DNA of 64,000 nt from a bacterium. Its GTDB lineage: Bacteria; SAR324; NAC60-12. The position numbers were made by a program, and so were the translations under genes. This document shows positions 1 to 64,000 of the stretch, piece after piece. The notes beneath the pieces are model-generated. The model saw only the letters and a program-made list of their open reading frames with translations, was not told the origin of the DNA and searched no databases. Within the stretch, counting starts at the first letter, position 1. Every line of letters begins with the position of its first letter. The stretch spans positions 160,001 to 224,000 of the forward strand of contig CBDBHR010000029.1 in NCBI GenBank assembly GCA_965205865.1, read 5' to 3'.

Positions 1-369
1 GCCTGAACTTTGCGATTGGCACCGCAGAAAAACTCGACAGAATAGACAAATTTTCTAAAAATCAACCATTCTATACAAAAAGGCATCCCCTCACCAAATT
101 GAGCTCAGCGCCGGGTGTAATCAAAGGAGGTAATCCCTTCTTTCCAACTCACTTGACGCGTTTTTCTGCGATCCCCCGTAAAAGTAGAGTCTGCCGTCTC
201 TACCAGAGGCACCATATACTTTGAGCATATGTCCAGCTATTTCTCTCTGCCCCTCACTTTTAATTACACCCGTTGGAATAAGAAATCTTGCATTATGAGA
301 GTAACCCGATTATCTTTCATGATTGCGCAAAAAACCTGTCGATCAATGCCTTTTACCGCATCAGAAAAA

Positions 370-1302
370 ATGGAATCAACCGTCATTCAAGTGAAACAAG
401 TGAATAAGAGTTTTGGTTCGCTGAAGGCCATCAAAGACTTCAACTTTGAAGTTCAAAAATACTCTTGTTTTGGATTTTTAGGACCCAATGGAGCGGGAAA
501 GACTACACTCATTAAAATACTATATGGTAAATCATTCCCCGATAAAAATCATGCTGGCAGTGTCAGAGTTTTTGGACTGGACCCTCAAAAAGAAAGCTTG
601 AAAGTCAGGTCCCTCTCCAGTGTGGTGCCCCAGGAAGATAACTTGGACGGTGAACTGAATGTTGCTGAGAATCTCGTGGTTTATGCAAAATTCTATGGAA
701 TTCCGCACAGACAAGCAAAAATCAGGATCGAAGAACTCTTGGATTTCATGGAGCTGTCGGAAAAGCAAGAATCCCGAGTGATGGAGCTTTCGGGAGGAAT
801 GAAACGCCGCCTCTCTATTGCCCGAGCGCTCTTGCACCAACCCAAGCTGTTGATACTGGATGAGCCGACTACGGGGTTGGACCCTCAAGTACGGCATTTG
901 ATATGGGCCAAATTGAGGCAATTGAAAGCCCAGGGAACCACCATTCTCTTGTCAACGCACTATATGGAAGAAGCATTTCAAATCTGTGATCGCGTCATCA
1001 TTATGGATAAAGGACAAAAAATGATGGAAGGGGCGCCTCAAAAATTGCTCGAAGAACACGTGGAACAATATGTCATAGAAACATTAAAATTTGATCAAAG
1101 CCAATACGCGTCGCTGGCATTCGATCAAGAGCGGATTCGAAAAGACGACTCCCACCAGTTACCCGTTTATTATTCCAATGATTTGAATGCTCTGAAAGCA
1201 CTGGAGAATCATTTGATTCCGGGAAATTATCACCTGCGACAATCCAATTTGGAAGATTTATTTCTCAAAACGACAGGAAGGAATATCAATGCGCAACAAT
1301 AA
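370..1302 (+). CDS. ABC transporter ATP-binding protein (NodI/DrrA-like exporter)
   Basis: Walker A GPNGAGKT, signature LSGGMKRR, Walker B LILDEPTTGLDP. Start set at ATG 370 (MESTVIQVKQV) rather than 229. Confidence 0.9.
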   Translation: MESTVIQVKQVNKSFGSLKAIKDFNFEVQKYSCFGFLGPNGAGKTTLIKILYGKSFPDKNHAGSVRVFGLDPQKESLKVRSLSSVVPQEDNLDGELNVAENLVVYAKFYGIPHRQAKIRIEELLDFMELSEKQESRVMELSGGMKRRLSIARALLHQPKLLILDEPTTGLDPQVRHLIWAKLRQLKAQGTTILLSTHYMEEAFQICDRVIIMDKGQKMMEGAPQKLLEEHVEQYVIETLKFDQSQYASLAFDQERIRKDDSHQLPVYYSNDLNALKALENHLIPGNYHLRQSNLEDLFLKTTGRNINAQQ

Positions 1303-2065
1303 TCCTCCTTCGCTGTTTTCGAGGATATTCAGTGTCTGGTATCGTCATGCCTTGGTATACAGTCGATATCTTTTCAGTAATGCATTTCCGGTTTTGATAG
1401 ATCCTTTGATTTTCCTGGGCGGTCTCGGATTAGGGCTTGGATCTTATATCGTGATGAAAAATGGTGATTCCTATATCGAATTCCTGGTTCCTGGTATGAT
1501 CCTCGCTCCAGCAATGTTTTCCGCCGCATTTGAATGTACTTACGGTACTTTTTCCCGTATGGAATTTCAAAAACTCTATGATGGCATGCTGGGAACTCCT
1601 TTAACTGTCAACAACATTTTGGTGGGGGAACTCCTCTGGATCGGCACAAAGGGAATGTTTATTTCATTCATAATTGTGATCGTTCTTGTTTTACTGGGAA
1701 TCGTGCCCTTTTCTTCTTATTTTTTTACGCCCTTGGTTGGCTTTTTTACAGGGATTTTGTTCGGTTCCGTCACCCTGTTATATACTTCCTATGTCAAAAC
1801 CCTCAATCATCTCAATTTTGTGATGACTGGTATTATCTCTATTTTTATGCTTTCAGGGGTGTTCTTCCCGCTCGATGACGTGCCACAATTCATTCGTCTT
1901 TTGGCAGAAATATCGCCCTTGACTCACCCGGTTCGATGGGTGCGCGCCCTCATATCGGGGGAATTCGAGTTTTATTTAATTTGGGGCCTCTTGTATTGTC
2001 TCCTCGTCATTGGAGTGACAAGTGCTCTTGCCACCAAACGCTTTAGCAGACGATGGATTGTTTAG
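1289..2065 (+). CDS. ABC-2 type permease (NodJ-like)
   Basis: About 6 hydrophobic segments, YIEFLVPG and LSGVFFP...SPLTH motifs; overlaps the upstream ATPase gene. Confidence 0.88.
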   Translation: MRNNNPPSLFSRIFSVWYRHALVYSRYLFSNAFPVLIDPLIFLGGLGLGLGSYIVMKNGDSYIEFLVPGMILAPAMFSAAFECTYGTFSRMEFQKLYDGMLGTPLTVNNILVGELLWIGTKGMFISFIIVIVLVLLGIVPFSSYFFTPLVGFFTGILFGSVTLLYTSYVKTLNHLNFVMTGIISIFMLSGVFFPLDDVPQFIRLLAEISPLTHPVRWVRALISGEFEFYLIWGLLYCLLVIGVTSALATKRFSRRWIV

Positions 2066-2223
2066 ATGATCTTGTTGTCACTCGTGTTAAAGGGAGAAAG
2101 CATTTGTGATTTATTGACCATTGCTGCGAATCCGATGCCTTTTTTATCGGAAATTCTTGGCTCACTTCACCCATTCTAAGGAACAAAATTTTAATAACCT
2201 GTAATTATTACAATGGTGTGAGC

Positions 2224-2300
2224 AAAATTGGGGGACATGTACACCGCTGCGCATCCCAACTCTACTGTTATATGCCTGCTGTTACGTGTCCCCTAATTTT
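2224..2300. repeat. Imperfect 17-bp inverted repeat (REP/MITE-like palindrome)
   Basis: AAAATTGGGGGACATGT (2224-2240) vs ACGTGTCCCCTAATTTT (2284-2300); 15/17 complementary. Confidence 0.6.
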
Positions 2301-2353
2301 GCGTATCCATACTTCTAACTTATTTAAATTTCATTCCTAAGCTTGCAAATGAA

Positions 2354-3382
2354 ATGATTGATGTTGCAATTATCGGAGCAGCGGGTTTATCCGGTTTGGA
2401 ATTGATTCCGTTATTGGACAATCACCCTCGAGCCAACCTGAAATTACTCACTTCAGGGAGATATGCCGGGCAACCTTTGTCTGAAAACTTTCCTCGGTTT
2501 GCGGGCTCTGATCATGTTTTTTCCGAACATGACGCAGATGCTACGGCATGTGATGTCGCCTTTTTGGCCATTCCCGACAAAGCCAGTCTCGAGACAGTTC
2601 CGCGACTGTTGAGTCAGGGAGTACGAGTAGTGGACTTGTCCGGTGTTTATCGGCTGCGGGACGTGTCGGTCTTTGAACAATTTTATAATCTCAAGCACAC
2701 CTCACCAACATTGCTCAGCGAAGCGGTCTTTGGGCTGCCTGAATATTTCAAGGACCAAATCGCCAAGGCTCGCCTGGTAGCCAATCCGGGGTGCTATCCC
2801 ACGGGAGCGCTGCTGGGTCTCCTTCCTTTTGGCAACCTTTTGGATGCCTTGGACTGCCCACCGGTGATTGATGCGAAGTCAGGAGTGAGCGGAGCAGGAG
2901 GAAGAGTGGAAGACGAGATGACCAATTTCGTCAGTGTCAATGAAAATTTCAAAGCCTATAAAGTATTTCAGCATCAACATCTCCCTGAAATCCAGCAATA
3001 TTTGGAGGATTGCGCACCTTATGGCGCCTGTCGACAAGGCGCAGTGTTGTTCACGGCACATTTGCTGCCTCTCAACCGAGGCATTTTGTGCACCATTTAT
3101 CTGCACTTCAACAATGCGCTTTCCGTAGAGCAAGTGCGGCACCATTTTGAAGCCACAGCGCGAGAGCATCCTTTTTTTCATGTATTGCCACGAGGTCGAT
3201 TTCCTGAATTGAACATGGTCCGTCATTCAAACCGTTGTCTGGTGGGACTGGATTGTGATGGATCTAACAAAAGCTGGATCGTTATCACCGCCATTGACAA
3301 TCTGGTCAAAGGAGCGGCCGGGCAAGCGATTCAAAACATGAACCTGATGTTCGGTTTCGAGGAAACAAGCGGTCTGGTATAG
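2354..3382 (+). CDS. argC: N-acetyl-gamma-glutamyl-phosphate reductase
   Basis: N-terminal Rossmann motif, VANPGCYPT active site, DAKSGVSGAG, IDNLVKGAAGQAIQNMN. Confidence 0.97.
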   Translation: MIDVAIIGAAGLSGLELIPLLDNHPRANLKLLTSGRYAGQPLSENFPRFAGSDHVFSEHDADATACDVAFLAIPDKASLETVPRLLSQGVRVVDLSGVYRLRDVSVFEQFYNLKHTSPTLLSEAVFGLPEYFKDQIAKARLVANPGCYPTGALLGLLPFGNLLDALDCPPVIDAKSGVSGAGGRVEDEMTNFVSVNENFKAYKVFQHQHLPEIQQYLEDCAPYGACRQGAVLFTAHLLPLNRGILCTIYLHFNNALSVEQVRHHFEATAREHPFFHVLPRGRFPELNMVRHSNRCLVGLDCDGSNKSWIVITAIDNLVKGAAGQAIQNMNLMFGFEETSGLV

Positions 3383-3438
3383 GATAGGAAGTCCAAGGGT
3401 GACATCTTGATTGTCCCTCGCATCTCAGATGAGTAGAT

Positions 3439-4329
3439 CTATGTTGTTCCTTCCGTGGTCCTTGAAACCTCCGATAGCATTTCACGGTGGTCCGGTCCTG
3501 TGAGGGTCTCGAAATAACACATCTCCTTCAATCTTGAATAGATGCGTTCCCCAACCCGTTTACGCAGGGTGTCGGCAACGTATCTTTCTTCTTCTCCTCT
3601 ATTTTTGGAAAGGAGACGTTCTTTGATGGTCGTTTCTTCTTTTTCGGTATGATTGGAAGTCACCATGATTCGATTGTTGCTGTTGTAACGTTCCGTGATG
3701 AGGGTATCCAGGATGTTTAATTCCCATTCGGTATTGCGACCCTTGCCCAGATCGTCAATAATCAGGAAATCTGCTTCCAGTAAGGGGGCAATGGTTTCCA
3801 TTTCTGATTTTCCGGTAGCATATCCTTCTTTCAATTCGGAAAGCAGCTTGTCGAAGGGACGGAACATGCAGGAAATGCCGTGATTGATCGTACACTGGTA
3901 GACAAAACCGGCCATCAGATAAGTTTTTCCCGTTCCGGGAGCCCCCATCAGGACCAATCCATTGTGGCGCACTGCGGATTGTTCAGGATTCGCTTTTATT
4001 CTGATGATTGAGGTCAGCATATTGTAGATTTTGCCGTTGTGTTTATCTTTTTCAGTGCGGTCGAGCCGGCCCAAACCATAATTTTTAGGGATGCGGGCCC
4101 GGTTATATAAGTGGATGTGCCGCAGGCGTCCCTCACATTCGGGACAGGAAACCGCTATTTCACGCCCCAGACCGTCTTGTTCCAGACAGAAGCGCGTATC
4201 GCCACAGGCGGGACAAGGGGAAGGAAAACACCGGCAAAATTCAGCTTGAGCATAATCTCCTGAAATGGGATCAATCACGATTCGATTGTCATGACAATGA
4301 CTGCAGGATTGGTTTTGTTTTTTTCGCAT
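3439..4329 (-). CDS. DnaC/IstB-like AAA+ ATPase with N-terminal Cys-rich Zn-binding region
   Basis: GAPGTGKT, LIIDDLG, TSN, RIYSRL; N-terminal CSHC, CRC, CPAC, CPEC. Start set at ATG 4329. Confidence 0.8.
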   Translation of the reverse strand: MRKKQNQSCSHCHDNRIVIDPISGDYAQAEFCRCFPSPCPACGDTRFCLEQDGLGREIAVSCPECEGRLRHIHLYNRARIPKNYGLGRLDRTEKDKHNGKIYNMLTSIIRIKANPEQSAVRHNGLVLMGAPGTGKTYLMAGFVYQCTINHGISCMFRPFDKLLSELKEGYATGKSEMETIAPLLEADFLIIDDLGKGRNTEWELNILDTLITERYNSNNRIMVTSNHTEKEETTIKERLLSKNRGEEERYVADTLRKRVGERIYSRLKEMCYFETLTGPDHREMLSEVSRTTEGTT

Positions 4330-4370
4330 TTTCGGTTTTCGCAATGAATAAATTGGATAGGCTTTCTCCG

Positions 4371-5456
4371 ATGAAAACACGCTTTCCGCTTCCCAAATTG
4401 AAAAACGACTTGTTGTTGCGTGTGATCAACCACCTTCCGGTGGAACGGGTACCGGTCTGGATGATGCGTCAGGCCGGACGAACCGACCCCCTATACCGGA
4501 AAATTCGGGAAACAGACAGCCGCCCTTTGGAAATTCTCTTTCGGGATGTGTCGCGTGCTGTTGAAATTTCACTGTTGCCTCAACGGCTTGGAGTAGATGC
4601 AATTATCATGTTTCAAGATATCTTGACACCCTTGATCCCCATGGGTGCCAGATTTTATTTTCAACCAGGACCTATCTTGGATAAACCAATACGAAACAAA
4701 TCGCAAATTTTAGCCTTGAGACACCTGGATCCTCCTCGCGACGTGCCTTTTGTTGGTACGCTCATCCGGGGAATAACTCGGCATTTGCAGCAGGCGCTAC
4801 CCATTCTGGGTTTTTCCGGATCTCCCACCACCCTGGCCTTTTTTATGTGTGCGGGAAAGAGTCCGGGAAAAAACTATAGCACGATCTTTCGATTCATAGA
4901 AGAACAGCCAGCTGTTTTTCAACAATTGTTAGAGGTGCTCACAACGATGACCATCGACTATCTCAATTATCAAATTGAATGCGGAGTCCACGCGGTGCAA
5001 TTGTTTGAATCCTTTGGCGACGTAATTCCACGAAAAATTTATGAAGAATTTGTTCAACCCACCCACGAACGTATTTTTTCAGAACTGCATTCACGAGTTC
5101 CGTCCATTCTCTTTGTCAAGGAAAGTGAATATCTGGATTTGATGCTAAAAAGCGGGGCTAAGGTGTTGAGTGTCGGAAGAGTCATCAATCTGAAGAATGC
5201 CCTGCAGACAGCACCCGGCGACGTTGTTTTTCAAGGGAATGTGGACAACCGCGTGCTCTTGGAAGGAGACCACGATGCAATCACAAAGGCCGTGCAAACA
5301 TGCTATGAGCAAACGGGGAAACAGCGATTGATTCTCAACTTAAACCATGGCTTGCTGGCTGACACGCCATTTGAAAATGTGCGACATTTCGTCCGGGTTG
5401 CTCATTCGTATGGCAAGATCAACGATCCTGTACTTGATCCAACAGCAAAACTTTGA
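4371..5456 (+). CDS. hemE: Uroporphyrinogen decarboxylase
   Basis: PVWMMRQAGR signature, DAIIMFQDIL, QGNVD, LNLNHG. Start approximate. Confidence 0.93.
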   Translation: MKTRFPLPKLKNDLLLRVINHLPVERVPVWMMRQAGRTDPLYRKIRETDSRPLEILFRDVSRAVEISLLPQRLGVDAIIMFQDILTPLIPMGARFYFQPGPILDKPIRNKSQILALRHLDPPRDVPFVGTLIRGITRHLQQALPILGFSGSPTTLAFFMCAGKSPGKNYSTIFRFIEEQPAVFQQLLEVLTTMTIDYLNYQIECGVHAVQLFESFGDVIPRKIYEEFVQPTHERIFSELHSRVPSILFVKESEYLDLMLKSGAKVLSVGRVINLKNALQTAPGDVVFQGNVDNRVLLEGDHDAITKAVQTCYEQTGKQRLILNLNHGLLADTPFENVRHFVRVAHSYGKINDPVLDPTAKL

Positions 5457-5513
5457 TTTGTAGAACCGTCCTATTGGCGACAATTGCGGCATTCAACTTT
5501 GATTGCATTTCAG

Positions 5514-6365
5514 TCAGGAAGACGTGATCGACGCAATTTCGTCAAGGATTCCCTGGATTTTTTTGTTCGCATGCTGACGCTGCTGTGGTGTCAGCAACTT
5601 GTCAATGGCTAAGATCATCGCTTTGACATGCTTGTGAGCATCCAGAACGACTTGACGGTATTCCGGAGGATAGCCGGCTTCCAGATCAAGATACCATTTG
5701 AGCAGTTGAGCTTCGATGGTTGCCGCATCACTGTCAGAGCGCAACAAGGCGGCGAATTCCCTTTGCCGTTGCAGACGGAATTTTATACGAGATTCCTGTA
5801 TATCCGGCAATGACCGGCTCAAATGAGTGATTTGCCTTTTTTGATCTGCTGTCAGTCTGCCAAACCACTCCTCAACGAAATCAATGATTTTTTTTGCCTG
5901 ATTTTGCAAGCGTTTTTCAGGGGATTGTTCCAGGCGGTGCTGGTCTGTTTTGTTCAGTTTTGCCAGGTAAGATTCCAGATAAAGAATTTGATCTTCCTTT
6001 AACTGTGCCAGGAAAAAAGCGGAATCCACCGCTATCTGTTGGACGATATTTTTGCGCAACCGATAGATATTCTCATAAACCCAATCAATTTCGGAGGCTG
6101 TCAATCCATCCTGTCCTTTTTGCTGTAATTGCCGCAAAAATGTGGCGTAGACAGGAAGTTCGTGCCGTCTGTGCCAGAGCAATTGTTCTTCAATCTTTTC
6201 ATCTAAAAAAGCTCTTTGCTGAAAATCGAGATCAAAATAGTCATCAATCGACCAGATCAGCATCCAGTCCGCATACTGGTACATCAATTTCAGAGAACAC
6301 GCGCATAACAGCAGTATCGCCAGGAATAAAGGAACCATTCGCATCCGATACGTTACATTCGCCAT
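5514..6365 (-). CDS. Predicted helical lipoprotein (DUF6279-like)
   Basis: Lipobox-like LLLCAC, then YQYADW...DDYFDL...WHRRHELPVY and LTPQQRQH; start uncertain (6365-6389). Confidence 0.7.
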   Translation of the reverse strand: MANVTYRMRMVPLFLAILLLCACSLKLMYQYADWMLIWSIDDYFDLDFQQRAFLDEKIEEQLLWHRRHELPVYATFLRQLQQKGQDGLTASEIDWVYENIYRLRKNIVQQIAVDSAFFLAQLKEDQILYLESYLAKLNKTDQHRLEQSPEKRLQNQAKKIIDFVEEWFGRLTADQKRQITHLSRSLPDIQESRIKFRLQRQREFAALLRSDSDAATIEAQLLKWYLDLEAGYPPEYRQVVLDAHKHVKAMILAIDKLLTPQQRQHANKKIQGILDEIASITSS

Positions 6366-6449
6366 CCTTGCCTTACCCTTTTTTAACATAAAATCTCAAA
6401 AAGCAGACATGCCTTTCCTGTTGATCAAGAGAAAAAATCGGCATTTGTC

Positions 6450-6914
6450 TCAACTGTCTTTAATTAATTTCGGCCAGTTACGGTCGCCATTCAAAATGTT
6501 TCCCGGAACGTCTTGCAACCATTTTTTTTGAATCCCCTTACTATAATTCAGATACAACTTCCTCTCGTGTATGTGCCAGGCTTCGGGATCAATACTGGCA
6601 GTGTATCCCTGACTGACCGCCCATGCGCAATATCCTCCATACTGGGGAGCGTAGCTTTCGGGGGATTGCATGAACGCATCCAGGTTTTCTTGCGAGGCAA
6701 AATACCATTTGGCTCCCTTCCATTCATACTGAAAATCAGAATCACCCTCGACAGGTTGGCCTTCTTTGAAATAAGCAACCGGATCGTATCCCCGGATGGC
6801 TTGCCCGAAAAAATTAGTAAAGATTGGGTCCAGTGCAAAAACCGGAGTCGTTTGAAAGAAAAACAATAAAGAGAAACTAATAAAGATAAAACTGGATCGC
6901 ATGAGCTTTTTCAT
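6450..6914 (-). CDS. Secreted YHS-domain-like protein
   Basis: Signal peptide; AIRGYDPVAYF, YAPQYGGYCAWAV, LYLNYS motifs. Confidence 0.85.
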   Translation of the reverse strand: MKKLMRSSFIFISFSLLFFFQTTPVFALDPIFTNFFGQAIRGYDPVAYFKEGQPVEGDSDFQYEWKGAKWYFASQENLDAFMQSPESYAPQYGGYCAWAVSQGYTASIDPEAWHIHERKLYLNYSKGIQKKWLQDVPGNILNGDRNWPKLIKDS

Positions 6915-6965
6915 GAGGCCCTCCTCTCGATTGACAAGAACGATTGATAACGATGCTGTATGTGA

Positions 6966-7523
6966 CTAAACGTCATTGATGACTTGATACGTGGTTTGAA
7001 CAAAGCCATTGGGAAAATTCTTGGTTCCCAGATGGCGCAATGGCAACTCTTTCATTAAGAAACCGAAGAGTGGAATCCCATCTCCCAATAAAACCGGAAG
7101 TTGGGTGATAGTGAGTTTGTGGATCAGCCTGGCCTGCAAAAATCGCTGAATGGTAATACCTCCATCGATATAGAGGTGTTTGGCTCCCTCGGCGGCAAGC
7201 TTGGAGACAAGGACTTCCGGGTTAAGGTTTTCCAGTCTGATTTTGTCTTGCAATGCTTTTGGAATCTCGAGGGTCTGGCTGGAAAGGACGATAACAGGCG
7301 TATCTTCATAAGGCCATGTCTCGAATGTAAGAATTTTTTCGAAACTGTTGCGCCCCATGACCAAAGCGTCTACCGATTCAATGAACGACTTATAACCGAA
7401 ATCATCTTCCTCTGCAGCATATTCCGCTTTGCGCAGCCAATCGACTCCGCCGTCCGTCCTGGCGATAAACCCATCGACGCTCGTGGCGACGTAAACCGAA
7501 CATTTGACGTTCATCACTTCCAT
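6966..7523 (-). CDS. Dihydrofolate reductase / RibD C-terminal family protein
   Basis: ATSVDGFIA, MGRNSFE, YIDGG, PVLLGDGIPLF; RBS GGAAGG. Confidence 0.88.
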   Translation of the reverse strand: MEVMNVKCSVYVATSVDGFIARTDGGVDWLRKAEYAAEEDDFGYKSFIESVDALVMGRNSFEKILTFETWPYEDTPVIVLSSQTLEIPKALQDKIRLENLNPEVLVSKLAAEGAKHLYIDGGITIQRFLQARLIHKLTITQLPVLLGDGIPLFGFLMKELPLRHLGTKNFPNGFVQTTYQVINDV

Positions 7524-7680
7524 GACCTTCCATTTTCGGCAAGGGCGCTTCCTTGCTTCGCTTCAAAATGAATTGATCCCCTTCATCCGTATGGATCACT
7601 TTCCATACTGTATGTTTTCCCTGCAAGATACCAGCCATAAAATTATTGACCGGGAACACAATCACAATCCGCATAGACAT

Positions 7681-8439
7681 TCAAATACCGTCCTCACGCA
7701 GCTTCACAAGATCATCATCCGGACCGTAACGGTGGATTTCCAGACGAAGCGAGAAAGATGCCACCTGCTCGGCCGGGATGTGGGCCAGGCGGAATGGAAA
7801 GATGCTCGGACCGTCGAGCAAGTCCGTTATGGCGGCCGAACCGTTCGCACGGGCGTGGAGAGACGCCTCCACCAGCCAGGCAATGAGACGGGGTTGCTCG
7901 AGCGGGTATTGATCCCCTTGGGCATAGACGCCTCTTTTACGCGTATCGTTCAAAACGCCCCAATCTATGAATGATCGCAGAACGCGTTGGGTGGCCCGAG
8001 ATGCGGTTTCCCGCTCTCCGTATTGTTCCTTGACCCGTCGCTGAACCTGCGACGCCTTGGCTGTTCCCTGAAGCCGCAAGAGCCTGCCGGCGTACAGGGC
8101 GACCGCACCCCAAAAGGGGTAGGCCGCCTGCGTCATGCCCCAGTGAACGGCAATTCGGTCTCTACGAGGAAGTCCCCGCAATATTTCCAAACCATCGTCC
8201 CGCAGTTTCTCCAATTCGTGAGGGACGGTGAGCCAGGTCTTCAACAGGATGGTAATTACTTTTTCCCTGTTGCACCTGCCGGACTCACTACCGACTGAAA
8301 TTTTATCTCGCAACAGATCCCGGAGTGATTCGCTGATGATGAGCCTGTTGTTTCCGGCAAGTATCAGATTGACTGTCTGTTCGAACCACTCGAGTCGGAC
8401 TCGCTGGCTGAAGCCGATCCGAGTATCCCGTCTGTTCAC
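7681..8439 (-). CDS. BREX-3 terminal gene, BrxA-like
   Basis: GTG start at 8439 overlaps the pglZ stop (GTGA), RBS AAGGAGGAA. Position after pglZ matches BREX type 3 order. HWGM...YPFW and RVLRSFIDWGVL motifs. Confidence 0.65.
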   Translation of the reverse strand: MNRRDTRIGFSQRVRLEWFEQTVNLILAGNNRLIISESLRDLLRDKISVGSESGRCNREKVITILLKTWLTVPHELEKLRDDGLEILRGLPRRDRIAVHWGMTQAAYPFWGAVALYAGRLLRLQGTAKASQVQRRVKEQYGERETASRATQRVLRSFIDWGVLNDTRKRGVYAQGDQYPLEQPRLIAWLVEASLHARANGSAAITDLLDGPSIFPFRLAHIPAEQVASFSLRLEIHRYGPDDDLVKLREDGI

Positions 8440-10442
8440 GTGTTCCTCCTTTCTACCTGAACCAGAGGGACGACGAGTTCTTCGAGAGTCGCGCCACCGT
8501 GGCCGACAAGGCGTTTGCTCGTCTGCGTAAATGCCAGGCGGCCAGGAGCCAATAGGGGCAAATAGTCTTCCGGTAGTCCAACCGTTGGCCATTCCAAAGC
8601 ATCCGGGAATCGTTTTTTGATTTGACCACGCAGTAAAGAATCGGAATAAATACGAACTCGTTCGCCGCGCAAATCCGCAACCGCCCCTTCAGCGGGACGA
8701 CCACATCCGGAGGCTTCGATATTTCCGTGATCGGAGGTCAGGCAGACATGGAATCCATTATCCAAAAGCGAATCGACGAGGCGCGCCATGAACGGCTGTC
8801 CGGCCCACTGTCGTACCTGGTTGCGCATGCCTGCTGCTCCCAGTTCCATACCGTGCATGATCTTGTCGATTTTGTCGACGACGAGTGCGACAACGCGCGT
8901 TTTGGGGCGGGTAATTATCTCCTCCACGCTACCCAAGGTACCGTCTCCCAGTCCCTTGACGTAGGCAACCTCCTGCTGTGACAACCCCTGGTCCGCCCAA
9001 AACTGCGTCCACAGAGCGGGTTCCTTGTCGGTGGTATGGATACTGTTCGGAAAGTAGATGGGTGGTTTTCCTGCAAAGGCAGCTTGTCGTGAAACGGAAG
9101 TGATTGTCGGTATCCAGGCGAAAACCGCGTTTTCACGGAATCGGACCCCCGGACGTTGTTTGACGAGTTCCTGGCGTATGACGATCCACTGGTGCAAGGC
9201 AAGGCCGTCGATCAAGACCAACGCCGCTTTGCGTCCCCCGACTTCGTTGACGTGCCGTGCGAGATGACGCGGGATGTGATGGAGCATTACCGGTGGCACC
9301 GGAGGCAGATTGATCAATCCTGCGTAGCGCTTGGCCAACCAGGGTACGAAGGCAGCATCGATTTGCGCTTGCAACGTTTCCATCTTCCGCTCGGCTGGTT
9401 CCGGCAACGTGGTTTCCGGATCCGGAACGAGAGCCACCAACTCGGCCCAGTTTCTGGCAAAGTGAAACCAGTCTTCGTGCCTCGCGTCCTCCTTGGGAAT
9501 GTTGGACTCCAAGGCGTCGAGGAGCCCATTGACGCGTCGAGTCCGGTCTGCCTGCTCGTCCGTTCGGATGCCAATGAGCAGCCAGGACTTCGACCAGGAT
9601 TCAGCCTGTTCATGGGGAACGGCTTGCAGCAGTCCTTCCAGGAACAGGTTGTCAACGTAGATACGAACGTCATCGTGGTCGAAAGGCAAATCCGAGGGAC
9701 CGGGAAGTTCAAAACCATAGACTTTCTCCTTTTCATGGACGCCCGTGCCATCCTGATTCGCCAACTGCTCGAGAAAGACGGGCCAGCGTTCCTGGAGGAA
9801 GGCGAAAAAAGCTTCCCGCTCCGGGATGATCGTTTCCAGGGGCCAATCGTCAAAACTTCCTTGTTTACGGAGAACCCCTACAAAGCGTTCATCGAGCGAA
9901 GCCGGGATTCGCTGTTCCCGGTAATGGCGACGCAGCAGCACGCGCAGCAGATCGGACGGCTTTTTGATGAGATCCGGCTCAATTTCGAAAACATGGCGCA
10001 GAATGAAATCTTTAGTCGCGTTGTCACCCAAAACAGCAGGCGTATGCCGCTGCTGCGCTTCGTAGAGCGCGTCCAGGTCTCCACGGTCGAGGGCGGTTAC
10101 AATGGGATAGCTCAGATTAGGAAATATCTCTCCAAGGTTGAAAGACAACTGGCGTCCGGCTTGCAGCAGGTCGTATGGTAAAGAACCAAGGTCACCGGCT
10201 GCGGAGCGCAGCACGACCCCCCGCTCCGTTTGCTCATCCCGGTCCCAGCGGACACGGAATGCGGACTCGTAGGCATAGCGGAATATGATATGATCCTCGA
10301 ACGGGATCAGTTCGAAACCCCGCTGCCGTATGTCGGCAAGAACGTCTTCCTCCGGAAGCAAACCGTCCGGGTCGGCAACCACGGTCAGCCGGGACTCATT
10401 GGCAGTGAACTCCCTGAGAATCGAGTCGCGCCAATTACTCAT
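8436..10442 (-). CDS. pglZ: BREX-3 alkaline-phosphatase-family protein PglZ
   Basis: N-terminus MSNWRDSILREF...VADPDGLL; PglZ core motifs LIDGL, PTITSVSRQAAFAG, TSDHG, HGGATLEE. Confidence 0.92.
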   Translation of the reverse strand: MSNWRDSILREFTANESRLTVVADPDGLLPEEDVLADIRQRGFELIPFEDHIIFRYAYESAFRVRWDRDEQTERGVVLRSAAGDLGSLPYDLLQAGRQLSFNLGEIFPNLSYPIVTALDRGDLDALYEAQQRHTPAVLGDNATKDFILRHVFEIEPDLIKKPSDLLRVLLRRHYREQRIPASLDERFVGVLRKQGSFDDWPLETIIPEREAFFAFLQERWPVFLEQLANQDGTGVHEKEKVYGFELPGPSDLPFDHDDVRIYVDNLFLEGLLQAVPHEQAESWSKSWLLIGIRTDEQADRTRRVNGLLDALESNIPKEDARHEDWFHFARNWAELVALVPDPETTLPEPAERKMETLQAQIDAAFVPWLAKRYAGLINLPPVPPVMLHHIPRHLARHVNEVGGRKAALVLIDGLALHQWIVIRQELVKQRPGVRFRENAVFAWIPTITSVSRQAAFAGKPPIYFPNSIHTTDKEPALWTQFWADQGLSQQEVAYVKGLGDGTLGSVEEIITRPKTRVVALVVDKIDKIMHGMELGAAGMRNQVRQWAGQPFMARLVDSLLDNGFHVCLTSDHGNIEASGCGRPAEGAVADLRGERVRIYSDSLLRGQIKKRFPDALEWPTVGLPEDYLPLLAPGRLAFTQTSKRLVGHGGATLEELVVPLVQVERRNT

Positions 10443-12195
10443 GGGAGGGTCCTTTGTACCGGTAGTCAAACACGCACGATGAGCCCACCATCTCGCGAAA
10501 CCACAACGTGGCGCTGGCGCCCATCGAATCAGTCAGGCGGACGGGTTCGTTAAGACTGAAGTGAACCGGTTGCTGCAGACCATCTTCGATCGCCACGTTG
10601 TCGGCATAAAGATAAGTGCGATCCAGATGGTCGAGTATGGGATTCAACCGTCCCCGGATGCCTGGCAGATGTCCCGTCCGGTTGGCGATGATCAGTGAGC
10701 CTCCATTTCGCATGGATTGCATACGCAGATCAAACGGCCCGTCGTCAGGCATATAGTCGCTCGCTACTTGCGCCATGAAACCCGGCGCGGCGCACAGCAC
10801 GGTCATCGGTAGCCTCGTATGCACTTCGAAATCCGCATGCCCAAATTCATCTGTGCGCTCCTCCCGGTATGTCTTGTTCGGATAGATTAACAGTACGTGT
10901 ACGTTCCGCAGGGGTTCGCCAGTGTCGTGGTGGTGGATCGAAATTCCTGCTGCAATGCCGTTGGGCAAGGGCGGGCTAGCTGCCGGTAGGACAAGCTTTA
11001 GTTCCCGTTCGCCAATCAATTCGAAAACGGGCTTCTTCCCGGAGAGAGCGAAGGTCTCGTCCTCGATGACGGCGATGCCCTCGCCGCGTCGTTCGATAAA
11101 GTACTGTCGTCCACCGGCGCCGGGCACGTCACCAGCCGGACATTGTCCCAACCGGGAAGCCAGTAATTCGTTGCGCGTGAACTGACTGGTACGCAGATCT
11201 TCGGTCGTCATGGAGTTGCACAGACCGCCGGGTGAATAGAGTTCCAGCCGGTCATCGAATATGAACAGGCGTATCTGCGACTCCGAAACCGCGTAGTCCC
11301 GGTGAACCACGGCGTTGACCACGGCCTCGAAGACTGCGCATTCACTGTATTGGGGCACGTCACTACGTGCAGGTTGCTTACAGGCGGTGACGCGCCGGTT
11401 GCGAACGACAAAGCGCATCGCATCCAGAATTTGCTTGTCAAGAGGTCCGCTGATATCCTGGGCATCGAGTTGCCGGTTACCGTTCATCCGTTGGCCTTCG
11501 TAGCAAACAGCCTGGATGTAGGCATTCGGCAGCCAGTCACGGGGATCTTTGGCGGCGAGCAGCAAACCACCGACCGTGGCGCGGAGCGTTTCTCTTTGAT
11601 CGTCTTTGAGGAATTTCAGTTTTGAGAGGACGATCTCGGCGGGCTCGTTTATGCGTGAGCTCGCGTACCGTCTCCACAACTCAAGGCGTAAGCTGTTGAT
11701 ACCGGTATCGCGGACGACCTGCGTATCGGTGGCAGTGGCGTCGGATTGTCCACGCGATTGCAGCAATCGCCGGATTGCATCGGGTTGCATCAATCGGTTG
11801 CTGTCGCCTCGTCGCCGGAAGTAGCCGCCGGGCGAGCGGTGAACGGTTTCACCCGCTGGTATTTCGACGAGCAGGACACCTCCTCCCGTTGACGCCTGCA
11901 CCCGGTAGATATTGAATTCCACCGGTGGTTCGATACTGTCCGCACAGATATCGGTCACGAGGTTCACCAGAGCATCCAGTTGCTTCGGGTCCAGTGATTG
12001 CGGCTGACGATCATCCGAGACACCCAGGACGAGACGACCGCCGCGGGAGTTGGCAAACGCAGCTAACTCGTCAGCAAGACTGTCGCGATGAGGGGCGTAA
12101 ATCCGTTGACCTAGAAATCCAACTTCTTTCAGCTCGAGATCACTGTCCTCACCGAGACAAACCTGTTCCCAGAAACTTGTGGTATCGATTGGCAT
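10435..12195 (-). CDS. Schlafen/AlbA_2 + RecG-C-like HATPase_c_4 protein with extra ~175-aa C-terminal beta-rich module
   Basis: GEDSDLELKE, AAFANSRGGRLVLGVSDD, EAVVNAVVHRDY, SPGGL, ERRGEGI; stop overlaps the pglZ start (ATGAGTAA). Confidence 0.85.
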   Translation of the reverse strand: MPIDTTSFWEQVCLGEDSDLELKEVGFLGQRIYAPHRDSLADELAAFANSRGGRLVLGVSDDRQPQSLDPKQLDALVNLVTDICADSIEPPVEFNIYRVQASTGGGVLLVEIPAGETVHRSPGGYFRRRGDSNRLMQPDAIRRLLQSRGQSDATATDTQVVRDTGINSLRLELWRRYASSRINEPAEIVLSKLKFLKDDQRETLRATVGGLLLAAKDPRDWLPNAYIQAVCYEGQRMNGNRQLDAQDISGPLDKQILDAMRFVVRNRRVTACKQPARSDVPQYSECAVFEAVVNAVVHRDYAVSESQIRLFIFDDRLELYSPGGLCNSMTTEDLRTSQFTRNELLASRLGQCPAGDVPGAGGRQYFIERRGEGIAVIEDETFALSGKKPVFELIGERELKLVLPAASPPLPNGIAAGISIHHHDTGEPLRNVHVLLIYPNKTYREERTDEFGHADFEVHTRLPMTVLCAAPGFMAQVASDYMPDDGPFDLRMQSMRNGGSLIIANRTGHLPGIRGRLNPILDHLDRTYLYADNVAIEDGLQQPVHFSLNEPVRLTDSMGASATLWFREMVGSSCVFDYRYKGPSHE

Positions 12196-12383
12196 GGCAT
12201 TTTCCTCAATCTTGCGTAATCATTTTTTGCAGGTGAAATTCAGGAATTTTATGTCCGTTTTGACGGCCCGTGGAGTAGTCTGCCGCCAAGGTCATTTCAT
12301 TCACGTTGGAATCTGAACCGGATAAATTGGTTACCTTTCCTCCCTCGTGCGCATTGATCACGTGTTCGGCTCGACTCATTCTA

Positions 12384-15300
12384 TCAACGATCGATCTTCT
12401 TCAATTCGTCACCAATTCCGAGAAAACCAACTTGCTCCATGCGATCGATTATGTCCAGGCAATGCGTCTTGACGTTTTCATCTGTTGTTTGCTGGTATTG
12501 ACGCACTATGAGCTTTGAAATAATAAGGGCAACTGTCGACTCGCGGTTGGCGATATTCGTCCCTTCTTCATCAACAGACTCCAAAATGCGATCTGCCGCT
12601 GGGCAAATGATCTCTGGAAGTTCGACGTTCGATTCTTCAAGAACGCGTAGAAGGTCATCCGCTCCACTTTCAAATGATTTGCTCTCAATGAACCCTGAGA
12701 TAAAATCTTTCAATTGCAGGAGCCTTTCTCCCGGAATATTAAAAAACACTCTGGAAACCTCTTGTCGTACGGATTTGGAGTTATCGTCAAAGAATTCTCG
12801 CAATAGTTCCGCGCATCGGTCACCGACGGTTTCGTGTAAAAGGTTCCCAGCGTAAACTCTGGCCGCAGCTTTTCGCATCGTTTCGCTGCCTGCCCTGATG
12901 TCTGCCGCATCGCATCCAACGTCAACGTGTTCGAGTTCTGCCAAGGTTATCTGAAGAGCGGCGTTCTCAACTGCTTCAGTATTCTCAGAACGCAGCGTGA
13001 ACTGGATTATTTCTCGTAATTGCGCATAGTGAGTGTGTATGGCGTAATGGATAAAATCACTGAAAGGCTCAGTGGCGCATATCGCTTCTGAACGACCACA
13101 TGTCTTGAGAAACAAATCAACCGCCAGATCTCGATTGAAGTTGAGCAGCGGCAGGAAAGCGTCGACTGCGCAAGTACGCACCGAGATTACCGGATCATTC
13201 GACAAGGATTCCAAGGCGGGTCGCAAGGCATCGATTCGCGATTGATCACCGTAAAGCAGCGATGCTATCGTCTGCGCAGCTTTTCCACGAACAGAATTAA
13301 TCCCGTGAGAATACGGGTCGCCTGAGTAATAACTGGTTCCATTTCCGGCGTCCTTCTGCCAGATGTCCGTCTCCGGATCAGGGTCGCTGGTGGCATAGTA
13401 AGAAACAATCTCCAGGATTCGCGATGGAAGGTGCCGGCTGGCTAAGACCCGGATACAGTGCAGGATTGAAGACCCGCTTGGTCTGCCCGGAAGCGAGTGC
13501 AGACGATCAATGATTTTTAAGAAAGTTTCCGTTGGTGTCGCCTCTATTTTCTGCTGATCGGCTTTCTTTTCCTCTTCACCTTGCGTGAAACGACTGCAGA
13601 GTCCATCAAGAATGGCGGAGAAATAATATGGATGGAGGTCATCGGGCATCTTCATGGCCAACGACGCAAAGCGATCGCGTTCTTTTCTGGAGAAGTCGGT
13701 CAATAACCTGGAAAGTTGTTCAGCATCGCCCTTCAAGAAGTCCGCAGGGTCACCCCTGAAATCGTCAGTCGAACCGTCATATTCTCTCATCGCCGAGATC
13801 CATTGGTCATCGGTCATGAATTCGGCGTTGTTCTTTGGAATTGGAGACTCTACCAATGTTGCAAGGCGCGGCCCCTCTTCCTCCACAATTTTATCGGAGA
13901 GATCAGGAAATTTTCTTTCGAGTTCTTTAATCCTGGACCTCGCCTTTTCTGAAATTCGGGAATCGTCCAATGAGCGAAGCAGGAGCAACTCAGAATAACC
14001 ACGGCGCCTCGGTGTTTGCTTCTCGTAGTCTTGACAGTAGCCGATGATGCGAGATTCAAATTGCTCAAATAGTTTGGCCGAACAATGCGATGAAATTTTC
14101 CGGAGAGCAATCCGGCTGATCGCGCTGTGGCCGGTACCTTCTCCCCTGATGGTCCACATTTCGTATCCAATATCCAATCGCCGCTGGTCCGCAAGCAAAT
14201 ATCCGGCGCACTCGTCGGCGAATTCTTGCGGGTTGTCGGCCCATGATCGAAGCAGCAAATATGAGAAAGTTTCATGTGGATGGTACGCGATCTGCGACAT
14301 ATAATGCCGAAAGAGTTCGACTTCATGCTTTGCCAGATGCTGCAGGGATTTTCGCAGATATAGCAAAATCGCATCGTCGATCTCGTAGGGAGCAACATTG
14401 TTCGACAGGGAAGGCCATAGACGATTCTTTACATATTCTCCTCTTCGATCTTCTGTCTGCAAAACGGTCGCTGTCAGACGAGGAAGCATTTTCTCGACAA
14501 AGTATTGAGGTTCCTTGGAAGCCAACTCCTCGATCATCTGCGCACCCGTGCGCGAATGATTCAGTTTACATTTATCTAAAAAATTCTGGGTTTTACCATC
14601 GTCGAATTGCTTCACGACCCGTTCAAACCATGTCGCCAGAACGTCGATGATGAATTTCGGACTTTTTTTCTTCACATTGTAATACTGGCTCCAAAAGTCG
14701 GAACCGGAGAATTCACCGACATAGTCGTCGTAGGCGCCTTGCGCAATCAGATCGAGATAGAGGGTAGTCATCCCCCTGCTCTGATGAGCTTTGCCCCACG
14801 ACATGATTCGCAGGATTCGCTGTCGCCAGTCCCCGTCGTATCCAACGTAGGGTGCAATCAACTCAGCTATGCGGGATGATCTTCTATCGTGCAGTTCCGG
14901 TATTTCCAGATACCGGGTTGCAATGTCGACGAGACGGGTGTCGTCGGAAGCAAGCCAGTTCTCATAAACTTCAAGCGAGTCCAGCAGGTCGAACCATCCA
15001 ACGTGGCCAGACATTGCTGCGTATATGTAGCGGGAAAGATCTCCATCCAACAAGTATGATTCTGCTAAGGACCAATCCTCCGGTTTTGGCTTGTCGATTT
15101 GCCCGAATCCTGACGCGACCATACGCATGATGTGAAAGCGAACTTTCTGCGATTCGAAGATTTCACGAACATCAGTTATATACTGGTCAAACTCCTCCTC
15201 TCTGCGAAAAGCGAGAATCTGACGCACCTGGGCTCTGCGGAACAAGTGCTGCTGTTTCTTCGATCCCAGAAAATCGACTACGCCATCTCCTTTTGCGCAA

Positions 15301-17051
15301 AATCGCCTGGCGTATGCATAGTCGAAGAACGATTCGTGGAAAAAGCGATACTGATGTTTCTCCTGATCCTCCACCAGCACGTGTTCCGAAATCATTGCCT
15401 TTGCATCTTTGGCCCAGTTGTCAATAACTAACTTGGGAGCAAAGAGAACTTGCTGTTCACTCATCCTCCCAGTCAGCGCATCGATTATAAGATCCCAATG
15501 TGATTCACGCCCAAGGCGTTCCTCCAAATTCTGACGCTTTCTGTCCCAATATCCCTTATACAACTCACCCACCGAATTGAAACGACGGGTCGGATCACCT
15601 TGGAGAAAAAGGAGCAGTTGGAAGGGAATACCGAGTAATTCAAGCTGTTGCTCTGTTGGGTTGAATTGAGCTTGTCCGGCCTTGCGAAGCGATTCCAGGA
15701 TGTCGGTCTTGTCCAATTTCTCGAGCGTATGTTTCGTAAAACCGGACTGAGAATCTCCCAGCCCTCTCAGACGGTAATCGTGATTCAGGTCGAAGTCCCG
15801 GCACGCCATCATCATTTTCATATGGGGATAGGACTGCACTTCATTGAGCAATTCACCGAACACCTCCCACATCCTGGGGTTGCGACCGGAAACGAGGCTG
15901 ATGGCATCCAGTTGGTCGACAACGAGCACGCTCGATGCGTTGTCCGCGATACCAGCGAGCACAACCGCCGGTGAAGCAGGTAAATCCAACTGTTCGCCGA
16001 GTTGACGAGTTGTATTGCAAGGATCGAGAGAGTCCATTCTCAAACATATGTAGGGTGTGCCTTTAACGGAAAGTTGAGAGAGACATTGCGCCAGTATGCA
16101 ACTTTTTCCGAACCCGCCAGGCGCTACGAGCAAAGCGCCGCGCGAATCAGTATCCCAGAGTGTAACAAGAATCTGCTCAACGATATTGCGGACGATTGGA
16201 GCCGAATTAATGAGTTCAAATTCCGTTACCTCCAGATAACGTTGGTTGATCTTTTTGACGAGTTTATTGACAGATAAATCGGTCTTCCAGTCACGGTTAC
16301 CGATCCCATTGCCTTGAAGAAACTGACGAATGTGGTCAGCATTGATCCGGGCGCCAAGACGATCGAGGATGAATTCGGCGATCATTCGACGAATATCGCC
16401 CGGCTTCAAAGGAGAACCGTCCGTGCGATAGAAATGATCGGAAATTCGTTGTTCCACAGTCTGGACTAGATCATTTTCTACACGCGTAATGACTTCAAAA
16501 CTCTTTAAGGCCGAGAATGCGAATTCTTCGTCACCGTTGCAAATTGGAACGATTTTCTGATCAAATTCTTTCTGGAGCTTTGGAAGTGGATTGATTTCAT
16601 TCTGGAGCTCTGGATGCTGGTTGAATTCATTCCGGAGTTTTGGAGAAAGTCTCTTTCGGAACTCGGAAAGGTCGTTTGACGATTGCGCACGTTCGGACAG
16701 TTCGCGAAGTTCGTTCGCCCCGGTTGACGATAAGAAGCGAGTTTCCGCATTGGGATATGAATGCCGCTTATTTAATAAATCGCCAAGGATACTCCGGCCT
16801 GTCTTCTTGTCTTCACGGCAGAGGTCCGCAATCGACCAGTCTCCGCCTGGCTTTTGACGTTTGACGGAGTGGAACTGCCGCTTGTTGTCGTTGGTCTCGA
16901 GATAGAACTCGACGCCGAGCGATTCATCGTCAAAGGGTTCGACCGTAATTGCCTTGAACGTTCCTACGAATACGTCGATGACCTTGTCAACGGTCCAAAC
17001 CGCCTCATATTGGTTACTGATTTTGTTTGCTTCTCCACCTGATCGAGGCAT
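12384..17051 (-). CDS. Avs/AVAST-like STAND (NACHT) NTPase with N-terminal PD-(D/E)XK-like domain and long helical C-terminus
   Basis: 1555 aa. Walker A APGGFGKS, Walker B VLVVDQLD, MACRDFD, FFHESFFDYAYAR. N-terminus NQYE..W...VEP....GVEF......HSVKRQ. Confidence 0.75.
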   Translation of the reverse strand: MPRSGGEANKISNQYEAVWTVDKVIDVFVGTFKAITVEPFDDESLGVEFYLETNDNKRQFHSVKRQKPGGDWSIADLCREDKKTGRSILGDLLNKRHSYPNAETRFLSSTGANELRELSERAQSSNDLSEFRKRLSPKLRNEFNQHPELQNEINPLPKLQKEFDQKIVPICNGDEEFAFSALKSFEVITRVENDLVQTVEQRISDHFYRTDGSPLKPGDIRRMIAEFILDRLGARINADHIRQFLQGNGIGNRDWKTDLSVNKLVKKINQRYLEVTEFELINSAPIVRNIVEQILVTLWDTDSRGALLVAPGGFGKSCILAQCLSQLSVKGTPYICLRMDSLDPCNTTRQLGEQLDLPASPAVVLAGIADNASSVLVVDQLDAISLVSGRNPRMWEVFGELLNEVQSYPHMKMMMACRDFDLNHDYRLRGLGDSQSGFTKHTLEKLDKTDILESLRKAGQAQFNPTEQQLELLGIPFQLLLFLQGDPTRRFNSVGELYKGYWDRKRQNLEERLGRESHWDLIIDALTGRMSEQQVLFAPKLVIDNWAKDAKAMISEHVLVEDQEKHQYRFFHESFFDYAYARRFCAKGDGVVDFLGSKKQQHLFRRAQVRQILAFRREEEFDQYITDVREIFESQKVRFHIMRMVASGFGQIDKPKPEDWSLAESYLLDGDLSRYIYAAMSGHVGWFDLLDSLEVYENWLASDDTRLVDIATRYLEIPELHDRRSSRIAELIAPYVGYDGDWRQRILRIMSWGKAHQSRGMTTLYLDLIAQGAYDDYVGEFSGSDFWSQYYNVKKKSPKFIIDVLATWFERVVKQFDDGKTQNFLDKCKLNHSRTGAQMIEELASKEPQYFVEKMLPRLTATVLQTEDRRGEYVKNRLWPSLSNNVAPYEIDDAILLYLRKSLQHLAKHEVELFRHYMSQIAYHPHETFSYLLLRSWADNPQEFADECAGYLLADQRRLDIGYEMWTIRGEGTGHSAISRIALRKISSHCSAKLFEQFESRIIGYCQDYEKQTPRRRGYSELLLLRSLDDSRISEKARSRIKELERKFPDLSDKIVEEEGPRLATLVESPIPKNNAEFMTDDQWISAMREYDGSTDDFRGDPADFLKGDAEQLSRLLTDFSRKERDRFASLAMKMPDDLHPYYFSAILDGLCSRFTQGEEEKKADQQKIEATPTETFLKIIDRLHSLPGRPSGSSILHCIRVLASRHLPSRILEIVSYYATSDPDPETDIWQKDAGNGTSYYSGDPYSHGINSVRGKAAQTIASLLYGDQSRIDALRPALESLSNDPVISVRTCAVDAFLPLLNFNRDLAVDLFLKTCGRSEAICATEPFSDFIHYAIHTHYAQLREIIQFTLRSENTEAVENAALQITLAELEHVDVGCDAADIRAGSETMRKAAARVYAGNLLHETVGDRCAELLREFFDDNSKSVRQEVSRVFFNIPGERLLQLKDFISGFIESKSFESGADDLLRVLEESNVELPEIICPAADRILESVDEEGTNIANRESTVALIISKLIVRQYQQTTDENVKTHCLDIIDRMEQVGFLGIGDELKKIDR
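16561..16650. repeat. 3 x 30-bp in-frame imperfect tandem repeat within the STAND gene
   Basis: tcaaattctttctggagctttggaagtgga / ttgatttcattctggagctctggatgctgg / ttgaattcattccggagttttggagaaagt, encoding PKLRNEFNQ / PELQNEINP / PKLQKEFDQ. Confidence 0.85.
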
Positions 17052-17115
17052 GTGAATTACCTGCGAAATTATTGAAAATCAATCCACCATAAATTGCGCT
17101 TTGGAAACAAATCGT

Positions 17116-17308
17116 TCATTCGTCTTCTCCGCTGCGCGTCAGAGCTTGGTCGTACCACATGAGGAGTTTGGGGTCCTCCTGGAGCACGGTCTCGGGTATT
17201 TTACGGGCTGCGGTGATGATGGTGACATAGTCGCGCTCTTGCCAGGCTTTTGGAAGCCAGTTCAAATGCATCCAAGCGAAACACCTTCAGGGGTCACTGT
17301 TTGGATTC
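17116..17308 (-). pseudogene. Decayed 3' fragment of a second pglXI methyltransferase
   Basis: Aligns with 25045-~25237. Reads ESKQ*PLKVFRLDAF, then a 2-nt deletion, then AWQERDYVTIITAARKIPETVLQEDPKLLMWYDQALTRSGEDE*. Confidence 0.92.
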
Positions 17309-17414
17309 CAAGAATGCCTTCTTGCGGAAGAAGGCCGGCGGGGTCGGCAACCACGATCAGCCGGGCCACCTTGGCATTGAACTCCCTGAGGATCAAGTCG
17401 CGCCAGTCACTCAC
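17309..17414 (-). pseudogene. 5' fragment (~35 codons) of a second pglZ
   Basis: GTG-SDWRDLILREFNAKVARLIVVADPAGLLPQEGIL vs resident MSNWRDSILREFTANESRLTVVADPDGLLPEEDVL; both share the upstream TACAAAGGA RBS region. Confidence 0.92.
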
Positions 17415-17431
17415 GGATACCTTCCTTTGTA

Positions 17432-18685
17432 TCAATCTTCATCCCCAGGTTGCAGGCTCGCGGCAAAAAAAGTCAGTAAAAGTTCGGAATCGTCAATCAG
17501 ACGATAAACTGGTTTCTTTCCGGAAATTTTTTCACTCTCTTCTATGATGATTGGAACGCCGTCGCCTCGCTTTTCCATGTAAAAACCGCGTCCATCATCT
17601 CCCACTGTTTTCACAGGCGTTTCTGCAAACAAGCTTGTAATCAATTCGTTACGTGTTGCCTGACGCAGGGATATGCTGTCAATGGTCACCGTGTTCGGGA
17701 GAGCACCTGGCGAGTAAATTTCCAGACGATCAGCAAACATGAAAAATCGAATTTTCGAGGCAAAAATAGAGTAGTCCCGGTGAGCCACGGCATTGACAAT
17801 TGCCTCGAAGACGGCTCTTTCACTGAATTGTTTCATTTCCACTCTATGGGGCTTTTTCACGGCCGAGACCGTTTGGTTTCTCCTGAGAAAGGCCATTGCC
17901 TGTTCAACTTGCTGATTCAGCGGGCCGCGAATCTGTTGGGCGTCTCTCTGGTAATTGGAATCCTGCTTTTTCCCACGATAGCGCACTGCTTCGATATACG
18001 CGTTGGGCAAAAAGCGTTCGGGCTCCTCACAACAGAACAAAACACCGGCAACCGAAGCCCGAATGATCCCACTTTCTTCTTTCGACAATAGACCACGTTT
18101 AAGGAGCACAATGTCGGCAGGTTCGCTGTACCTGGTTGTATAGTTGGCCGATAGTTTTTCCGACAAATCGTCAATGCTTGCTTGCGGAACCGGCTGTTCC
18201 TCGAATCGAATCAAACGGGCCTGACTTCGTTGCTGGAACAATCGTGCCAGGTATTCGGGAGGCATCTGCCGTCTTGAACTTCCTTGCCGAAAGAAATATC
18301 CCCCGGAACTCCTGTGAACGAAAAGACTGCTTGGAATCTCTATTTTGATCACTGCTTGCGAAACACCGGTACTGTCTGGAACTCGCATGCGAAACGAGCG
18401 AAACAGAACAGGAGGTTGGATGTTATCGTTACAGATTTCATAGACAAAACGTTCGACAGTATCGAGGTTGTCTATAGGAATGCCGACGACGTCTCTCGTC
18501 TTATCATCCACACCCAGCACCAGCACGCCGCCATGGGAGTTGGCGAATGCTGCTAGTTCGTCGGCCAACTCATCATGCCTCGGATCGGAAACCTGGCTGC
18601 CTCTGAATCGGACTGTCTTGAGTTCCAATAAAGAGTTTTCTTCAATATGTATCTTTCGTAGCAGTTCTGCCGTACTTTCAAACAC
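17432..18685 (-). CDS. Schlafen/AlbA_2 + RecG-C-like HATPase_c_4 protein
   Basis: EENSLLELK, AAFANSHGGVLVLGVDD, EAIVNAVAHRDY, SPGAL, EKRGDGV; GTG start at 18685 after GAGGAA. Confidence 0.87.
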   Translation of the reverse strand: MFESTAELLRKIHIEENSLLELKTVRFRGSQVSDPRHDELADELAAFANSHGGVLVLGVDDKTRDVVGIPIDNLDTVERFVYEICNDNIQPPVLFRSFRMRVPDSTGVSQAVIKIEIPSSLFVHRSSGGYFFRQGSSRRQMPPEYLARLFQQRSQARLIRFEEQPVPQASIDDLSEKLSANYTTRYSEPADIVLLKRGLLSKEESGIIRASVAGVLFCCEEPERFLPNAYIEAVRYRGKKQDSNYQRDAQQIRGPLNQQVEQAMAFLRRNQTVSAVKKPHRVEMKQFSERAVFEAIVNAVAHRDYSIFASKIRFFMFADRLEIYSPGALPNTVTIDSISLRQATRNELITSLFAETPVKTVGDDGRGFYMEKRGDGVPIIIEESEKISGKKPVYRLIDDSELLLTFFAASLQPGDED

Positions 18686-18893
18686 GATGTTCCTCAAGTG
18701 CAATGCGGATATAACAATTTTAATTGAGTGGTCGTTCCTCAGACTGCTACTTAGCGACGTTCTTCCAATTCGGCGTCACAGTTGCCAAAGATGAGGGAGA
18801 TAAGTCCACCGTTTCCCGGATAAGTTCATCGAAGAGATAGACATAACGTCCGGTTGAGCCATTATGGACAAAACTTATTGCCGCGTTTTCATT

Positions 18894-20507
18894 TCAGTCT
18901 CTCAGATCCTCTAGTCTTCGGAGCCACTCCGTATTATTTACGGCAACGCGAGATTGTGCTGACGCGAAGCGGTGGGCTATGCTCTGGGCGAATTCTTGTT
19001 TCAGTTCTCCCAACCAGTCAAATCGTTTACCGCATACATCGGTGAAGATGAAACCTCCTTTTTCATCTCGCTCTGCAATGACTGGGGCTCCGTCATTTTT
19101 TGGTTTGAATTTAACCAGCTTCCATTGAGATGCTTTAATTCCAACACTGAAACGCTGAAACGTATTCTTATCTGTGCGCAGAACAAGTTGGATTATCTTC
19201 TCCTTCGGCTTGATCAACGGCAAAAGAAGGAAGGAATACTCATCATTCACCTTCAATCGTACACTGTCACATCTTGGTCTCATACAAAGAAAGTAATTTG
19301 GATCACTTGTCTCGTTCTGCTCCCGCAGGACAGTACCTAAATGTAGTATCAGACGAGGGTCATCAAAGACTGTACGGAAGCTGAACATCCAAGCCAATTT
19401 GTGATCCAGTTTGTTCTCCGGTTTGCCGTTCTTCGAAAATACGGAAGCCAATTTGTCGAAATTTTCCTTTTCCTTTTTTCTGTTTTTCAGGACACTGGGT
19501 TTCTTCTTGTCCCAACCCTCTTTTTGAAGATCAACAGCCTCGTCAAGAGACACTTGCTTGTTTTTTTCGAATATGAATTTCTTGTTCGGCCCGGCTTCTG
19601 CTTCCAGCCATTCATTGACGGCCTTCATCCCCGCCGGACTCTTCTTTGCCGTAGCATCGTCCATGATAGCGTGTAACTCGCTTGTGAGTTGATCCACCAT
19701 TTGCTGTTGTGAGTCTTCGGGAACGGGCAGACACGCCCGATGCGCGAGGAAAGCCGGGTCAAGTTCCGCATGGAATTTATCAAGGACTTTATGAACGTTC
19801 TCTCGAATGGCTGTGAGCGACGTTAAGGCGATGCTGGGAAGGAGTCCTTCGGTCATACTTGCAAAGTCTCTGATGAGTTTTTCTGGTACCTGCTCCTCCG
19901 GAACAGTCCTGTCCTTCAACCCTAATGCGAGTGATATGTCAGATTTCGCATATATTACGATACGACAATGCTGATAGCAGAGCACAACATCATGCTTATC
20001 TCTCTGAAATTTCCATTTCGATTTTTCCAATTCTTGAGCGATAGTTTGTCCGATTCCAGAGATATCCTGCTCCCCCGTGTAGATCGCGATCAAGCGGAGT
20101 TGCTCATGAGCGTTATCTTTCAGAATTTCTTTCAACATCGACATGGTCTTTCTGCCGTTGTCTACGTTCAATTGCCAGTCCAACACCACGATATCGGCCT
20201 GTTTTGCGATACGAACCACTTTGTTGTTGACCGTCGTGTCGTCGGGTCTAGGCGCAATTACGCCACAGATCAACCCATGCCTGGCGAAGGAGTCTACAAG
20301 AACCCGCGCATCAAGACTGTGACGACCTGGCAAGTCGATTCCCTCCGTTTTTTCCGTATTTCCATCCAATGTATGTCGATCTGGTGTAACAAGAGAATGG
20401 TTTGCAGGCGGTGCACCATCAATTCGCGCCTCGTCGTCCACGATAACAGCAGTTTGGAGAAAACGCTTAGCGATTTCCATACAATGTTGGCTGAAGTCAC
20501 TCACCAT
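18894..20507 (-). CDS. Atypical response-receiver-domain protein (Response_reg_2-like) with long C-terminal region
   Basis: AVIVDDEA, ADIVVLDW (putative phosphoacceptor Asp), IAIYTGE, IYAK; C-terminal LGTVL...LCMRPRCDSVRL; overlaps the upstream GHKL gene. Confidence 0.78.
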   Translation of the reverse strand: MVSDFSQHCMEIAKRFLQTAVIVDDEARIDGAPPANHSLVTPDRHTLDGNTEKTEGIDLPGRHSLDARVLVDSFARHGLICGVIAPRPDDTTVNNKVVRIAKQADIVVLDWQLNVDNGRKTMSMLKEILKDNAHEQLRLIAIYTGEQDISGIGQTIAQELEKSKWKFQRDKHDVVLCYQHCRIVIYAKSDISLALGLKDRTVPEEQVPEKLIRDFASMTEGLLPSIALTSLTAIRENVHKVLDKFHAELDPAFLAHRACLPVPEDSQQQMVDQLTSELHAIMDDATAKKSPAGMKAVNEWLEAEAGPNKKFIFEKNKQVSLDEAVDLQKEGWDKKKPSVLKNRKKEKENFDKLASVFSKNGKPENKLDHKLAWMFSFRTVFDDPRLILHLGTVLREQNETSDPNYFLCMRPRCDSVRLKVNDEYSFLLLPLIKPKEKIIQLVLRTDKNTFQRFSVGIKASQWKLVKFKPKNDGAPVIAERDEKGGFIFTDVCGKRFDWLGELKQEFAQSIAHRFASAQSRVAVNNTEWLRRLEDLRD

Positions 20508-23472
20508 TGTTTTCCTCTTCTGTATGTGTTTGAATAGGTCGGATGACGAACGTAGTCCCTTTAGCGTCCTTGTCGTCTTTGAGGGTCAAATCGTAGCCCA
20601 CCCGACGAAGCACTTCGCGGGAAATGTGTAATCCCATTCCTCGGCCCCCTGGTTTTCTTGTAAATCCGAACTCAAAGATCGTTTCACGATCCCTCGTTAC
20701 TACTCCCGGACCAGTATCGGAAACCAGAAAGATTTGGTCCCTCGCATCAAGTTCAATCTGTCGTTCCTTGGATGGGTGTTGTTGCGAAAGCCAGTAGACC
20801 GCATTATCAACGAGATTGACGAAAACCGGATAGAAGGACGAAGGATATCCCGTTATTTTTATCTTGGAGAACGACTCTGTTTGTACGAACTCGATGTGGT
20901 GACGCGTGAATCTTTCTCGAAAAAGATCGTTGAGAAATGCATGAATCTCGAAACCGCGAATATCCACGGCCTTGCGATAGAGTCTTCTGTGGAGTGGCGT
21001 AAATAGCGTCAGATACCCGTCCAAGTGGTCAAAACTGGCACGAATATTATGGTAGAGTCCTTCGAGATCTTTATTGATGTCAGCCCATGCCTTCAGTCTT
21101 CGCAGGTTATTACGAATAGAACGAACCGTGGCATTGAATTCATGATTGATGATCTCTACCGCCATGCCGAGCTGAGCCAATTGCAAGTCGGCCTCGGCTT
21201 CCTCTTCAAGTAAGACGTTTCGCTGCTCGACTGCCACGAGTTGATCAAGCGCTGATGTCTCGCCGCTCAAGTCGATCGCTTCAAGTTGTCCAAGAAGCGA
21301 TTCAAGCAAGCCGGATCTATCTTCAGCAACCTGCAGGATTCGCAATTCCAAAACGTCCCGTGTCCTCACGAAATCCTCATCTGTCAGTTCGGACACGTCA
21401 GTCCGCTGAAATTCACTGACAACAGCACGTAGCTCCGCTTCCACCTCGCCGATGCATACTCTGGCGACATCGTGAACTTCCGTGGCTATTTTGTCCGCTT
21501 TTTGCACAACTGTCGTTCCTCTGTCCCTTGTTTTATGCCTGGCCTGCTTCGCCAAATCATCCAACGTGGTTTCTACTCGCAGCCTCCGGTCAATCTCTAT
21601 GCGGGCTTTTGCGGCTTCATCCTCAACAAGGTCTTCGATTAGTTCGCGTGTCTGCCGGAATACGCTCTTCGTGAGTCTCGAGAACTCTGCGGTGTAGTCA
21701 CTCCATTCTTTCTGCATCGCTTTGTTCAAGGCTATTCTGGGACGCGTAATCCTGTAGCGGGACTCGAGCTTCTGTAGCTCCACACGAGCATGTTGCTCTA
21801 CTTGAATGATTTCCAGTGCAGCCTGTTGAGAATCAGCAATACGGCACGCACGCCCGAGTTTCTCGGAAACGTCCTGGCTCAATTGGAGTGATTCCTCTTC
21901 CGGAGCACCGGAAGACACCTGGTTGAAGAACCAATTAAGATCCTTCGCCAGTTTGTCTTTCTTCTCAGAAACCAACTTCTCCCGTCGTCGCCGGTCCAAT
22001 TCTATCTTCTCAAGCTCTGCCTTCTGTTTTTTAAATCTCTCACCGTGCACACCTTCTGTTCGGAAAAAATCCGCGGCCATTTGCAGAAAAAATTGTTTCA
22101 GGATGCTCTTAAACTGGCGATATGCCCTATTTTCTCGGAATCCTTCTCGCCCGGCTTTTTCGCTTAGATCGCGATTATTTTCATTATCAATCTCGACGAC
22201 TCCAAACATTTTTCGGTGAGAAAAGTAGTAATAAGAAGCGCCCTTTGTTCTGTTAAACTCTATATCTAGCCAGTCATAGTCCGTGTCACCATACGGCAGG
22301 ATGCGCACACCATTCCGGTAGATGTACAGACCTCCATTCTTTCCCATCTTTTGAGTCATGCGAACGTGATCTTCCGGGGGAATGGCGGAATGCAATCCTT
22401 CTCCCTCAATTGCTGCAACATTGATCGCAAAGGGGCCGCAATCCGTCCGGTTTCCTCCAGCTCCCTGCCACGGAATCACGTGACCATCATTGGCTTCGCC
22501 GTATATCGACACTTCGCCTTCGAATTGGCCATACTCGTCGAAACGCCCTCTTATTTGATGATCAGCGTTTAGAAATTCTTCAGGCGTGAAAAACTCTCCT
22601 TCGGCAATCAGGTCCTCAGCGGTCTCATCGGTTTTATGGTCTCTGAAAGCTGTTTGGATAACAGGAGGTGAATGGTCCGGTGTCATCGTGTTCGTGAAGC
22701 CCAACAGGGCCTTCGTCATCGGTGTTGCCTTGTTGAATCCCGGCTCGCCGTCTATGTCTATGGGAAGAAGATCGGAACTCGGCAAAATGATGAAGTAGGT
22801 TCCACTTCCCGTGCCACACAGCGTAGGACCGTCAAGATAAGAGTCGATGTCTTGGGGATTGACCCTGAACTGCTCGAGTTCTTCGTTAAGACGAGCGTAG
22901 AAATTATCTCCTATTACGGTTTTGAGGTGCTCATTGTTCTTGTCGAACTCCGCAACCATCTGTGACACTTCCTCCCCTGAAGGTAGTTCCCCGCCAGGAA
23001 AGGTACGAATGGAAATCCGGATATCTTCGAGATCCACTCCCGGACATTCAAAGAGGCTCCAGTTAACGAATGCTGCGGTCAAATCAGACAAAGATCCCTC
23101 GCGTCTGGCGCGAGTGAGCACGAGAACCTGGGGACCGATCGTTGCGATCGCCAGACGACCAATTCCCTTTTCGCCCAGCATGGGCCGCGATTCCTTGTTG
23201 GGATCTTTCTGTGGTGTTTCCAACCCGACGGCAGTGAGCTTGCTTTCGGTGCCGATAGTGAGCCATCGACGGACAAAGTCCTCTTCAGTCATTCCCATGC
23301 CATCGTCGCGCAATACGAACAGGCTATCGGTACGATAGTAATCGATTTCGACGTGTTCCGCATAAGCATCGTGGGCGTTCTTGAACAATTCGCTGATTGC
23401 AGTAGGAATCCCTGCAATCTGTTGCCGTCCAAGCATGTCCAGAGTTCTTGCGCGCGTCTTGAATGTCTCCAT
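20497..23472 (-). CDS. MORC/MutL-like GHKL ATPase fused via coiled coil to a histidine-kinase module
   Basis: N-terminal ELFKNAHDA, DDGMGM, GEKGIGR; H-box-like IINHEF; C-terminal NLVDNA, DTGPGV, FTRKPGGRGMGL. Confidence 0.85.
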   Translation of the reverse strand: METFKTRARTLDMLGRQQIAGIPTAISELFKNAHDAYAEHVEIDYYRTDSLFVLRDDGMGMTEEDFVRRWLTIGTESKLTAVGLETPQKDPNKESRPMLGEKGIGRLAIATIGPQVLVLTRARREGSLSDLTAAFVNWSLFECPGVDLEDIRISIRTFPGGELPSGEEVSQMVAEFDKNNEHLKTVIGDNFYARLNEELEQFRVNPQDIDSYLDGPTLCGTGSGTYFIILPSSDLLPIDIDGEPGFNKATPMTKALLGFTNTMTPDHSPPVIQTAFRDHKTDETAEDLIAEGEFFTPEEFLNADHQIRGRFDEYGQFEGEVSIYGEANDGHVIPWQGAGGNRTDCGPFAINVAAIEGEGLHSAIPPEDHVRMTQKMGKNGGLYIYRNGVRILPYGDTDYDWLDIEFNRTKGASYYYFSHRKMFGVVEIDNENNRDLSEKAGREGFRENRAYRQFKSILKQFFLQMAADFFRTEGVHGERFKKQKAELEKIELDRRRREKLVSEKKDKLAKDLNWFFNQVSSGAPEEESLQLSQDVSEKLGRACRIADSQQAALEIIQVEQHARVELQKLESRYRITRPRIALNKAMQKEWSDYTAEFSRLTKSVFRQTRELIEDLVEDEAAKARIEIDRRLRVETTLDDLAKQARHKTRDRGTTVVQKADKIATEVHDVARVCIGEVEAELRAVVSEFQRTDVSELTDEDFVRTRDVLELRILQVAEDRSGLLESLLGQLEAIDLSGETSALDQLVAVEQRNVLLEEEAEADLQLAQLGMAVEIINHEFNATVRSIRNNLRRLKAWADINKDLEGLYHNIRASFDHLDGYLTLFTPLHRRLYRKAVDIRGFEIHAFLNDLFRERFTRHHIEFVQTESFSKIKITGYPSSFYPVFVNLVDNAVYWLSQQHPSKERQIELDARDQIFLVSDTGPGVVTRDRETIFEFGFTRKPGGRGMGLHISREVLRRVGYDLTLKDDKDAKGTTFVIRPIQTHTEEENNGE

Positions 23473-23473
23473 C

Positions 23474-24535
23474 TTAAGTATATGCTCGTATTTCTTTCAG
23501 GTGTTCGGTGACGTGCTGCCCGATGATCTTTGCCAGTCTTACGGGTACGGCATTGCCGATCTGCCGAGCCATTGAGGTGAGGCTTCCCTCAAAAAGAAAA
23601 TCATGCGGGAACGTCTGCAGACACGCCGCTTCGCGTACGCTTATGGCTCTGTCCTGTTCCGGATGTCCGAAACGGCCATTGGAGTAGCTGATACATCGCG
23701 TCGTCAACCCGGAGGCGGGTCGATCCCAAGACATACGGCCGTAAACGTCACTGTACCCCGGAGTTTTCTTATGACACTCAAGTCGAAGTCGTTTCGGCCA
23801 ATCCCCGTGACCACCGCCTTCTGGCGTTGCTCGCACTCGTTCCATGTTATGTTTTGATAATCCTGCAGCACGATGATTCGGAACAGTCGCGTCTTCCTCA
23901 CCGGCGGCGATGGGTGGTAGATCTTCAATCCAATTCCTCACAGTTTCGTAGTTTAGTTTTGTTGTTTCGGGTCCGTTCGTCTCCGGTGGCAGTTCAATGG
24001 GTCCATGGAGACTTGCCAGAAGCACAAGTCGACAGCGACTCTGAGGGACGCCATACTTCATGAGTGACACTCGCTTGTATGCAACATAATAGCCGGCGTT
24101 TTTGAGGCTTTGAAGAAATCCGCCGAACGGCTGAGTGTGGTGGTTCAACTTCTGGAGACCTGGCACGTTCTCGACAAACACGATATCCGGCTTGCAAACA
24201 TTGACAAGCTTAGCGAAATAATAAAGAAGTGGCACCCGATCGTCCTCTTCTCGTGCGGGACGCATGGTATTCTGCTTTGTAAACGGCTGACATGGTGCGC
24301 ATCCGCAGAACAGAATGGGATTCGGTCTCTGAGCAGCTAGAAGCGAACTAACGTGACTGACCGATGTTTCACAGATATCCGCGAGTTCGAAGTGGACGGA
24401 AGGAAAATTTATTTGGAAAGTGCGTTGTGAGTCCGGGTCGCAATCGAGCGCGAAAACGATTTCCATCCCGGCATCACGAAATCCGCAACTCGCTCCGCCA
24501 CAACCGGAGAAAAAATCGAATACCTTGACGTTCAT
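23474..24535 (-). CDS. dcm: DNA (cytosine-5)-methyltransferase
   Basis: DFFSGCGG, APCQPF (catalytic PC), ENVPG, QSRCR, REAACLQTFP, QIGNAVP; ATG 24535 overlaps the vsr stop (ATGA). Confidence 0.95.
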   Translation of the reverse strand: MNVKVFDFFSGCGGASCGFRDAGMEIVFALDCDPDSQRTFQINFPSVHFELADICETSVSHVSSLLAAQRPNPILFCGCAPCQPFTKQNTMRPAREEDDRVPLLYYFAKLVNVCKPDIVFVENVPGLQKLNHHTQPFGGFLQSLKNAGYYVAYKRVSLMKYGVPQSRCRLVLLASLHGPIELPPETNGPETTKLNYETVRNWIEDLPPIAAGEEDATVPNHRAAGLSKHNMERVRATPEGGGHGDWPKRLRLECHKKTPGYSDVYGRMSWDRPASGLTTRCISYSNGRFGHPEQDRAISVREAACLQTFPHDFLFEGSLTSMARQIGNAVPVRLAKIIGQHVTEHLKEIRAYT

Positions 24536-24969
24536 ACTCTCACTTTCCCTTGGCAAAGATTTTCTTCGAAGAAACGACGTATTTTCCCTGCGAGCCGATT
24601 TTGGTCTCTTGTCTCGCACTCCCATATTATCATTACCCCCCAGCCAGCCTCCCGGAGAGCAGTGGTGTTTTGCTGATCACGTTCCATGTTTCGTGACAGC
24701 TTCTGTTCCCAAAAAGCGCTGTTCGTTGCGGGGCGTTTTGCTTTCGCGCAATGCCTGTGCCCGTGCCAGAAACAACCGTGTACGAAAATTACTTTCCCGT
24801 ATAGTGGGAACACCAAGTCAGGTTTGCCAGGTAGCCCCTTCCTATATAACCGGAAGCGATAACCCAGGCTGTGGGTTACTTGTCGTACCAGAAGCTCTGG
24901 CTTTGTTCCTGTCGTGCGTATGCGCGCCATGATTTCGCTACGCTTCTCACGACTGTATATATCATTCAT
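24532..24969 (-). CDS. vsr: Very short patch repair endonuclease
   Basis: RSEIMARIR..GTKPE, LPGKPD, FVHGCFWHGH, IWECE. Confidence 0.95.
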   Translation of the reverse strand: MNDIYSREKRSEIMARIRTTGTKPELLVRQVTHSLGYRFRLYRKGLPGKPDLVFPLYGKVIFVHGCFWHGHRHCAKAKRPATNSAFWEQKLSRNMERDQQNTTALREAGWGVMIIWECETRDQNRLAGKIRRFFEENLCQGKVRV

Positions 24970-25044
24970 AAGATGAACTCAATAACAATGGATCAACTCG
25001 CATAAGGTAATCACCGTCTTAAACTGCGTTTGGAAACCGATCGT

Positions 25045-27838
25045 TCATTCTTCCTTCCCGCTGCGCGTGAGGGCTTGGTCGTACCACATGAGGAGTTTGG
25101 GGTCTTCCTGGAGGATGGATTCGGGTATCTTGCGGGCTGCGGCGATGATAGTGGCGTAGTCACGTTCCTGCCAGGCTTTTTTGAACCCGGTCCGGAAGGC
25201 TTCCAAACGGAATACCTTCAGGCGTCTTTGTTTCGATGTACGGTATTGCTCGAATTCTTTCAGCAAAGCGCGTTCCCGGAGTTGCTCGAGGTCACCCGCT
25301 TTGTTCGGGTCGGGCACGTACCAGCGGTTCTTGGCCTTGACCCTGAGCGTACGGGTCGTCCTTTGTCCGGTTGCGCAACTCCTTGAAGTTCGAGGAAAGG
25401 TAGCTGTGAACCTGACTGGGCACCTGACCCATGCCGTCATAGCGCAGGAAATTCTGCTCGAGCAGTAAAGAAAGCTCCAAAATCTTTTCATGCTTTTGCC
25501 AGCCGCCGATCTCTTTGAGGAACTGTGGGTGAATGTCCTGGAAGGTCTGAGGCTTTTTAGTGAGTTGCTGCTTGAGCCATTGGATGGCTGAAGCCTCGTC
25601 GGAAACATAAAGCTGAAGTTGAAGAACCTCCTTGACCGTCATGCGCTTCTTGTCGTATTCGGCTGCTTGTTCCGGCAAGAAAAACATGCTGTCACGTGAC
25701 GGGAAACGTTGTTCCAGACCTGCATAAAATTCGGAGGCGGACAGAGGAACCATCACGCCGCGCTGGACGTGGAAGGCCACCATGCGGTCAAAGAGCAGGT
25801 AGTTCTGGCGCTCGGCAATGACCTCGACTTGACCATTGTTGGAAATAAATACGGGGAGCTGTCTCAGATGCGTGCGGACGAAATCCCAGGTACCTTCCTC
25901 AGTTCCGGCGGTAAGTTTGAAGCGGTCTTCAAGACCACCGTTGGGCTTATACGCCGAGATGATAAGGTCTTGCTTTACAGCCCCACCAGATGTGACCTGC
26001 TTAAACGTTCCAGCTTGTTTGTCAAGCGTTCGCACATCGGCAATCACCAGACCAGCGTGCTGTAAAGCTTCTTGAATGCAGTTCCAAACGCTGTTTTTTG
26101 AGTTGTGAAACTCCACGGTCATCCATCGACCGGGCTTAAGAACACGGTAATATTCTTTAAAACTATCCGTCATCAGCGCTTGGTACTGTAAAAGGCCTTT
26201 ATCTTGATGTTTTGATTCAATTGCCTCTTGATTACGTTGTGTTACGACTTGCAGCCACTCCTCCCACAGAACATTGAGCTCTGCATACGCAAGATTGCCA
26301 CCGAACGGCGGATCAGTAAATACGTAGTCGCAGCTTGCATTGGCCATGATCATGCGAGTCGTGGAATGGCATTCTATTACATTTCTTGACCGCAGTTGCT
26401 CATAAGCAGCCACAAAACGACGCAATTTATTACTGTATGCAACAAATATATTAGGTTCCGATATCTGTGAACCGACATACAGGGTGCCACTAAGTGGGTT
26501 GTATGGGAATGATACACCCGGTCTGTAACGGTTCAAGCGGGATACATTGACCAGTTGGCTCGTAAAAAGAAGCATTGTTTGGGGCCAGTCTTTGAAACGC
26601 TCTCTTAAAGCGGCCAGTATCCAAATACTGCGTCGAGTGTATAAATGATGTACATGCGTAATGCCAATGATATCGTTTCTACGGGTTTCTCCTCCCTCAA
26701 AGAGCCTATTCGTTGGCAACCAGTAAGAAAGATCGCTTTGCTCGATCGTCTCGATCAGCGCCAAGTCTTTGTTATCAGGCCTCTTCTCATACCGCTTCTT
26801 GTCTACACTATAGTTAATGAGTACTGGAATCTGCTTGGTCTGCCGAATAGTCTGGTTACTGGCCTTATCGAACTTGGTTACCCAAGCCCGGTCCATACGC
26901 CGCTTAGTAAGTGATGCATTGCAATCGGGACAAGAAAATTTTTTCGATACCCTTCCGGTCTCTTTATCAACAGCCGCTTCCCAGAAAACCACCTCGTCAG
27001 TACATTCCGGACAGACGAATACATCTGACCAAACTGTGTAGTTGATTATTCCAACACATCCATCGGAATGCCTGGTTTCATACATCCAACCGCACTCGTC
27101 CTCGACCTCCTTCAAGATGCGCTTCGCTTTACTTTCGAAGGACTTCACATCTACAGGTGAATTATAGTTGTAGGCGATAAATGTCGCGGCGGGTGAGAGG
27201 TCGTTTAGAATAGCTAGGCGCGGTCCGAACATGGAGAAGGGCATCCAGTTCATTTTCCCGTTTTCACCCGTTTCCTGCTGATAAATCGTTCCGTCCTTGC
27301 CCACAAGGTAGTCAAGAGATTCAATAATTGCCTTGTCACCACAAAATTGTGCCGCCACGCCTGTCATCCCTGTCCCGCAGAAACCGTCGAAAACCACGTC
27401 ACCTGGCTCGGTGTAATGGAGAATGTACCGCATGATGGCCTTGTGCGGCACCTTGGTGTGGTAGGAGTGGGCGTTGTAGATAGGATCATTCTTTCCTTCA
27501 CTCACATCCGACGCGAATGGTTCCCGGTGGTAGTTGTCGGTAGCCGGGTCATAGGGCTTGCCGTAGTGCTCGATGAAATCCTCGATGAAAGGATTGGGAC
27601 AAGCCGTGTAATACGGTGGATCGGACAAGGCCAGGATATCCTCGTCTTCGCCAATGGGAAATCCCTCGATCTTGCGGAACTCCGGGTCCTTGAGTTTCTC
27701 GCGAAGCTTATCCAGGAAATATTCCTGGCGCATCTCATCGTTCTGGAAGGTCATTCCGAGGCAAGTCACCGGTTCCTGCAACATGGCTTCGGCTTCTTCC
27801 GGAAATAAGGACATGTTGTCTTCATTATTTGTCGCCAT
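25045..27838 (-). pseudogene. pglXI: BREX-3 amino-type DNA methyltransferase PglXI with a +1 frameshift at ~25351 (~930 aa if repaired)
   Basis: LSDPPYYTACPNPF, HSYHTKVPH, DGFCGTGMTG, TDPPF. Removing one base at 25351 joins ...KDDP to TLRVKAKNRWYVPDPNKAGDLEQLRE...LLMWYDQALTR. Confidence 0.85.
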
Positions 27839-27907
27839 ATTTCTCCTCGCTATAGTGAGCTGACTTCAACCGAGTTTCCAGCGGTTCTCTTTGTTCCGAT
27901 CGGGTCA

Positions 27908-28684
27908 TCATCTCGCGATACTTTCAGCCAGGAATTTCGTGATCCTCTCACGATTTGGAACGAGGCTGGAAAACTGATTCTCGCAAACATCGCTGTAGCG
28001 CACCAGTACTTTTCGATTGATCGACTCCTGGTCTTCGAAGATGCCGAGAGAGTGGAACGGGATGCCCCATCTCTCAAATTGGAGCAACGTGATGGTAGCA
28101 TCGCGGGTTTTGCCGTCGTTAGGGAGGGCATGAACGAATAGAGGAGGCTGTATCCCATTGATTCGACAGTCCACGGTGTATTTTCTTTGCGGATCATGCT
28201 GAATATCATACCAGTCGAAAACCCGACGGTCGACAGGTACGGTTTCGCTAATCAAGGTCCGGAAATCCTCCATGAACGTGGAGTGCACCCGTTCCCGTGT
28301 CAGGTAAGATACGTCCGAGATTTTGAGAAGGGCCTGGACAAAGGAATAAAGCGAATCACCGTAGCGGTCGTCCGGGACGTCGAGGAGGAGCTCACCATGC
28401 CGGTCCTCTATTCGGAACGTGGACAGTGCGTTGGAGATGATCTTCTGGCGGGTACCACTATGAAGTTCCTTTTCTTCAATGTCGTAGGTGAGATGCATGT
28501 AGGTGTGCGCTTCGTCAGAAAGCATCCAGCGCTCTCCCTCTTTCTTGAGGACGATGACGAGGTGGTCACCATCCTCGAACAGGAAAGGCGTGAATACTCG
28601 GTATCTCTCCAGTCCCTCAGGCGCCAGCCGGATTTTTACTGATACCTTTTCGTGAAAGTCTTTCTCTATGGTTTCGATGGACAT
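27908..28684 (-). CDS. DUF1828-like protein
   Basis: VFTPFLFEDGDHLVI...LSDEAHT N-terminal pattern and YTVDCRING; family assigned from recall. Confidence 0.7.
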   Translation of the reverse strand: MSIETIEKDFHEKVSVKIRLAPEGLERYRVFTPFLFEDGDHLVIVLKKEGERWMLSDEAHTYMHLTYDIEEKELHSGTRQKIISNALSTFRIEDRHGELLLDVPDDRYGDSLYSFVQALLKISDVSYLTRERVHSTFMEDFRTLISETVPVDRRVFDWYDIQHDPQRKYTVDCRINGIQPPLFVHALPNDGKTRDATITLLQFERWGIPFHSLGIFEDQESINRKVLVRYSDVCENQFSSLVPNRERITKFLAESIAR

Positions 28685-28687
28685 TGC

Positions 28688-28873
28688 TTACACCTCGTCG
28701 AAAAGCCGCAATTGCAACTCAGGTGGAACATCGAGATTCGCGTCCTCGATCAGACAGCATAAGGCCCCGTGAAAACTGTCGTAGCGGACGGTTGGCTCGG
28801 CGTATGCGTCCTCTCGTGTTCTGAACTCCTGATACCGTTCTTTGGCCCTGTGATTCGAATAGGTTTTCGCCAT
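28688..28873 (-). pseudogene. Probable internally deleted remnant of the small partner gene usually found upstream of DUF1828 genes
   Basis: 61 aa, spaced 3 nt from both neighbours. ERYQE...EDAYAEPT.RY...GAL.CLIEDAN resembles only the C-terminal part of such partners (from recall). Confidence 0.5.
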
Positions 28874-28876
28874 GGG

Positions 28877-31800
28877 TTACTCCATCACGATCCTCACTTT
28901 TCCTGATTCCTTGCCTTTGGTGAGTTCGTCCAGGTACTGCTCGAAGCGTTTCTTCATTTCCGCTGGCGTTGCCGGTGCACCCCCGGAGAGAAGAGTGGCG
29001 CGCAGGTCATCGAACCGCAGCGGCACCTTCCGGAGACCGGAAAGCGCTTCGCTGAGGGCATGGATGAAATTCTGGTCGAGTTCGTCCGGCAAAACCTGCT
29101 TCTCGATGAAGTCGTTCAACAACTCCCTGGATTCGGGTTGGAGCAGGTGCAGGTTCTCCCTGGTGGTGGAGTCTTCCAGATTGTTCAGTATTGTCCAGGT
29201 CCAGTTGGCCAGCAGTTTGTCCAACTCGTCCTCCAAACCATCAAGGATCGTTCCGCCAGGGGCGGCAGGTGATTCCGCACCCGGTTTGTAGTTGCAGTGC
29301 GGGCAGATGGGCGAGACGATCATCTCCTGTTCGGTCAGGGCAAAGCAACTCTGCAATCCGGCCAGACGATTTTGAAAGCCGGTCAATTGTTGACTGGGCA
29401 TCAAATCGATGGAGGACAGTTTCTGCAGCACCTTGAGCCGTTCGTCTCCCATCAGTCTGGTCTTGCGCTCGTCGTCGTTCACGCCCAGCCGGGCCCTGGC
29501 GTGTAACTCCAGGTAGATCCGTACGTAGGCTTTCTTGAGTTCGCTCATTTCGCGCCGGGTCTGCTGCGGGAACATCGATGCGCCGCGCCTGTCAGGATCG
29601 ATGAGTTGATCAAGGACTGCGTCTCGTACGGCTTTCATCTTGTCCACCCATTCGTGCTCTGCGGACAGCACCGCTTCCGCAGTGGAAAGGAATGAGGCGG
29701 TGGTAGCGAGATCGGCCACCAGTGACTGGAGGGATTCAACTTCCTGCAGCGCATCGAGCCCGTCCCGGTGCGTGACGACGTCCTCATCGCTGTAACGAAG
29801 GTTCTTGAGCTTGCCGGGCGAATTGTAGACCTGCAGTGATTCCAGGAAATTCTTGGTCTCGTCAAACCGCTTGCCGAGTTCCCGCACCTCTTCCTGGCTC
29901 AGCAGGTTGCGTCCCCAGCAGGACAACCCACTTTGCAGACTCTGCTGCGCGAACACCAGTTTTTCTACATGCCTGGAAATGGCTTGCTGCAATTCCCGGA
30001 CGGGTTCATCTTTGCTCTGGGTGACCAACTGCCCCATACCGGGCGTGAGAGCAAGCAGTTCGAACAAGGCTTTGATCGCCGGGAGATTCCAGTCCCTGGG
30101 CCGTTCTATGTGTTTGAATTTGGTGAGTTCATTCAGGCCGGTCCCCGCCAACTGCGGCAGGTTGGTAGCGTCGAACTTCATGCCAGGGACGGCGAGAACC
30201 AGATCGCCTGAATAGACCAGGGCGGCCAGCACAACCACGACCCATTCCGGTTCCAGACGCAGCTGGTCTTTGTCCATATACTCCACACCCTTGTCGTCGT
30301 GAATCAACTCGGAGCGATTGACCACCTGACCGTGTCCTTTCTTTCTGAACAGCCCGAGGACGTGCCCGGCATACTTCGATTGGTCGAGATCGAAGCGTTC
30401 GCCGTCGAGCAGTTCCAGGGCATCGAGTACCGCTGTAGCCTGCCTGGTTCGCTTCTGGCCTGCGATAGCGCGCAAGGCGTCTTGCGCGGCCTGGTCCCGG
30501 TTGTCGCTGGTGATGAGCACCGAAAAGGAAGGATATTCAGGTGCCTGATCCTGGAAATGGGTTCCCAGACAAATGCCGGCGATGGTATTGACCATATCGC
30601 GGAGGTTGATACGTTCATGAGAGTCGATGCCGGACAGTTGCCGGATCGACTGACCTCTGGCCCATTCCGTGAGCGATCTGGCGCGCCCCTGGTAGGTAAC
30701 CTCGAAGGCATCGGCCATGCGCATTTGCAGCCATTGCTGCAAACTCCGCAGAAAAAGGGATGACTTGGATTGATAGGTGGAGCTGGCATACCCCGATGAG
30801 GTGGAAGACAGGTCCAGGGATGCCGCATAGTTCCTGAGAGCGGTACGGAAATCGTCGTCCATGTTGCTCAGTCTCAGGAACAACTCGTCGGAGTTCTTTT
30901 CATCCTTGAAGTGCGGAGCATCGAAGGGTTGGATGAAATAGAGGTAGAAATCCCGGGGTGGAACGACGGTGGAACGTTCGTTGGGCGCACCAAAAAAGAG
31001 GTATCCCTGACGCGAGACTTTTCTCTCCAACCATTCCAACTCATGCTGCCAGATCTTGTAACCGGTCACGTAGGTCTGGTCCGTACATTCCATGACCCTT
31101 TTCAAGGCCTCGTAGTAGTAGCGATCCAGTTGAAAGGAGTCGAGGCTCTCCGCCCGTTTTTCGACCAGCGCGTCGAAGTCGTCGGTCTTTTTCAGGTCGA
31201 GATAGAACTGCTGGTTGTCCGGGTTCGAGGAGATGAATTGCCCGCTGACCGTCCTGTGGATCTCACGCAAGACGGTTTCCACCTGGGAGAGCAGATCATC
31301 GGCCGGATCGCCACCCAGTTCTTCGATGCCCGGTTGATAGAGGCAGAGCCCGTCCCGTAGCTCCCGGGCAGTCGCGCCCAGAGAAGCGTATATGTCGCCG
31401 GTTGTCAGCCGGTGGACCGACAGGGCATGGATGATCCGTAATGCCATGGGCTTGTAAGCCGGACGCGTGAAGACCTGCCGGATGCGGGATTCCAGCACCC
31501 GGCTGCAGTCGATGACCGCCCTGATATCCGGAACAGCGCGGAACGAAGGGTTCTCCCGTAAATTGGTCCAATACCCGTCGTAGGCGATGAGCCCGGGTCG
31601 ATCGTTCGGCATGTCCTGGTCGAGCATATTTTTCATGGCCGACGAGAGCGTCTTCAAAACCTCACGCTTCTCCACGGCAGTCACTCGCTCGAAGGTGTCG
31701 ACGTAGTCCGGATGTACCGGAAAGAGGCGGACAAACTCATCCATGCGTTCGTTCATGAGTCCGTAAAATTTGCCGAAGGGTGTCAGGTACTCGCGTATCT

Positions 31801-32605
31801 TGGTCTGCTGTTCACCGGTCTTCTTGAGCAGCCGTTCTGCTACCACGAATTTGATATCGCTACGGACGATAAGAACCTGCTCAAAGCGATCCTTCACCCG
31901 GCGGATGCTGTCCGCGACGAAGGAAAAACGCGGGCTGTCGAAAATGGCTTCCTGTACTCCCGCCATGAAGCGGAAACGCAGGTCCTTGCAAACCTCACCA
32001 ATTTCACGAAGGAAATTCAGGTCCAGGATGAGTTCCTGGTCCCTGCGGCTGCGCAGGTAATCAAGCAACTCGTCCACCACGAGAAGCAGACCATGGTCCG
32101 GGAACTCCCGGTGGAAAGCAGACATCATTTCTTCAAAGGACGGTTTGTTGTTGGACACCTGTTCGGCAGAGGGGAAGCCATAGTTCACGCCCATTGCCGT
32201 GAGATGCTCTTCCAACTCGGCTACGAGGATGTCCCGCAGGGACATGGTGGTGGCTCCGATCTCGGTACGGATCACCTTGAAGCGGCCAGCGATTTTTCCG
32301 GCAGCGTTCGCTACTTCGGTGTTGTTGAGGCTGGCGGCAAGGTCAGGGTTCTCAGCGAACCCGGAAATCGCCGACAAGAGGTGGGACTTACCGGTGCCGT
32401 AGTTGCCGACCACCAGCAGGCCTTTGTTGTCGGTGGGCTGCTCGAATTGCAACTGGGGGATAACCAGCTGCGCCAGTTTTTCCGCCATCTCCTCGGAGAT
32501 AACGTAGGTTTCGACAAGCCGTCGGACTGCAGTCGCCTCGTTGGCATCTCGCAGTTGGACGACAGACTCGATGGGCTCGAAGCGGATCAGGTCACCGTAT
32601 TTCAT
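28877..32605 (-). CDS. brxC: BREX-3 large P-loop ATPase BrxC/PglY (DUF6079 family)
   Basis: [18 protein letters not shown], Walker [26 protein letters not shown]-terminal CPHC and KVRIVME. Confidence 0.9.
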
Positions 32606-32639
32606 CACGTCTGCTCTCTGGCAATTGAATTTGCCGTCT

Positions 32640-33116
32640 TCAAATCGTCAACTGTGGACTTATCACTAAAAAATCGCGCACCGGATAGCGTCTGTACTCC
32701 GCATGCGCGGGAGAGGCATAGGTTAAAAATTCTTCAACGACAGCGCCGTTCCAGGCGACCACCACGGTCTTGTTGCGGGAGAGGCCCTGGAGCAGACGCA
32801 GCGGATCCTGTTTCAGGCCGACGTCGAAGATGATTTCAACGTTGTCGAGCAGGATCATCTCTTCACCGACATTGCCGACGATCTCACGAAGAAGCCGGGG
32901 CAACCGCAAGGCTCGCTGGCGCTCGGTCAGTTCCAGCATCCGGCGGGAAAGCTCGAGGTTTACGTTCACCAGGGGCGCTCCGCTGCGATCCCGCACGTCC
33001 CGCAATGCAGTGGTTTTGCCGGCGCCCGCCCGCGCGACGACCACTACCAGCCGGTGATATAATCCGGCAGCCTGCTTGACCTTTCGCATGATTTGGTCGG
33101 CAAGGGGGTCCACCAT
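32640..33116 (-). CDS. brxF: BREX-3 small P-loop protein BrxF
   Basis: [56 protein letters not shown]. Confidence 0.9.
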
Positions 33117-33553
33117 CACTCTTCTGCTTTGGATTTTGCTTCTTCAGCCCGAGTTTCGTCCAAACACCGGTCTGTGGCTTCTTCCTTTCCCTTGCTCACG
33201 GAGGAAACCGCTTCTTTTGGCTCAGGTCTTGAAGAAGAGTCACCGGTTTTTTCAATGGCATCGGCCATTGCGTCTATTTTAGGCGTTGACGACCAATCAT
33301 AGGGTAGCTGGAAACCATCTTTGACTTCTTTTAAATCGCTTTCTATCGAGTTTTTAATGTCTTTTAAATGGGTTTCTTCAGCAACCTTATCCATCTCATC
33401 CTGAACAGTTTGTTTGATTTCATTGCTCGTCCGCTTGAACTCCGCCAGACCTCGCCCGAGAGAACGCAAAAAACCAGGAAATTTTTGCGGACCAATCACG
33501 ACCAGGGCAATCGCTAAAATAATTATCAATTCAGGCATGCCGATGCCAAACAT
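33116..33553 (-). CDS. tatB: Twin-arginine translocase TatA/TatB family subunit
   Basis: MFGIGMPELIIILAIALVVIGPQKFP...LGRGLAEFKR with charged tail; TatB vs TatA not certain. Confidence 0.8.
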   Translation of the reverse strand: MFGIGMPELIIILAIALVVIGPQKFPGFLRSLGRGLAEFKRTSNEIKQTVQDEMDKVAEETHLKDIKNSIESDLKEVKDGFQLPYDWSSTPKIDAMADAIEKTGDSSSRPEPKEAVSSVSKGKEEATDRCLDETRAEEAKSKAEE

Positions 33554-33759
33554 AACATTCCTTGAACTGGCGCGAGACAAGATGATGATTTAAATTCCAG
33601 ACTCTATCTTGAATTCAGGGAAAAATAAAGCACCTATCGTAAGTAATCATGATTTCCGCAAGATTCCAGCAAACCTGAAAAAGATTTGTGTTTTTTCACA
33701 TTCAAAAATACTAATGAGGACAGGTGGCATGTTACAGCGATTTTCCGGAGAGTGTCCCA

Positions 33760-35271
33760 ATGACTGCAAAAATCAAGATCCCTCTGATCGAAAAGGCGGC
33801 TTCGTACGGGGACAAAACCGCCATTGTCGACCAGCAGGGCAAACATAGTTACGAAAAATTATTGAAAGCCGCTCGAAGGACGGCATCCGTGTTGCTTGCC
33901 GGTGACGATGACTTGAAGGAAAGGCGAGTCGCTTTCCTGGTTCCCTCCGGTTTTGATTATGTGATGGTTCAATGGGGAATTTGGCTGGCCGGTGGCATTG
34001 CGGTTCCGCTTTGTCTTTCCCATCCTTTTCCTGAATTGGAATATGTCCTGGCAAATTCCGAAGCCGATCTTCTGGTCGGGCACGAGCAGTTCCGTGGTAG
34101 CGCGCAAGCTCTTGCTCGAAAATTTGCAGTGAAGTCAGTTTTTATCCGGGATCTCAAAGCAGATCAAGAGATACAGCTACCCGCGGTCCATTCGAATCGC
34201 AAGGCGATGATTCTGTATACCAGCGGCACCACCAGTCGTCCCAAAGGTGTTGTGACCACGCACGGTATCATTTCCGCGCAAATCGAGTGTCTGATCGATG
34301 CCTGGGGTTGGCGGGACAATGATTATATTTTGCATGTCCTCCCGCTCCATCATGTCCATGGGATCATCAACGTCCTCTCATGCGCACTGTGGAGCGGAGC
34401 CACTTGCGAGATTTTGCCCAAATTTGATGCTGAAACAGTTTGGCATAAATTCTTCAATGAACCATTCACGTTGTTTATGGCCGTCCCTACGATTTACGTC
34501 AAATTGATCGCATACTGGCAGGAAGCGTCTGCAAGAGATCAGCAGCGATTCTCTTCAGCCTGCGCCAAATTGCGTTTGATGGTTTCCGGTTCGGCAGCTT
34601 TGCCGGTCCGTGTTTTTGAATCGTGGCGATTCATCAGCGGACACACTTTATTGGAGAGGTATGGCATGACCGAAATCGGAATGGCTCTTTCCAATCCTTT
34701 GCATGGGGAGCGCAGACCCGGCTACGTGGGGGTTCCTTTACCCGGGGTGACGGTGCGGCTGGTTGATGAAAAAGATAATGCGATCACGGAAGAAAGGGTT
34801 CCCGGGGAAATCCAAGCGCAAGGGAAAACTATTTTTGTGGAATACTGGAATGATCCTGACGCCACCCGGCAATCGTTCAGGAACAAATGGTTTTGCACGG
34901 GAGACACGGCGGTGATCGAAGAGGGATATTTTCGCATTTTGGGTAGGAATTCGGTCGACATCATCAAATCGGGAGGATTCAAAATTTCGGCCCTTGAAAT
35001 TGAGGATACCCTTCAGGAGCATCCGGCAATCAGCGAATGCTCCGTAGTCGGAAGCTCTGATTTGGAGTGGGGTGAGCGGGTTTCGGCAGCCGTTGTTTTG
35101 CAACCCGATGCCTCTCTATCGTTAGAAGCATTGAGAGAATGGGGGAAAACCCGTTTGGCGCCTTATAAGGTTCCCAGCCATTTATCGATTGTTGCAACTC
35201 TGCCACGCAATACAATGGGCAAAGTGATGAAACAGGAGGTCAAGCGGCTGTTTAGGGCTAGTACGTCCTGA
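33760..35271 (+). CDS. Acyl-CoA synthetase (malonyl-CoA synthetase MatB/ACSF3-like)
   Basis: YTSGTTSRPKG, LPLHHVHG, LLERYGMTE, GRNSVDIIKSGG, LPRNTMGKV. Confidence 0.88.
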   Translation: MTAKIKIPLIEKAASYGDKTAIVDQQGKHSYEKLLKAARRTASVLLAGDDDLKERRVAFLVPSGFDYVMVQWGIWLAGGIAVPLCLSHPFPELEYVLANSEADLLVGHEQFRGSAQALARKFAVKSVFIRDLKADQEIQLPAVHSNRKAMILYTSGTTSRPKGVVTTHGIISAQIECLIDAWGWRDNDYILHVLPLHHVHGIINVLSCALWSGATCEILPKFDAETVWHKFFNEPFTLFMAVPTIYVKLIAYWQEASARDQQRFSSACAKLRLMVSGSAALPVRVFESWRFISGHTLLERYGMTEIGMALSNPLHGERRPGYVGVPLPGVTVRLVDEKDNAITEERVPGEIQAQGKTIFVEYWNDPDATRQSFRNKWFCTGDTAVIEEGYFRILGRNSVDIIKSGGFKISALEIEDTLQEHPAISECSVVGSSDLEWGERVSAAVVLQPDASLSLEALREWGKTRLAPYKVPSHLSIVATLPRNTMGKVMKQEVKRLFRASTS

Positions 35272-35289
35272 AAGTGCCGGCTGCGCTCC

Positions 35290-35922
35290 TCAACGTGTTT
35301 TTTCGGGATATTCACATTCCTGCGCAATCGGACATTGGAGACAGTCCGGTTTTCTGGCTTTGCATACGTAGCGGCCGTGCAGTACCAGATAATGATGGGC
35401 ATCTTTTTTCCATTTCCGGGGAATCACCTCCATCAGTTGTTCTTCCACTTTTTCCGGTATGTTTGCCGAAGCAAGGCCAATGCGGTTGGCAACCCTGAGG
35501 ACGTGGGTATCCACTGCAATGACAGCCTCGCCAAAAGCAGTGTTGAGGATGATATTGGCTGTTTTTCTTCCCACACCCGGCAATCCTTCCAGTTCCTCAC
35601 GATTGTGGGGCACGGAGCTGTCATGTTGCTCCGCCAGGATCCGGCTGGTTTTGACGATGTTCGCTGCTTTCGTCTTTGCCAACCCAATGGTTTTGATGAT
35701 TGCCAATACCACTCTCTCCCCCGCGTTTGTTAGATCTTGTGGTGTCGGATATTTTTCAAACAGGGTGGGGGTCACCAGATTTACCGACTTATCGGTTGCC
35801 TGCGCGCTGAGAATTACGGAGATTAAAAGCTCGAAAGGATTGCGGTGCCGCAATTCCGTGACGGGTTCCGGGATGGCTTTCTGCAATTTCTGAAACAAGC
35901 GATGGATTTTTCTATCATTCAT
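35290..35922 (-). CDS. nth: Endonuclease III
   Basis: LSAQATD, HhH LPGVGRKTAN, VDTH, 4Fe-4S motif CKARKPDCLQCPIAQEC. Confidence 0.97.
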   Translation of the reverse strand: MNDRKIHRLFQKLQKAIPEPVTELRHRNPFELLISVILSAQATDKSVNLVTPTLFEKYPTPQDLTNAGERVVLAIIKTIGLAKTKAANIVKTSRILAEQHDSSVPHNREELEGLPGVGRKTANIILNTAFGEAVIAVDTHVLRVANRIGLASANIPEKVEEQLMEVIPRKWKKDAHHYLVLHGRYVCKARKPDCLQCPIAQECEYPEKTR

Positions 35923-37324
35923 CAGGTGTTTCCAAGAATGTCTGATGGATCACTTGCAGAGCCTCGAGGGCATCCTCCTGCTTGATGACGCAGGAAATGT
36001 TGATCTCCGACGCGCCTTGCGTAATCATCTCGATATTGATGCTATTTCGAGCCAGGGCTGAGAACATCCTCCCTGCCACTCCAGGTACGCGTTTCATATT
36101 TTCACCCACCAGACTGAGGATGGCCCGGTCTGGAATGATCGTCACCTTGCCCAATTTACGGAGATCTTCTTCCATCTCCAACAATCCACTCTGACGGTCC
36201 ACAGTGCAAGAAATATTGACCTCCGAAGTCGATACCAGGTCGATCACGATTCGATGTTTCCTGAAGATCTCAAAAACTCTTGCCATGAACCCCGGAGAAT
36301 TCAGCATGCGGTTGGAATAGATGTTGATGACGGTGATATCACTCTTTGCCGTCACGGCAACTGCCGTCCGTTCCGGGCGGAGTTTCTGATATAAGGGCGT
36401 CGTGGCGACTTCCTGAGGTAGAATGACAGTTCCCGGTTTTTGCGGGGCAAAGGTATTTTTGATTCGAATGGGAACAGAACTCGCCATTGCGCATTCCATT
36501 GTGAAGGGATGCAGGACTTCCGAGCCAAAATAAGTCAATTCAGCAGCCTCATTGGGAAAAATATGATCAAGTACTTTTGCCGCCGGTACTTTGTTGGGGT
36601 CTGCCGTGAAGACGCCATCCACTTCCTTCCAAATCTGCAATTCCCTGGCACGGCAATGAGCGGCAATCAACGCCGCGGTGAAATCAGTGTAGCCACGGCC
36701 CACACCGGCAATGATTCCCTCAGTCACAAAACCAAAAAAACCTGTAACAACCGGAATTGTCCCTTGCTCCTCGGGTAGCTTTTGGGCGATGAGCCGCTGC
36801 AGCTTCACATTGAATTGCGGGTCAATCCCGTCCAGACCATGGGGTGCGATTTCCGATAGATTCACATAAACGCTCTCCATTCCCCACTCCTCTAAAATAC
36901 CGGAAAGGACCTGGGCCGACAAACGCTCTCCTGTGCCAACAATGAGATCTTGAGAACGAGGAGAAATTTCCCGGATCACATGGATAGCTTCCAAGAAAGA
37001 CTTCAAATGTTGGAGTTCTTCGTGGATATCCGTTTCCACTCTATCCCGCAATGCAACTGAATGTATGGACTGCTCCAAAACATCAAAATGAGTGTTTTCT
37101 ATAAGCTCTATTATTTTAGAATAGTCTTTTCCTCCAATGGAATTTTCTCCTGCCTGAAGAAGCCGGCTCGTGATCCCTTCAGATTTTTTGTAGGTGCTCA
37201 TGGCCGAAACAACGACGATGACCGAATGACGCTCGGCTGTTTGCCGGACGATGTTCGCAACCTGTTGCAGACGCTCTGCACGCCCTAAACTGGTTCCACC
37301 AAATTTTTGAACGATCAAAGACAT
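35915..37324 (-). CDS. lysC: Aspartate kinase
   Basis: VQKFGGTS, GRGYTD, VDGVFTADP, two ACT domains (STSEVNIS, GASEINIS). Confidence 0.95.
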   Translation of the reverse strand: MSLIVQKFGGTSLGRAERLQQVANIVRQTAERHSVIVVVSAMSTYKKSEGITSRLLQAGENSIGGKDYSKIIELIENTHFDVLEQSIHSVALRDRVETDIHEELQHLKSFLEAIHVIREISPRSQDLIVGTGERLSAQVLSGILEEWGMESVYVNLSEIAPHGLDGIDPQFNVKLQRLIAQKLPEEQGTIPVVTGFFGFVTEGIIAGVGRGYTDFTAALIAAHCRARELQIWKEVDGVFTADPNKVPAAKVLDHIFPNEAAELTYFGSEVLHPFTMECAMASSVPIRIKNTFAPQKPGTVILPQEVATTPLYQKLRPERTAVAVTAKSDITVINIYSNRMLNSPGFMARVFEIFRKHRIVIDLVSTSEVNISCTVDRQSGLLEMEEDLRKLGKVTIIPDRAILSLVGENMKRVPGVAGRMFSALARNSINIEMITQGASEINISCVIKQEDALEALQVIHQTFLETPDE

Positions 37325-37450
37325 GGAATGCGCAGTATTATGGAGTAAGGATTTTGAATTGACTCTGCAGCGGAAAAGATTAAACCTGCAATTATTACCA
37401 TTTCTTCATGGTTTTGAAAAGTGTTTATCCACCTTGCTCCACGGGGACAA

Positions 37451-38062
37451 ATGGAGGAGAAGCCACTTCCGATGATTGCACTCACAGGAGGGATTGCTTC
37501 CGGGAAAAGCACTGTTGCGGAATATTTGAGAAAACAGGGCTTTCATGTGATTGACGCAGACAAGTTGGGTCACCGGGTTCTGGAGTGCGGACAACCTTCC
37601 TACCATAAAATCGTTGAAACATTTGGGGAGGAAATCTTGAATCAAGACGCATCGATCAATCGCCGGATATTGGGAAACATTGTTTTCAACAATCCCCGTA
37701 AATTGAAAAAACTGAATCAGATCTCCCATCCCTTGATCAGGAGCATGATATCGGAAGAAATGGAAGAATTCGCTTCGCATTCCAGAGCAGGTTTGATATT
37801 TTTGGAAGCAGCGCTCTTGCAGGAAACCAATTTTATTACCAGGTTTCAGCAAATATGGGTCGTGGAAACAAATCCGGCCATTGCCATGGCTCGTTTGGGC
37901 CGGCGGAATCAATTCACGCCTGAAGAAGCAAAAGCGCGCCTGAACGCCCAACTGAACAACGAAGCCCGCCGCAAGCAAGCGGACGTTGTGATTGAAAATA
38001 ACGGCTCACTGCCAGCTTTGCATCAGCAAGTGGACGCAATATTGACGAAAATGGCGCTTTAG
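37451..38062 (+). CDS. coaE: Dephospho-CoA kinase
   Basis: LTGGIASGKSTV, IDADKLGH, ADVVIENNG; start approximate. Confidence 0.94.
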   Translation: MEEKPLPMIALTGGIASGKSTVAEYLRKQGFHVIDADKLGHRVLECGQPSYHKIVETFGEEILNQDASINRRILGNIVFNNPRKLKKLNQISHPLIRSMISEEMEEFASHSRAGLIFLEAALLQETNFITRFQQIWVVETNPAIAMARLGRRNQFTPEEAKARLNAQLNNEARRKQADVVIENNGSLPALHQQVDAILTKMAL

Positions 38063-38071
38063 AAACCTGGA

Positions 38072-39076
38072 ATGCTTTCCACTACTCTCATCGTTGATGA
38101 ATTTGCAAGAAGAGGTAGAGTGGGCTTGTTCTGGAAAAAAATCGCCCCCCGTTTCATGGACCAAATGGCGCCTGCCCGCCTCTTGCAGACCCATTCGGAA
38201 AATTCAGTGTCAAGTCTGGTTGAAAATGCGGTGCAAGGAGGAGCAAAGAAGATTATCCTGATTGGAGACCAACGCAGTCATTTTGTGGGAATCAACTCTT
38301 TGATGCGCCTTCCACAAGAAATACGCAATAAAATGGCAATTGGCTTTTGGCCACTCCGGGACTGGGACATGCTGGTCTATTCTGCGAATCCAAGGGGGTG
38401 TTTGGAATCCGTTGCCCGGATTTTTAAAGCAGGCCATACCTGTCCTGTTGATTTGGGGAAAGTGGAATTGATCCGTGATGATCAAACACCTCATGTCTTG
38501 TATTTTTGGGGACAATGTGATTTCTCATACGTGGAAGACGTGGGGAACCCGGTTGCTTCGCCACTTTTTCTCACGCGTTTAATCCCATTTCACATCCCGG
38601 TGCAGGGGTATTTGCAGACGGAGTACCAGAGTTTTCATGGCAGTGGTGGATTGAATGTCCGCATTGGGGTACATCCAAACAGGCTTCATTCCCTCCACGC
38701 GCTTCCTGAGGATTTGAAAAAAACCCAAAAATTTCTCCTACTCTGGCAGCAAGGGATCTCTTATCGAGGCCACTGGATTCGCTATCCCTGGTCAACCCTG
38801 GGAATAAAGCATCAAGGATTGGCCCAGACTGCGCGGAAAAGTTGTTTGATAGTCAAGTTTCAAGCAACAAACGATCCACTGTCTTTGAGATTGGATGAAC
38901 AGCGGCACCGCTGTACCAACGCTACTTTTGAAATTGCTCGTAATGCCCTGCCTGTCATTACTAAAATGGTTCCCGCAGCTTTACCGGAAACCGCCCAAAG
39001 CGTGCCTTCCGCGATCAAACTTGGAGGTGCAATGACAAACTGGAAAACCTCGCGAAAAACTGATTGGTTCCAATAA
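38072..39076 (+). CDS. Divergent diacylglycerol-kinase-like protein
   Basis: KIILIGD, IGFWP and VDLGKV fall at DAGK-like positions, but there is no GGDG motif. Confidence 0.45.
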   Translation: MLSTTLIVDEFARRGRVGLFWKKIAPRFMDQMAPARLLQTHSENSVSSLVENAVQGGAKKIILIGDQRSHFVGINSLMRLPQEIRNKMAIGFWPLRDWDMLVYSANPRGCLESVARIFKAGHTCPVDLGKVELIRDDQTPHVLYFWGQCDFSYVEDVGNPVASPLFLTRLIPFHIPVQGYLQTEYQSFHGSGGLNVRIGVHPNRLHSLHALPEDLKKTQKFLLLWQQGISYRGHWIRYPWSTLGIKHQGLAQTARKSCLIVKFQATNDPLSLRLDEQRHRCTNATFEIARNALPVITKMVPAALPETAQSVPSAIKLGGAMTNWKTSRKTDWFQ

Positions 39077-39237
39077 GAAGGGGGAGACTGACCAAATTGA
39101 GTAGCGGGAGCGATGCCTGAATGGCTTGTGCGGCTGCAAGCGTAAAAGGCAGACCGTTCTGAATGATCTTTAAACGGCCGGCCTGAGAATACAATTCAGC
39201 AAAAGGACAGCGCGGAATATGATTAACAAAGGGTGGT

Positions 39238-39717
39238 TTATTTCCCATACCCTGTTGCCTTATTTTCTTGGGAGACGCCTTCCAACAATTTCGAGTCCTT
39301 GGCGGGCAGTTTTTTGGGATCTTTGTTGTTGGATTTTCCTTCCACCGAAATCAGTTTTTTCGGAGCTTCATAGGTGAAGCACTGTCCTTCGATCACAGCG
39401 CCTTCATGGATGATCAGTTTCCCGGGAGGATTGGAGACGTTGCCCACAATGTGTCCTTCCGCAAGCACCTCCAATTGGTCCCTGGCAAACAAACTCCCTT
39501 CCACTCTACCATTGACCAACACTCGCTCCGCATGGATTGTTGCCATAATGGTGGCGGAGGGGCCGATTGTCACTTCATTCTGGCAGTCGATATCGCCATG
39601 AACTTCTCCATCAATACGAATCGCGCCCGAACACCGAAGTTTCCCTTCGATCTTCATCCCGTCGCCAACATAAGTGGTGTTGGCGTTACTGATTGTCTTT
39701 CTTTTATTAGCAAACAA
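39238..39717 (-). CDS. Bactofilin (polymer-forming cytoskeletal protein)
   Basis: IEGKL...IRIDGEVHGDI...VNGRVEG...IHEGAVIEGQC beta-helix repeats. Confidence 0.9.
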   Translation of the reverse strand: MFANKRKTISNANTTYVGDGMKIEGKLRCSGAIRIDGEVHGDIDCQNEVTIGPSATIMATIHAERVLVNGRVEGSLFARDQLEVLAEGHIVGNVSNPPGKLIIHEGAVIEGQCFTYEAPKKLISVEGKSNNKDPKKLPAKDSKLLEGVSQENKATGYGK

Positions 39718-39965
39718 GATTGTCTCCTATTCAAAATCGAATGTATAAAGAAGGCCTCTCCTATCCTTGGAAGAGATTGAATACCTTCATTATAATTTTA
39801 TACCTGAGATGACAGACAATATGCAAACTTCTTTTTGTTCGAAACGCCGACTTTCTCGCAGCGTCGGATTTTTCCAGGGGGGAAACCTTGAGGATGGGGA
39901 AAAAGCATGTTAAGACATTGCTATCGAATTTCAATACAAACCATGTCGACGGAGTTTGCAGCATC

Positions 39966-41402
39966 ATGGCAAAAAATATCACGCGGAGGGTCGAAAATTA
40001 TTCCCAATGGTATCTGGACGTAATCAAAGCCGGACAACTGGCTGATTATGCTCCAGTCAAAGGATGTATGGTGATTCGTCCGACAGGTTATGCGCTGTGG
40101 GAAGCCATGCAGGCGCAGTTGGATCGAATGTTCAAGAAAACCGGACATGTCAATGCGTATTTCCCTTTATTGATTCCACAAAGTTTTTTGGAAAAAGAAG
40201 CAGACCACGTGGAAGGGTTCAGTCCGGAATGCGCCGTGGTCACGCACGGTGGTGGCCGGGAACTCGAGGAGGCTTTAGTGGTGCGCCCCACTTCGGAAAC
40301 CGTAATCGGCCATATGTATTCCCAGTGGATCAATAGTTATCGGGATTTACCGCTATTGATCAATCAATGGTGTAATGTGATGCGTTGGGAAATGCGTACC
40401 CGTTTGTTCCTGAGAACCTCGGAATTTTTGTGGCAGGAAGGACATACCGCCCATGAAACGTATGAAGAAGCCCAGGAAGAAACCCTGAAGATGTTGGAAA
40501 TCTATCGAAAATTCCAGGAAGAGTATCTGGCCATTCCGGTTATCAAGGGACAAAAGACGGATTCCGAAAAATTCCCCGGCGCTGACGCGACCTACACTGT
40601 GGAAGCCATGATGCAGGACGGCAAAGCGTTGCAGGCTGGCACTTCGCATAATATGAGGCAAAATTTTGCAAGAGCATTCGATATCCGGTTTTTGGGACGC
40701 GACAACGAACGGCAGCATGCTTATACGACAAGTTGGGGTTGTTCCACCCGCATGATTGGCGGTCTGATCATGACACACGGCGACGATGATGGTTTGATCA
40801 TTCCTCCCCGGATTGCGCCGGTTGCGGTGGCAATTGTTCCTATTATCACCAAGGAAGAAGACAAAGGTCCCGTTGTTGAATTTGCCGAATCCCTGCGCAA
40901 GCGTCTTGCCGAGCACATTGATCCCTTGCGTATTAAATTGGATCTGCGGGATCTGCGGCCTGCCGAAAAATTTTTTCACTGGGTGCAGCAGGGGGTTCCA
41001 CTGCGCATCGAAATTGGACCGCGAGATGTAAAAAATGCAGTGGGGATGCTGGTCCGGCGTGACAATCGCGAAAAACAGCCTGTCCCTCTGGAAACGATTG
41101 AAGCAACCGTGATGACTACGCTGGATGCAATCCAGCATGCGCTCTACCAGACTGCAATGAGATTTCATGAAGATAATACGACTTCGGTGAGCAGCTACGA
41201 GGAATTCAAGGAAGTACTGAATAACAAAGGAGGATTTATCCGTGCGCATTGGAATGGATCTTCCGCGGTGGAAGCGCAAATCAAGGAAGAGACCAAAGCT
41301 ACCATCCGCTGCATCCCGCTGGAGGAAGACCCACTACCGGGGTCTTGTATTTTCACTGGAGAACTATCCGCGCAGGAAGTTATTTTTGCTATTGCCTATT
41401 GA
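39966..41402 (+). CDS. proS: Proline--tRNA ligase, archaeal/eukaryotic type
   Basis: YSQWY, RPTSET, RWEMRTRLFLRTSEFLWQEGH, QAGTSH, C-terminal ATIRCIP...FAIAY; no INS editing domain. Confidence 0.97.
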   Translation: MAKNITRRVENYSQWYLDVIKAGQLADYAPVKGCMVIRPTGYALWEAMQAQLDRMFKKTGHVNAYFPLLIPQSFLEKEADHVEGFSPECAVVTHGGGRELEEALVVRPTSETVIGHMYSQWINSYRDLPLLINQWCNVMRWEMRTRLFLRTSEFLWQEGHTAHETYEEAQEETLKMLEIYRKFQEEYLAIPVIKGQKTDSEKFPGADATYTVEAMMQDGKALQAGTSHNMRQNFARAFDIRFLGRDNERQHAYTTSWGCSTRMIGGLIMTHGDDDGLIIPPRIAPVAVAIVPIITKEEDKGPVVEFAESLRKRLAEHIDPLRIKLDLRDLRPAEKFFHWVQQGVPLRIEIGPRDVKNAVGMLVRRDNREKQPVPLETIEATVMTTLDAIQHALYQTAMRFHEDNTTSVSSYEEFKEVLNNKGGFIRAHWNGSSAVEAQIKEETKATIRCIPLEEDPLPGSCIFTGELSAQEVIFAIAY

Positions 41403-43023
41403 AGACAGAAAATTGTTCTTTTTCTTCCTGCCGACTTTCGCCTACCAAGCGTCCTAAAGGATAAGAGTCCAAGTCCACGAATTTGACGTATTGTGCCAGC
41501 AATGGATGAACCTCCCTGACTTTGAGGAACAGCGCCTGCGCCACTTTGCGGTAATTCTCATGCCCTTGGGGCGCACTGCGCAACTCGATAAGCCACATCA
41601 AGGCTCTCAGGTTGATGTGCATGTACCAACGAATGTTGTAGCTGAGCGGGACCACATATTGAGCTTCGATAGAAAAGTCCGCCGCAATGGTTTCATAGGC
41701 ATCTTCAGCTCGTCTCATGGCATCACGGTAAAGGTTCGCCACCCCGGCTGCTTCTATTTCCCGGGGCATGTCATAGCCAAAGCGCGTGGAAAGCAATTGT
41801 CGTTCTTGGGTCAGTGTTCGGTGTCTGTGGAGGTCCCGGTACATGCCATAGTCTCCCTGTATATCAAAAGTATAGAAAACCATTTCTAATTCTCGTCCCG
41901 GTTTATGTCGCCGGTTTTCCCGAAGAGCCACACTTTCCCGGATGATTTGTTCTTTTTCTCCCTGAGAAAGCCGGGCAACGACCTTTCTGATTTCGGAAAG
42001 CGGCCGGCTGGAATGGGAATAGAGCAAGGCAGCGATCAATTTGGTTTCCGCTTCGGGATCATAGTCGATCAATCGTACTAATTCCGCACGCTCTACTGGC
42101 GTCTCGGACAGATACCGGGACGCGATTTTCCGGGATAACTTCTGTGTTTTTGTCGTAAAGTTTCGATAACTTCGGAAATGACGGTGCTGCCAGTGAGCAC
42201 GTCGCACGAATGAAGGGATGACTTTGCGCAGTTCCCCGTGTGTGACCCGTGCGGTCTCTTGCAATTCGCGGAGTGGGTTGGTATGCAGTTTGGAAAGCAA
42301 GGCTTCGAAAAAACGCCCATTGCCGAAGATCCCCATATTGGTCAGAGTGGATGCCGGTAAAAGTCCGCGGATGACATCGAATACCTTGGCGCGCACCGAA
42401 CGATTGTAGCCGCCCTCACTCATACCAGATTCCCTTGGCATCCAATTCCGAACATGGGCGCTGACGGGCTCAAAAAGACCGACATAGGTATCAAACAGAA
42501 AGCGGTTGATTTCCAGGTAAAGGGATTTGTGGGACGAGTTCAGTATCTGTAGGTCTTTGTAAAACATATAATCGTTTTTCACCTTTTTACCAAAGGTCAC
42601 GTACCGGGTTGATTTTTCCAAAGGAGAGCCACCAATGCGGGCGTCTTGAAGTTGTTTGGTGGCCAGGATGGAAATGTCTTCAATCGCCAAATGCGCACCT
42701 CCCAGTTCTCCAATCGAATCATCACCATAGCCATCCAATATGCGATCATAAAAATCCTGAGCACGTTCGACCGCCAAAGAGTCTTGGGCTCGCTGCCCGC
42801 TGTATTTGCCCTGCATCTCTTGAAATGCGGAGTCGTGATTTTGTATGAATTCCTTGAGCAATAAACGTCGCAAGCCCAGGGTGGAGCGGGAATAGCGGGA
42901 AAATAAAGCTCCCTTGATCACTTCAGGAAGATTCTTCAGGACAAAAATCGATTGATCCGTATTGGTCACATAAGGAGCAAGTAAGACTTCTTCTTCAGGA
43001 GTGAATGACTCGCGTGTCCGCAT
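41389..43023 (-). CDS. thyX: FAD-dependent thymidylate synthase with two Thy1 domains
   Basis: 544 aa; GYGDDSIGELG, SPLEKSTRY in the first half and RDLHRHR in the second half. Confidence 0.88.
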   Translation of the reverse strand: MRTRESFTPEEEVLLAPYVTNTDQSIFVLKNLPEVIKGALFSRYSRSTLGLRRLLLKEFIQNHDSAFQEMQGKYSGQRAQDSLAVERAQDFYDRILDGYGDDSIGELGGAHLAIEDISILATKQLQDARIGGSPLEKSTRYVTFGKKVKNDYMFYKDLQILNSSHKSLYLEINRFLFDTYVGLFEPVSAHVRNWMPRESGMSEGGYNRSVRAKVFDVIRGLLPASTLTNMGIFGNGRFFEALLSKLHTNPLRELQETARVTHGELRKVIPSFVRRAHWQHRHFRSYRNFTTKTQKLSRKIASRYLSETPVERAELVRLIDYDPEAETKLIAALLYSHSSRPLSEIRKVVARLSQGEKEQIIRESVALRENRRHKPGRELEMVFYTFDIQGDYGMYRDLHRHRTLTQERQLLSTRFGYDMPREIEAAGVANLYRDAMRRAEDAYETIAADFSIEAQYVVPLSYNIRWYMHINLRALMWLIELRSAPQGHENYRKVAQALFLKVREVHPLLAQYVKFVDLDSYPLGRLVGESRQEEKEQFSVFNRQ

Positions 43024-43043
43024 GAACCGAGTTGGAATATCGA

Positions 43044-43613
43044 TCAGGTGGTAGGAATACCCTGAGAGTTGGGTAGCGCTTCATCTGTTTTGGGAAGTGG
43101 GATATTCGTATATTTTGTTTCTTTGTTGGGTTTGTAAGAATCCTTCAACAAATCACGAGTATAATCGAAGCGGCCTCGGGAAGAATAGGCCATGGCGATA
43201 ACTCCCGTGTCCATCCGAATTGCTTCTTTCGGGCAGGCTTCCACGCACAATCCGCAAAAAACACATCGCAACTCATCAATGTCGAAGACTACCGGATATT
43301 TTTCAATTGATAAATCCGGATGATCCCCTGCTTCAATAAAGATGCACTGCGCCGGGCAAATCGTTTCACACATGTAGCAGGCCACGCACTTGATGAACCC
43401 ATCCTCTCGTCTGGTCAGGCGATGCCGTCCTCTCCAGCGTGGAGAAACCGGACGCAGCCTCTCTGGATATTGAATGGTCACCACATCTTTGGCACCCAAC
43501 AAATTCCTTATGAAATGGCGGACGGTCAAGCGCAGTCCATTCAAAATTGCAATTAGATAGAAAGCTTCCTGAAAACCATCAACACGTTTTACCGTTTTTA
43601 CTTTGAGTTCCAT
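43044..43613 (-). CDS. nuoI: NADH-quinone oxidoreductase subunit I
   Basis: Two 4Fe-4S motifs, CVACYMCETICP and CVFCGLCVEACP. Confidence 0.95.
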   Translation of the reverse strand: MELKVKTVKRVDGFQEAFYLIAILNGLRLTVRHFIRNLLGAKDVVTIQYPERLRPVSPRWRGRHRLTRREDGFIKCVACYMCETICPAQCIFIEAGDHPDLSIEKYPVVFDIDELRCVFCGLCVEACPKEAIRMDTGVIAMAYSSRGRFDYTRDLLKDSYKPNKETKYTNIPLPKTDEALPNSQGIPTT

Positions 43614-43667
43614 GATTTCTGCTCATTTGTATTGGAAAAGAAGAGACGCTATTTTTCATCAAAGGGA

Positions 43668-44750
43668 TCAATTGACCATCAGGATTATGACGGCGGTGAC
43701 TAAAACATTTGCCAAGGAGATCGGTAGCAGTTTTTTCCAACCCAACGCCATGGTTTGGTCAAAACGAAACTTGGGAATCGTCCAACGAATCTGAATTTGC
43801 AGCCAACAGAAAAAGACTGTGAGTATGGAAAATTTGCTGATTTGCAGCAAAGTGACGATCCATTGAGGCGCGCTTTCCCACAAATGGAGCCAGGGGATGT
43901 GATAGCCGCCGAGAAACAATGTCACCATCAATACCGCAACCCCGACCACGGCGATATATTCCGCCAGCATGAAAGCCGCAAACCGCATACCCGAGTACTC
44001 CAGAAAATATCCGCCGACAATTTCTGATTCCCCTTCCGGCGCATCGAAGGGCGCGCGCTTGGTTTCGGCGATCATGGCAACAAAAAATAGTACGAAACCC
44101 AAAGGCTGCGTTAAAATTCCCCATTTGGGAATCAAGTTGCCAAACCAATAAGTGTTTTGACCGTCCACTATCACACTGATTCGAGTCGATTCATAGACCA
44201 TGAAAATCCCCAACAGGGAGAGACCGATGAACACTTCATAAGACAACATTTGAGAAGACGCCCGGATTCCGCCAAGCAGGGCAAATTTGCTGTTCGAACC
44301 GGCGCCTGCCAGAACAGAGCCGTATACTCCGAGAGAGGTAATCGCAAAAATGTACAAAAGTCCGGGTTCCACGTCGGTGATTTGAAAGGTGAAATCCCCG
44401 ATGGGACCGGCAAAGGGAATGATGGCAAAAATTGCCATTCCGGCGGCAAACCCAAAATAAGGGGCTATAGTGAATAAAAATCGGTCAGCGCCTTCCGGGA
44501 TGAAATCTTCCTTGAAAATTGATTTCAAACCATCTGCGGCAATATGCATCGCGCCACGTCCTCGAAAATTGTCTAGAAAAGGTATATTGGCTCGATTGGG
44601 ACCGACACGATCCTGGATCATGGCACTCCATTTGCGCTCCATCAACGTGAGAACGGTGGCCAGCGGCATGACAAACAGAAAGATGATCACCACGATTTTG
44701 AGAATCGTCTGAACGAGAGGAATGAGAAGGATGCTGATAATGACACTCAT
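43668..44750 (-). CDS. nuoH: NADH-quinone oxidoreductase subunit H
   Basis: ERK...QDRVGPN, ADGLK, AETKRAPFD.PEGESE, EYSG, KFRFDQ. Confidence 0.96.
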   Translation of the reverse strand: MSVIISILLIPLVQTILKIVVIIFLFVMPLATVLTLMERKWSAMIQDRVGPNRANIPFLDNFRGRGAMHIAADGLKSIFKEDFIPEGADRFLFTIAPYFGFAAGMAIFAIIPFAGPIGDFTFQITDVEPGLLYIFAITSLGVYGSVLAGAGSNSKFALLGGIRASSQMLSYEVFIGLSLLGIFMVYESTRISVIVDGQNTYWFGNLIPKWGILTQPLGFVLFFVAMIAETKRAPFDAPEGESEIVGGYFLEYSGMRFAAFMLAEYIAVVGVAVLMVTLFLGGYHIPWLHLWESAPQWIVTLLQISKFSILTVFFCWLQIQIRWTIPKFRFDQTMALGWKKLLPISLANVLVTAVIILMVN

Positions 44751-44817
44751 ACGATAAAAAACCTCCGTAGTTTTACAATTTAACGGTCAGGTCCTCATTT
44801 AGTGAAACTCCTGATTT

Positions 44818-46038
44818 TTAGCGGTCCAATTCTCCGCCTATCATATTGACGGAACCAAAAATCGGCACAATATCCGCAACATATTCTCCCTTGCACATGT
44901 GCGGCATTGCGGCAACAAAATTGAAACAAGGGGGACGCACTCGGCACTTGACCGGTTCACCGGAGCCATCAGAAACCAGATAATACCCGAGTTCGCCATT
45001 TCCTCCTTCCGTGGGCATATAAACCTCCCCTGCCGGAGGAAGGTGTCCCTCCATCACAATTTTGAAATGGTCGATCAAGCCTTCGATGTCTCCAAACACT
45101 TGTTTTTTATCCGGCAGGGTGAGTCGACGATCATCGACCGCGATCGGTCCCGCCGGCATTTTGTCAGAGGCTTGCTCGATAATGGAAATGCTTTGCCACA
45201 TTTCTTCCATACGGACCAGATAACGGTCGAAGCAATCCCCCACGGTGCCCACGGGTATTTCAAAATCCAGTTCATCGTAAATCGAGTAACTGTCTGCGCG
45301 GCGGATATCGTATGGCACGCCGCAGGCGCGTAACATGGGACCCGTGAAGCCAAAAGAAATGGCGTCTTCCTTGGAGATGGTTCCCACATTCTTGACTCGA
45401 TCGATAAAGATTTTGTTGCGGGTCAGTAAACTGTCGCATTCCTTTAATATGCCTTTGACCTCTTCCAATCGTTTGTGAAGCTCTTGGAGAAATCCGTCTG
45501 GCAAATCCGTGGCATTGCCTCCAATCCGGGTCCAATTGGTAGTCAGGCGGGCACCGGTGACTTGCTCGACCAACTCCCACAAAAACTCCCGTGCCTTGAC
45601 GAACCAAAGAAAAAAAGTGAAGGCGCCGACTTCCATAGCAGCTGCTCCCACACATGTCAGGTGGTCGGTAATGCGCGAGATTTCTCCCATGATCACGCGT
45701 GTGAATTGGGCGCGCCGCGGCGCTGCCACGCCAAATAGTTTTTCGACGCCTTCGGCATAACCAATGTTGCAAAGGAGCGGGGACACATAGTTCAATCGAT
45801 CGGTATATGGCGTGATTTGGATCCATTTGGAATTTTCAGATTCCTTCTCGAATCCCCGGTGCAAGTAGCCAATATCCGGGATCATTTCTACGATTTCTTC
45901 TCCGTCAATCCAGGTAGTAAAGCGCACGATGCCATGCATCGCCGGATGAGCCGGCCCGATTTCAATCATCATCGTGGACGCATCCGCTTGTTCTTCCGGA
46001 TTGCCAAGTGGGGTTTGGCTTTGCAACGCTTCTTCCAT
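44818..46038 (-). CDS. nuoD: NADH-quinone oxidoreductase subunit D
   Basis: GPAHPAMHG, IGYLHRGFEK, DRLNY, C-terminal GELDR; no NiFe CxxC motifs. Confidence 0.96.
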   Translation of the reverse strand: MEEALQSQTPLGNPEEQADASTMMIEIGPAHPAMHGIVRFTTWIDGEEIVEMIPDIGYLHRGFEKESENSKWIQITPYTDRLNYVSPLLCNIGYAEGVEKLFGVAAPRRAQFTRVIMGEISRITDHLTCVGAAAMEVGAFTFFLWFVKAREFLWELVEQVTGARLTTNWTRIGGNATDLPDGFLQELHKRLEEVKGILKECDSLLTRNKIFIDRVKNVGTISKEDAISFGFTGPMLRACGVPYDIRRADSYSIYDELDFEIPVGTVGDCFDRYLVRMEEMWQSISIIEQASDKMPAGPIAVDDRRLTLPDKKQVFGDIEGLIDHFKIVMEGHLPPAGEVYMPTEGGNGELGYYLVSDGSGEPVKCRVRPPCFNFVAAMPHMCKGEYVADIVPIFGSVNMIGGELDR

Positions 46039-46565
46039 TAAGACCTTTTATAATCATGACGTTCATAGACAACCCGCATTTCGACCAGCGGTTGCTCTTT
46101 GTCGGTGGGATAATCTTTGCGCAACGGGTGTCCCTCAAATTCGGGATACATCAGAATCCGTTTCAAATTGGGGTGGTTTTTGAAGACGATGCCATACATG
46201 TCGTAACATTCTCTTTCATACCAATCCACGGATTGCCACAGCGCATGAATCGAATCAATTTCGCACGCGTCTTCCGGAATACGGACTTTCAGTCGTAAAC
46301 GATGATTCAGGCTAAGGGATTTGAAATGATAGACAATTTCGAATCGTGGTTGTTCCTCCCAATAATCCACTGCCGTCAAATCGATCATCAATTCCATCTT
46401 GCAACGATCGTCGTCACGTAGAAACTGGCAAACCGGGACAATTTGGTTGCGGTCGATCAGTATTGTTTCATCCCCACGGTGGTTATGAAAATCCCGCACG
46501 GTGTCGGGAAATTGATCTTTCAGTAACTGCGTGAGTTTCCCCATTTCTTGCGATTCAGTGGACAT
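46038..46565 (-). CDS. nuoC: NADH-quinone oxidoreductase subunit C
   Basis: DLTAVDY, WYERECYDMYG, GHPLRKDYP. Confidence 0.96.
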   Translation of the reverse strand: MSTESQEMGKLTQLLKDQFPDTVRDFHNHRGDETILIDRNQIVPVCQFLRDDDRCKMELMIDLTAVDYWEEQPRFEIVYHFKSLSLNHRLRLKVRIPEDACEIDSIHALWQSVDWYERECYDMYGIVFKNHPNLKRILMYPEFEGHPLRKDYPTDKEQPLVEMRVVYERHDYKRS

Positions 46566-46586
46566 ACCAGAAGACTCCGACCTTTT

Positions 46587-47156
46587 CTATTTACGACTGA
46601 GCATGAGGGTTTCTTTAGTTTCTTCAGGATTTTTCTTGGAGATGTAGCGAGGGGTTTGTTCCTGCAAGGGATTGATGCCCGTGAATCCCCGGGGGCCTTT
46701 TTCCTGTATGCGATTTTGCAACTCGATGATAGCGTCAAGCACCGCTTCCGGGCGTGGGGGACACCCGGCAATATAGGTATCGACCGGAATGATCCGGTCG
46801 ATTCCCTGGACCACTGAGTAATTCTGGTAAAATCCTCCGGACGCGGCGCAAGCGCCAAATGCAACCACCCATTTGGGATGTGGCATTTGTTCATAAATAG
46901 TTTTCAGAATCGGTGCCATTTTGTGAGTGATCGTACCGACAACAAATAACAAGTCTGCCTGCCGAGGAGAAAAACGAGGGATTTCCGCACCAAAGCGGGA
47001 CACGTCATAATGCGAACAGGCCGAGGCCATGTACTCCATACCACAACAAGCGGTGACGAAAGGATAATTGAAAAGAGAAAATTTTCGAGACCAATTGATC
47101 ACCGAGTCCACCGTGGTGGCCATAAAACCATCTTGAAATTGCGTATCTACTCCCAT
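46587..47156 (-). CDS. nuoB: NADH-quinone oxidoreductase subunit B
   Basis: TACCGME, SPRQAD, GACAASGG, GCPPRPE; ATG 47156 overlaps the nuoA end. Confidence 0.96.
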   Translation of the reverse strand: MGVDTQFQDGFMATTVDSVINWSRKFSLFNYPFVTACCGMEYMASACSHYDVSRFGAEIPRFSPRQADLLFVVGTITHKMAPILKTIYEQMPHPKWVVAFGACAASGGFYQNYSVVQGIDRIIPVDTYIAGCPPRPEAVLDAIIELQNRIQEKGPRGFTGINPLQEQTPRYISKKNPEETKETLMLSRK

Positions 47157-47506
47157 TCCAATGCTCCTTTTTTCCAAACGTAAACCAAGCCGACCAGTAA
47201 AAGTGCGATAAAGACAAAACACTCGGCAAAGCCGAACCATCCCATTTCCCGAAACTTCACTGCCCATGGATAGAGAAAAACGATTTCCACGTCAAAAATC
47301 AAGAAAATCAGGGCGGTCATATAAAACTTGACGTCATAGCGTTGACCCACCAATCCTTGGGAAGCCCATCCACTTTCAAATGGCATTTCCTTCAGTTTTC
47401 CGCGCCGCTTCGGACCCAACAAAATGCCGGCAAGGGTAAATATGGTTGCGAACGCCAACCCCAGCACAATCAAGATCAGGATGGGAAAATATTCTGTGGC
47501 GATCAT
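47147..47506 (-). CDS. nuoA: NADH-quinone oxidoreductase subunit A
   Basis: PFESG, FLIFDVEIVFLYPWA, WKKGALEW. Confidence 0.96.
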   Translation of the reverse strand: MIATEYFPILILIVLGLAFATIFTLAGILLGPKRRGKLKEMPFESGWASQGLVGQRYDVKFYMTALIFLIFDVEIVFLYPWAVKFREMGWFGFAECFVFIALLLVGLVYVWKKGALEWE

Positions 47507-47837
47507 CCAACTCTCCTTATCTAACAGTTTGTCGAGGTATTTCTCACCTCTTGATTACATCTCCGGGGAATCCGTCTTGGGTATCAAAACCTTACTTTAT
47601 CACATCGACTGCAATGATTGTCAACTCATTTAAATGCCCTTATTTCAAAATACCACTGCCTTCTTCTTTTGCTTGAGCAGTGTTTTTTCTGTCGTTTCAA
47701 TTCAAGTTGTGAATTTTCCAACAAAAATGTATCAGTAGCAACACAAAATAGATTCAAATATGGCAATATGAAAAGGGTTGGATACGGACGGCCTATGTCT
47801 CTTCTTTTTTCGAATTCATAGTAGTTGGAAGGCTCTT

Positions 47838-49271
47838 ATGGCGAAACCCCCTTTGTTTTTTCAAGGCATTGGAGAACTGGCAGACCAAATTCGGTCCGGC
47901 ACTCTCTCTCCCGTAGTTCTCACCCAGACGCTGCTCGGCCGTATCGGCTCTCTGAACTCAAAGTTGCATGCGTACAAAATCGTCTTGCATGAGCAGGCTC
48001 TGGCACAAGCGGAGGCGGCCGAAAAAGCGATCCGAAGTGGAAACTATCTCGGACCCCTACATGGCATTCCCTATGCAGCCAAGGACTTATTCGACGTCCG
48101 GGGACTTCCCACCGAGGCTGGATGTTCACTGCTTGAAAACAACATTTCGGCTGAAGATGCCACGGTTATTCGCCGTTTGAGAGAAGCTGGCGCGGTGTTG
48201 ATTGGAAAAACCCATACCGTTCAATTTGCTTTTGGTGGAGTGGGGATCAATCATGACCAGGGTACCCCTCACAATCCCTGGCATATCGTGCCACACGCGC
48301 CTGGAGGCTCCAGCAGTGGAACTGGCGTTGCAGTGTCTTCCGGCATGGCTCCCATGGGACTGGGGAGCGATACGGGAGGGTCGGTACGTATTCCCGCCTC
48401 TCTATGTGGCATCACCGGCTTGAAAACCACAGTGGGACGCATCAGCCGGAAAGGTGTCTATCCTCTTAGTTGGAGTCTGGATAGTGTCGGCCCTCTGGCA
48501 AGGAGCGTTGAAGATTGCGCACTGGCTTATCAGGCCATGCAAGGTGCCGATGGAGAAGGGGATGAAACCACGGTAGGTCAAACACCCCATGATGTCTTGC
48601 GCAGCATGAAGCGGGGCGTAAAAAACCTGCGCATCTATTTTGCCGAGACGGTATTTTGGGATGATGCCCATCCCGAGGTGATCGAAGCAGTACGAGCTTG
48701 CGGAGAAGTATTCCGTTCGCAAGGAGCTTTGGTGGAAAGCAGGGAGTTTTCAGAAGCCCAAGAAGCACAAATGCTCAATCCCCGCGGATTGGTCATTGCC
48801 GCCGAAGGATACGCCGTCAATCGCAAATGGGTGGAAGATCATGAAGAACAACTCGATCCGGTAGTGGGCGCCCGCCTGGCCAGTGGTCGAAATGTGAACG
48901 CATTTGAATATTTTGAAATCACTCGCAAATGGGCTGCGCTACGCAGAAAGATAGGGCATACCCTTGCCGACGTGGATGCCTTGATTGTCCCCAGCACGGC
49001 AATTCCTTCTCTGCCACTGGAAGAGATTGACCATGATCTGCAAACCTACACCCATTACAATCTTTTATACCTGCGCAATACTGCCATTGGCAATATTTTG
49101 AACTTGTGCGCAGTTTCCATCCCATGTGGCCAGACAAAAAAAGGATTGCCCATTGGTTTGATGATCTATGCCAAACCCTTCCAGGAAGAAATGGCCCTGC
49201 GCATTGCCTATGCCTTTGAACAAGCTTCCCCTCTGGTCCCAAGGCAACCTTCCCTGGACTGGCTTTCTTGA
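47838..49271 (+). CDS. Amidase signature family enzyme
   Basis: GPLHGIP.AAKD, PGGSSSG, GSDTGGSVRIPA. Confidence 0.92.
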   Translation: MAKPPLFFQGIGELADQIRSGTLSPVVLTQTLLGRIGSLNSKLHAYKIVLHEQALAQAEAAEKAIRSGNYLGPLHGIPYAAKDLFDVRGLPTEAGCSLLENNISAEDATVIRRLREAGAVLIGKTHTVQFAFGGVGINHDQGTPHNPWHIVPHAPGGSSSGTGVAVSSGMAPMGLGSDTGGSVRIPASLCGITGLKTTVGRISRKGVYPLSWSLDSVGPLARSVEDCALAYQAMQGADGEGDETTVGQTPHDVLRSMKRGVKNLRIYFAETVFWDDAHPEVIEAVRACGEVFRSQGALVESREFSEAQEAQMLNPRGLVIAAEGYAVNRKWVEDHEEQLDPVVGARLASGRNVNAFEYFEITRKWAALRRKIGHTLADVDALIVPSTAIPSLPLEEIDHDLQTYTHYNLLYLRNTAIGNILNLCAVSIPCGQTKKGLPIGLMIYAKPFQEEMALRIAYAFEQASPLVPRQPSLDWLS

Positions 49272-49439
49272 ATGTCTGGTTTGGTATGCCGCTAACACAA
49301 CAATTTCCTCTTTTGGAAATTCATAATCTTTCTCGAATCTCTGATATCCCGCATGATTGACTTGCTTTTTTCCCTGCATATTTATTAATCTTCGTTCTCA
49401 GATCCATTGTATTTTGAAGTGCGCCATTTAAATAGTCCG

Positions 49440-49472
49440 GAAAAATCGGGGAGATGGACTCCCCGATTTTTC
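49440..49472 (+). promoter_or_regulatory. Perfect 14-bp hairpin (terminator/attenuator-like) in the leader of the FadJ-like gene
   Basis: GAAAAATCGGGGAG-atgga-CTCCCCGATTTTTC, ending 23 nt before ATG 49496. Confidence 0.65.
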
Positions 49473-49495
49473 ATAAATTTAACAGGAGTCTCAAC

Positions 49496-51586
49496 ATGAA
49501 ACAGCTAAGCAAATCCATTTCTTTTGAAGTTTATGGGGACATTGGAATCCTTATTTCCAACAACCCTCCAGTCAACGCGCTCAGTCATCACGTCCGGCAG
49601 GGATTGTACGATGGCGTAAAAGAAGCCGGCGCCCATGTCGATATCAAGGCAGTGGTCTTGTACTGCGAAGGCCGAACTTTTTTTGCAGGTGCCGATATCT
49701 CCGAATTTGGTAAACCACCGGTGCCTGGAGTTCCAGGATTGAGAGAAGTCCTGGATGCCATGGAAGCCTGTCCCAAGTCGATTGTGGCAGCCATCCATGG
49801 GACAGCACTGGGAGGCGGACTGGAAACCGCCATGGCTTGTCATTACCGGATTGCGACAGCCACCGCCAAAATGGGGCAACCGGAAGTCCACCTTGGTCTG
49901 ATTCCGGGAGCCGGTGGAACCGTGCGTTTACCTCGAATCATGGGCGTACGGAAAGCCTTGGAAATGAATGTCTCAGGTAGCCCCATTGGAGCAGCCGAAG
50001 CCTTGTCATACGGGTTGATCGAAGAAATTGTCCGGGGCGATCTCAAGGAACAGGCGATTGCGTTTGCCCGCAAAATAATGGCGGAAGGCCGACCTTTACT
50101 CAAGATCCGGGACAAAAATGAAAAATTGGAAGAAGCGAAAAACAAGCCGGAATTGTTCGATGATTTCAGGAAAAGCATTGCCCGCAAAAGCCGTGGATTC
50201 AAAGCCCCGGAAGCCATTATCCAAGCCGTGGAAGGCGCAGTTTATTTACCTTTTGAAGAGGCTATGAAGAAAGAAGAAGAGTTGTTTCAGCAATGTCATG
50301 ACAGTGCCGAATCGGAAGCCCAACGCTACTTTTTCTTTATTGAGCGTCTGGCCAACAAAATTCCCGATATTCCAAAAGACACCCCTACCCGGGAAATCAA
50401 GACGGTCGGTATCCTCGGTGCCGGCACTATGGGCGGTGGCATTGCCATGAATTTCGCCAACATGGGAATTCCGGTGAAAATTGTGGAAGCCAGTCGGAAA
50501 CGATTGGAGCAGGGACTGGAAGTGATTCGAAAAAATTATACCAACACGGCAAAAAAAGGACGAATCACTGTACAGGATGTGGAAACACGCATGTCATTGC
50601 TTGAAGGACATCTTGATAAAAAGGTGTTTCATGACGTTGATATGATCATTGAAGCGGTTTTTGAAGACATGGAGCTCAAAAAAACAACTTTTCGGGAGCT
50701 GGACGAAATTTGCAAACCGGGAGCCGTTCTGGCCTCTAACACGTCGTATTTGAATGTGAATGAAATTGCCGGGGAAACTTCCCGTCCCGAAGATGTCCTG
50801 GGGACGCATTTCTTCAGCCCTGCCAATGTGATGAAGCTTTTGGAAATCGTCCGTGGGGATAAAACCTCAAAGGAAGTGATTGCTACGGTGATGAGCCTGG
50901 CTAAGAAGATCAATAAAATCGCCGTCGTCGTGGGGGTGTGCCACGGATTTGTCGGTAACCGCATGTTAGCGGCTCGGGGAGTGGAATCAGGAAACTTGTT
51001 GCAGCACAATGCCTTTCCTCATGAAATCGATCAGGTGATCTACGATTTCGGCTTCCCCATGGGACCCTATGCCATGTCCGATTTGGCTGGCTTGGATATA
51101 GGCTGGAAAGGGGACGAAACTCCGAACAAAGAAATCGATATCCGCCATCAACTTTGTGAACGAGGACGGCGTGGTCAAAAAACAGGCGCTGGATTTTATG
51201 ATTATCAAGGAGGCAGTCGTACTCCGATTCCTAACGCGGAAGTGGAGAGTCTTATCCTTGAAATTTCTGAAATCAAGCAAATCACCCGCACCGCTATTTT
51301 AAAAGAAGACATGCTCAACCGCATGATATATTCCATGGTCAATGAAGCGGCTAAGATATTGGATGAAGGGATCGCCCTGCGACCTTCGGATATCGATGTG
51401 GTCTGGGTCTATGGATACGGATGGCCGGTTTATCGTGGAGGACCTTGCTATTATGCGGATAAGGTGGGACTGAAGAACGTGGTTGCCGCTCTTGAAGGAT
51501 ACGCGAGTCGGTATGGGGCGCATCTGGCTCCCGTCCCTCTCTTGAAGAAGCTGGCGGAGGAAGGTAAGGGATTTAAAGATCTTTAA
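49496..51586 (+). CDS. Bifunctional enoyl-CoA hydratase / 3-hydroxyacyl-CoA dehydrogenase (FadJ/FadB-like)
   Basis: NPPVNAL, FFAGADI, GGGLE, GAGTMGGGI, HFFSPA, GFVGNR; RBS AGGAG. Confidence 0.93.
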   Translation: MKQLSKSISFEVYGDIGILISNNPPVNALSHHVRQGLYDGVKEAGAHVDIKAVVLYCEGRTFFAGADISEFGKPPVPGVPGLREVLDAMEACPKSIVAAIHGTALGGGLETAMACHYRIATATAKMGQPEVHLGLIPGAGGTVRLPRIMGVRKALEMNVSGSPIGAAEALSYGLIEEIVRGDLKEQAIAFARKIMAEGRPLLKIRDKNEKLEEAKNKPELFDDFRKSIARKSRGFKAPEAIIQAVEGAVYLPFEEAMKKEEELFQQCHDSAESEAQRYFFFIERLANKIPDIPKDTPTREIKTVGILGAGTMGGGIAMNFANMGIPVKIVEASRKRLEQGLEVIRKNYTNTAKKGRITVQDVETRMSLLEGHLDKKVFHDVDMIIEAVFEDMELKKTTFRELDEICKPGAVLASNTSYLNVNEIAGETSRPEDVLGTHFFSPANVMKLLEIVRGDKTSKEVIATVMSLAKKINKIAVVVGVCHGFVGNRMLAARGVESGNLLQHNAFPHEIDQVIYDFGFPMGPYAMSDLAGLDIGWKGDETPNKEIDIRHQLCERGRRGQKTGAGFYDYQGGSRTPIPNAEVESLILEISEIKQITRTAILKEDMLNRMIYSMVNEAAKILDEGIALRPSDIDVVWVYGYGWPVYRGGPCYYADKVGLKNVVAALEGYASRYGAHLAPVPLLKKLAEEGKGFKDL

Positions 51587-51604
51587 GAGATTACAGAACT
51601 CTCA

Positions 51605-53779
51605 TCAAAGTGTTACATTGCGCAATCGTAATGCATTTCCGATAACGGAGACGGAACTGAGACTCATGGCCACGCTGGCAATCATGGGACTGAGAAGAAT
51701 ACCGAAGAACGGATAAAGGACACCGGCGGCAATTGGAACTCCCAGTATATTATAGATGAAGGCCAAAAAGAGATTTTGCCGGATGTTGCGCATGGTTGCC
51801 TGACTGAGTTTCCTTGCCCGGATGATGCCCCGTAAATCCCCTTTGAGGAGTGTGATGCCTGCGCTTTCCATGGCCACATCAGTTCCGTTTCCCATTGCAA
51901 TTCCCACATGGGCCTGAGCCAGGGCAGGGGCATCATTGATTCCGTCTCCCGCCATGGCCACCGTGTATCCTTCTACCTGCAAGCCTTTGACGACATCAAC
52001 TTTTTGATCTGGCAAGACTTCTGCTTTTATCTGATCCAAATGGAGCTTGTGGGCAACCACTTCAGCGGTAACCCGGCTGTCTCCCGTGAGCATGATCACC
52101 CGCAGCCCTGCGTCCTGAAGCATTTGGATGGCTTCCGTTGTCGTCTCTTTGATGGGATCTGAGATACCCAGTAATCCGGCAATTTGGTTTCCGATGGCGG
52201 CAAACACGACGGTTTGACCATCTTGACGCAGTAATTCGGCTTGACCAGCCAGGGAACTGCGATCTATATTCAATGCTTCCAGAAGCTTTTGATTTCCCAC
52301 CGCTACCTGTTTACCAGCAACAATCCCCATCACTCCTTTGCCTGGAATCGCCTGGAAATGTTCAACGTCGGAGAAAGGAATGTTCTTATCCAGCGCATTT
52401 GTGACAATTGCTTCTGCCAGTGGATGTTCACTGCTGCGCTCGATACTTCCCGTCCATTGAAGTAATGCTTCTTCCGTAATAGAGGGAACCGGAACAATCG
52501 CCGTCAAATGGGGCTTCCCTTCTGTCAGAGTTCCGGTTTTATCAACAACCAGCGCATTTACTTTCTCCATCGTTTCCAAGGCTTCGGCGGTTTTAATCAA
52601 CACTCCACTCGTGGCGCCTCTGCCGGTTGCCACCATAATGGACATGGGAGTCGCCAGTCCCAGCGCGCAGGGACAAGCGATGATCAGTACGGCTACCGCA
52701 TTGAGCAAGGCAAAAGCCATCGCCGGTTTGGGACCAAATATTCCCCAAAGGATTGTTGTCAGGATGGCAATCAAAACCACGGTCGGTACAAAGTATTTCG
52801 CAACAAGATCAACCAGACCTTGGATAGGAGCTTTACTGCGCTGCGCGTCACTGACCATCTTGACGATTTGCGCCAAAATCGTTTCTTTTCCCACTCGCCC
52901 GACTTCCATGATAAAACTTCCCGTCCCATTGACGGTCGCTCCAATGATATTGTCTCCTTTTTGCTTTTTAACGGGAATGGATTCGCCAGTGACCATCGAT
53001 TCGTCCACGACGCTGCTTCCTTCCAAAACCACTCCATCAATAGGGATCTTTTCCCCGGGACGAACCCGCAGGTGATCACCAGGTTGCGCATCTTCCAGGA
53101 AGATTTTTTCCTCGGAGCCACCTTCCCGAATCACATGTGCCGTTTTTGGCGCCAATGCCAGCAGGGCCCGGATCGCATTGTTGGTCTGATTGCGGGCGCG
53201 AAGTTCGATGACCTGCCCCAGCAATACCAACACCGTGATGACGACTGCCGCTTCAAAATAGACGGCAACCCCTCCTTCGTGTTCCCGGAAGGATTCCGGA
53301 AAAATATCCGGAAAAAGGATCGCCACCACACTGTAGACATAGGCCACGCCCGTTCCCAGCGCAACCAAGGAATACATATTCAAACTGCGATTGACCAGCG
53401 ACATCCAACCCCTCTCGAAAAGCGGCCTGCCACTCAGGAAAACCACTGGCGTGGCCAAAACCAGTTGGGTCCAAGACAACCATGTTCCAGGTATCATCTT
53501 TTGAAGAGGCTGCCCCGCTATCATTTCCGACATAGCCATAAAAAAAACGGGAAGCCCGAAACAAAGACCCAGCCACATACGTCGCGTCATATCATTTAAT
53601 TCCGTATTGTCTTCCTCCTCCTTACTAATGGCGAATGACTGCAATGCCATGCCGCACATGGGACAGGGTCCCGGTCGTTCCCGGAGAATTTCCGGATGCA
53701 TGGGACAGGCGTATTCCGCTTTCGTCCCTCTTCTCGATGAAGGAGGAGCGGTATCCGCTGAAGTGTGGTCCATTTTCAT
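51605..53779 (-). CDS. copA: Cu(+)-translocating P1B-type ATPase
   Basis: CPMHP...CPMCGM metal-binding domain, [33 protein letters not shown]. Confidence 0.93.
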
Positions 53780-53806
53780 CTTCTGACTCTTAAAAAACTG
53801 GGGGTT

Positions 53807-54229
53807 TTATTTCTTTCGTCCAAACAAGCGCAGCTGTTTGTATTTTTTACGATGGAGGCCCAGCATTGCATCACGCAGGGTTTTTTGCAATTTTTCCTTC
53901 TGATGGTTTTGCAGCCCTTCACGCCTGAGGACATGGATGCGGGATAGGTAGTCGTATCCTTTGAGCAGTGAAGGTTGGTTGGTGCGGGAATTAAAATACT
54001 GATGGGCTTCCAAGGCCATTTTTTCACGGCAGGCTGCGCAGAGGGCAATGAGATTCTCTCTGCTATGGTTGTATTCGTTTCCATCCATCGCAAAAATGGT
54101 AAGCGCACTTTCTTTTCCGGCAGTGGCGTGTTTTATCGAGCAGCAGGCGCAACCCCATCCAAAATCGCTTTTAATTTCCTCTGCCAGGGCTTCCCATTGG
54201 GTGCGGGATTTGGATTTTTCATTCGCCAT
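53807..54229 (-). CDS. Hypothetical protein with degenerate HNH-like Zn-finger
   Basis: CACC...LTIFAMDGNEYNHSRENLIALCAAC has HNH spacing but lacks the His residues; start 54229-54241. Confidence 0.5.
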   Translation of the reverse strand: MANEKSKSRTQWEALAEEIKSDFGWGCACCSIKHATAGKESALTIFAMDGNEYNHSRENLIALCAACREKMALEAHQYFNSRTNQPSLLKGYDYLSRIHVLRREGLQNHQKEKLQKTLRDAMLGLHRKKYKQLRLFGRKK

Positions 54230-54318
54230 CACTCTCTTCAAATGAAAATTACTAAGGCTAAACTCCTGAATTTATTCTTTCGTAAAATTTGATTTCAGCA
54301 GCTTCAATCAAAGCAAAT

Positions 54319-55575
54319 TCATCCGGTTGACTTCATTTCAGGGACATCTTGCTTTTCTGTCAGTGGCATAGAACGCGTCCACATCAGCAAGATGACCAGG
54401 ATGCAGAGACCCCCACCCACTCCAACAGGCCATCCCAGACTGAAAAAACCGGACAGCCAGCCCATCAGTAGAGCGCCTATGGCAGGACCACCTCGAAAGA
54501 TCATACCCCAGAGACTGAGCACCCGACCTCTCATTTTTCCTGGCACTGCATGTTGGATCAGTGTTTGCGTGGAAACCCCAAATGTCACCATGGTGATCCC
54601 GGAAATGGCCATCGCCATTACTGCAACCCAGAATTGATCAGTACTTGCAAAAATCATCATGAACAATCCGGAGATTGCCAGGCTGACCATCGCAATTGTC
54701 AGCAGCCCGTCATGCTTGCCCCTCTGAGCAACCCAAACACCTCCGACAATGGCGCCCAACCCAACCGCCGAGGTCAGGATGGATAAACCCGCAGCGCCCC
54801 GGTGAAAAACTTCATCCGCAAAACCGGGTAGAAGTTCAAAGACCGGCCGACAAAGGAAAGAAGCGGTTAGCATGAAAATCATGATCCGCATCACGATCGG
54901 ATGCGAAATGGCATAGCGCATTCCATGCATCGCGTCAGTGAAGATTCCTTTATGCCGTGATGCCAATTCTTGCGCTGGTAAACGGAGAAATAGTAAAGCA
55001 AGGATCATCGTTAGAAATGTCATGGCATTGATTGCAAAAGCAACTGCCACTCCATAACCGCTAATTACCAACCCAGCGATTGCCGGACCGATGAAACGAG
55101 CCAGGTTGAACATCACTGAATTGATCGCAATCGCCGAAGCCATGTCATGGCTCCGCACTAAGCTGTGGACCAGTGAGAGGCGAGCCGGCAAATTCAGCGA
55201 AATAACAATCCCATGAAACAAAGAGGCCAGAAAAAGTCCATAGATGTTGATCCAGTCGAATGCAGTGAGAAGACACAACACAATTGCTTGAATCAACGCC
55301 AGGATTGCGCACAGCTGTAAAATCGTTCGCCGGTCGTACCAATCGGCGATCACACCGGCAAAGGGGGCAACGATTATAACTGGAAAAAGATCGGCAAAAG
55401 CTACCGCTCCCAGCCAAAACCCGGATTTGGTTAGCTCCCAAGCCAACCACCCCACCGCCAGACGTTGCACCCAAACACCAATCAAGGAAAAGGCATTCCC
55501 GCAGGTGTAGATGGCATAATTACGATTTAAAAACAAACTGTGAATTGCTGACAATCCTGAAATAGCGTTACTCAT
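54319..55575 (-). CDS. MFS transporter (MFS_3/EntS-like)
   Basis: About 12 TM segments, AGVIADWYDRR, NLARFIGPAIAG, MRGRVLS. Confidence 0.9.
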   Translation of the reverse strand: MSNAISGLSAIHSLFLNRNYAIYTCGNAFSLIGVWVQRLAVGWLAWELTKSGFWLGAVAFADLFPVIIVAPFAGVIADWYDRRTILQLCAILALIQAIVLCLLTAFDWINIYGLFLASLFHGIVISLNLPARLSLVHSLVRSHDMASAIAINSVMFNLARFIGPAIAGLVISGYGVAVAFAINAMTFLTMILALLFLRLPAQELASRHKGIFTDAMHGMRYAISHPIVMRIMIFMLTASFLCRPVFELLPGFADEVFHRGAAGLSILTSAVGLGAIVGGVWVAQRGKHDGLLTIAMVSLAISGLFMMIFASTDQFWVAVMAMAISGITMVTFGVSTQTLIQHAVPGKMRGRVLSLWGMIFRGGPAIGALLMGWLSGFFSLGWPVGVGGGLCILVILLMWTRSMPLTEKQDVPEMKSTG

Positions 55576-55611
55576 AAAATTATTGTTCCAAGTTGATTAG
55601 TTCGTTGATTT

Positions 55612-55682
55612 GTCGTCCCTGACAAGATCCGGGATCCGGATAGCGTGGCATGCGCAGGTTTCCTGGTCAATCCGGGAATGAA
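55612..55682. repeat. Degenerate palindromic intergenic element (REP-like)
   Basis: gtcgtccctgacaagatccgggatcc ... ggtttcctggtcaatccgggaatgaa resembles a decayed GTCATCCCGGACTTGATCCGGGATCC...GGATCAAGTCCGGGATGAC-type palindrome (consensus from recall). Confidence 0.45.
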
Positions 55683-55703
55683 AAAATAGAAAATCACAGG
55701 CTA

Positions 55704-56333
55704 CTATTTAGTGCGATAAAGCCGGTCTCCGGCATCTCCCAAACCGGGTAGGATGTAGCCATGATCGTTGAGCCTCTCGTCAATGGCTGCGGTGTAAATC
55801 GCCACATCCGGATGGTGTTTTCGCAATTCTTCGGTGCCTTCTCGCGCAGCCAGCAGACAAACAAATTTCAATGATCGGGGTTTCACTGATTTGAGACGGT
55901 CCAAGGCTGCGGATGCGGAATGCCCGGTGGCCAGCATCGGGTCTACGACAATCAAATCCTTTCCAGCAACGTCTGGCGGCATTTTAAAATAATATTCCAC
56001 GGCAGCCAGAGTTTTGGGATCTCGATAGAGGCCAATGTGCCCAACCCTTGCTGAAGGCACCAACTGAAGCATGCCATCCAAAATCCCATTGCCTGCTCTC
56101 AAGATGGAGACTAATACCAGATTTTTACCGTCAAAAAACGGAGCATTCATGGGACATAAAGGTGTTTCGATATCTGCAAAATATAGAGGGAAATCGCGTG
56201 TCACTTCATAAGCCAGCAAGGTGCTGATTTCTTTGAGTAGATCCCGAAACTGGTTGCAACTGGTTTCCTTTTGCCTCATCAGGCTCAACTTATGTTGTAC
56301 AAGAGGATGTGAAATGACCGTTACTTCAGACAA
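55704..56333 (-). CDS. upp: Uracil phosphoribosyltransferase
   Basis: [39 protein letters not shown] start. Confidence 0.96.
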
Positions 56334-56713
56334 CGCAACTTTCCTTTCTTTTGAGTGTATTCGAAGACCGTCCCATCAGTGAAGACGAAATCCGCTTTGT
56401 GGCTGCGGCAGGAGTCTTCCGGATTTTTGAATTGGATAACATTCTGATGCATAAAGAGTCATCCATTCCGGTATTCGGTTAATAAGAATCCAAGGAAATA
56501 ATTTTGCTGGGATCTGCCCAAATCGGATGGGACCAATTATGCTGGTAATGGCTGTGTTTGTCAGATCGGACTTATGTTCCAGGTCCGGTTTACGCGCCGT
56601 CGCGCCCTGTGCTCGATAGATGGCAAACGATCCTGAATGGGCGCCAATTACATTACGATGAGCTCGCTTGCCGACACTGTCAGTAATGGGTCCCCCTCGT
56701 CAATCACGATCGC

Positions 56714-57751
56714 TCAGGCAGCAGGCCGGATATGTACTTTGATGGATTGACTTTTCTTGTCAAGAGCAGCCGCAAAGGCTTGGTTGACTTCATTCAATGC
56801 GAAACGGTGGGTTACGAGAGCGCGAGCCGCTTCCCCATGATCGCTGAGAATTTCCAAAGCCATTTGGTAATTGGCTTTGCCACTCATGTTGCCATAAAGC
56901 ACGGCGCCAATGATGGCTCGATCCATAATTTGAAACGATTTGAATGCAACTGTCGGGGAAAAAAACACTCCCAAGACCAAAACTCGTCCCAGGGGTCGTA
57001 CGCTGCACAAGGCTTGATTGAGCGTATCACCATGCCCCCCCACAGTTTCAATGGCCAGATCGAACGCATCTTGCTTGACCAGTTCAGCCAAACGTTCTCG
57101 TCCTGTTTCATCATCACCCAACACTTCGTCAGCGCCCAATTGCCTGGCGAGTTCTTGCTGTTGTTGGTGGCGAGCAATGATTATGGCATTCGCGCCAAGC
57201 GCTTTCACGTTGATCAAGGCCCCCAGTCCAACCGTACCCGCTCCGACAATCAAAGCAGTTTCATAAAAGCGTAAATCGACTCGCTCCAGGCCATAGACAG
57301 AGCAGGTCAACGGTTCGGCAAGGGCGGCAAGTTCGCTATCAAAGCCTCGAGGAGCCTTGAAGGCGGTGTAACCCGGCACATTGACATATTCGCTCATTCC
57401 GCCATCGTATGATTCTCCGACGACCCCACGCTTTCTACAAACCTGGTAAGCGCCGGTCATACAGAATCGGCAAGTGCCACAACGAGTCACTGGTTCGATT
57501 CCCACCATGTCTCCTTCGCACAAATGTTTCACATTGCTGCCCACGGCGCTCACCACTCCTCCGATTTCATGACCGGGGACTGCACCGAAGGTGACAGGCT
57601 TGTCTCCCCGTACGTAATGCAGGTCAGAGCCGCAAATACCGGCGCTGCCAACCCGGACCTGGACTTGATCCGGTTGGGGATCTGAAACCGAAATCTTTTC
57701 TACTTGTAAGTCACGGGATTCCAACCATCGCGCGGCTAAATTTTCCTTCAT
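56714..57751 (-). CDS. Zn-dependent medium-chain alcohol dehydrogenase
   Basis: GICGSD, GHE, CGTCRFC...C, GAGTVG. Confidence 0.92.
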   Translation of the reverse strand: MKENLAARWLESRDLQVEKISVSDPQPDQVQVRVGSAGICGSDLHYVRGDKPVTFGAVPGHEIGGVVSAVGSNVKHLCEGDMVGIEPVTRCGTCRFCMTGAYQVCRKRGVVGESYDGGMSEYVNVPGYTAFKAPRGFDSELAALAEPLTCSVYGLERVDLRFYETALIVGAGTVGLGALINVKALGANAIIIARHQQQQELARQLGADEVLGDDETGRERLAELVKQDAFDLAIETVGGHGDTLNQALCSVRPLGRVLVLGVFFSPTVAFKSFQIMDRAIIGAVLYGNMSGKANYQMALEILSDHGEAARALVTHRFALNEVNQAFAAALDKKSQSIKVHIRPAA

Positions 57752-57855
57752 GGATATCTCCTGTTATTAATGAATGATTACAGCTCTTTACTTGCCTGCT
57801 ATTAGTTTTTCTCGTTCCGTACTTCCTTTGATCAATTCTGGGTAAGGAGCCATTC

Positions 57856-58413
57856 TCACTCTTCTTTCTCCTGGAACTCTTCCTCTTCCTCCTGTTGTAC
57901 GTGATCTTCCAAAGGGATTGCGCAGAAATCGGACAAAGTCTGCGCCGTTTTCCGCAATTCTTTAATGCCGGAACCCTTGGCCATATCCAACTTATGAATG
58001 GCATTGTCCTCTGTTTCGATGGCAAGGGATGCAGCCTTACGACCGACGAGTAATCCACCTCGTTTTCCCCTGGTCTGGCTGATGCCTCGTGGAAACTCAT
58101 CGAGTGAAATGCGCTTCAGACTATTCAGCGGTTTTTGATTCCTGGAATAAAAAAAAATAAACCCGACATGGCGTTCAAACAGATTGGTTTCTTTATCAAA
58201 AATCCAGCGCTCCAAATACATAGAGGCGATCAAGCAGATCAAACAAAGGCTGAGAGCCAGAAAATTCTCTCTGACGAATACAGGTCCATCGACTTCTCCC
58301 ACAATTATGGCGAAGAGAAGTACTGCAGAGCCAAAAAAAATAATGCGGAATCCATTGGAAGTGGCATAAACCATCCTCTCTTCCCCTTCGGTATTTAAGA
58401 CTGGACCAAACAT
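57856..58413 (-). CDS. Hypothetical membrane protein (2 TM)
   Basis: ATG 58413 after RBS AAGGAG; two hydrophobic segments followed by a soluble domain. Confidence 0.65.
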   Translation of the reverse strand: MFGPVLNTEGEERMVYATSNGFRIIFFGSAVLLFAIIVGEVDGPVFVRENFLALSLCLICLIASMYLERWIFDKETNLFERHVGFIFFYSRNQKPLNSLKRISLDEFPRGISQTRGKRGGLLVGRKAASLAIETEDNAIHKLDMAKGSGIKELRKTAQTLSDFCAIPLEDHVQQEEEEEFQEKEE

Positions 58414-58429
58414 GATTCCATCTCCTTTG

Positions 58430-59422
58430 TCAGTTGAAATCGAACAACTCGATTTCAAAAATAAGAGTTTCGTTGGCACCGATGTTACCTCCTGACCCTC
58501 TTTTTCCATAAGCGAGTTCGGGGGGAATAACCACTTCCCAGCGGGAGCCCACCGGCATTAACTGTAATACTTCTCTCCATCCACGGATGATACCTCTCAA
58601 ATTAAAGGTGATGGGTTTTCCTTCTCCGGAGCCGTCGAACTGCGTGCCATTGATTAGACGACCCGTGTAGTGTACTTGCGCATTGTCTTGCGGACCGGGA
58701 GTTGACCCGCTACCTTCTTTGAGGACCCGATATTGTATACCACTTTCCAATTCAACTACGCCTGGCTTTTGCCGGTTTTTTTCCCGATACGCATCTCCTC
58801 GCTCCCGGTTGGCCCGAGCAAGGTCGGCTGCCTTTTTCAGTTTTTCTTGTTCCTTGGGATCTACGGGTTTTATTTCTTCGTCCGGGTCCGGGTAAGGGGG
58901 GTCTAATACCAGGCGTTCCAAGACGTGATACCAGCTTTCGTGAACGGTGTAGATGTCCCGAGATGCGCGAAGCCGGACATAATAGCCCTGACGATCGGGG
59001 GTGGGATCTCCAACATCGATCTCGATCGTTTTCTGATTCTCCAAAGTCAGATCGATTTGCATGTGGGGGGGTGTCATGCCATAAACTTCAAGCTGTTCAT
59101 CGGTGGCATTGGCAGCAATCCTTCGCTCAGCGCCCGGACCACTCAGCAACAGCGGGATACCGCCACCCCAGCGCTCCATATTTACTTTTGGTCCATCCGG
59201 CTCATCAAAATACCAGTAGCGATCGTCGTGCTTGACCCAAGACTCGCTTCTCTCTCGCGGAGGAATACTGATCGACATTTTCGCTAATTCTTCCATTTCC
59301 ACGTCCCAGACAAAGGGACGGGGTTCAGTGGGAGGGGGGGGGTCGGTTTGACTGCTGTAATAATAAACCACACCCAATACCACCAGAAAAACTGCTAAAG
59401 CGAGAAGACTGCGCAGACCCAT
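58430..59422 (-). CDS. DUF4340-like domain fused to FKBP-type peptidyl-prolyl isomerase
   Basis: N-terminal anchor; LEVYGM.PP...VGDPTP...YYVR; then LESGIQY, VHYTGRL..GTQFD, IRGW, IPPELAYG, LIFEIEL. Confidence 0.82.
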   Translation of the reverse strand: MGLRSLLALAVFLVVLGVVYYYSSQTDPPPPTEPRPFVWDVEMEELAKMSISIPPRERSESWVKHDDRYWYFDEPDGPKVNMERWGGGIPLLLSGPGAERRIAANATDEQLEVYGMTPPHMQIDLTLENQKTIEIDVGDPTPDRQGYYVRLRASRDIYTVHESWYHVLERLVLDPPYPDPDEEIKPVDPKEQEKLKKAADLARANRERGDAYREKNRQKPGVVELESGIQYRVLKEGSGSTPGPQDNAQVHYTGRLINGTQFDGSGEGKPITFNLRGIIRGWREVLQLMPVGSRWEVVIPPELAYGKRGSGGNIGANETLIFEIELFDFN

Positions 59423-59439
59423 AAACTTTCTCTCCTAAA

Positions 59440-60939
59440 TTATCTTCGACGCCAGCGGACATAACCGCCCAGCACTAAAAGAAGGAATGGAAGCAGGCCT
59501 ATGCTCGAGACATGGACGAACCTTACTTGTTCGGGACTGAGGATCAGCCGGCGTAGTGGAAGTACTTTGCGATCCACTGAAATGATTTCCGCATCTGCCG
59601 TAAGCATGTTCACGGTGTTGAGGAACAGGTCGCTGTTATTACCATTGTAAAAATGTTGATTGGTGGCAAAGTCAGAATCCCCGATGATCACCAGTCGGGT
59701 ATCTTTTCTAGCAACAAGGACACCAACGGCAAATGGCCCTTTCTTGTCATCAGGCGCATTGAGTTCCGGCGTTTCATTGGCAATGAAGTTCGTTTCCAGC
59801 CAACTTTCCCTGCTGGTCCAGGCCAAGGGTTGGATCTTGACACTTTCCGGTATGTCTTTTTGAGGAATAAAGCCGGTTGCACCGGGGAAATAGATTTCCG
59901 TAAAACCGAAGCTGTTCTGAGTCCGCGGAATCAGGGGATGATCGATGTTGGGAGCGACATGAGAGGCCATGTCGACCAAAGTACCCTTTCCCAGGTCGAT
60001 CCACCAGTCCGCAAGCAACTGTTTCCAAGTCTCGGGAGGATCGGGATTGAGGAAAAGCATGACTCTTCCACCGTTTTCGAGATAAGTCTTAAGAGTCTCG
60101 ATTTCCCGGCTTCCCAATTCTTTTTGTGGTCCAGCGATGACAAGAGCAGCGGCATCTTCCGGAATACCGAAAGGGGAGAGCAGGTCAACCTCACCCACTT
60201 GGAAAAGATTGTCTTTCAAGCCAGACCGAGCCGTAGAATATTCAGATTGGATACTGCTTTCGCCATGACCCTTGATGAAGTAGATTTTTTTTTGCTTGAT
60301 GCCCGTGACCTGCAAGATGGCACTTGTGAAGGCGTGTTCCGCTTCTGCTGAGATTTGCGGTCCATAGACTTGGCTCTGTCCTTCTTCACTGGAAAAGACC
60401 ACGGAACCGTACATGGCTCCCAATTGATTCAACCCGTATTGCCTCGCCTGGTCCGGGTTGAGATCGGGATCCACGGTGCGGATGGTGAGTTGATCGCTGT
60501 AGAGTTTGTATTCATCCAGCAGGAACCGGGCATACAAACTGACTTGCACCGGCACGGTGGGCGTGAAGAAACTGATGATCTCCACCGGTTTGTCCAATTC
60601 CTCCAGCATGTCTTTGGTCTGGGAGGTCAGGGTGAACTGAGCCAGTCCCGTGAAATCAAATCGGTAGAATGCAGTCACGCTGATTGCATTTACCAACACA
60701 ATAATGGCCACAAAGAGCGAAACCCCCACGGTGGTGGAGGTTCCAAACTTCCCGTGGTGACTAACCAGCGCATTTTGCACCCGTCGGAAATCAAAGACAA
60801 AAGCCAGCGCGACGAGCGCCGCCCCCAAGGCCAGTATGATCCAGGCATAGAAACGAATGCCCGGCATGACGAAATTGAGCACCAGCCCCACAAATAGCGT
60901 GGCGATTCCCAGTAAAGCAATGACTGTAGTTTGTTGCAT
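59440..60939 (-). CDS. GldG-family ABC auxiliary component
   Basis: RFDFT...FTL, IYFIKGHGE, IAGP, GDSDF; ATG 60939 overlaps the upstream stop (TGATG). Confidence 0.85.
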   Translation of the reverse strand: MQQTTVIALLGIATLFVGLVLNFVMPGIRFYAWIILALGAALVALAFVFDFRRVQNALVSHHGKFGTSTTVGVSLFVAIIVLVNAISVTAFYRFDFTGLAQFTLTSQTKDMLEELDKPVEIISFFTPTVPVQVSLYARFLLDEYKLYSDQLTIRTVDPDLNPDQARQYGLNQLGAMYGSVVFSSEEGQSQVYGPQISAEAEHAFTSAILQVTGIKQKKIYFIKGHGESSIQSEYSTARSGLKDNLFQVGEVDLLSPFGIPEDAAALVIAGPQKELGSREIETLKTYLENGGRVMLFLNPDPPETWKQLLADWWIDLGKGTLVDMASHVAPNIDHPLIPRTQNSFGFTEIYFPGATGFIPQKDIPESVKIQPLAWTSRESWLETNFIANETPELNAPDDKKGPFAVGVLVARKDTRLVIIGDSDFATNQHFYNGNNSDLFLNTVNMLTADAEIISVDRKVLPLRRLILSPEQVRFVHVSSIGLLPFLLLVLGGYVRWRRR

Positions 60940-61655
60940 CAGCGCCACCTTTCCGTTTGAATTGATCTGACCGACAAAAAGAGGAACGCGGCCGTTACGC
61001 TTAGATAATAGACGATATCGCGGGTGTCCACCACTCCCCTGACAAATCCGGGGAAATGTTGCGAGAGCGAGAAGTAAGAAAGAAATCCCGAGACAGGCTC
61101 CGGTAGTAAGTTTGCAGCAGATCCCAGAAACCACATGCCAAAGAGGATACCTCCTGCAACGACGGCGGCAACGATCTGATTCGTGGTGAGAGACGATGCG
61201 AAAATCCCAATTGCCAGGGAAGCGCTGCCCAATAATATCAGGCCCAGATAGCTGGTAGCAATGGGTCCCAGGTCCGGATCTCCAAGGATGAATAAAAGAA
61301 TTGGATAATACAAGGTGAGCAACAACATTCCCACCATCACGGCGAGGCAACTGCAAAATTTTCCCAGCACGATCTCGATCTCTCTCACCGGGGCGGTGAG
61401 CAGCAACTCCCATGTTCCCAGCTTGCGCTCTTCGGAAATCAGGCGCATTGTGAGCAACGCCGCAAACAATAGAATCAGCAATTGGCCGGCATCGAGGAAG
61501 CCCCTCACCGTAGTATCGGTATAGCTGGTATTGGCAAGATACAAAGTGAAAGAGGCGCCGGATAACGCCAAAAAAATGGCGGTCACAATATAGGCCATTG
61601 GTGAGGTCAGGTATGTCCCGAGCTCTTTTCCGCAAATGAGATAAATATGTTTCAA
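60939..61655 (-). CDS. GldF-like ABC-2 permease
   Basis: KEL..Y..SPMAY, TMRLISEERK.GT.ELLLTAP, SSLTTNQIVA; TTG start after GAGGAGG. Confidence 0.88.
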   Translation of the reverse strand: MKHIYLICGKELGTYLTSPMAYIVTAIFLALSGASFTLYLANTSYTDTTVRGFLDAGQLLILLFAALLTMRLISEERKLGTWELLLTAPVREIEIVLGKFCSCLAVMVGMLLLTLYYPILLFILGDPDLGPIATSYLGLILLGSASLAIGIFASSLTTNQIVAAVVAGGILFGMWFLGSAANLLPEPVSGFLSYFSLSQHFPGFVRGVVDTRDIVYYLSVTAAFLFLSVRSIQTERWR

Positions 61656-61985
61656 AAGTTCTCCTCCTCTTTGAATTTCTCTTAAAAATGTTTCGCTTAC
61701 ATTTTTAAAAGCATTGTTGAATTTAAGGTGCGGACAATCGTTTCTTTACTGTCTATCAACGGAATCGTCCATGTAAAGATGGACAGCAAGGGGTAATTTT
61801 TTTAATTTTATTAAAAATTTTTTTTAGTCAAGATGGCAAATATATCCATATTTTCAATGCATTAAAAATAACAATTGAAAATAGTACATCAGATTTTTTG
61901 CAAAGTCAAAAGAGAATCATACAAAAAAAAAAAAGAAAGCGAAAGAAAAAAGAAAGCGTGGGGCATGCTTCATTGGAAAAATCTC

Positions 61986-62015
61986 TTGACAACCTCGTAC
62001 AATTTTCAATATATC
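61986..62015 (+). promoter_or_regulatory. Candidate sigma70 promoter for the PhyH gene
   Basis: TTGACA (61986-61991), 18-nt spacer, TATATC, within an AT-rich divergent intergenic region. Confidence 0.35.
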
Positions 62016-62089
62016 AGCAATGTTATAAAGATGAAACAGTTTCTGTTTCCTGAATTTTCAGTAAAAGGCGCATAGGGAGGAAAGCATTC

Positions 62090-62977
62090 ATGGAACCTTT
62101 AAAAAAAATGTATGAAGAAAAGGGCTATGTGGTTTGTGAGAATCTTTTGCGCGTCCAGGTGATAGAAGAAGTGCGGGCCGTCATTGACGAACTGTTGGAA
62201 AAGGGCAGCGCATTACAAGAAACCGACGACGTCTATGAGATTTTGGAGGATCTCGCAACGGGTATGCCCCGCATCGAACGCATCAAGGGAGCTCACAAAA
62301 TCCATCCGCTTTTCAGTCAACTGATCCGACGTCCCGAAATCACGGAAGTACTGCGCACTTTGTTGGGACCGAATGTACGTTTTCAAAACTGTAAGCTCAA
62401 CCTCAAATCTAAAGAAGGCGGCGCTCCTGTCGAATGGCATCAGGATTGGGCGTTTTACCCGCATACCAACGATGACGTATTAGCGGTGGGGATCATGATC
62501 GACGATATGACTGAGGACAACGGTGCGGTTCAGTTTGCTGCAGGATCGCACCGGGGACCCGTTTACGATCATATGTCCAACGGCGTATTCTGTGGCGCTG
62601 TCGGCGAGACGGTGGCAAAACAAAGCGCGGCCAAAGCGGATCAGGTGACTGGTGATGCCGGCACGGTTACTTTTCACCACGCCCGCCTGTTGCATGCCTC
62701 TCACGCCAATCGTACGGAACTTCCTCGCCGTTTTCTCATTTATGAAGTAACGGCGGCCGATGCCTGGCCCCTCAATGGTACGTCGACATCCTTTGAAAGC
62801 TGGCAAAATATGCAAGAGCGGATGATCATCGGGGTGCAGACGAACATGGCCCGTTTAACCGAGGTGCCGGTGCGCATTCCTCAACCGACCCAAGCAAATG
62901 CAACTTCGATATTCGAGATACAACGGCAAGGCGACAACAAACTCTATATGAGGACAGCGGTGTCAGAGAAGCAGTGA
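62090..62977 (+). CDS. Phytanoyl-CoA dioxygenase (PhyH) family Fe(II)/2-OG oxygenase
   Basis: WHQD, DNG, GSH, HASHAN...RR; RBS GGAGG. Confidence 0.9.
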   Translation: MEPLKKMYEEKGYVVCENLLRVQVIEEVRAVIDELLEKGSALQETDDVYEILEDLATGMPRIERIKGAHKIHPLFSQLIRRPEITEVLRTLLGPNVRFQNCKLNLKSKEGGAPVEWHQDWAFYPHTNDDVLAVGIMIDDMTEDNGAVQFAAGSHRGPVYDHMSNGVFCGAVGETVAKQSAAKADQVTGDAGTVTFHHARLLHASHANRTELPRRFLIYEVTAADAWPLNGTSTSFESWQNMQERMIIGVQTNMARLTEVPVRIPQPTQANATSIFEIQRQGDNKLYMRTAVSEKQ

Positions 62978-63005
62978 GTTTGGTTACTTCTCCAATTTTC
63001 ATCTG

Positions 63006-63326
63006 CTATTGGATAACGGACTTTGGGGTAGCTTCCAGTCGGGTGACTTCGATTGCATCGCGGTCGATCATTTCAGAAACTCGAGGGGCGATTTCATTTT
63101 TCCAATAATCACTTTCGTAAACGGCTTCATACAATCGCTTGCGTTCTTCTTCGCTCTCGAATCGTCGAATCCAGACGTAAAGGCATTTATCTTCTCGAGC
63201 GAGAAAACTTCCCAAAATAACCATTCCTTTCGAGACCTGGAAGGGGATGATTTCCTCTTCCATACATTTTACCCAATTATCCTGCTGCCCCGCTTTCAGG
63301 CGGTACTGGCGTAGTTCAAAAAACAT
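63006..63326 (-). CDS. NIPSNAP family protein
   Basis: FFELRQY, YVWIRRFESEEER...AVYES..W. Confidence 0.88.
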   Translation of the reverse strand: MFFELRQYRLKAGQQDNWVKCMEEEIIPFQVSKGMVILGSFLAREDKCLYVWIRRFESEEERKRLYEAVYESDYWKNEIAPRVSEMIDRDAIEVTRLEATPKSVIQ

Positions 63327-63411
63327 ATTGGCTCCCTTTCATAAATTCATCAACAATAGCTTTGCAAAAAAGTGATCGGTTTGGCAGACGCATTTACTAC
63401 TAAATTCCTTG

Positions 63412-64000
63412 CTACTCGGCAGTCACCGTATGCTCCCTTTTGACGAGATCCCAGTCGATTTCAAAGCCCAGACCGGGCATGGTGGGCGCATAAACCAGGC
63501 CTTTATCGTCTACTTCAATGTCCGACACCAAACCATATTTATTAGCCCCGGTGCAGGGAAAGACTTCGTAGAATTCACAATTGGGCACCGCCATCGTGAC
63601 GTGTAAATTGGCCACGTTATTCAGTGAGTTTCCACCATGGTGAATCTCGCATTTCATCTGAAATCCTTCTGCCAGGTGACAAAGGCGGAGCAAAGGGGTG
63701 ATGCCCCCCGTGACCGCCACGTCTCCGCGCAGCATATCCGTCGCATTCCGGGTGATCCAGGAGGCCATGCCGTATAACCGTCCGGGCGCGAATTCGGTGC
63801 AGATGAGGGGGATGTCCAGTTTGTTGTTGAGCTTGACATAGTTGTAGATATCTTCTTCCACCATGGGATCTTCGTACCAATAATAGTTGAGAGCTTCAAT
63901 GGCTCGTCCCACCCGCAGAGCATCCTCATACGAATAAGCCCACATCGAGTCCAGCATCAGCTTCATCTCGTCACCCACGGCCTCTCGTACGGCCTGGCAA
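63412..64000 (-). CDS. Mandelate racemase/muconate lactonizing enzyme family, 5' truncated by the window edge
   Basis: LMLDS, WYEDP, GGIT, CEIH, PGLG; the frame is open to the window end. Confidence 0.88.
   Translation of the reverse strand, partial: CQAVREAVGDEMKLMLDSMWAYSYEDALRVGRAIEALNYYWYEDPMVEEDIYNYVKLNNKLDIPLICTEFAPGRLYGMASWITRNATDMLRGDVAVTGGITPLLRLCHLAEGFQMKCEIHHGGNSLNNVANLHVTMAVPNCEFYEVFPCTGANKYGLVSDIEVDDKGLVYAPTMPGLGFEIDWDLVKREHTVTAE

Follow-up and report, generated by a model that had tools for sequence, protein, structure and literature searches.

The island described here is probably an acquired type 3 BREX island in which the helicase gene brxHII has been deleted, the cargo interval has been doubled and two Schlafen genes are carried as embedded cargo. 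It lies in a SAR324 bacterium (NAC60-12; assembly GCA_965205865.1, contig CBDBHR010000029.1), and the window analysed is a stretch of 64,000 nt (positions 160,001-224,000 of the forward strand), to which all coordinates below refer. The island genes, at 7681..33116/33119, are all located on the minus strand in the order brxF-brxC-DUF1828 gene-pglXI-cargo-pglZ-brxA (Table 1). The order of the core genes and cargo had already been proposed from the sequence alone, and full-length profile matches bear it out. In the same-genus genome G038 the island flanks are separated by 560 nt, and a BREX-3 PglZ is present in 3 of 88 genomes of the phylum, both of which count for an insertion. The region would thus be a horizontally acquired defence island of ~25.6 kb with a type 3 BREX operon as scaffold. 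Of its six core genes, five (brxF, brxC, pglXI, pglZ, and brxA) would have been kept and brxHII lost by deletion; methylation of the host DNA would be the task of PglXI, and restriction of unmodified phage DNA that of the rest of the BREX core. The set brxF-brxC-pglXI-brxHII-pglZ-brxA was reportedly assigned to type 3 BREX by Goldfarb et al. in 2015, and we know of no experimental test of the mechanism of this type nor of any known role for its helicase.

Table 1. Core genes, stubs and cargo genes of the island, in window coordinates.
Feature	Position	Strand	Evidence
brxF, BREX-3 P-loop protein	32640..33119	-	NF033453 187.6 bits; PADLOC BrxF 248.7 bits
brxC (DUF6079 ATPase), full length	28877..32608	-	PF19557 1827 bits, positions 1-1238 of 1238; PADLOC BrxC 2003 bits
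DUF1828 gene in the brxC-pglXI slot, PADLOC candidate PDC-M24B	27908..28684	-	PF08861 E 1.4e-25; PDC-M24B E 1e-19
pglXI methyltransferase, ~930 aa	25045..27838	-	PADLOC PglXI 1333 bits + 163 bits in second frame
vsr, very-short-patch repair nickase, interval A	24532..24969	-	PF03852 E 2e-29; TIGR00632 143.6 bits
dcm, C5 cytosine methyltransferase, interval A	23474..24625	-	PF00145 E 1.4e-53
paraMORC-type HATPase_c_3 + HEF_HK + HATPase_c protein, interval A	20497..23472	-	PF13589, PF19191, PF02518
Response_reg_2 protein, partner of the HEF_HK gene, interval A	18894..20507	-	PF19192 E 6.7e-39
SLFN2: Schlafen/AlbA_2 + HATPase_c_4, 423 aa, Ppl-partner lineage	17432..18703	-	PF04326 E 2e-16, PF13749
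pglZ' stub, first 36 codons of a foreign pglZ, GTG start	17307..17414	-	tblastn 64-67% identity to PglZ residues 10-45, E 6e-10
pglXI' stub, last ~60 codons of a second pglXI, own frameshift	17116..17292	-	tblastn 83% identity over 46 codons at 17119-17256
P-loop/STAND-like protein, 1555 aa, weak Cap4/LmuA-like nuclease N-terminus, PADLOC candidate PDC-M54A, interval B	12384..17051	-	weak matches
SLFN1: Schlafen/AlbA_2 + HATPase_c_4 + transthyretin-like beta-sandwich + second beta domain, 586 aa	10435..12195	-	Pfam PF04326 E 7e-17, PF13749
pglZ, BREX-3 phosphatase, type 3 subfamily, full length	8436..10442	-	NF033449 850 bits (cut-off 250), positions 1-642 of 642
brxA	7681..8436	-	PADLOC BrxA 324.8 bits over model positions 2-249 of 251; match begins at residue 53 of a long ORF

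Two core-operon genes needed correction compared to the sequence-only reading. It had placed a DUF1828 pair between brxC and pglXI, of which one 258-aa DUF1828 gene is real, but the second member is an overlapping 119-aa ORF without any family match. It had also regarded pglXI as in need of repair, and in the window the gene is indeed split into two frames by one extra base near 25350. The PADLOC PglXI model is covered at positions 4-821 by the ORF 25292-27838 and at positions 815-918 by the ORF 25045-25608, together 4-918 of 919. Public contigs of four runs from three studies, however, have one base fewer at 25350/25351, which restores the frame. As the frameshift is missing there, pglXI is probably intact, judging from these assemblies.

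Profile searches found no helicase domain in any of the 16 large ORFs of the window, and tblastn with three BrxHII proteins gave no match in the window at E<1e-5. The best SNF2 matches elsewhere in the genome are only 37-38% identical and restricted to the helicase core, so that none of them is an orthologue; true BrxHII orthologues among relatives are 68-92% identical. The initial statement that no ORF with SF2 DExx helicase motifs is present, as well as the proposed search for brxHII in the rest of the genome, therefore lead to the same result. Likewise, no BrxHII orthologue was found elsewhere in the genomes of five helicase-less relatives. BrxHII could be evaluated in 53 relatives: 29 have an intact copy, in 5 it is broken, 10 retain a remnant and in 9 none was detected. 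It is thus not intact in 24 of 53, which agrees with the earlier view that the loss is more than a single local event. The break points of the 10 remnants differ, and the PglZ tree contains at least 12 changes of the BrxHII state; by comparison of these loci, brxHII is deleted repeatedly among BREX-3 systems. Where BrxHII is present it lies directly before pglZ. L075 has kept 27% of brxHII between a Schlafen gene and pglZ, L020 has kept brxHII residues 5-35, and the deletions tend to spare a final ~20-60 nt containing the ribosome-binding site of pglZ.

The interval from pglXI to pglZ is the usual cargo slot of BREX-3, and in relatives it holds, among others, GmrSD, OLD, AAA_15/DUF3696, SIR2, ThsB-TIR, AIPR, S8+AAA, PDDEXK_3, AbiU2, and Ppl. 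Within the cargo of the present locus the beginning of a foreign pglZ and the end of a second pglXI adjoin each other with 15 nt between them. Due to these back-to-back stubs, two stacked pglXI-to-pglZ intervals from two different BREX-3 loci can be assumed. Interval A would comprise pglXI, vsr, dcm, the paraMORC/HEF_HK gene, the Response_reg_2 gene, SLFN2 and the pglZ' stub, and interval B the pglXI' stub, the STAND-like nuclease/NTPase gene, SLFN1 and pglZ. A piece of a second BREX-3 locus, L015-like and already helicase-less, would have recombined into the resident locus. As the position of the window's PglZ is not settled in the PglZ tree, the resident and the incoming interval are not assignable. 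Further pglXI 3' stubs are located inside the cargo of five relatives (L012, L030, L039, L045, and L078). At the level of sequence, the paired stubs suggest a general way of gaining cargo, by which whole pglXI-to-pglZ intervals are exchanged and stacked by recombination between BREX-3 loci, and with the stubs of the five relatives they illustrate concretely how defence cassettes embedded in such loci may stack.

Besides the Schlafen genes, interval A carries PF13589, PF19191, PF19192, and PF00145 on consecutive genes, as in HEF_HK/Response_reg_2 modules, and the N-terminus of the paraMORC-type protein resembles the BbrUII/HgiDII restriction enzyme family. The large gene following SLFN2 was considered as a PglZ candidate and rejected, since it encodes the 1555-aa P-loop protein of interval B. 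Its annotation as STAND-like is based on weak matches: PF14130 (Cap4_nuclease) is found with E 1.5e-5 and 25.7 bits, under the cut-off of 26.2, and PDC-M54A (E 3e-13) and Avs2 (E 5e-5) match residues 222-431 only, while a Walker A motif GGFGKS is visible in the translation.

In both SLFN1 and SLFN2 the Schlafen domain is followed by a GHKL domain (PF13749, E 1e-15 and 2e-18, respectively). The SLFN1 stop overlaps the pglZ ATG by 8 nt at 10435-10442, exactly as first described. A second adjacency had been claimed at 17432, and there the SLFN2 stop is indeed followed, after 17 nt, by a GTG that opens a pglZ-like frame; the supposed second pglZ, however, is only the 36-codon stub. In the Schlafen tree the two proteins fall into different clades, each with 100% SH-aLRT. 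SLFN1 belongs to a 583-aa family of at least 933 proteins, which is also found beside an HNH gene in L089; a third Schlafen paralogue of this genome, from the same family, lies between hsdM and hsdS of a type I R-M operon and overlaps hsdM by 4 nt. The L015 gene directly after Ppl shares 79-80% identity with SLFN2 (the name Ppl is taken from PADLOC, TrlF from the RefSeq annotation of NZ_CP068711). A 19-nt remnant of a Ppl 3' end is located at the SLFN2 start (18690-18708), and L020 has the identical 19-mer at the end of its Ppl gene. With no Ppl gene left in the window, SLFN2 is an orphan. Free-standing Ppl-Slfn cassettes occur in G038 and on a plasmid of Burkholderia thailandensis. SLFN1 and SLFN2 would therefore be embedded cargo from two separate lineages, both of which also live outside BREX.

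The sequence-only reading had placed the Schlafen-HATPase in the slot of the helicase, as a working part of a helicase-less BREX-3 variant, translationally coupled to pglZ and acting as an effector or guard that fires on BREX inhibition. In this single locus a pglZ start is adjoined by a Schlafen gene twice, each time from a different lineage; L015 shows the adjacency again, as does L020 with 654 nt between, and the 8-nt overlap of SLFN1 with pglZ equals that of BrxHII in other loci. Schlafen genes have moreover been proposed as BREX back-up effectors (PMC12839542, in the part available). That Schlafen-HATPase genes recur in BREX-3 loci is correct: they occupy the brxC-pglXI slot in 15 of 28 loci (12 full length by Pfam). 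Five of these loci also have an intact BrxHII, however, and this survey of loci shows the genes to be common BREX-3 cargo irrespective of BrxHII. An intact BrxHII is missing from 10 of 15 Schlafen-bearing loci versus 3 of 11 Schlafen-free loci, a trend in the direction predicted at first, which counts against the cargo reading, but the predicted enrichment is not significant (Fisher two-sided p = 0.11), and neither is the link in five independent pairs on the tree. As an intact BrxHII sits directly before pglZ, a Schlafen gene can adjoin pglZ only after deletion of brxHII and where it is the last cargo gene; SLFN1 and SLFN2 would abut pglZ only because brxHII is gone. L075, L024, and L035 have the order Schlafen-brxHII (partial or broken)-pglZ, which indicates that the adjacency follows the deletion, and of 19 helicase-less relatives only 3 (L015, L020, and L075) have a Schlafen gene as the final cargo gene ahead of pglZ. 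The occurrence of the SLFN1 family in the type I R-M operon and beside the HNH gene, the free-standing Ppl partners of the SLFN2 lineage and a 1340-nt deletion inside SLFN1 in a related strain (run X7) also speak against a working part of BREX, which we regard as unlikely. Nevertheless, that a Schlafen gene stands at each of the two junctions of this locus is mildly coincidental and poorly accounted for by chance alone, which counts against the cargo reading; the tight coupling of both genes to a pglZ start (8-nt overlap, 17-nt spacer) would also fit a functional integration. Conversely, the BREX part could be a dead remnant that lost defence together with brxHII, with only the embedded cargo under selection, as the missing BrxHII, the pglXI frameshift of the window, the heavy rearrangement seen in stubs and remnants, and the broken pglXI in L015, the nearest SLFN2-type relative, might suggest. 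This is quite improbable: the frameshift is not found in the contigs of the four runs, the matches of brxF, brxC, pglZ, and brxA span their whole models, and 23% of type 3 systems have no BrxHII according to the accessible part of PMC12839542. Furthermore, an unbroken pglXI frame is seen in 14 of 17 loci without intact BrxHII, which also agrees with a working variant, and at the same rate in 18 of 21 loci with it. PglZ dN/dS is 0.15 for the helicase-less pair L002/L005 and 0.13-0.19 across helicase-less pairs, and from these data helicase-less loci are maintained. It is conceivable, though doubtful, that helicase-less BREX-3 is a selected working five-gene variant in which a Schlafen RNase coupled to pglZ serves as abortive back-up and makes BrxHII dispensable. 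If true, this would explain why two unrelated Schlafen lineages stand flush against pglZ starts in one locus, why brxHII deletions tend to spare the last ~20-60 nt with the pglZ ribosome-binding site, and the purifying selection on pglXI and pglZ in helicase-less loci.

As embedded cargo, each Schlafen protein would be a phage-activated RNase (tRNase) acting as an independent abortive-infection back-up, with the C-terminal Ig-like beta domains of SLFN1 as its sensor. The catalytic Ex4(E/D)xK motif is kept in both proteins (SLFN1 has EDSDLELK starting at residue 16, SLFN2 ENSLLELK starting at residue 22) and in 18 of 19 BREX-3-linked Schlafen proteins; in an alignment of 45 family members at least 90% of the sequences have E16 and E21, and K23 is invariant. 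The Schlafen sequence profile matches SLFN12 (E 3e-5). In the AlphaFold model of SLFN1 the C-terminus is all-beta (pLDDT 81-93 for residues 420-580); the fold is similar to the transthyretin-like domain of carboxypeptidase D (Z 12.5), and to SLFN11/13/14 and the SAMD9 tRNase domain (Z 9-10), and the C-terminal beta domains are strongly conserved in the family. Motif and modelled fold fit the role as RNase effector considered in the earlier proposal, whereas a replacement of the helicase is not supported. Alternatively, the Schlafen/AlbA_2-HATPase proteins could be DNA-binding transcription regulators of the operon instead of nucleases, since one source names the family member P0021 "predicted HTH transcriptional regulator" and 10 of 12 full-length Schlafen proteins in the brxC-pglXI slot of relatives have a C-terminal Fic-like_C winged-helix. 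Neither SLFN1 nor SLFN2, however, contains a Fic-like_C or other HTH domain by Pfam and, for SLFN1, in the model. With the conserved catalytic motif, the tRNase-like fold and the tRNase activity described for bacterial Schlafens of other domain make-ups (bioRxiv 10.1101/2025.07.24.666596, Taboada et al., as far as its available text goes), a regulator is highly improbable.

Compared to known systems, the island shares with type 3 BREX the genes brxF, brxC (DUF6079), pglXI (PF01555-type), a type 3 pglZ and brxA in canonical order on one strand, and differs in the lack of brxHII and the doubled cargo interval. The gene set is restated and re-analysed in PMC12839542 (NAR 2026), in the available part of which BrxHII is given for 702 taxa, i.e., 77% of type 3 systems, so that helicase-less loci are already counted there. 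Since helicase-less type 3 BREX and Schlafen genes within BREX loci are both in print in that part, the island is to be seen as a well-documented case of an architecture already known. It is a natural brxHII knock-out with the other five core genes intact, and could serve to show whether methylation or restriction depends on the helicase. The same text describes Schlafen-minimal histidine kinase-wHTH proteins as back-up effectors of BREX and BREX-related systems in at least 1017 taxa. SLFN1 and SLFN2 resemble them in the Schlafen/AlbA_2 domain followed by GHKL (HATPase_c_4) and in their location inside a BREX operon, but have no wHTH: SLFN1 carries a transthyretin-like beta-sandwich and a second beta domain, and SLFN2 ends after the HATPase. 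With the pSlfn proteins, for which motif and activity are described in the accessible text of bioRxiv 10.1101/2025.07.24.666596, they share the Ex4(E/D)xK motif, the defence-island setting and the fusion to presumed sensor domains. There, "HisKinase" fusions are the commonest pSlfn class (34%) and an Ig-like sensor is shown for pSlfn5; the tested proteins are DUF262-Slfn and Slfn-Ig, and defence by a Slfn-HisKinase member is not reported in that portion. With at least 933 members, conserved beta domains and embedding in both BREX and type I R-M operons, the 583-aa Schlafen-GHKL family is therefore a good candidate for the first functional test of this class. SLFN2 matches the 423-aa Schlafen partner of the Ppl/TrlF-family ATPase-nuclease in identity and by the retained Ppl 3' piece, but has lost the Ppl gene. 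The paraMORC HEF_HK/Response_reg_2 two-component-like pairs linked to Dcm-type R-M systems (Bellieny-Rabelo et al. 2021, PMC8011034, in the part available) have their counterpart in the HATPase_c_3+HEF_HK gene adjoining the Response_reg_2 gene with dcm and vsr alongside, the difference being that the module of the island lies inside a BREX-3 operon. Finally, the cargo is co-oriented inside the operon, as described for BREX, DISARM, type I R-M and Hma operons by Payne et al. (bioRxiv 10.1101/2024.01.29.577857), and the DUF1828 and STAND-like genes match PADLOC "PDC-M" candidates derived from such embedded genes. Core-gene stubs and the stacking of cassettes, as in the present locus, are not mentioned in the available passages of that paper, in which the word "recombination" occurs 0 times.

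In type 3 BREX loci the helicase gene brxHII is lost via repeated deletion, and Schlafen-HATPase genes are common and mobile cargo of BREX-3 as well as type I R-M operons, regardless of whether a helicase is present. The sequence-only reading had described the locus correctly at the sequence level, including the second pglZ start, but its proposal of a recurring architecture with a Schlafen gene in the helicase slot does not hold. All large ORFs between 7681 and 33119 of the window lie on the minus strand, and their identities were assigned with Pfam, PADLOC and NCBIfam.

Features of the BREX-3 island and of the two stubs within it
Feature	Position	Strand	Remarks
brxF	32640-33119	-	Pfam/PADLOC/NCBIfam match
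brxC/DUF6079	28877-32608	-	match spans full length
DUF1828 protein, 258 aa	27908-28684	-	matches PADLOC candidate PDC-M24B
pglXI, frame 1	25292-27838	-	model positions 4-821
pglXI, frame 2	25045-25608	-	model positions 815-918
vsr	24532-24969	-	Pfam/PADLOC/NCBIfam match
dcm	23474-24625	-	Pfam/PADLOC/NCBIfam match
HATPase_c_3 + HEF_HK + HATPase_c protein, 991 aa	20497-23472	-	
Response_reg_2 protein	18894-20507	-	
SLFN2, SLFN_AlbA_2 + HATPase_c_4, 423 aa	17432-18703	-	
pglZ' stub, 36 codons	17307-17414	-	64-67% identity to PglZ residues 10-45, E 6e-10
pglXI' stub, last ~60 codons	17292-17116	-	tblastn 83% over 46 codons at 17119-17256
STAND-like protein, 1555 aa	12384-17051	-	
SLFN1, SLFN_AlbA_2 + HATPase_c_4, 586 aa	10435-12195	-	
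pglZ type 3	8436-10442	-	850 bits
brxA	7681-8436	-	Pfam/PADLOC/NCBIfam match

The island is flanked by housekeeping genes, and since both flanks (window 5525-7598 and 33233-37300) map only 560 nt apart in the same-genus genome G038, the ~25.6 kb between them are an insertion. A type 3 PglZ is present in three of the 88 collection genomes of the phylum and absent from G038, and no tRNA gene was found in a scan of the whole window. A TatA/B-like ORF (33116-33580) ends 4 nt inside brxF, and its final ~115 nt lie beyond the end of the G038 synteny, which places the island boundary within the 3' end of this ORF. What had been read as a DUF1828 pair turned out to be one DUF1828 gene with an overlapping 119-aa ORF that has no family match even at E 5. 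Taking the 1555-aa protein for PglZ is wrong: its N-terminus weakly resembles Cap4/LmuA-like nucleases, below the Pfam cut-off, and its P-loop region has PDC-M54A (E 3e-13) and, weakly, Avs2 as its only matches. The protein contains a Walker A motif (GGFGKS) and ends in a long helical region; it is a candidate for an uncharacterised STAND defence protein.

The lack of a helicase was borne out, as no ORF of the island has a helicase domain in Pfam, PADLOC or NCBIfam, and three BrxHII proteins of relatives (1533-1592 bits on the PADLOC BrxHII model) gave no tblastn match in the window at E<1e-5. Neither is brxHII found elsewhere in the genome (30 contigs, 4.74 Mb, 92% complete), where the best matches are ordinary SNF2 proteins with 37-38% identity over the helicase core; true BrxHII orthologues among relatives have 68-92% identity. 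The C-terminus of SLFN1 was considered as a brxHII remnant and rejected, its residues 381-586 reaching at best E 5 in blastp against 56 BrxHII ORFs. A brxHII tail at two junctions of the window was rejected likewise: aligned without gaps, their last 21 nt have identities of 0.57 and 0.52 with the best intact locus, against 0.40 on average and at most 0.62 for random sequences. A gapped alignment of these junctions looked suggestive without being significant, and the shared H-E-stop is forced by the overlapping pglZ start.

Relatives were collected by a PglZ scan with one genome per species, in which 315 stretches matched and 203 encode a relative; the best 80 of these (59-78% identity) were retained. 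In the 75 loci with a visible pglZ start, the preceding ORF is BrxHII in 43 (complete, partial or a remnant, and almost always with an 8-nt stop/ATG overlap), PDDEXK_3 in four, 23S_rRNA_IVP in three, a Schlafen-HATPase in two (L015, L020) and pglXI itself in two (L002, L080), the remainder having various genes or none seen. BrxHII could be scored in 53 relatives, 21 further loci having less than 2.9 kb upstream of pglZ. It is intact in 29 (L030, L050 and L078 by hand, with ORFs of 940-960 aa despite stray HSP flags), broken in five, a remnant (<30%) in ten and undetected by tblastn in nine. Close homologues thus do not all retain brxHII, which would have pointed to local decay: 24 of the 53 lack an intact gene. 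Break points differ among the remnants: L006, L008 and L011 retain a short piece of each end, L007 and L022 residues 4-57, L037 residues 2-106, L020 residues 5-35 and L075 27% of the protein, while in four of the "undetected" loci (L002, L005, L073, L080; by eye and alignment) the last 25-60 nt of brxHII precede pglZ. On a quick PglZ tree, which left out six loci with truncated or split PglZ (L001, L023, L035, L053, L066, L071), the state of BrxHII (intact or not) has to change at least 12 times. The scattered states, the differing break points and these changes together show that brxHII was deleted many times independently. None of five helicase-less relatives has a BrxHII orthologue elsewhere in its genome, and repeated loss accords with the published survey, in which 77% of type 3 systems have BrxHII (PMC12839542). 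A sister grouping of the window's PglZ with helicase-less L002 and L005 had SH-aLRT 92 in the quick tree, and the AU test does not reject it (p 0.765); since the careful tree does not resolve this placement, an old helicase loss shared with these loci is not claimed.

If a Schlafen gene in the helicase slot were a recurring architecture, Schlafen genes should be enriched where brxHII is lost. The brxC-pglXI slot can be seen in 28 loci, 15 of which have a Schlafen-type gene there; that of L004 is broken, and those of L011 and L036 are short remnants assigned by BLAST clustering only. Twelve are full-length (490-630 aa) with SLFN_AlbA_2 and HATPase_c_4, ten of them with a Fic-like_C winged helix (the twelve being L002, L005, L007, L008, L012, L022, L034, L044, L054, L062, L070 and L071), and they belong to at least three lineages; the window, in contrast, has its DUF1828 gene in this slot. 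Among 26 loci including the window (L004 as Schlafen-positive; L011, L036 and L071 left out), BrxHII is not intact in 10/15 with and 3/11 without a Schlafen gene (Fisher two-sided p = 0.11), and the tree offers only five independent pairs, again not significant, so that the expected enrichment is not significant in this sample. Moreover, slot Schlafen and intact BrxHII occur together in five loci (L004, L034, L044, L054, L070). L075, L024 and L035 have a partial or broken brxHII between the Schlafen gene and pglZ, and therefore the adjacency of Schlafen and pglZ is what remains after brxHII has been deleted.

Helicase-less loci are not generally decaying. The pglXI gene is in one open frame in 14/17 loci without and 18/21 with intact BrxHII (Fisher p = 1.0), and PglZ dN/dS is 0.15 for the helicase-less sister pair L002/L005 (dS 0.21) and 0.13-0.19 for the remaining helicase-less pairs. 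The pglXI frameshift of the window is probably not real: Logan contigs of four public sequencing runs from three studies (X1, X4, X5, X7; depth 3-4) all lack one base at 25350 or 25351, and the X1 contig otherwise matches 25301-25655 exactly. An assembly error or private variant is the probable cause.

The second pglZ start after SLFN2 was correctly seen, as a GTG 17 nt past the SLFN2 stop opens a pglZ-like frame; homology to PglZ, however, ends after 36 codons, and the next gene is not PglZ. A pglXI' stub with a frameshift of its own begins 15 nt beyond this pglZ' stub, and the 1555-aa gene starts 65 nt after its stop. The two stubs therefore delimit two consecutive intervals running from a pglXI end through cargo and a Schlafen gene to a pglZ start, namely pglXI, vsr, dcm, HEF_HK, Response_reg_2, SLFN2 and pglZ' stub, followed by pglXI' stub, STAND-like gene, SLFN1 and pglZ. 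In the simplest history, a piece of a second BREX-3 locus would have recombined into the resident one, with an illegitimate joint that links the foreign pglZ, at about codon 45, to the final ~60 codons of the resident pglXI. Third-position GC, which is 0.63-0.72 in brxF, brxC, SLFN1, pglZ and brxA and 0.50-0.57 from pglXI through the STAND-like gene, fits a mosaic origin without proving it. Extra pglXI 3' stubs lie within the cargo of five other loci (L012:9083-9268, L030:5504-5605, L039:5970-6076, L045:5750-5821, L078:4447-4536) and look like scars left where BREX-3 loci recombined and cassettes were stacked. Promoter and terminator scans around the stubs of the window gave no more sites than shuffled sequences.

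The Schlafens of BREX-3 loci fall into at least five lineages in a quickly built tree of 31 rows. SLFN1 belongs to a 583-aa family (SH-aLRT 100%), and its C-terminal 187 residues have at least 933 protein matches with an E of 0.001 or below, the 120 matches listed having 68-100% identity there. A third paralogue of the same genome (contig C25 201649-203349, L097:9626-11374; 582 aa) is 43% identical to SLFN1 over the full length and has the same C-terminal beta domains. It is embedded in a type I R-M operon, where it shares 4 nt with hsdM and where a HEPN/MNT pair and a DUF559-fused hsdS come after it. A metagenome scan with SLFN1 yielded a single locus (L089, 78% identical), in which an HNH gene instead of pglZ follows. 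In a related strain ~92-93% identical to the window, an X7 contig joins 10594 and 11935 (contig side 255 nt) and skips 1340 nt inside SLFN1, which is therefore evidently losable; joints with sides <30 nt (e.g. 9661-17135, 11107-25063) were not used.

SLFN2 falls within a clade of Ppl partners, and the Schlafens of L015, L020 and L075 are 74-82% identical to it. A full Ppl gene precedes the SLFN2-type gene in L015 and L020, and in L075 the Ppl C-terminus alone is visible at the contig edge. In the locus closest to the SLFN2 junction, L015:1602-5947, pglXI is broken after 269 codons, with ~1.6 kb of extra DNA between its two matching parts. Free-standing Ppl-Schlafen cassettes occur in G038, which has no BREX-3, between housekeeping genes, of the DctP and TrkH families (C1 about 3816585-3820488; L098:16585-19245 and the next gene, L098/L099), and on a Burkholderia thailandensis plasmid beside a MobF relaxase, with the ATPase carrying the annotation "TrlF family AAA-like ATPase". 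In the window tblastn found just an 11-residue Ppl match (E 0.045), but an exact 19-mer of the L020 Ppl 3' end at the SLFN2 start (18690-18708) confirms the remnant. SLFN2 was once paired with a Ppl/TrlF gene, now deleted.

The motif Ex4(E/D)xK is kept in SLFN1 and SLFN2 and in 18/19 Schlafens of BREX-3 loci. In an alignment of 45 SLFN1 family members E16 and E21 occur in at least 90% of the sequences, and K23 is invariant, as are the GHKL N-box and G-box residues. The family profile finds human SLFN12 (E 3e-5) and the structural-genomics protein 3lmm (E 2e-8). The AlphaFold model of SLFN1 has a mean pLDDT of 72, with 77-93 for residues 1-140, 81-93 for residues 420-580 and low values in the GHKL part. 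Fold searches aligned residues 1-122/152 to SLFN11/13/14 and the SAMD9 tRNase domain (Z 9.3-10.2), and residues 412-498 to pilin CnaB-type domains as well as the carboxypeptidase D transthyretin-like domain (Z 12.5, rmsd 1.6 Å, 79 residues). The match to carboxypeptidase D bore out a CarboxypepD_reg lead from the ESM Atlas (best score 0.80 for the C-terminus; CarboxypepD_reg in 31% of one cluster). The second beta domain (~499-582) received no fold assignment, the matches covering residues 1-122 and 412-496, and a predicted complex of PglZ with SLFN1 405-586 scored 0.00 (mark 0.32), which is uninformative either way. Bacterial Schlafens were shown to be phage-triggered tRNases, one class of which senses a phage protein by an Ig-like C-terminal domain (Taboada et al., bioRxiv 10.1101/2025.07.24.666596). 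SLFN1 may work likewise.

Of mild interest are the doubled cargo interval with its back-to-back stubs, the coincidence that a Schlafen gene ends both intervals, and the large 583-aa Schlafen-GHKL-beta-domain family of predicted RNases. The interval from pglXI to pglZ is a cargo slot of BREX-3: 97 representative ORFs from it include, in relatives, GmrSD, AAA_15/DUF3696, OLD-TOPRIM, SIR2, ThsB-TIR, AIPR, AAA+S8 peptidase, PDDEXK_3, HEPN-AbiU2, RNA ligase, KwaB-like proteins, transposases and Ppl. The vsr, dcm, HEF_HK, Response_reg_2, STAND-like and DUF1828 genes of the window do not recur in the 80 loci at >=60 bits. The series vsr, dcm, paraMORC/HEF_HK and Response_reg_2 is an already described module (PMC8011034), and defence genes embedded in BREX, DISARM and type I R-M operons were reported by Payne et al. 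(bioRxiv 10.1101/2024.01.29.577857). Helicase-less type 3 BREX and BREX-embedded Schlafen effectors, the two traits that meet in this island, both appear in the NAR 2026 survey (PMC12839542).

Follow-up and report, generated by a model that had tools for sequence, protein, structure and literature searches.

The locus analysed here raises the question of how two defence cassettes came to lie one behind the other between pglXI and pglZ of a single BREX operon, separated by a fused fragment of those same two genes. Profile searches (PADLOC and Pfam) of the open reading frames in the window (the whole stretch of DNA analysed, 64,000 nucleotides) identified a BREX type 3 operon without brxHII, in which the BrxF, BrxC, PglXI, PglZ and BrxA profiles of type 3 (PADLOC) were all matched, on the minus strand throughout. 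The operon is ordered pglXI-[Vsr, Dcm, HK, RR, AlbA423]-pglZ'::'pglXI-[1555-aa nuclease/NTPase, AlbA586]-pglZ, and its genes and repeat copies are as follows:

32640..33119, minus strand: brxF (PADLOC BrxF, E 5.5e-75)
28877..32608, minus strand: brxC/pglY (PADLOC BrxC and Pfam DUF6079, each E 0)
27908..28684, minus strand: DUF1828 gene inside the brxC-pglXI slot (Pfam DUF1828, E 1.4e-25; PADLOC PDC-M24B, E 1.1e-19)
25045..27838, minus strand: resident pglXI (PADLOC PglXI, E 0 plus 1.9e-48)
25020..25237, minus strand: pglXI 3' repeat, resident copy (from 63 codons ahead of the stop to about 26 nt past it; 82% identical to 17090-17306)
17432..24969, minus strand: cassette 1 (Pfam and PADLOC matches), made up of the next five genes
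24532-24969, minus strand: Vsr (Pfam/PADLOC)
23474-24625, minus strand: C5 methylase, Dcm (Pfam/PADLOC)
20497-23472, minus strand: HATPase/HEF_HK protein, HK (Pfam/PADLOC)
18894-20507, minus strand: Response_reg_2 protein, RR (Pfam/PADLOC)
17432-18703, minus strand: AlbA_2/HATPase_c_4 protein, AlbA423 (Pfam/PADLOC)
10435..17051, minus strand: cassette 2 (Pfam and PADLOC matches), made up of the next two genes
12384-17051, minus strand: 1555-aa protein with a Cap4/LmuA-like nuclease N-terminus and an Avs2/PDC-M54A-like NTPase region
10435-12195, minus strand: AlbA_2/HATPase_c_4 protein, AlbA586 (Pfam/PADLOC)
8436..10442, minus strand: resident pglZ (PADLOC PglZ, E 0)
7681..8592, minus strand: brxA (PADLOC BrxA, E 8e-98)

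The resident pglZ starts with an ATG at 10442 and overlaps the stop codon region of AlbA586 by 8 nt. The resident pglXI is split in the window into two overlapping ORFs in different frames, which match positions 4-821 and 815-918 of its PADLOC profile; an assembly error near 25350 accounts for the frameshift, since one letter at 25350 is absent from the short-read contigs of X2, X3 and X6. Two BrxHII proteins, compared with the window by tblastn, returned nothing below E 0.5 and no BrxHII remnant, and the locus is, to judge from its gene content, a BrxHII-less variant of BREX type 3. BrxHII is also absent from 14 of 46 related loci, and the text of PMC12839542 gives it as present in 77% of type 3 BREX systems.

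Anatomy of the scar

A first-pass annotation had proposed a chimera of a pglZ 5' end and a pglXI 3' end between two cassettes stacked in the pglXI-pglZ slot, and this was borne out by blastn (16951-17600 against the window) and translation. The scar spans approximately 340 bases (17090-17431, minus strand) and consists of two abutting parts and a short frame that crosses their joint:

17309..17431, minus strand: pglZ' (ribosome-binding site, GTG start at 17414, 35 codons of a pglZ)
17090..17308, minus strand: 'pglXI (last 63 codons, stop, 26 nt downstream; one TGA, net 2-nt deletion)
17262..17414, minus strand: 50-codon open frame from the fusion (pglZ start running into out-of-frame pglXI sequence, by translation)

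Each half matches, in the same orientation, the corresponding end of a gene that the locus also carries at full length: 17090-17306 is 82% identical to 25020-25237 over 219 nt (E 7e-55), and 17309-17431 is 80% identical to 10337-10458 over 123 nt (E 1e-26), the pglZ and pglXI matches lying at most 2 nt apart. A gap-free repeat search paired 17100-17251 with 25029-25180 at 86% and 10337-10444 with 17309-17416 at 82%; the longest identical runs were 32 nt in the pglXI pair (17144-17175) and 15 nt in the pglZ pair. A search of the genome gave three matches, all in this BREX locus, and thus no copy of the scar elsewhere.

The GTG start of pglZ' is preceded by a AAGGAAGG ribosome-binding site and followed by 35 of the 668 codons of pglZ, the number annotated at first pass; of the approximately 930 codons of pglXI, 63 are left (64 had been estimated), ending with the stop at 17116-17118. 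Homology downstream of this stop extends for about 26 nt rather than the 15 nt first given. The pglXI frame differs from the pglZ' frame across the joint, and the stop and 2-nt deletion that had been annotated in the pglXI part were both found, the former being an in-frame AGA to TGA change. Both halves are truncated on their inner sides, and the scar can encode neither protein. Their outer sides are collinear with native neighbours: AlbA423 adjoins pglZ' as in the related locus L023, and the 26 nt past the pglXI stop are as in the resident gene.

The 50-codon frame probably encodes a junk peptide. Were the scar a functional element (a small protein, promoter or RNA) and not a fossil, the retained pglZ ribosome-binding site and start, the open frame itself, and the intact in-frame ORFs of four of the eight chimeras found elsewhere (see below) would be accounted for. 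This is nevertheless highly improbable, since the fusion in the window is not in frame, its pglXI part contains a stop and an indel, and no other locus of the 159 compared has a pglZ 5' fragment. No promoter-like or terminator-like sites were found on the minus strand of the scar, and the best Rfam match, at 13.5 bits, was far below the cut-off of 40.

Origin of the two halves and of the joint

The first-pass annotation traced the fragments to a different, once-functional BREX-3 locus, and an even spread of differences over codon positions had been named beforehand as the outcome that speaks against it. For the pglXI half, which differs from the resident copy at 35 sites (7/3/25 by codon position; 20 synonymous and 11 non-synonymous codons), an even spread was rejected (p 8e-6), and the distribution fits that of 27 functional pglXI pairs (21/14/64% by codon position; p 0.57). 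The pglZ half, with 19 differences (6/6/7; 4 synonymous and 12 non-synonymous codons), rejects neither an even spread nor the functional-divergence pattern, and the functional PglZ starts nearest the resident one have the same flat pattern. The differences, which had been described as mostly synonymous or conservative, are so in the pglXI half (20 versus 11) but not in the pglZ half (4 versus 12). On the pglZ' side, positions 18707-17309, which run from the start of AlbA423 as far as the joint, are 79% identical over 1418 nt to positions 8689-10106 of L023, a region that constitutes the AlbA-pglZ junction of that locus, and the alignment stops exactly at the joint, at pglZ codon 35. Because of the third-position bias of the pglXI half and the collinearity of AlbA423-pglZ' with the AlbA-pglZ junction of another locus, the scar very probably marks the fusion of two diverged, once-functional BREX-3 loci, as first suggested, with a local duplication not being the source.

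A joint of this form would also result if the slot (from pglXI 3' to pglZ 5') had been duplicated in tandem within a single locus, after which the scar decayed and a different cassette took the place of one copy, since tandem duplication junctions join the 5' end of the right flank to the 3' end of the left flank. The evenly spread differences of the pglZ half, and an extra copy that is 90-91% identical to the resident one in L020 and L018, are consistent with it. It is made very unlikely by the third-position bias of the pglXI half, which reflects divergence under selection and not decay, by the AlbA genes beside the two pglZ starts (AlbA586 and AlbA423) being only 45% identical, and by the match of the AlbA423-pglZ' block to the native junction of another lineage.

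The scar PglZ N-terminus is closest to the PglZ relative P0002, with a shared N-terminal motif. P0002 is an 87% relative of the resident PglZ, and the loci of the closest PglZ relatives, P0002-P0004 (85-87%), fall outside the 80 genome loci of the comparison set. No sampled locus is clearly closer to either half of the scar than the resident copy is, which leaves donor and recipient unassigned. GC content is mosaic (approximately 0.57 in brxF, brxC, pglZ, brxA and AlbA586; 0.47-0.51 in pglXI, cassette 1 and the 1555-aa gene) and, when tried as a guide to donor versus recipient, gave no assignment either.

At the joint the two sides share 0-1 base, 2 at most, as judged from relatives of each parent and not from the true parents. 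Integrase or transposase domains were found in none of the 18 locus ORFs and 12 flanking ORFs, in agreement with the integrase-free accumulation proposed at first pass, and neither inverted repeats of at least 24 nt nor attC-like repeats were found. Nor was there a fixed recombination site at the cassette boundaries: junction positions vary between scars, the first residue of the pglXI remnants falling between 29 and 84 of the last 107, with pglZ, brxHII (residues ~30 to 136), brxF or nothing as their 5' partner. The pglZ-pglXI joint is, as far as its sequence tells, illegitimate. The sole mobility-like match was an IstB/DnaA-type ATPase (3439-4380), approximately 3.3 kb outside the locus.

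Related loci, assembly support and routes to the stacked arrangement

Comparison was made with 159 related loci, 80 of them PglZ-anchored genome loci and 79 AlbA-anchored metagenome loci. The pglXI-pglZ slot serves generally as a site for cargo: its length ranges from 95 to 8831 nt in the 46 loci with both flanks, and its cargo in related loci includes Gabija, Kiwa, HEC-02, HEC-03, IetAS, PsyrTA, SIR2-HerA and PDC-S28, among others. Certain cassettes that are stacked in one locus stand alone in another (Gabija in L024, HEC-03 in L026, HEC-02A in L078 and L081). The search for similar scars suggested at first pass yielded eight, in seven of the 159 loci (L038, L045, L053, L086, L093, L120 and, with two, L103), each a chimera between two cassettes; seven are brxHII5'::pglXI3' and one is brxF5'::pglXI3' (L120, with brxF codon 72 joined into the pglXI 3' end). 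A pglZ 5' fragment is found in the window alone. The differing junction positions among the scars favour repeated illegitimate events. The pglXI breakpoints of the window, L020, L046, L092, L094 and L120 lie near residues 41-50 of the last 107, an apparent clustering for which no explanatory sequence feature was found.

Four of the eight scars (L038, L093 and both in L103) are intact in-frame ORFs, which combine a BrxHII Tudor-domain start with a PglXI tail and might be kept for function. Both L103 scars have the same joint of BrxHII (about residue 135) to PglXI and are 85% identical over 639 nt, and they flank different cassettes. Their differences (14/17/38 by codon position; 29 synonymous and 32 non-synonymous codons) were too ambiguous as a measure of selection on the fusion ORF.

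Loci with only the cassette 1 cargo or only cassette 2, also sought on the suggestion of the first-pass annotation, were not found: neither the Vsr-Dcm-HK-RR cargo nor cassette 2 had a tblastn match in the 80 PglZ-anchored and 79 AlbA-anchored loci. For the 1555-aa protein there was no relative in metagenome_contigs, and one relative (28%) among the other 87 of the 88 searched genomes of the phylum of the window. AlbA423 has orthologues (57-82%) in the 79 metagenome loci; most of the longer of these loci have a Ppl-like ATPase gene ahead of it, a gene that the window lacks, with no remnant found upstream of AlbA423.

The genome, in 30 contigs, is an assembly of metagenome type with at least one indel error in the locus (at 25350), and in the runs the depth of the conserved BREX-3 ends was several times that of their flanks, which argues for the coexistence of several BREX-3 bearers. 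These features, together with the fact that 17164-17431 is bridged by none among the contigs listed (which is uninformative either way on the joint), would suit an assembly chimera of two strains or of two BREX-3 loci in the metagenome. Assemblers, however, join at shared sequence, and the sequences that meet here, pglZ codon 35 and pglXI codon -63, are unrelated and have no more than 2 bases in common. Short-read contigs from two runs cover 11054/12224-17164 and 22767-25102 with 0 differences, which links cassette 2 with the scar copy of pglXI and cassette 1 with the resident one; they end at the 32-nt run common to both copies, as expected if both lie in one genome. With eight scars of the same design in seven independent assemblies, a chimera is hardly credible as the source of the scar. 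Since none among the contigs listed bridges 17164-17431, the joint rests on the assembly of the window and on 31-letter words sampled from 16000-18600, 92% of which were present in X2 and 89% in X3, runs that may be the source sample.

Excision through the direct repeats is possible in principle, given the 32-nt identical run in the pglXI pair. Among the joints listed (contigs only), none matched recombination between the repeat pairs; those present (9661>17135, 9800>25073, 10577>17546 and others), whose sides span no more than 20-38 letters at 90% likeness, were taken as BREX-3 sequence of other organisms, not excision products. X2, X3 and X6 also share a backward joint, 18204>16172, which carries 12 inserted letters.

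The scar is very probably a non-functional trace of an event that joined two diverged BREX type 3 loci through their variable slot regions. Of these loci, one would have given ...cargo-AlbA423-pglZ, with pglZ now cut after codon 35, and the other pglXI-[1555-aa gene]-AlbA586-pglZ, with pglXI now reduced to its last 63 codons. An incoming BREX-3 locus would recombine with the resident one, one crossover falling in the long conserved BREX genes as a homologous anchor and the second end joining illegitimately, by homology-facilitated illegitimate recombination or, equivalently, unequal crossover; both cassettes and one complete BREX gene set would be retained, with no integrase. This route, with one homologous and one illegitimate crossover, is the one we tentatively prefer, at somewhat less than an even chance; the homologous crossover that it requires was not located. 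Two other routes, put forward in the first-pass annotation, likewise produce the anatomy of the scar and could not be distinguished from each other, and the preferred route fits at least as well as either.

In one of these, a 'pglXI3'-cassette-pglZ5'' circle, the scar being its junction, integrates by a single homologous crossover in a short conserved gene end of a resident BREX-3 locus, and the scars, as portable stretches of homology, could then mediate later rounds of excision and integration. The 32-nt identical run in the pglXI pair would assist such a crossover, and the two like scars beside different cassettes in L103 could represent a scar copied at each cassette entry. We consider it unlikely, however: the homology available is only ~105 nt (pglZ) or ~190 nt (pglXI) at ~80% identity, with no identical run above 15 nt in the pglZ pair; the first circle still requires an illegitimate joint; and, as weak evidence from contigs only, no circle or excision joint matching the repeats was among those listed. 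The other starts from two complete BREX-3 loci lying head to tail, whose redundant genes would have been lost in a deletion that began at codon 35 of the first pglZ and stopped 63 codons short of the end of the second pglXI. Two BREX-3 loci do occur in one genome (L013 and L081), though ~1.2 Mb apart, L088 has two different pglXI genes in tandem, and L120 shows that a deletion can reach from brxF codon 72 into the pglXI 3' end. A complete tandem BREX-3 pair was, however, seen in none of the 159 loci, the L088 genome has a single brxC, and in the five genome loci that bear scars (L020, L038, L045, L053 and L086) the whole gene set would have to have been lost with both cassettes spared each time, which leaves this deletion rather improbable.

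More broadly, and doubtfully, the slot may act as an integrase-free, homology-driven cassette array in which a scar, once made by an illegitimate event and formally equal to the junction of a circularised cassette, travels with its cassette as a portable homology site. If so, the portable scar would serve RecA-dependent excision, integration and stacking among BREX-3 loci coexisting in a community.

Comparison with known systems

The embedding of defence genes in BREX, DISARM, type I RM and Hma operons has been described (Payne et al., bioRxiv 10.1101/2024.01.29.577857), including, as here, foreign defence cassettes between BREX operon genes, and many of the cassette families in the slot correspond to the HEC and PDC families of that work. 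Its main text offers a 'genomic sink' as the sole idea for the origin of embedding and does not mention recombination, homologous or otherwise, remnants or acquisition, and systems with pseudogenes are stated to have been left out. Embedding in BREX is thus already published, whereas no published account of the fused gene-end scars was found in the literature, although the supplements of Payne et al. and of PMC12839542 may include type 3 loci with stacked cargo. New anti-phage systems are currently being discovered by way of embedded defence genes, whose entry into other systems is unexplained in the literature searched. The scars are physical records of joining events: they show cassettes of different BREX-3 loci combining at the conserved ends of pglXI and brxHII/pglZ, through joints that appear illegitimate, are recurrent and need no integrase. 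They thereby suggest how nested defence genes accumulate and offer a testable model for layered immunity, and internal pglXI 3', brxHII 5' or pglZ 5' fragments provide a signature by which cassette boundaries and exchange can be mapped over thousands of loci.

Homology-facilitated illegitimate recombination needs no site-specific recombinase: foreign DNA is inserted through one homologous anchor and one illegitimate joint, at which microhomology is short or absent. The process was reportedly demonstrated in transformable bacteria with laboratory markers by de Vries and Wackernagel in 2002, Prudhomme et al. in 2002, and Meier and Wackernagel in 2003, whereas here it is read from the product alone. 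Integrons build up ordered, co-oriented cassettes at one site in an operon-like array, and co-oriented cassettes likewise accumulate at one site here; unlike integrons, the array in the window has no integrase and no attC-like repeats, and its junction positions are variable.

A likeness may also be drawn with T6SS, Rhs and CDI loci, for which Kirchberger et al. 2017 (PMC5361080) describe arrays of orphan immunity genes and C-terminal displacement, and propose homology-facilitated illegitimate recombination as their origin. As described there, and as here, new modules come in at a conserved upstream anchor, older modules are shifted downstream, and gene-end remnants lie between them. Those systems, however, are toxin/immunity loci in which the old effector is displaced, whereas in this BREX locus both cassettes are whole, and the remnant, unlike those in the T6SS, Rhs and CDI loci of that account, is a fusion of the ends of two flanking genes.

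The chimeric scar and its operon

A BREX type 3 operon was found on the minus strand of the window (7681-33119), in the order brxF, brxC, a DUF1828 gene, pglXI, two gene blocks (cassettes 1 and 2), pglZ and brxA (Pfam, PADLOC). The scar lies between the two blocks, as follows:

17432-24969, minus strand: cassette 1, five proteins (Pfam, PADLOC), namely Vsr, a C5 cytosine methylase, a 991-aa HATPase/HEF_HK protein, a Response_reg_2 protein and a 423-aa AlbA_2/HATPase_c_4 protein (AlbA423)
17090-17431, minus strand: scar, 5' piece of pglZ fused to a 3' piece of pglXI
10435-17051, minus strand: cassette 2, two proteins (Pfam, PADLOC), namely a 1555-aa protein with a Cap4/LmuA-like nuclease start and an Avs2/PDC-M54A-like NTPase region, and a 586-aa AlbA_2/HATPase_c_4 protein (AlbA586)

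The scar was mapped by blastn of 16951-17600 against the window. Positions 17090-17306 matched 25020-25237 (the resident pglXI 3' end and about 26 nt downstream; 82% over 219 nt, E 7e-55), and 17309-17431 matched 10337-10458 (ribosome-binding site and opening codons of the resident pglZ; 80% over 123 nt, E 1e-26), the two matches abutting. A repeat search of the window returned the same two repeat pairs, and no further copy of the scar was found anywhere in the genome. On translation, the pglZ part showed a GTG start at 17414 behind AAGGAAGG, followed by 35 pglZ codons; past the joint, the last 63 pglXI codons and their stop follow in a different frame, with a net loss of 2 nt and an AGA codon turned into a TGA stop, and the fusion leaves an open frame of 50 codons (17414-17262). 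The chimeric pglZ5'::pglXI3' scar between two cassettes, as claimed in the first-pass annotation, was thus confirmed by blastn, repeat search and translation; it is real and had been read correctly apart from small corrections (63 pglXI codons for about 64, and about 26 nt of downstream homology for about 15).

The joint was judged by comparing the scar with relatives of each parent. Homology to pglZ stops at ...ATTCTTG and homology to pglXI starts at GAATCCAAACAG..., and the joint appears to be illegitimate, since at most one or two bases can be assigned to either side. No integrase, transposase or recombinase domains were detected among the 18 ORFs within the locus and 12 flanking ones, the latter being housekeeping genes.

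The window lacked brxHII (tblastn with two BrxHII proteins gave nothing better than E 0.5). The DUF1828 gene (27908-28684; PDC-M24B-like) between brxC and pglXI occupies a second cargo slot of the operon; brxC-pglXI spacing also varies in related loci, some of which (L011, L107) have AlbA-like genes there. The resident pglXI is read in two frames, with an apparent frameshift near 25350. Short-read contigs from three sequencing runs of two studies (X2, X3 and X6) omit one letter at 25350 and restore a single frame, so the gene is most likely intact, and the frameshift most likely reflects an error of assembly rather than pseudogene decay or a phase switch.

Origin of the scar halves and support for the assembly

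Over 63 codons, the pglXI half of the scar differed from the resident gene at 7/3/25 first/second/third codon positions. An even spread was rejected (chi-square p 8e-6), and the pattern fitted that of 27 functional pglXI ends compared with the resident (21/14/64%; p 0.57). This third-position bias, matching that of functional pairs, indicates that the pglXI half evolved under purifying selection before its truncation and is no decayed local copy. The 35 codons of the pglZ half differed by 6/6/7, and with n=19 neither model was rejected; the functional PglZ starts nearest the resident gave similarly flat counts, making the codon-position test uninformative for this half. The alignment proposed in the first-pass annotation as a check of even against biased spread therefore found bias in the pglXI half, and its description of the differences as mostly synonymous held there (20 synonymous, 11 non-synonymous) and failed for the pglZ half (4 and 12, respectively).

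For the pglZ half, the evidence came from sequence affinity and gene order. The scar PglZ N-terminus was closest to P0002, a PglZ relative 87% identical to the resident, and window 18707-17309 (AlbA423, spacer and pglZ codons 1-35) aligned with 8689-10106 of the related locus L023 at 79% over 1418 nt, the alignment stopping exactly at the scar joint. This collinearity identifies AlbA423-pglZ' as the native adjacency of an L023-kind BREX-3 lineage. A pglZ start lies directly downstream of each AlbA gene (the scar start for AlbA423, the resident start for AlbA586), and the AlbA protein beside the resident pglZ is a different one, 45% identical to AlbA423. Two diverged loci were evidently fused. 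Codon positions for one half and L023 collinearity for the other thus bear out the proposed source of the halves in a diverged, once-functional BREX-3 locus.

AlbA423 orthologues (57-82% identical; loci L089-L155) are mostly preceded by a gene for a Ppl-like ABC ATPase of about 920 aa. In the window (17432-18893) AlbA423 stands without this partner, and as no remnant of that gene was found, cassette 1 itself looks composite. The two-gene Ppl-like ATPase and AlbA cassette occurs inside BREX-3 and also beside other methylase systems.

Read evidence was taken from Logan contigs compared with window 9000-27000. Of 31-letter words sampled from 16000-18600, 92% were present in X2 and 89% in X3, which may be the source sample, and 22-33% in three runs of another study. 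Contigs with 0 differences covered 12224-17164 (X2), 11054-17164 (X3) and 22767-25102 (X3), linking the pglXI copy of the scar with cassette 2 and the resident pglXI with cassette 1. They stop inside a 32-nt run identical in both copies (17144-17175 and 25073-25104), as expected of a 31-letter graph with both copies in one genome, and none of the contig pieces listed bridged 17164-17431. An assembly chimera is very improbable, because assemblers join at shared sequence and this joint lies between unrelated sequences, and because seven other assemblies show scars of this design.

A backward joint from 18204 to 16172, with 12 inserted letters, also appears in contigs of three runs (two studies) and may derive from another organism's related genes. 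In X2 and X3, contigs over the conserved BREX-3 gene ends and AlbA423 (10202-11403, 16813-18615 and 24626-25827) added up to 4-10 times the depth of cassette interiors; the sample seems to contain several organisms whose BREX-3 ends are nearly identical (90% or more).

Cargo and scars in related loci

PglZ of the window type is strongly conserved, with 4871 relatives at E<=1e-30, many of them 72-87% identical, and was present in many phyla. Among 80 loci fetched from genome contigs, 46 had a pglZ start as well as a complete pglXI end, separated by 95 nt (L011) to 8831 nt (L055). BrxHII lay directly upstream of pglZ in 32 of the 46 and was absent there in 14. Cargo, assigned from 63 cluster representatives of 141 ORFs, comprised Gabija, Kiwa, HEC-02, HEC-03, IetAS, PsyrTA and SIR2-HerA, and also PDC-S28, PDC-S19, PDC-M23, Ppl-like and NsnB-like ATPases and others. 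Such varied cargo after pglXI marks the pglXI-(brxHII)-pglZ interval as a general cargo site.

Five of the 46 loci (L020, L038, L045, L053 and L086) have two cassettes separated by an additional pglXI 3' fragment. In all except L020 this fragment directly follows a brxHII 5' end (Tudor-domain start); in such loci, with brxHII as right-hand flank, the brxHII5'::pglXI3' fusion is the exact counterpart of the window scar. Its brxHII part was 68-86% and its pglXI part 74-82% identical to the resident ends of the same locus. Some of the cargo stacked in these loci occurred singly elsewhere: Gabija (stacked in L045, single in L024), three HEC-03 genes (L086; L026), HEC-02A (L038; L078 and L081) and PDC-S19 (L053; L075).

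Further scars came from 79 metagenome loci anchored on AlbA423 orthologues. In L093 a PglXI tail is fused behind BrxHII 1-44, and in L103 two scars with the same BrxHII-about-135::PglXI joint, mutually 85% identical, separate three cassettes. In L120 (6862-7258) the first 72 brxF codons run out of frame into the last ~66 of pglXI, indicating deletion of brxC and most of pglXI. In L092 and L094 pieces of pglXI follow AlbA; short stretches resembling a pglXI tail in L090, L098 and L101 were ambiguous, those of L090 and L101 following type IIG-like methylase genes. The search for similar scars suggested by the first-pass annotation thus yielded eight more in seven other sources, giving nine chimeric scars in eight sources with the window. 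Four are intact in-frame chimeras (L038, L093 and both in L103); the other five (L045, L053, L086, L120 and the window) are broken or out of frame. A truncated pglZ start was found only in the window (six PglZ N-termini searched against 159 loci and the window).

The L103 scars (3285-3980 and 6503-7261) are open frames of 231 and 252 aa (BrxHII 1 to ~135 plus PglXI tail) that differ by 14/17/38 over codon positions, and the cassettes are Ppl-like+AlbA-like, HEC-03 and Ppl-like+AlbA. The window, L020, L046, L092 and L094 have their pglXI breakpoints within ~10 codons of the one in L120; in L046 (3485-3992), ~200 nt of AT-rich sequence interrupts pglXI ~60 codons before the stop, at the window's breakpoint. 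Where a full brxHII is missing, its first 30-200 codons often persist before pglZ, sometimes joined to the last 35-160 (L009, L015, L019, L029, L030, L046, L093, L096, L103, L111, L113 and L128), remnants pointing to repeated loss by internal deletion. In L088 (2-4254) and L170, one pglXI gene is followed head to tail, after 9 nt, by a second, different one; both look full-length, and the genome has a single brxC.

Route of formation and relation to known systems

In the window, slot regions of two diverged BREX-3 loci are fused via an apparently illegitimate joint; such scars recur with different joints, and no recombinase gene lies in or beside the locus. The simplest route would be recombination of an incoming BREX-3 locus with the resident one, with homologous pairing at one end, within the long conserved genes, and an illegitimate join at the opposite end. 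The same product would result from integration of a circle through short gene ends, from deletion between two tandem loci, or from slot duplication followed by a cassette swap. Recombination between incoming and resident loci would be a case of homology-facilitated illegitimate recombination, which the available text of PMC5361080 proposes for stacked effector-immunity modules in Vibrio T6SS loci. The pair of like scars in L103 hints that existing scars can be duplicated together with cassettes.

A full-text literature search found no account of such scars, and the word 'recombination' is absent from the main text of the Payne et al. preprint and from the available text of PMC12839542, which reports BrxHII in 77% of type 3 systems. 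The window adds a pglZ-flank variant of the scar in a BrxHII-less locus, together with codon-position and collinearity evidence for the joining of two diverged loci. Defence genes embedded in BREX are described in the main text of the Payne et al. preprint, and the slot as a cargo site is what is described there for BREX generally; the scar is akin to two known patterns, embedded defence genes and orphan-module arrays.
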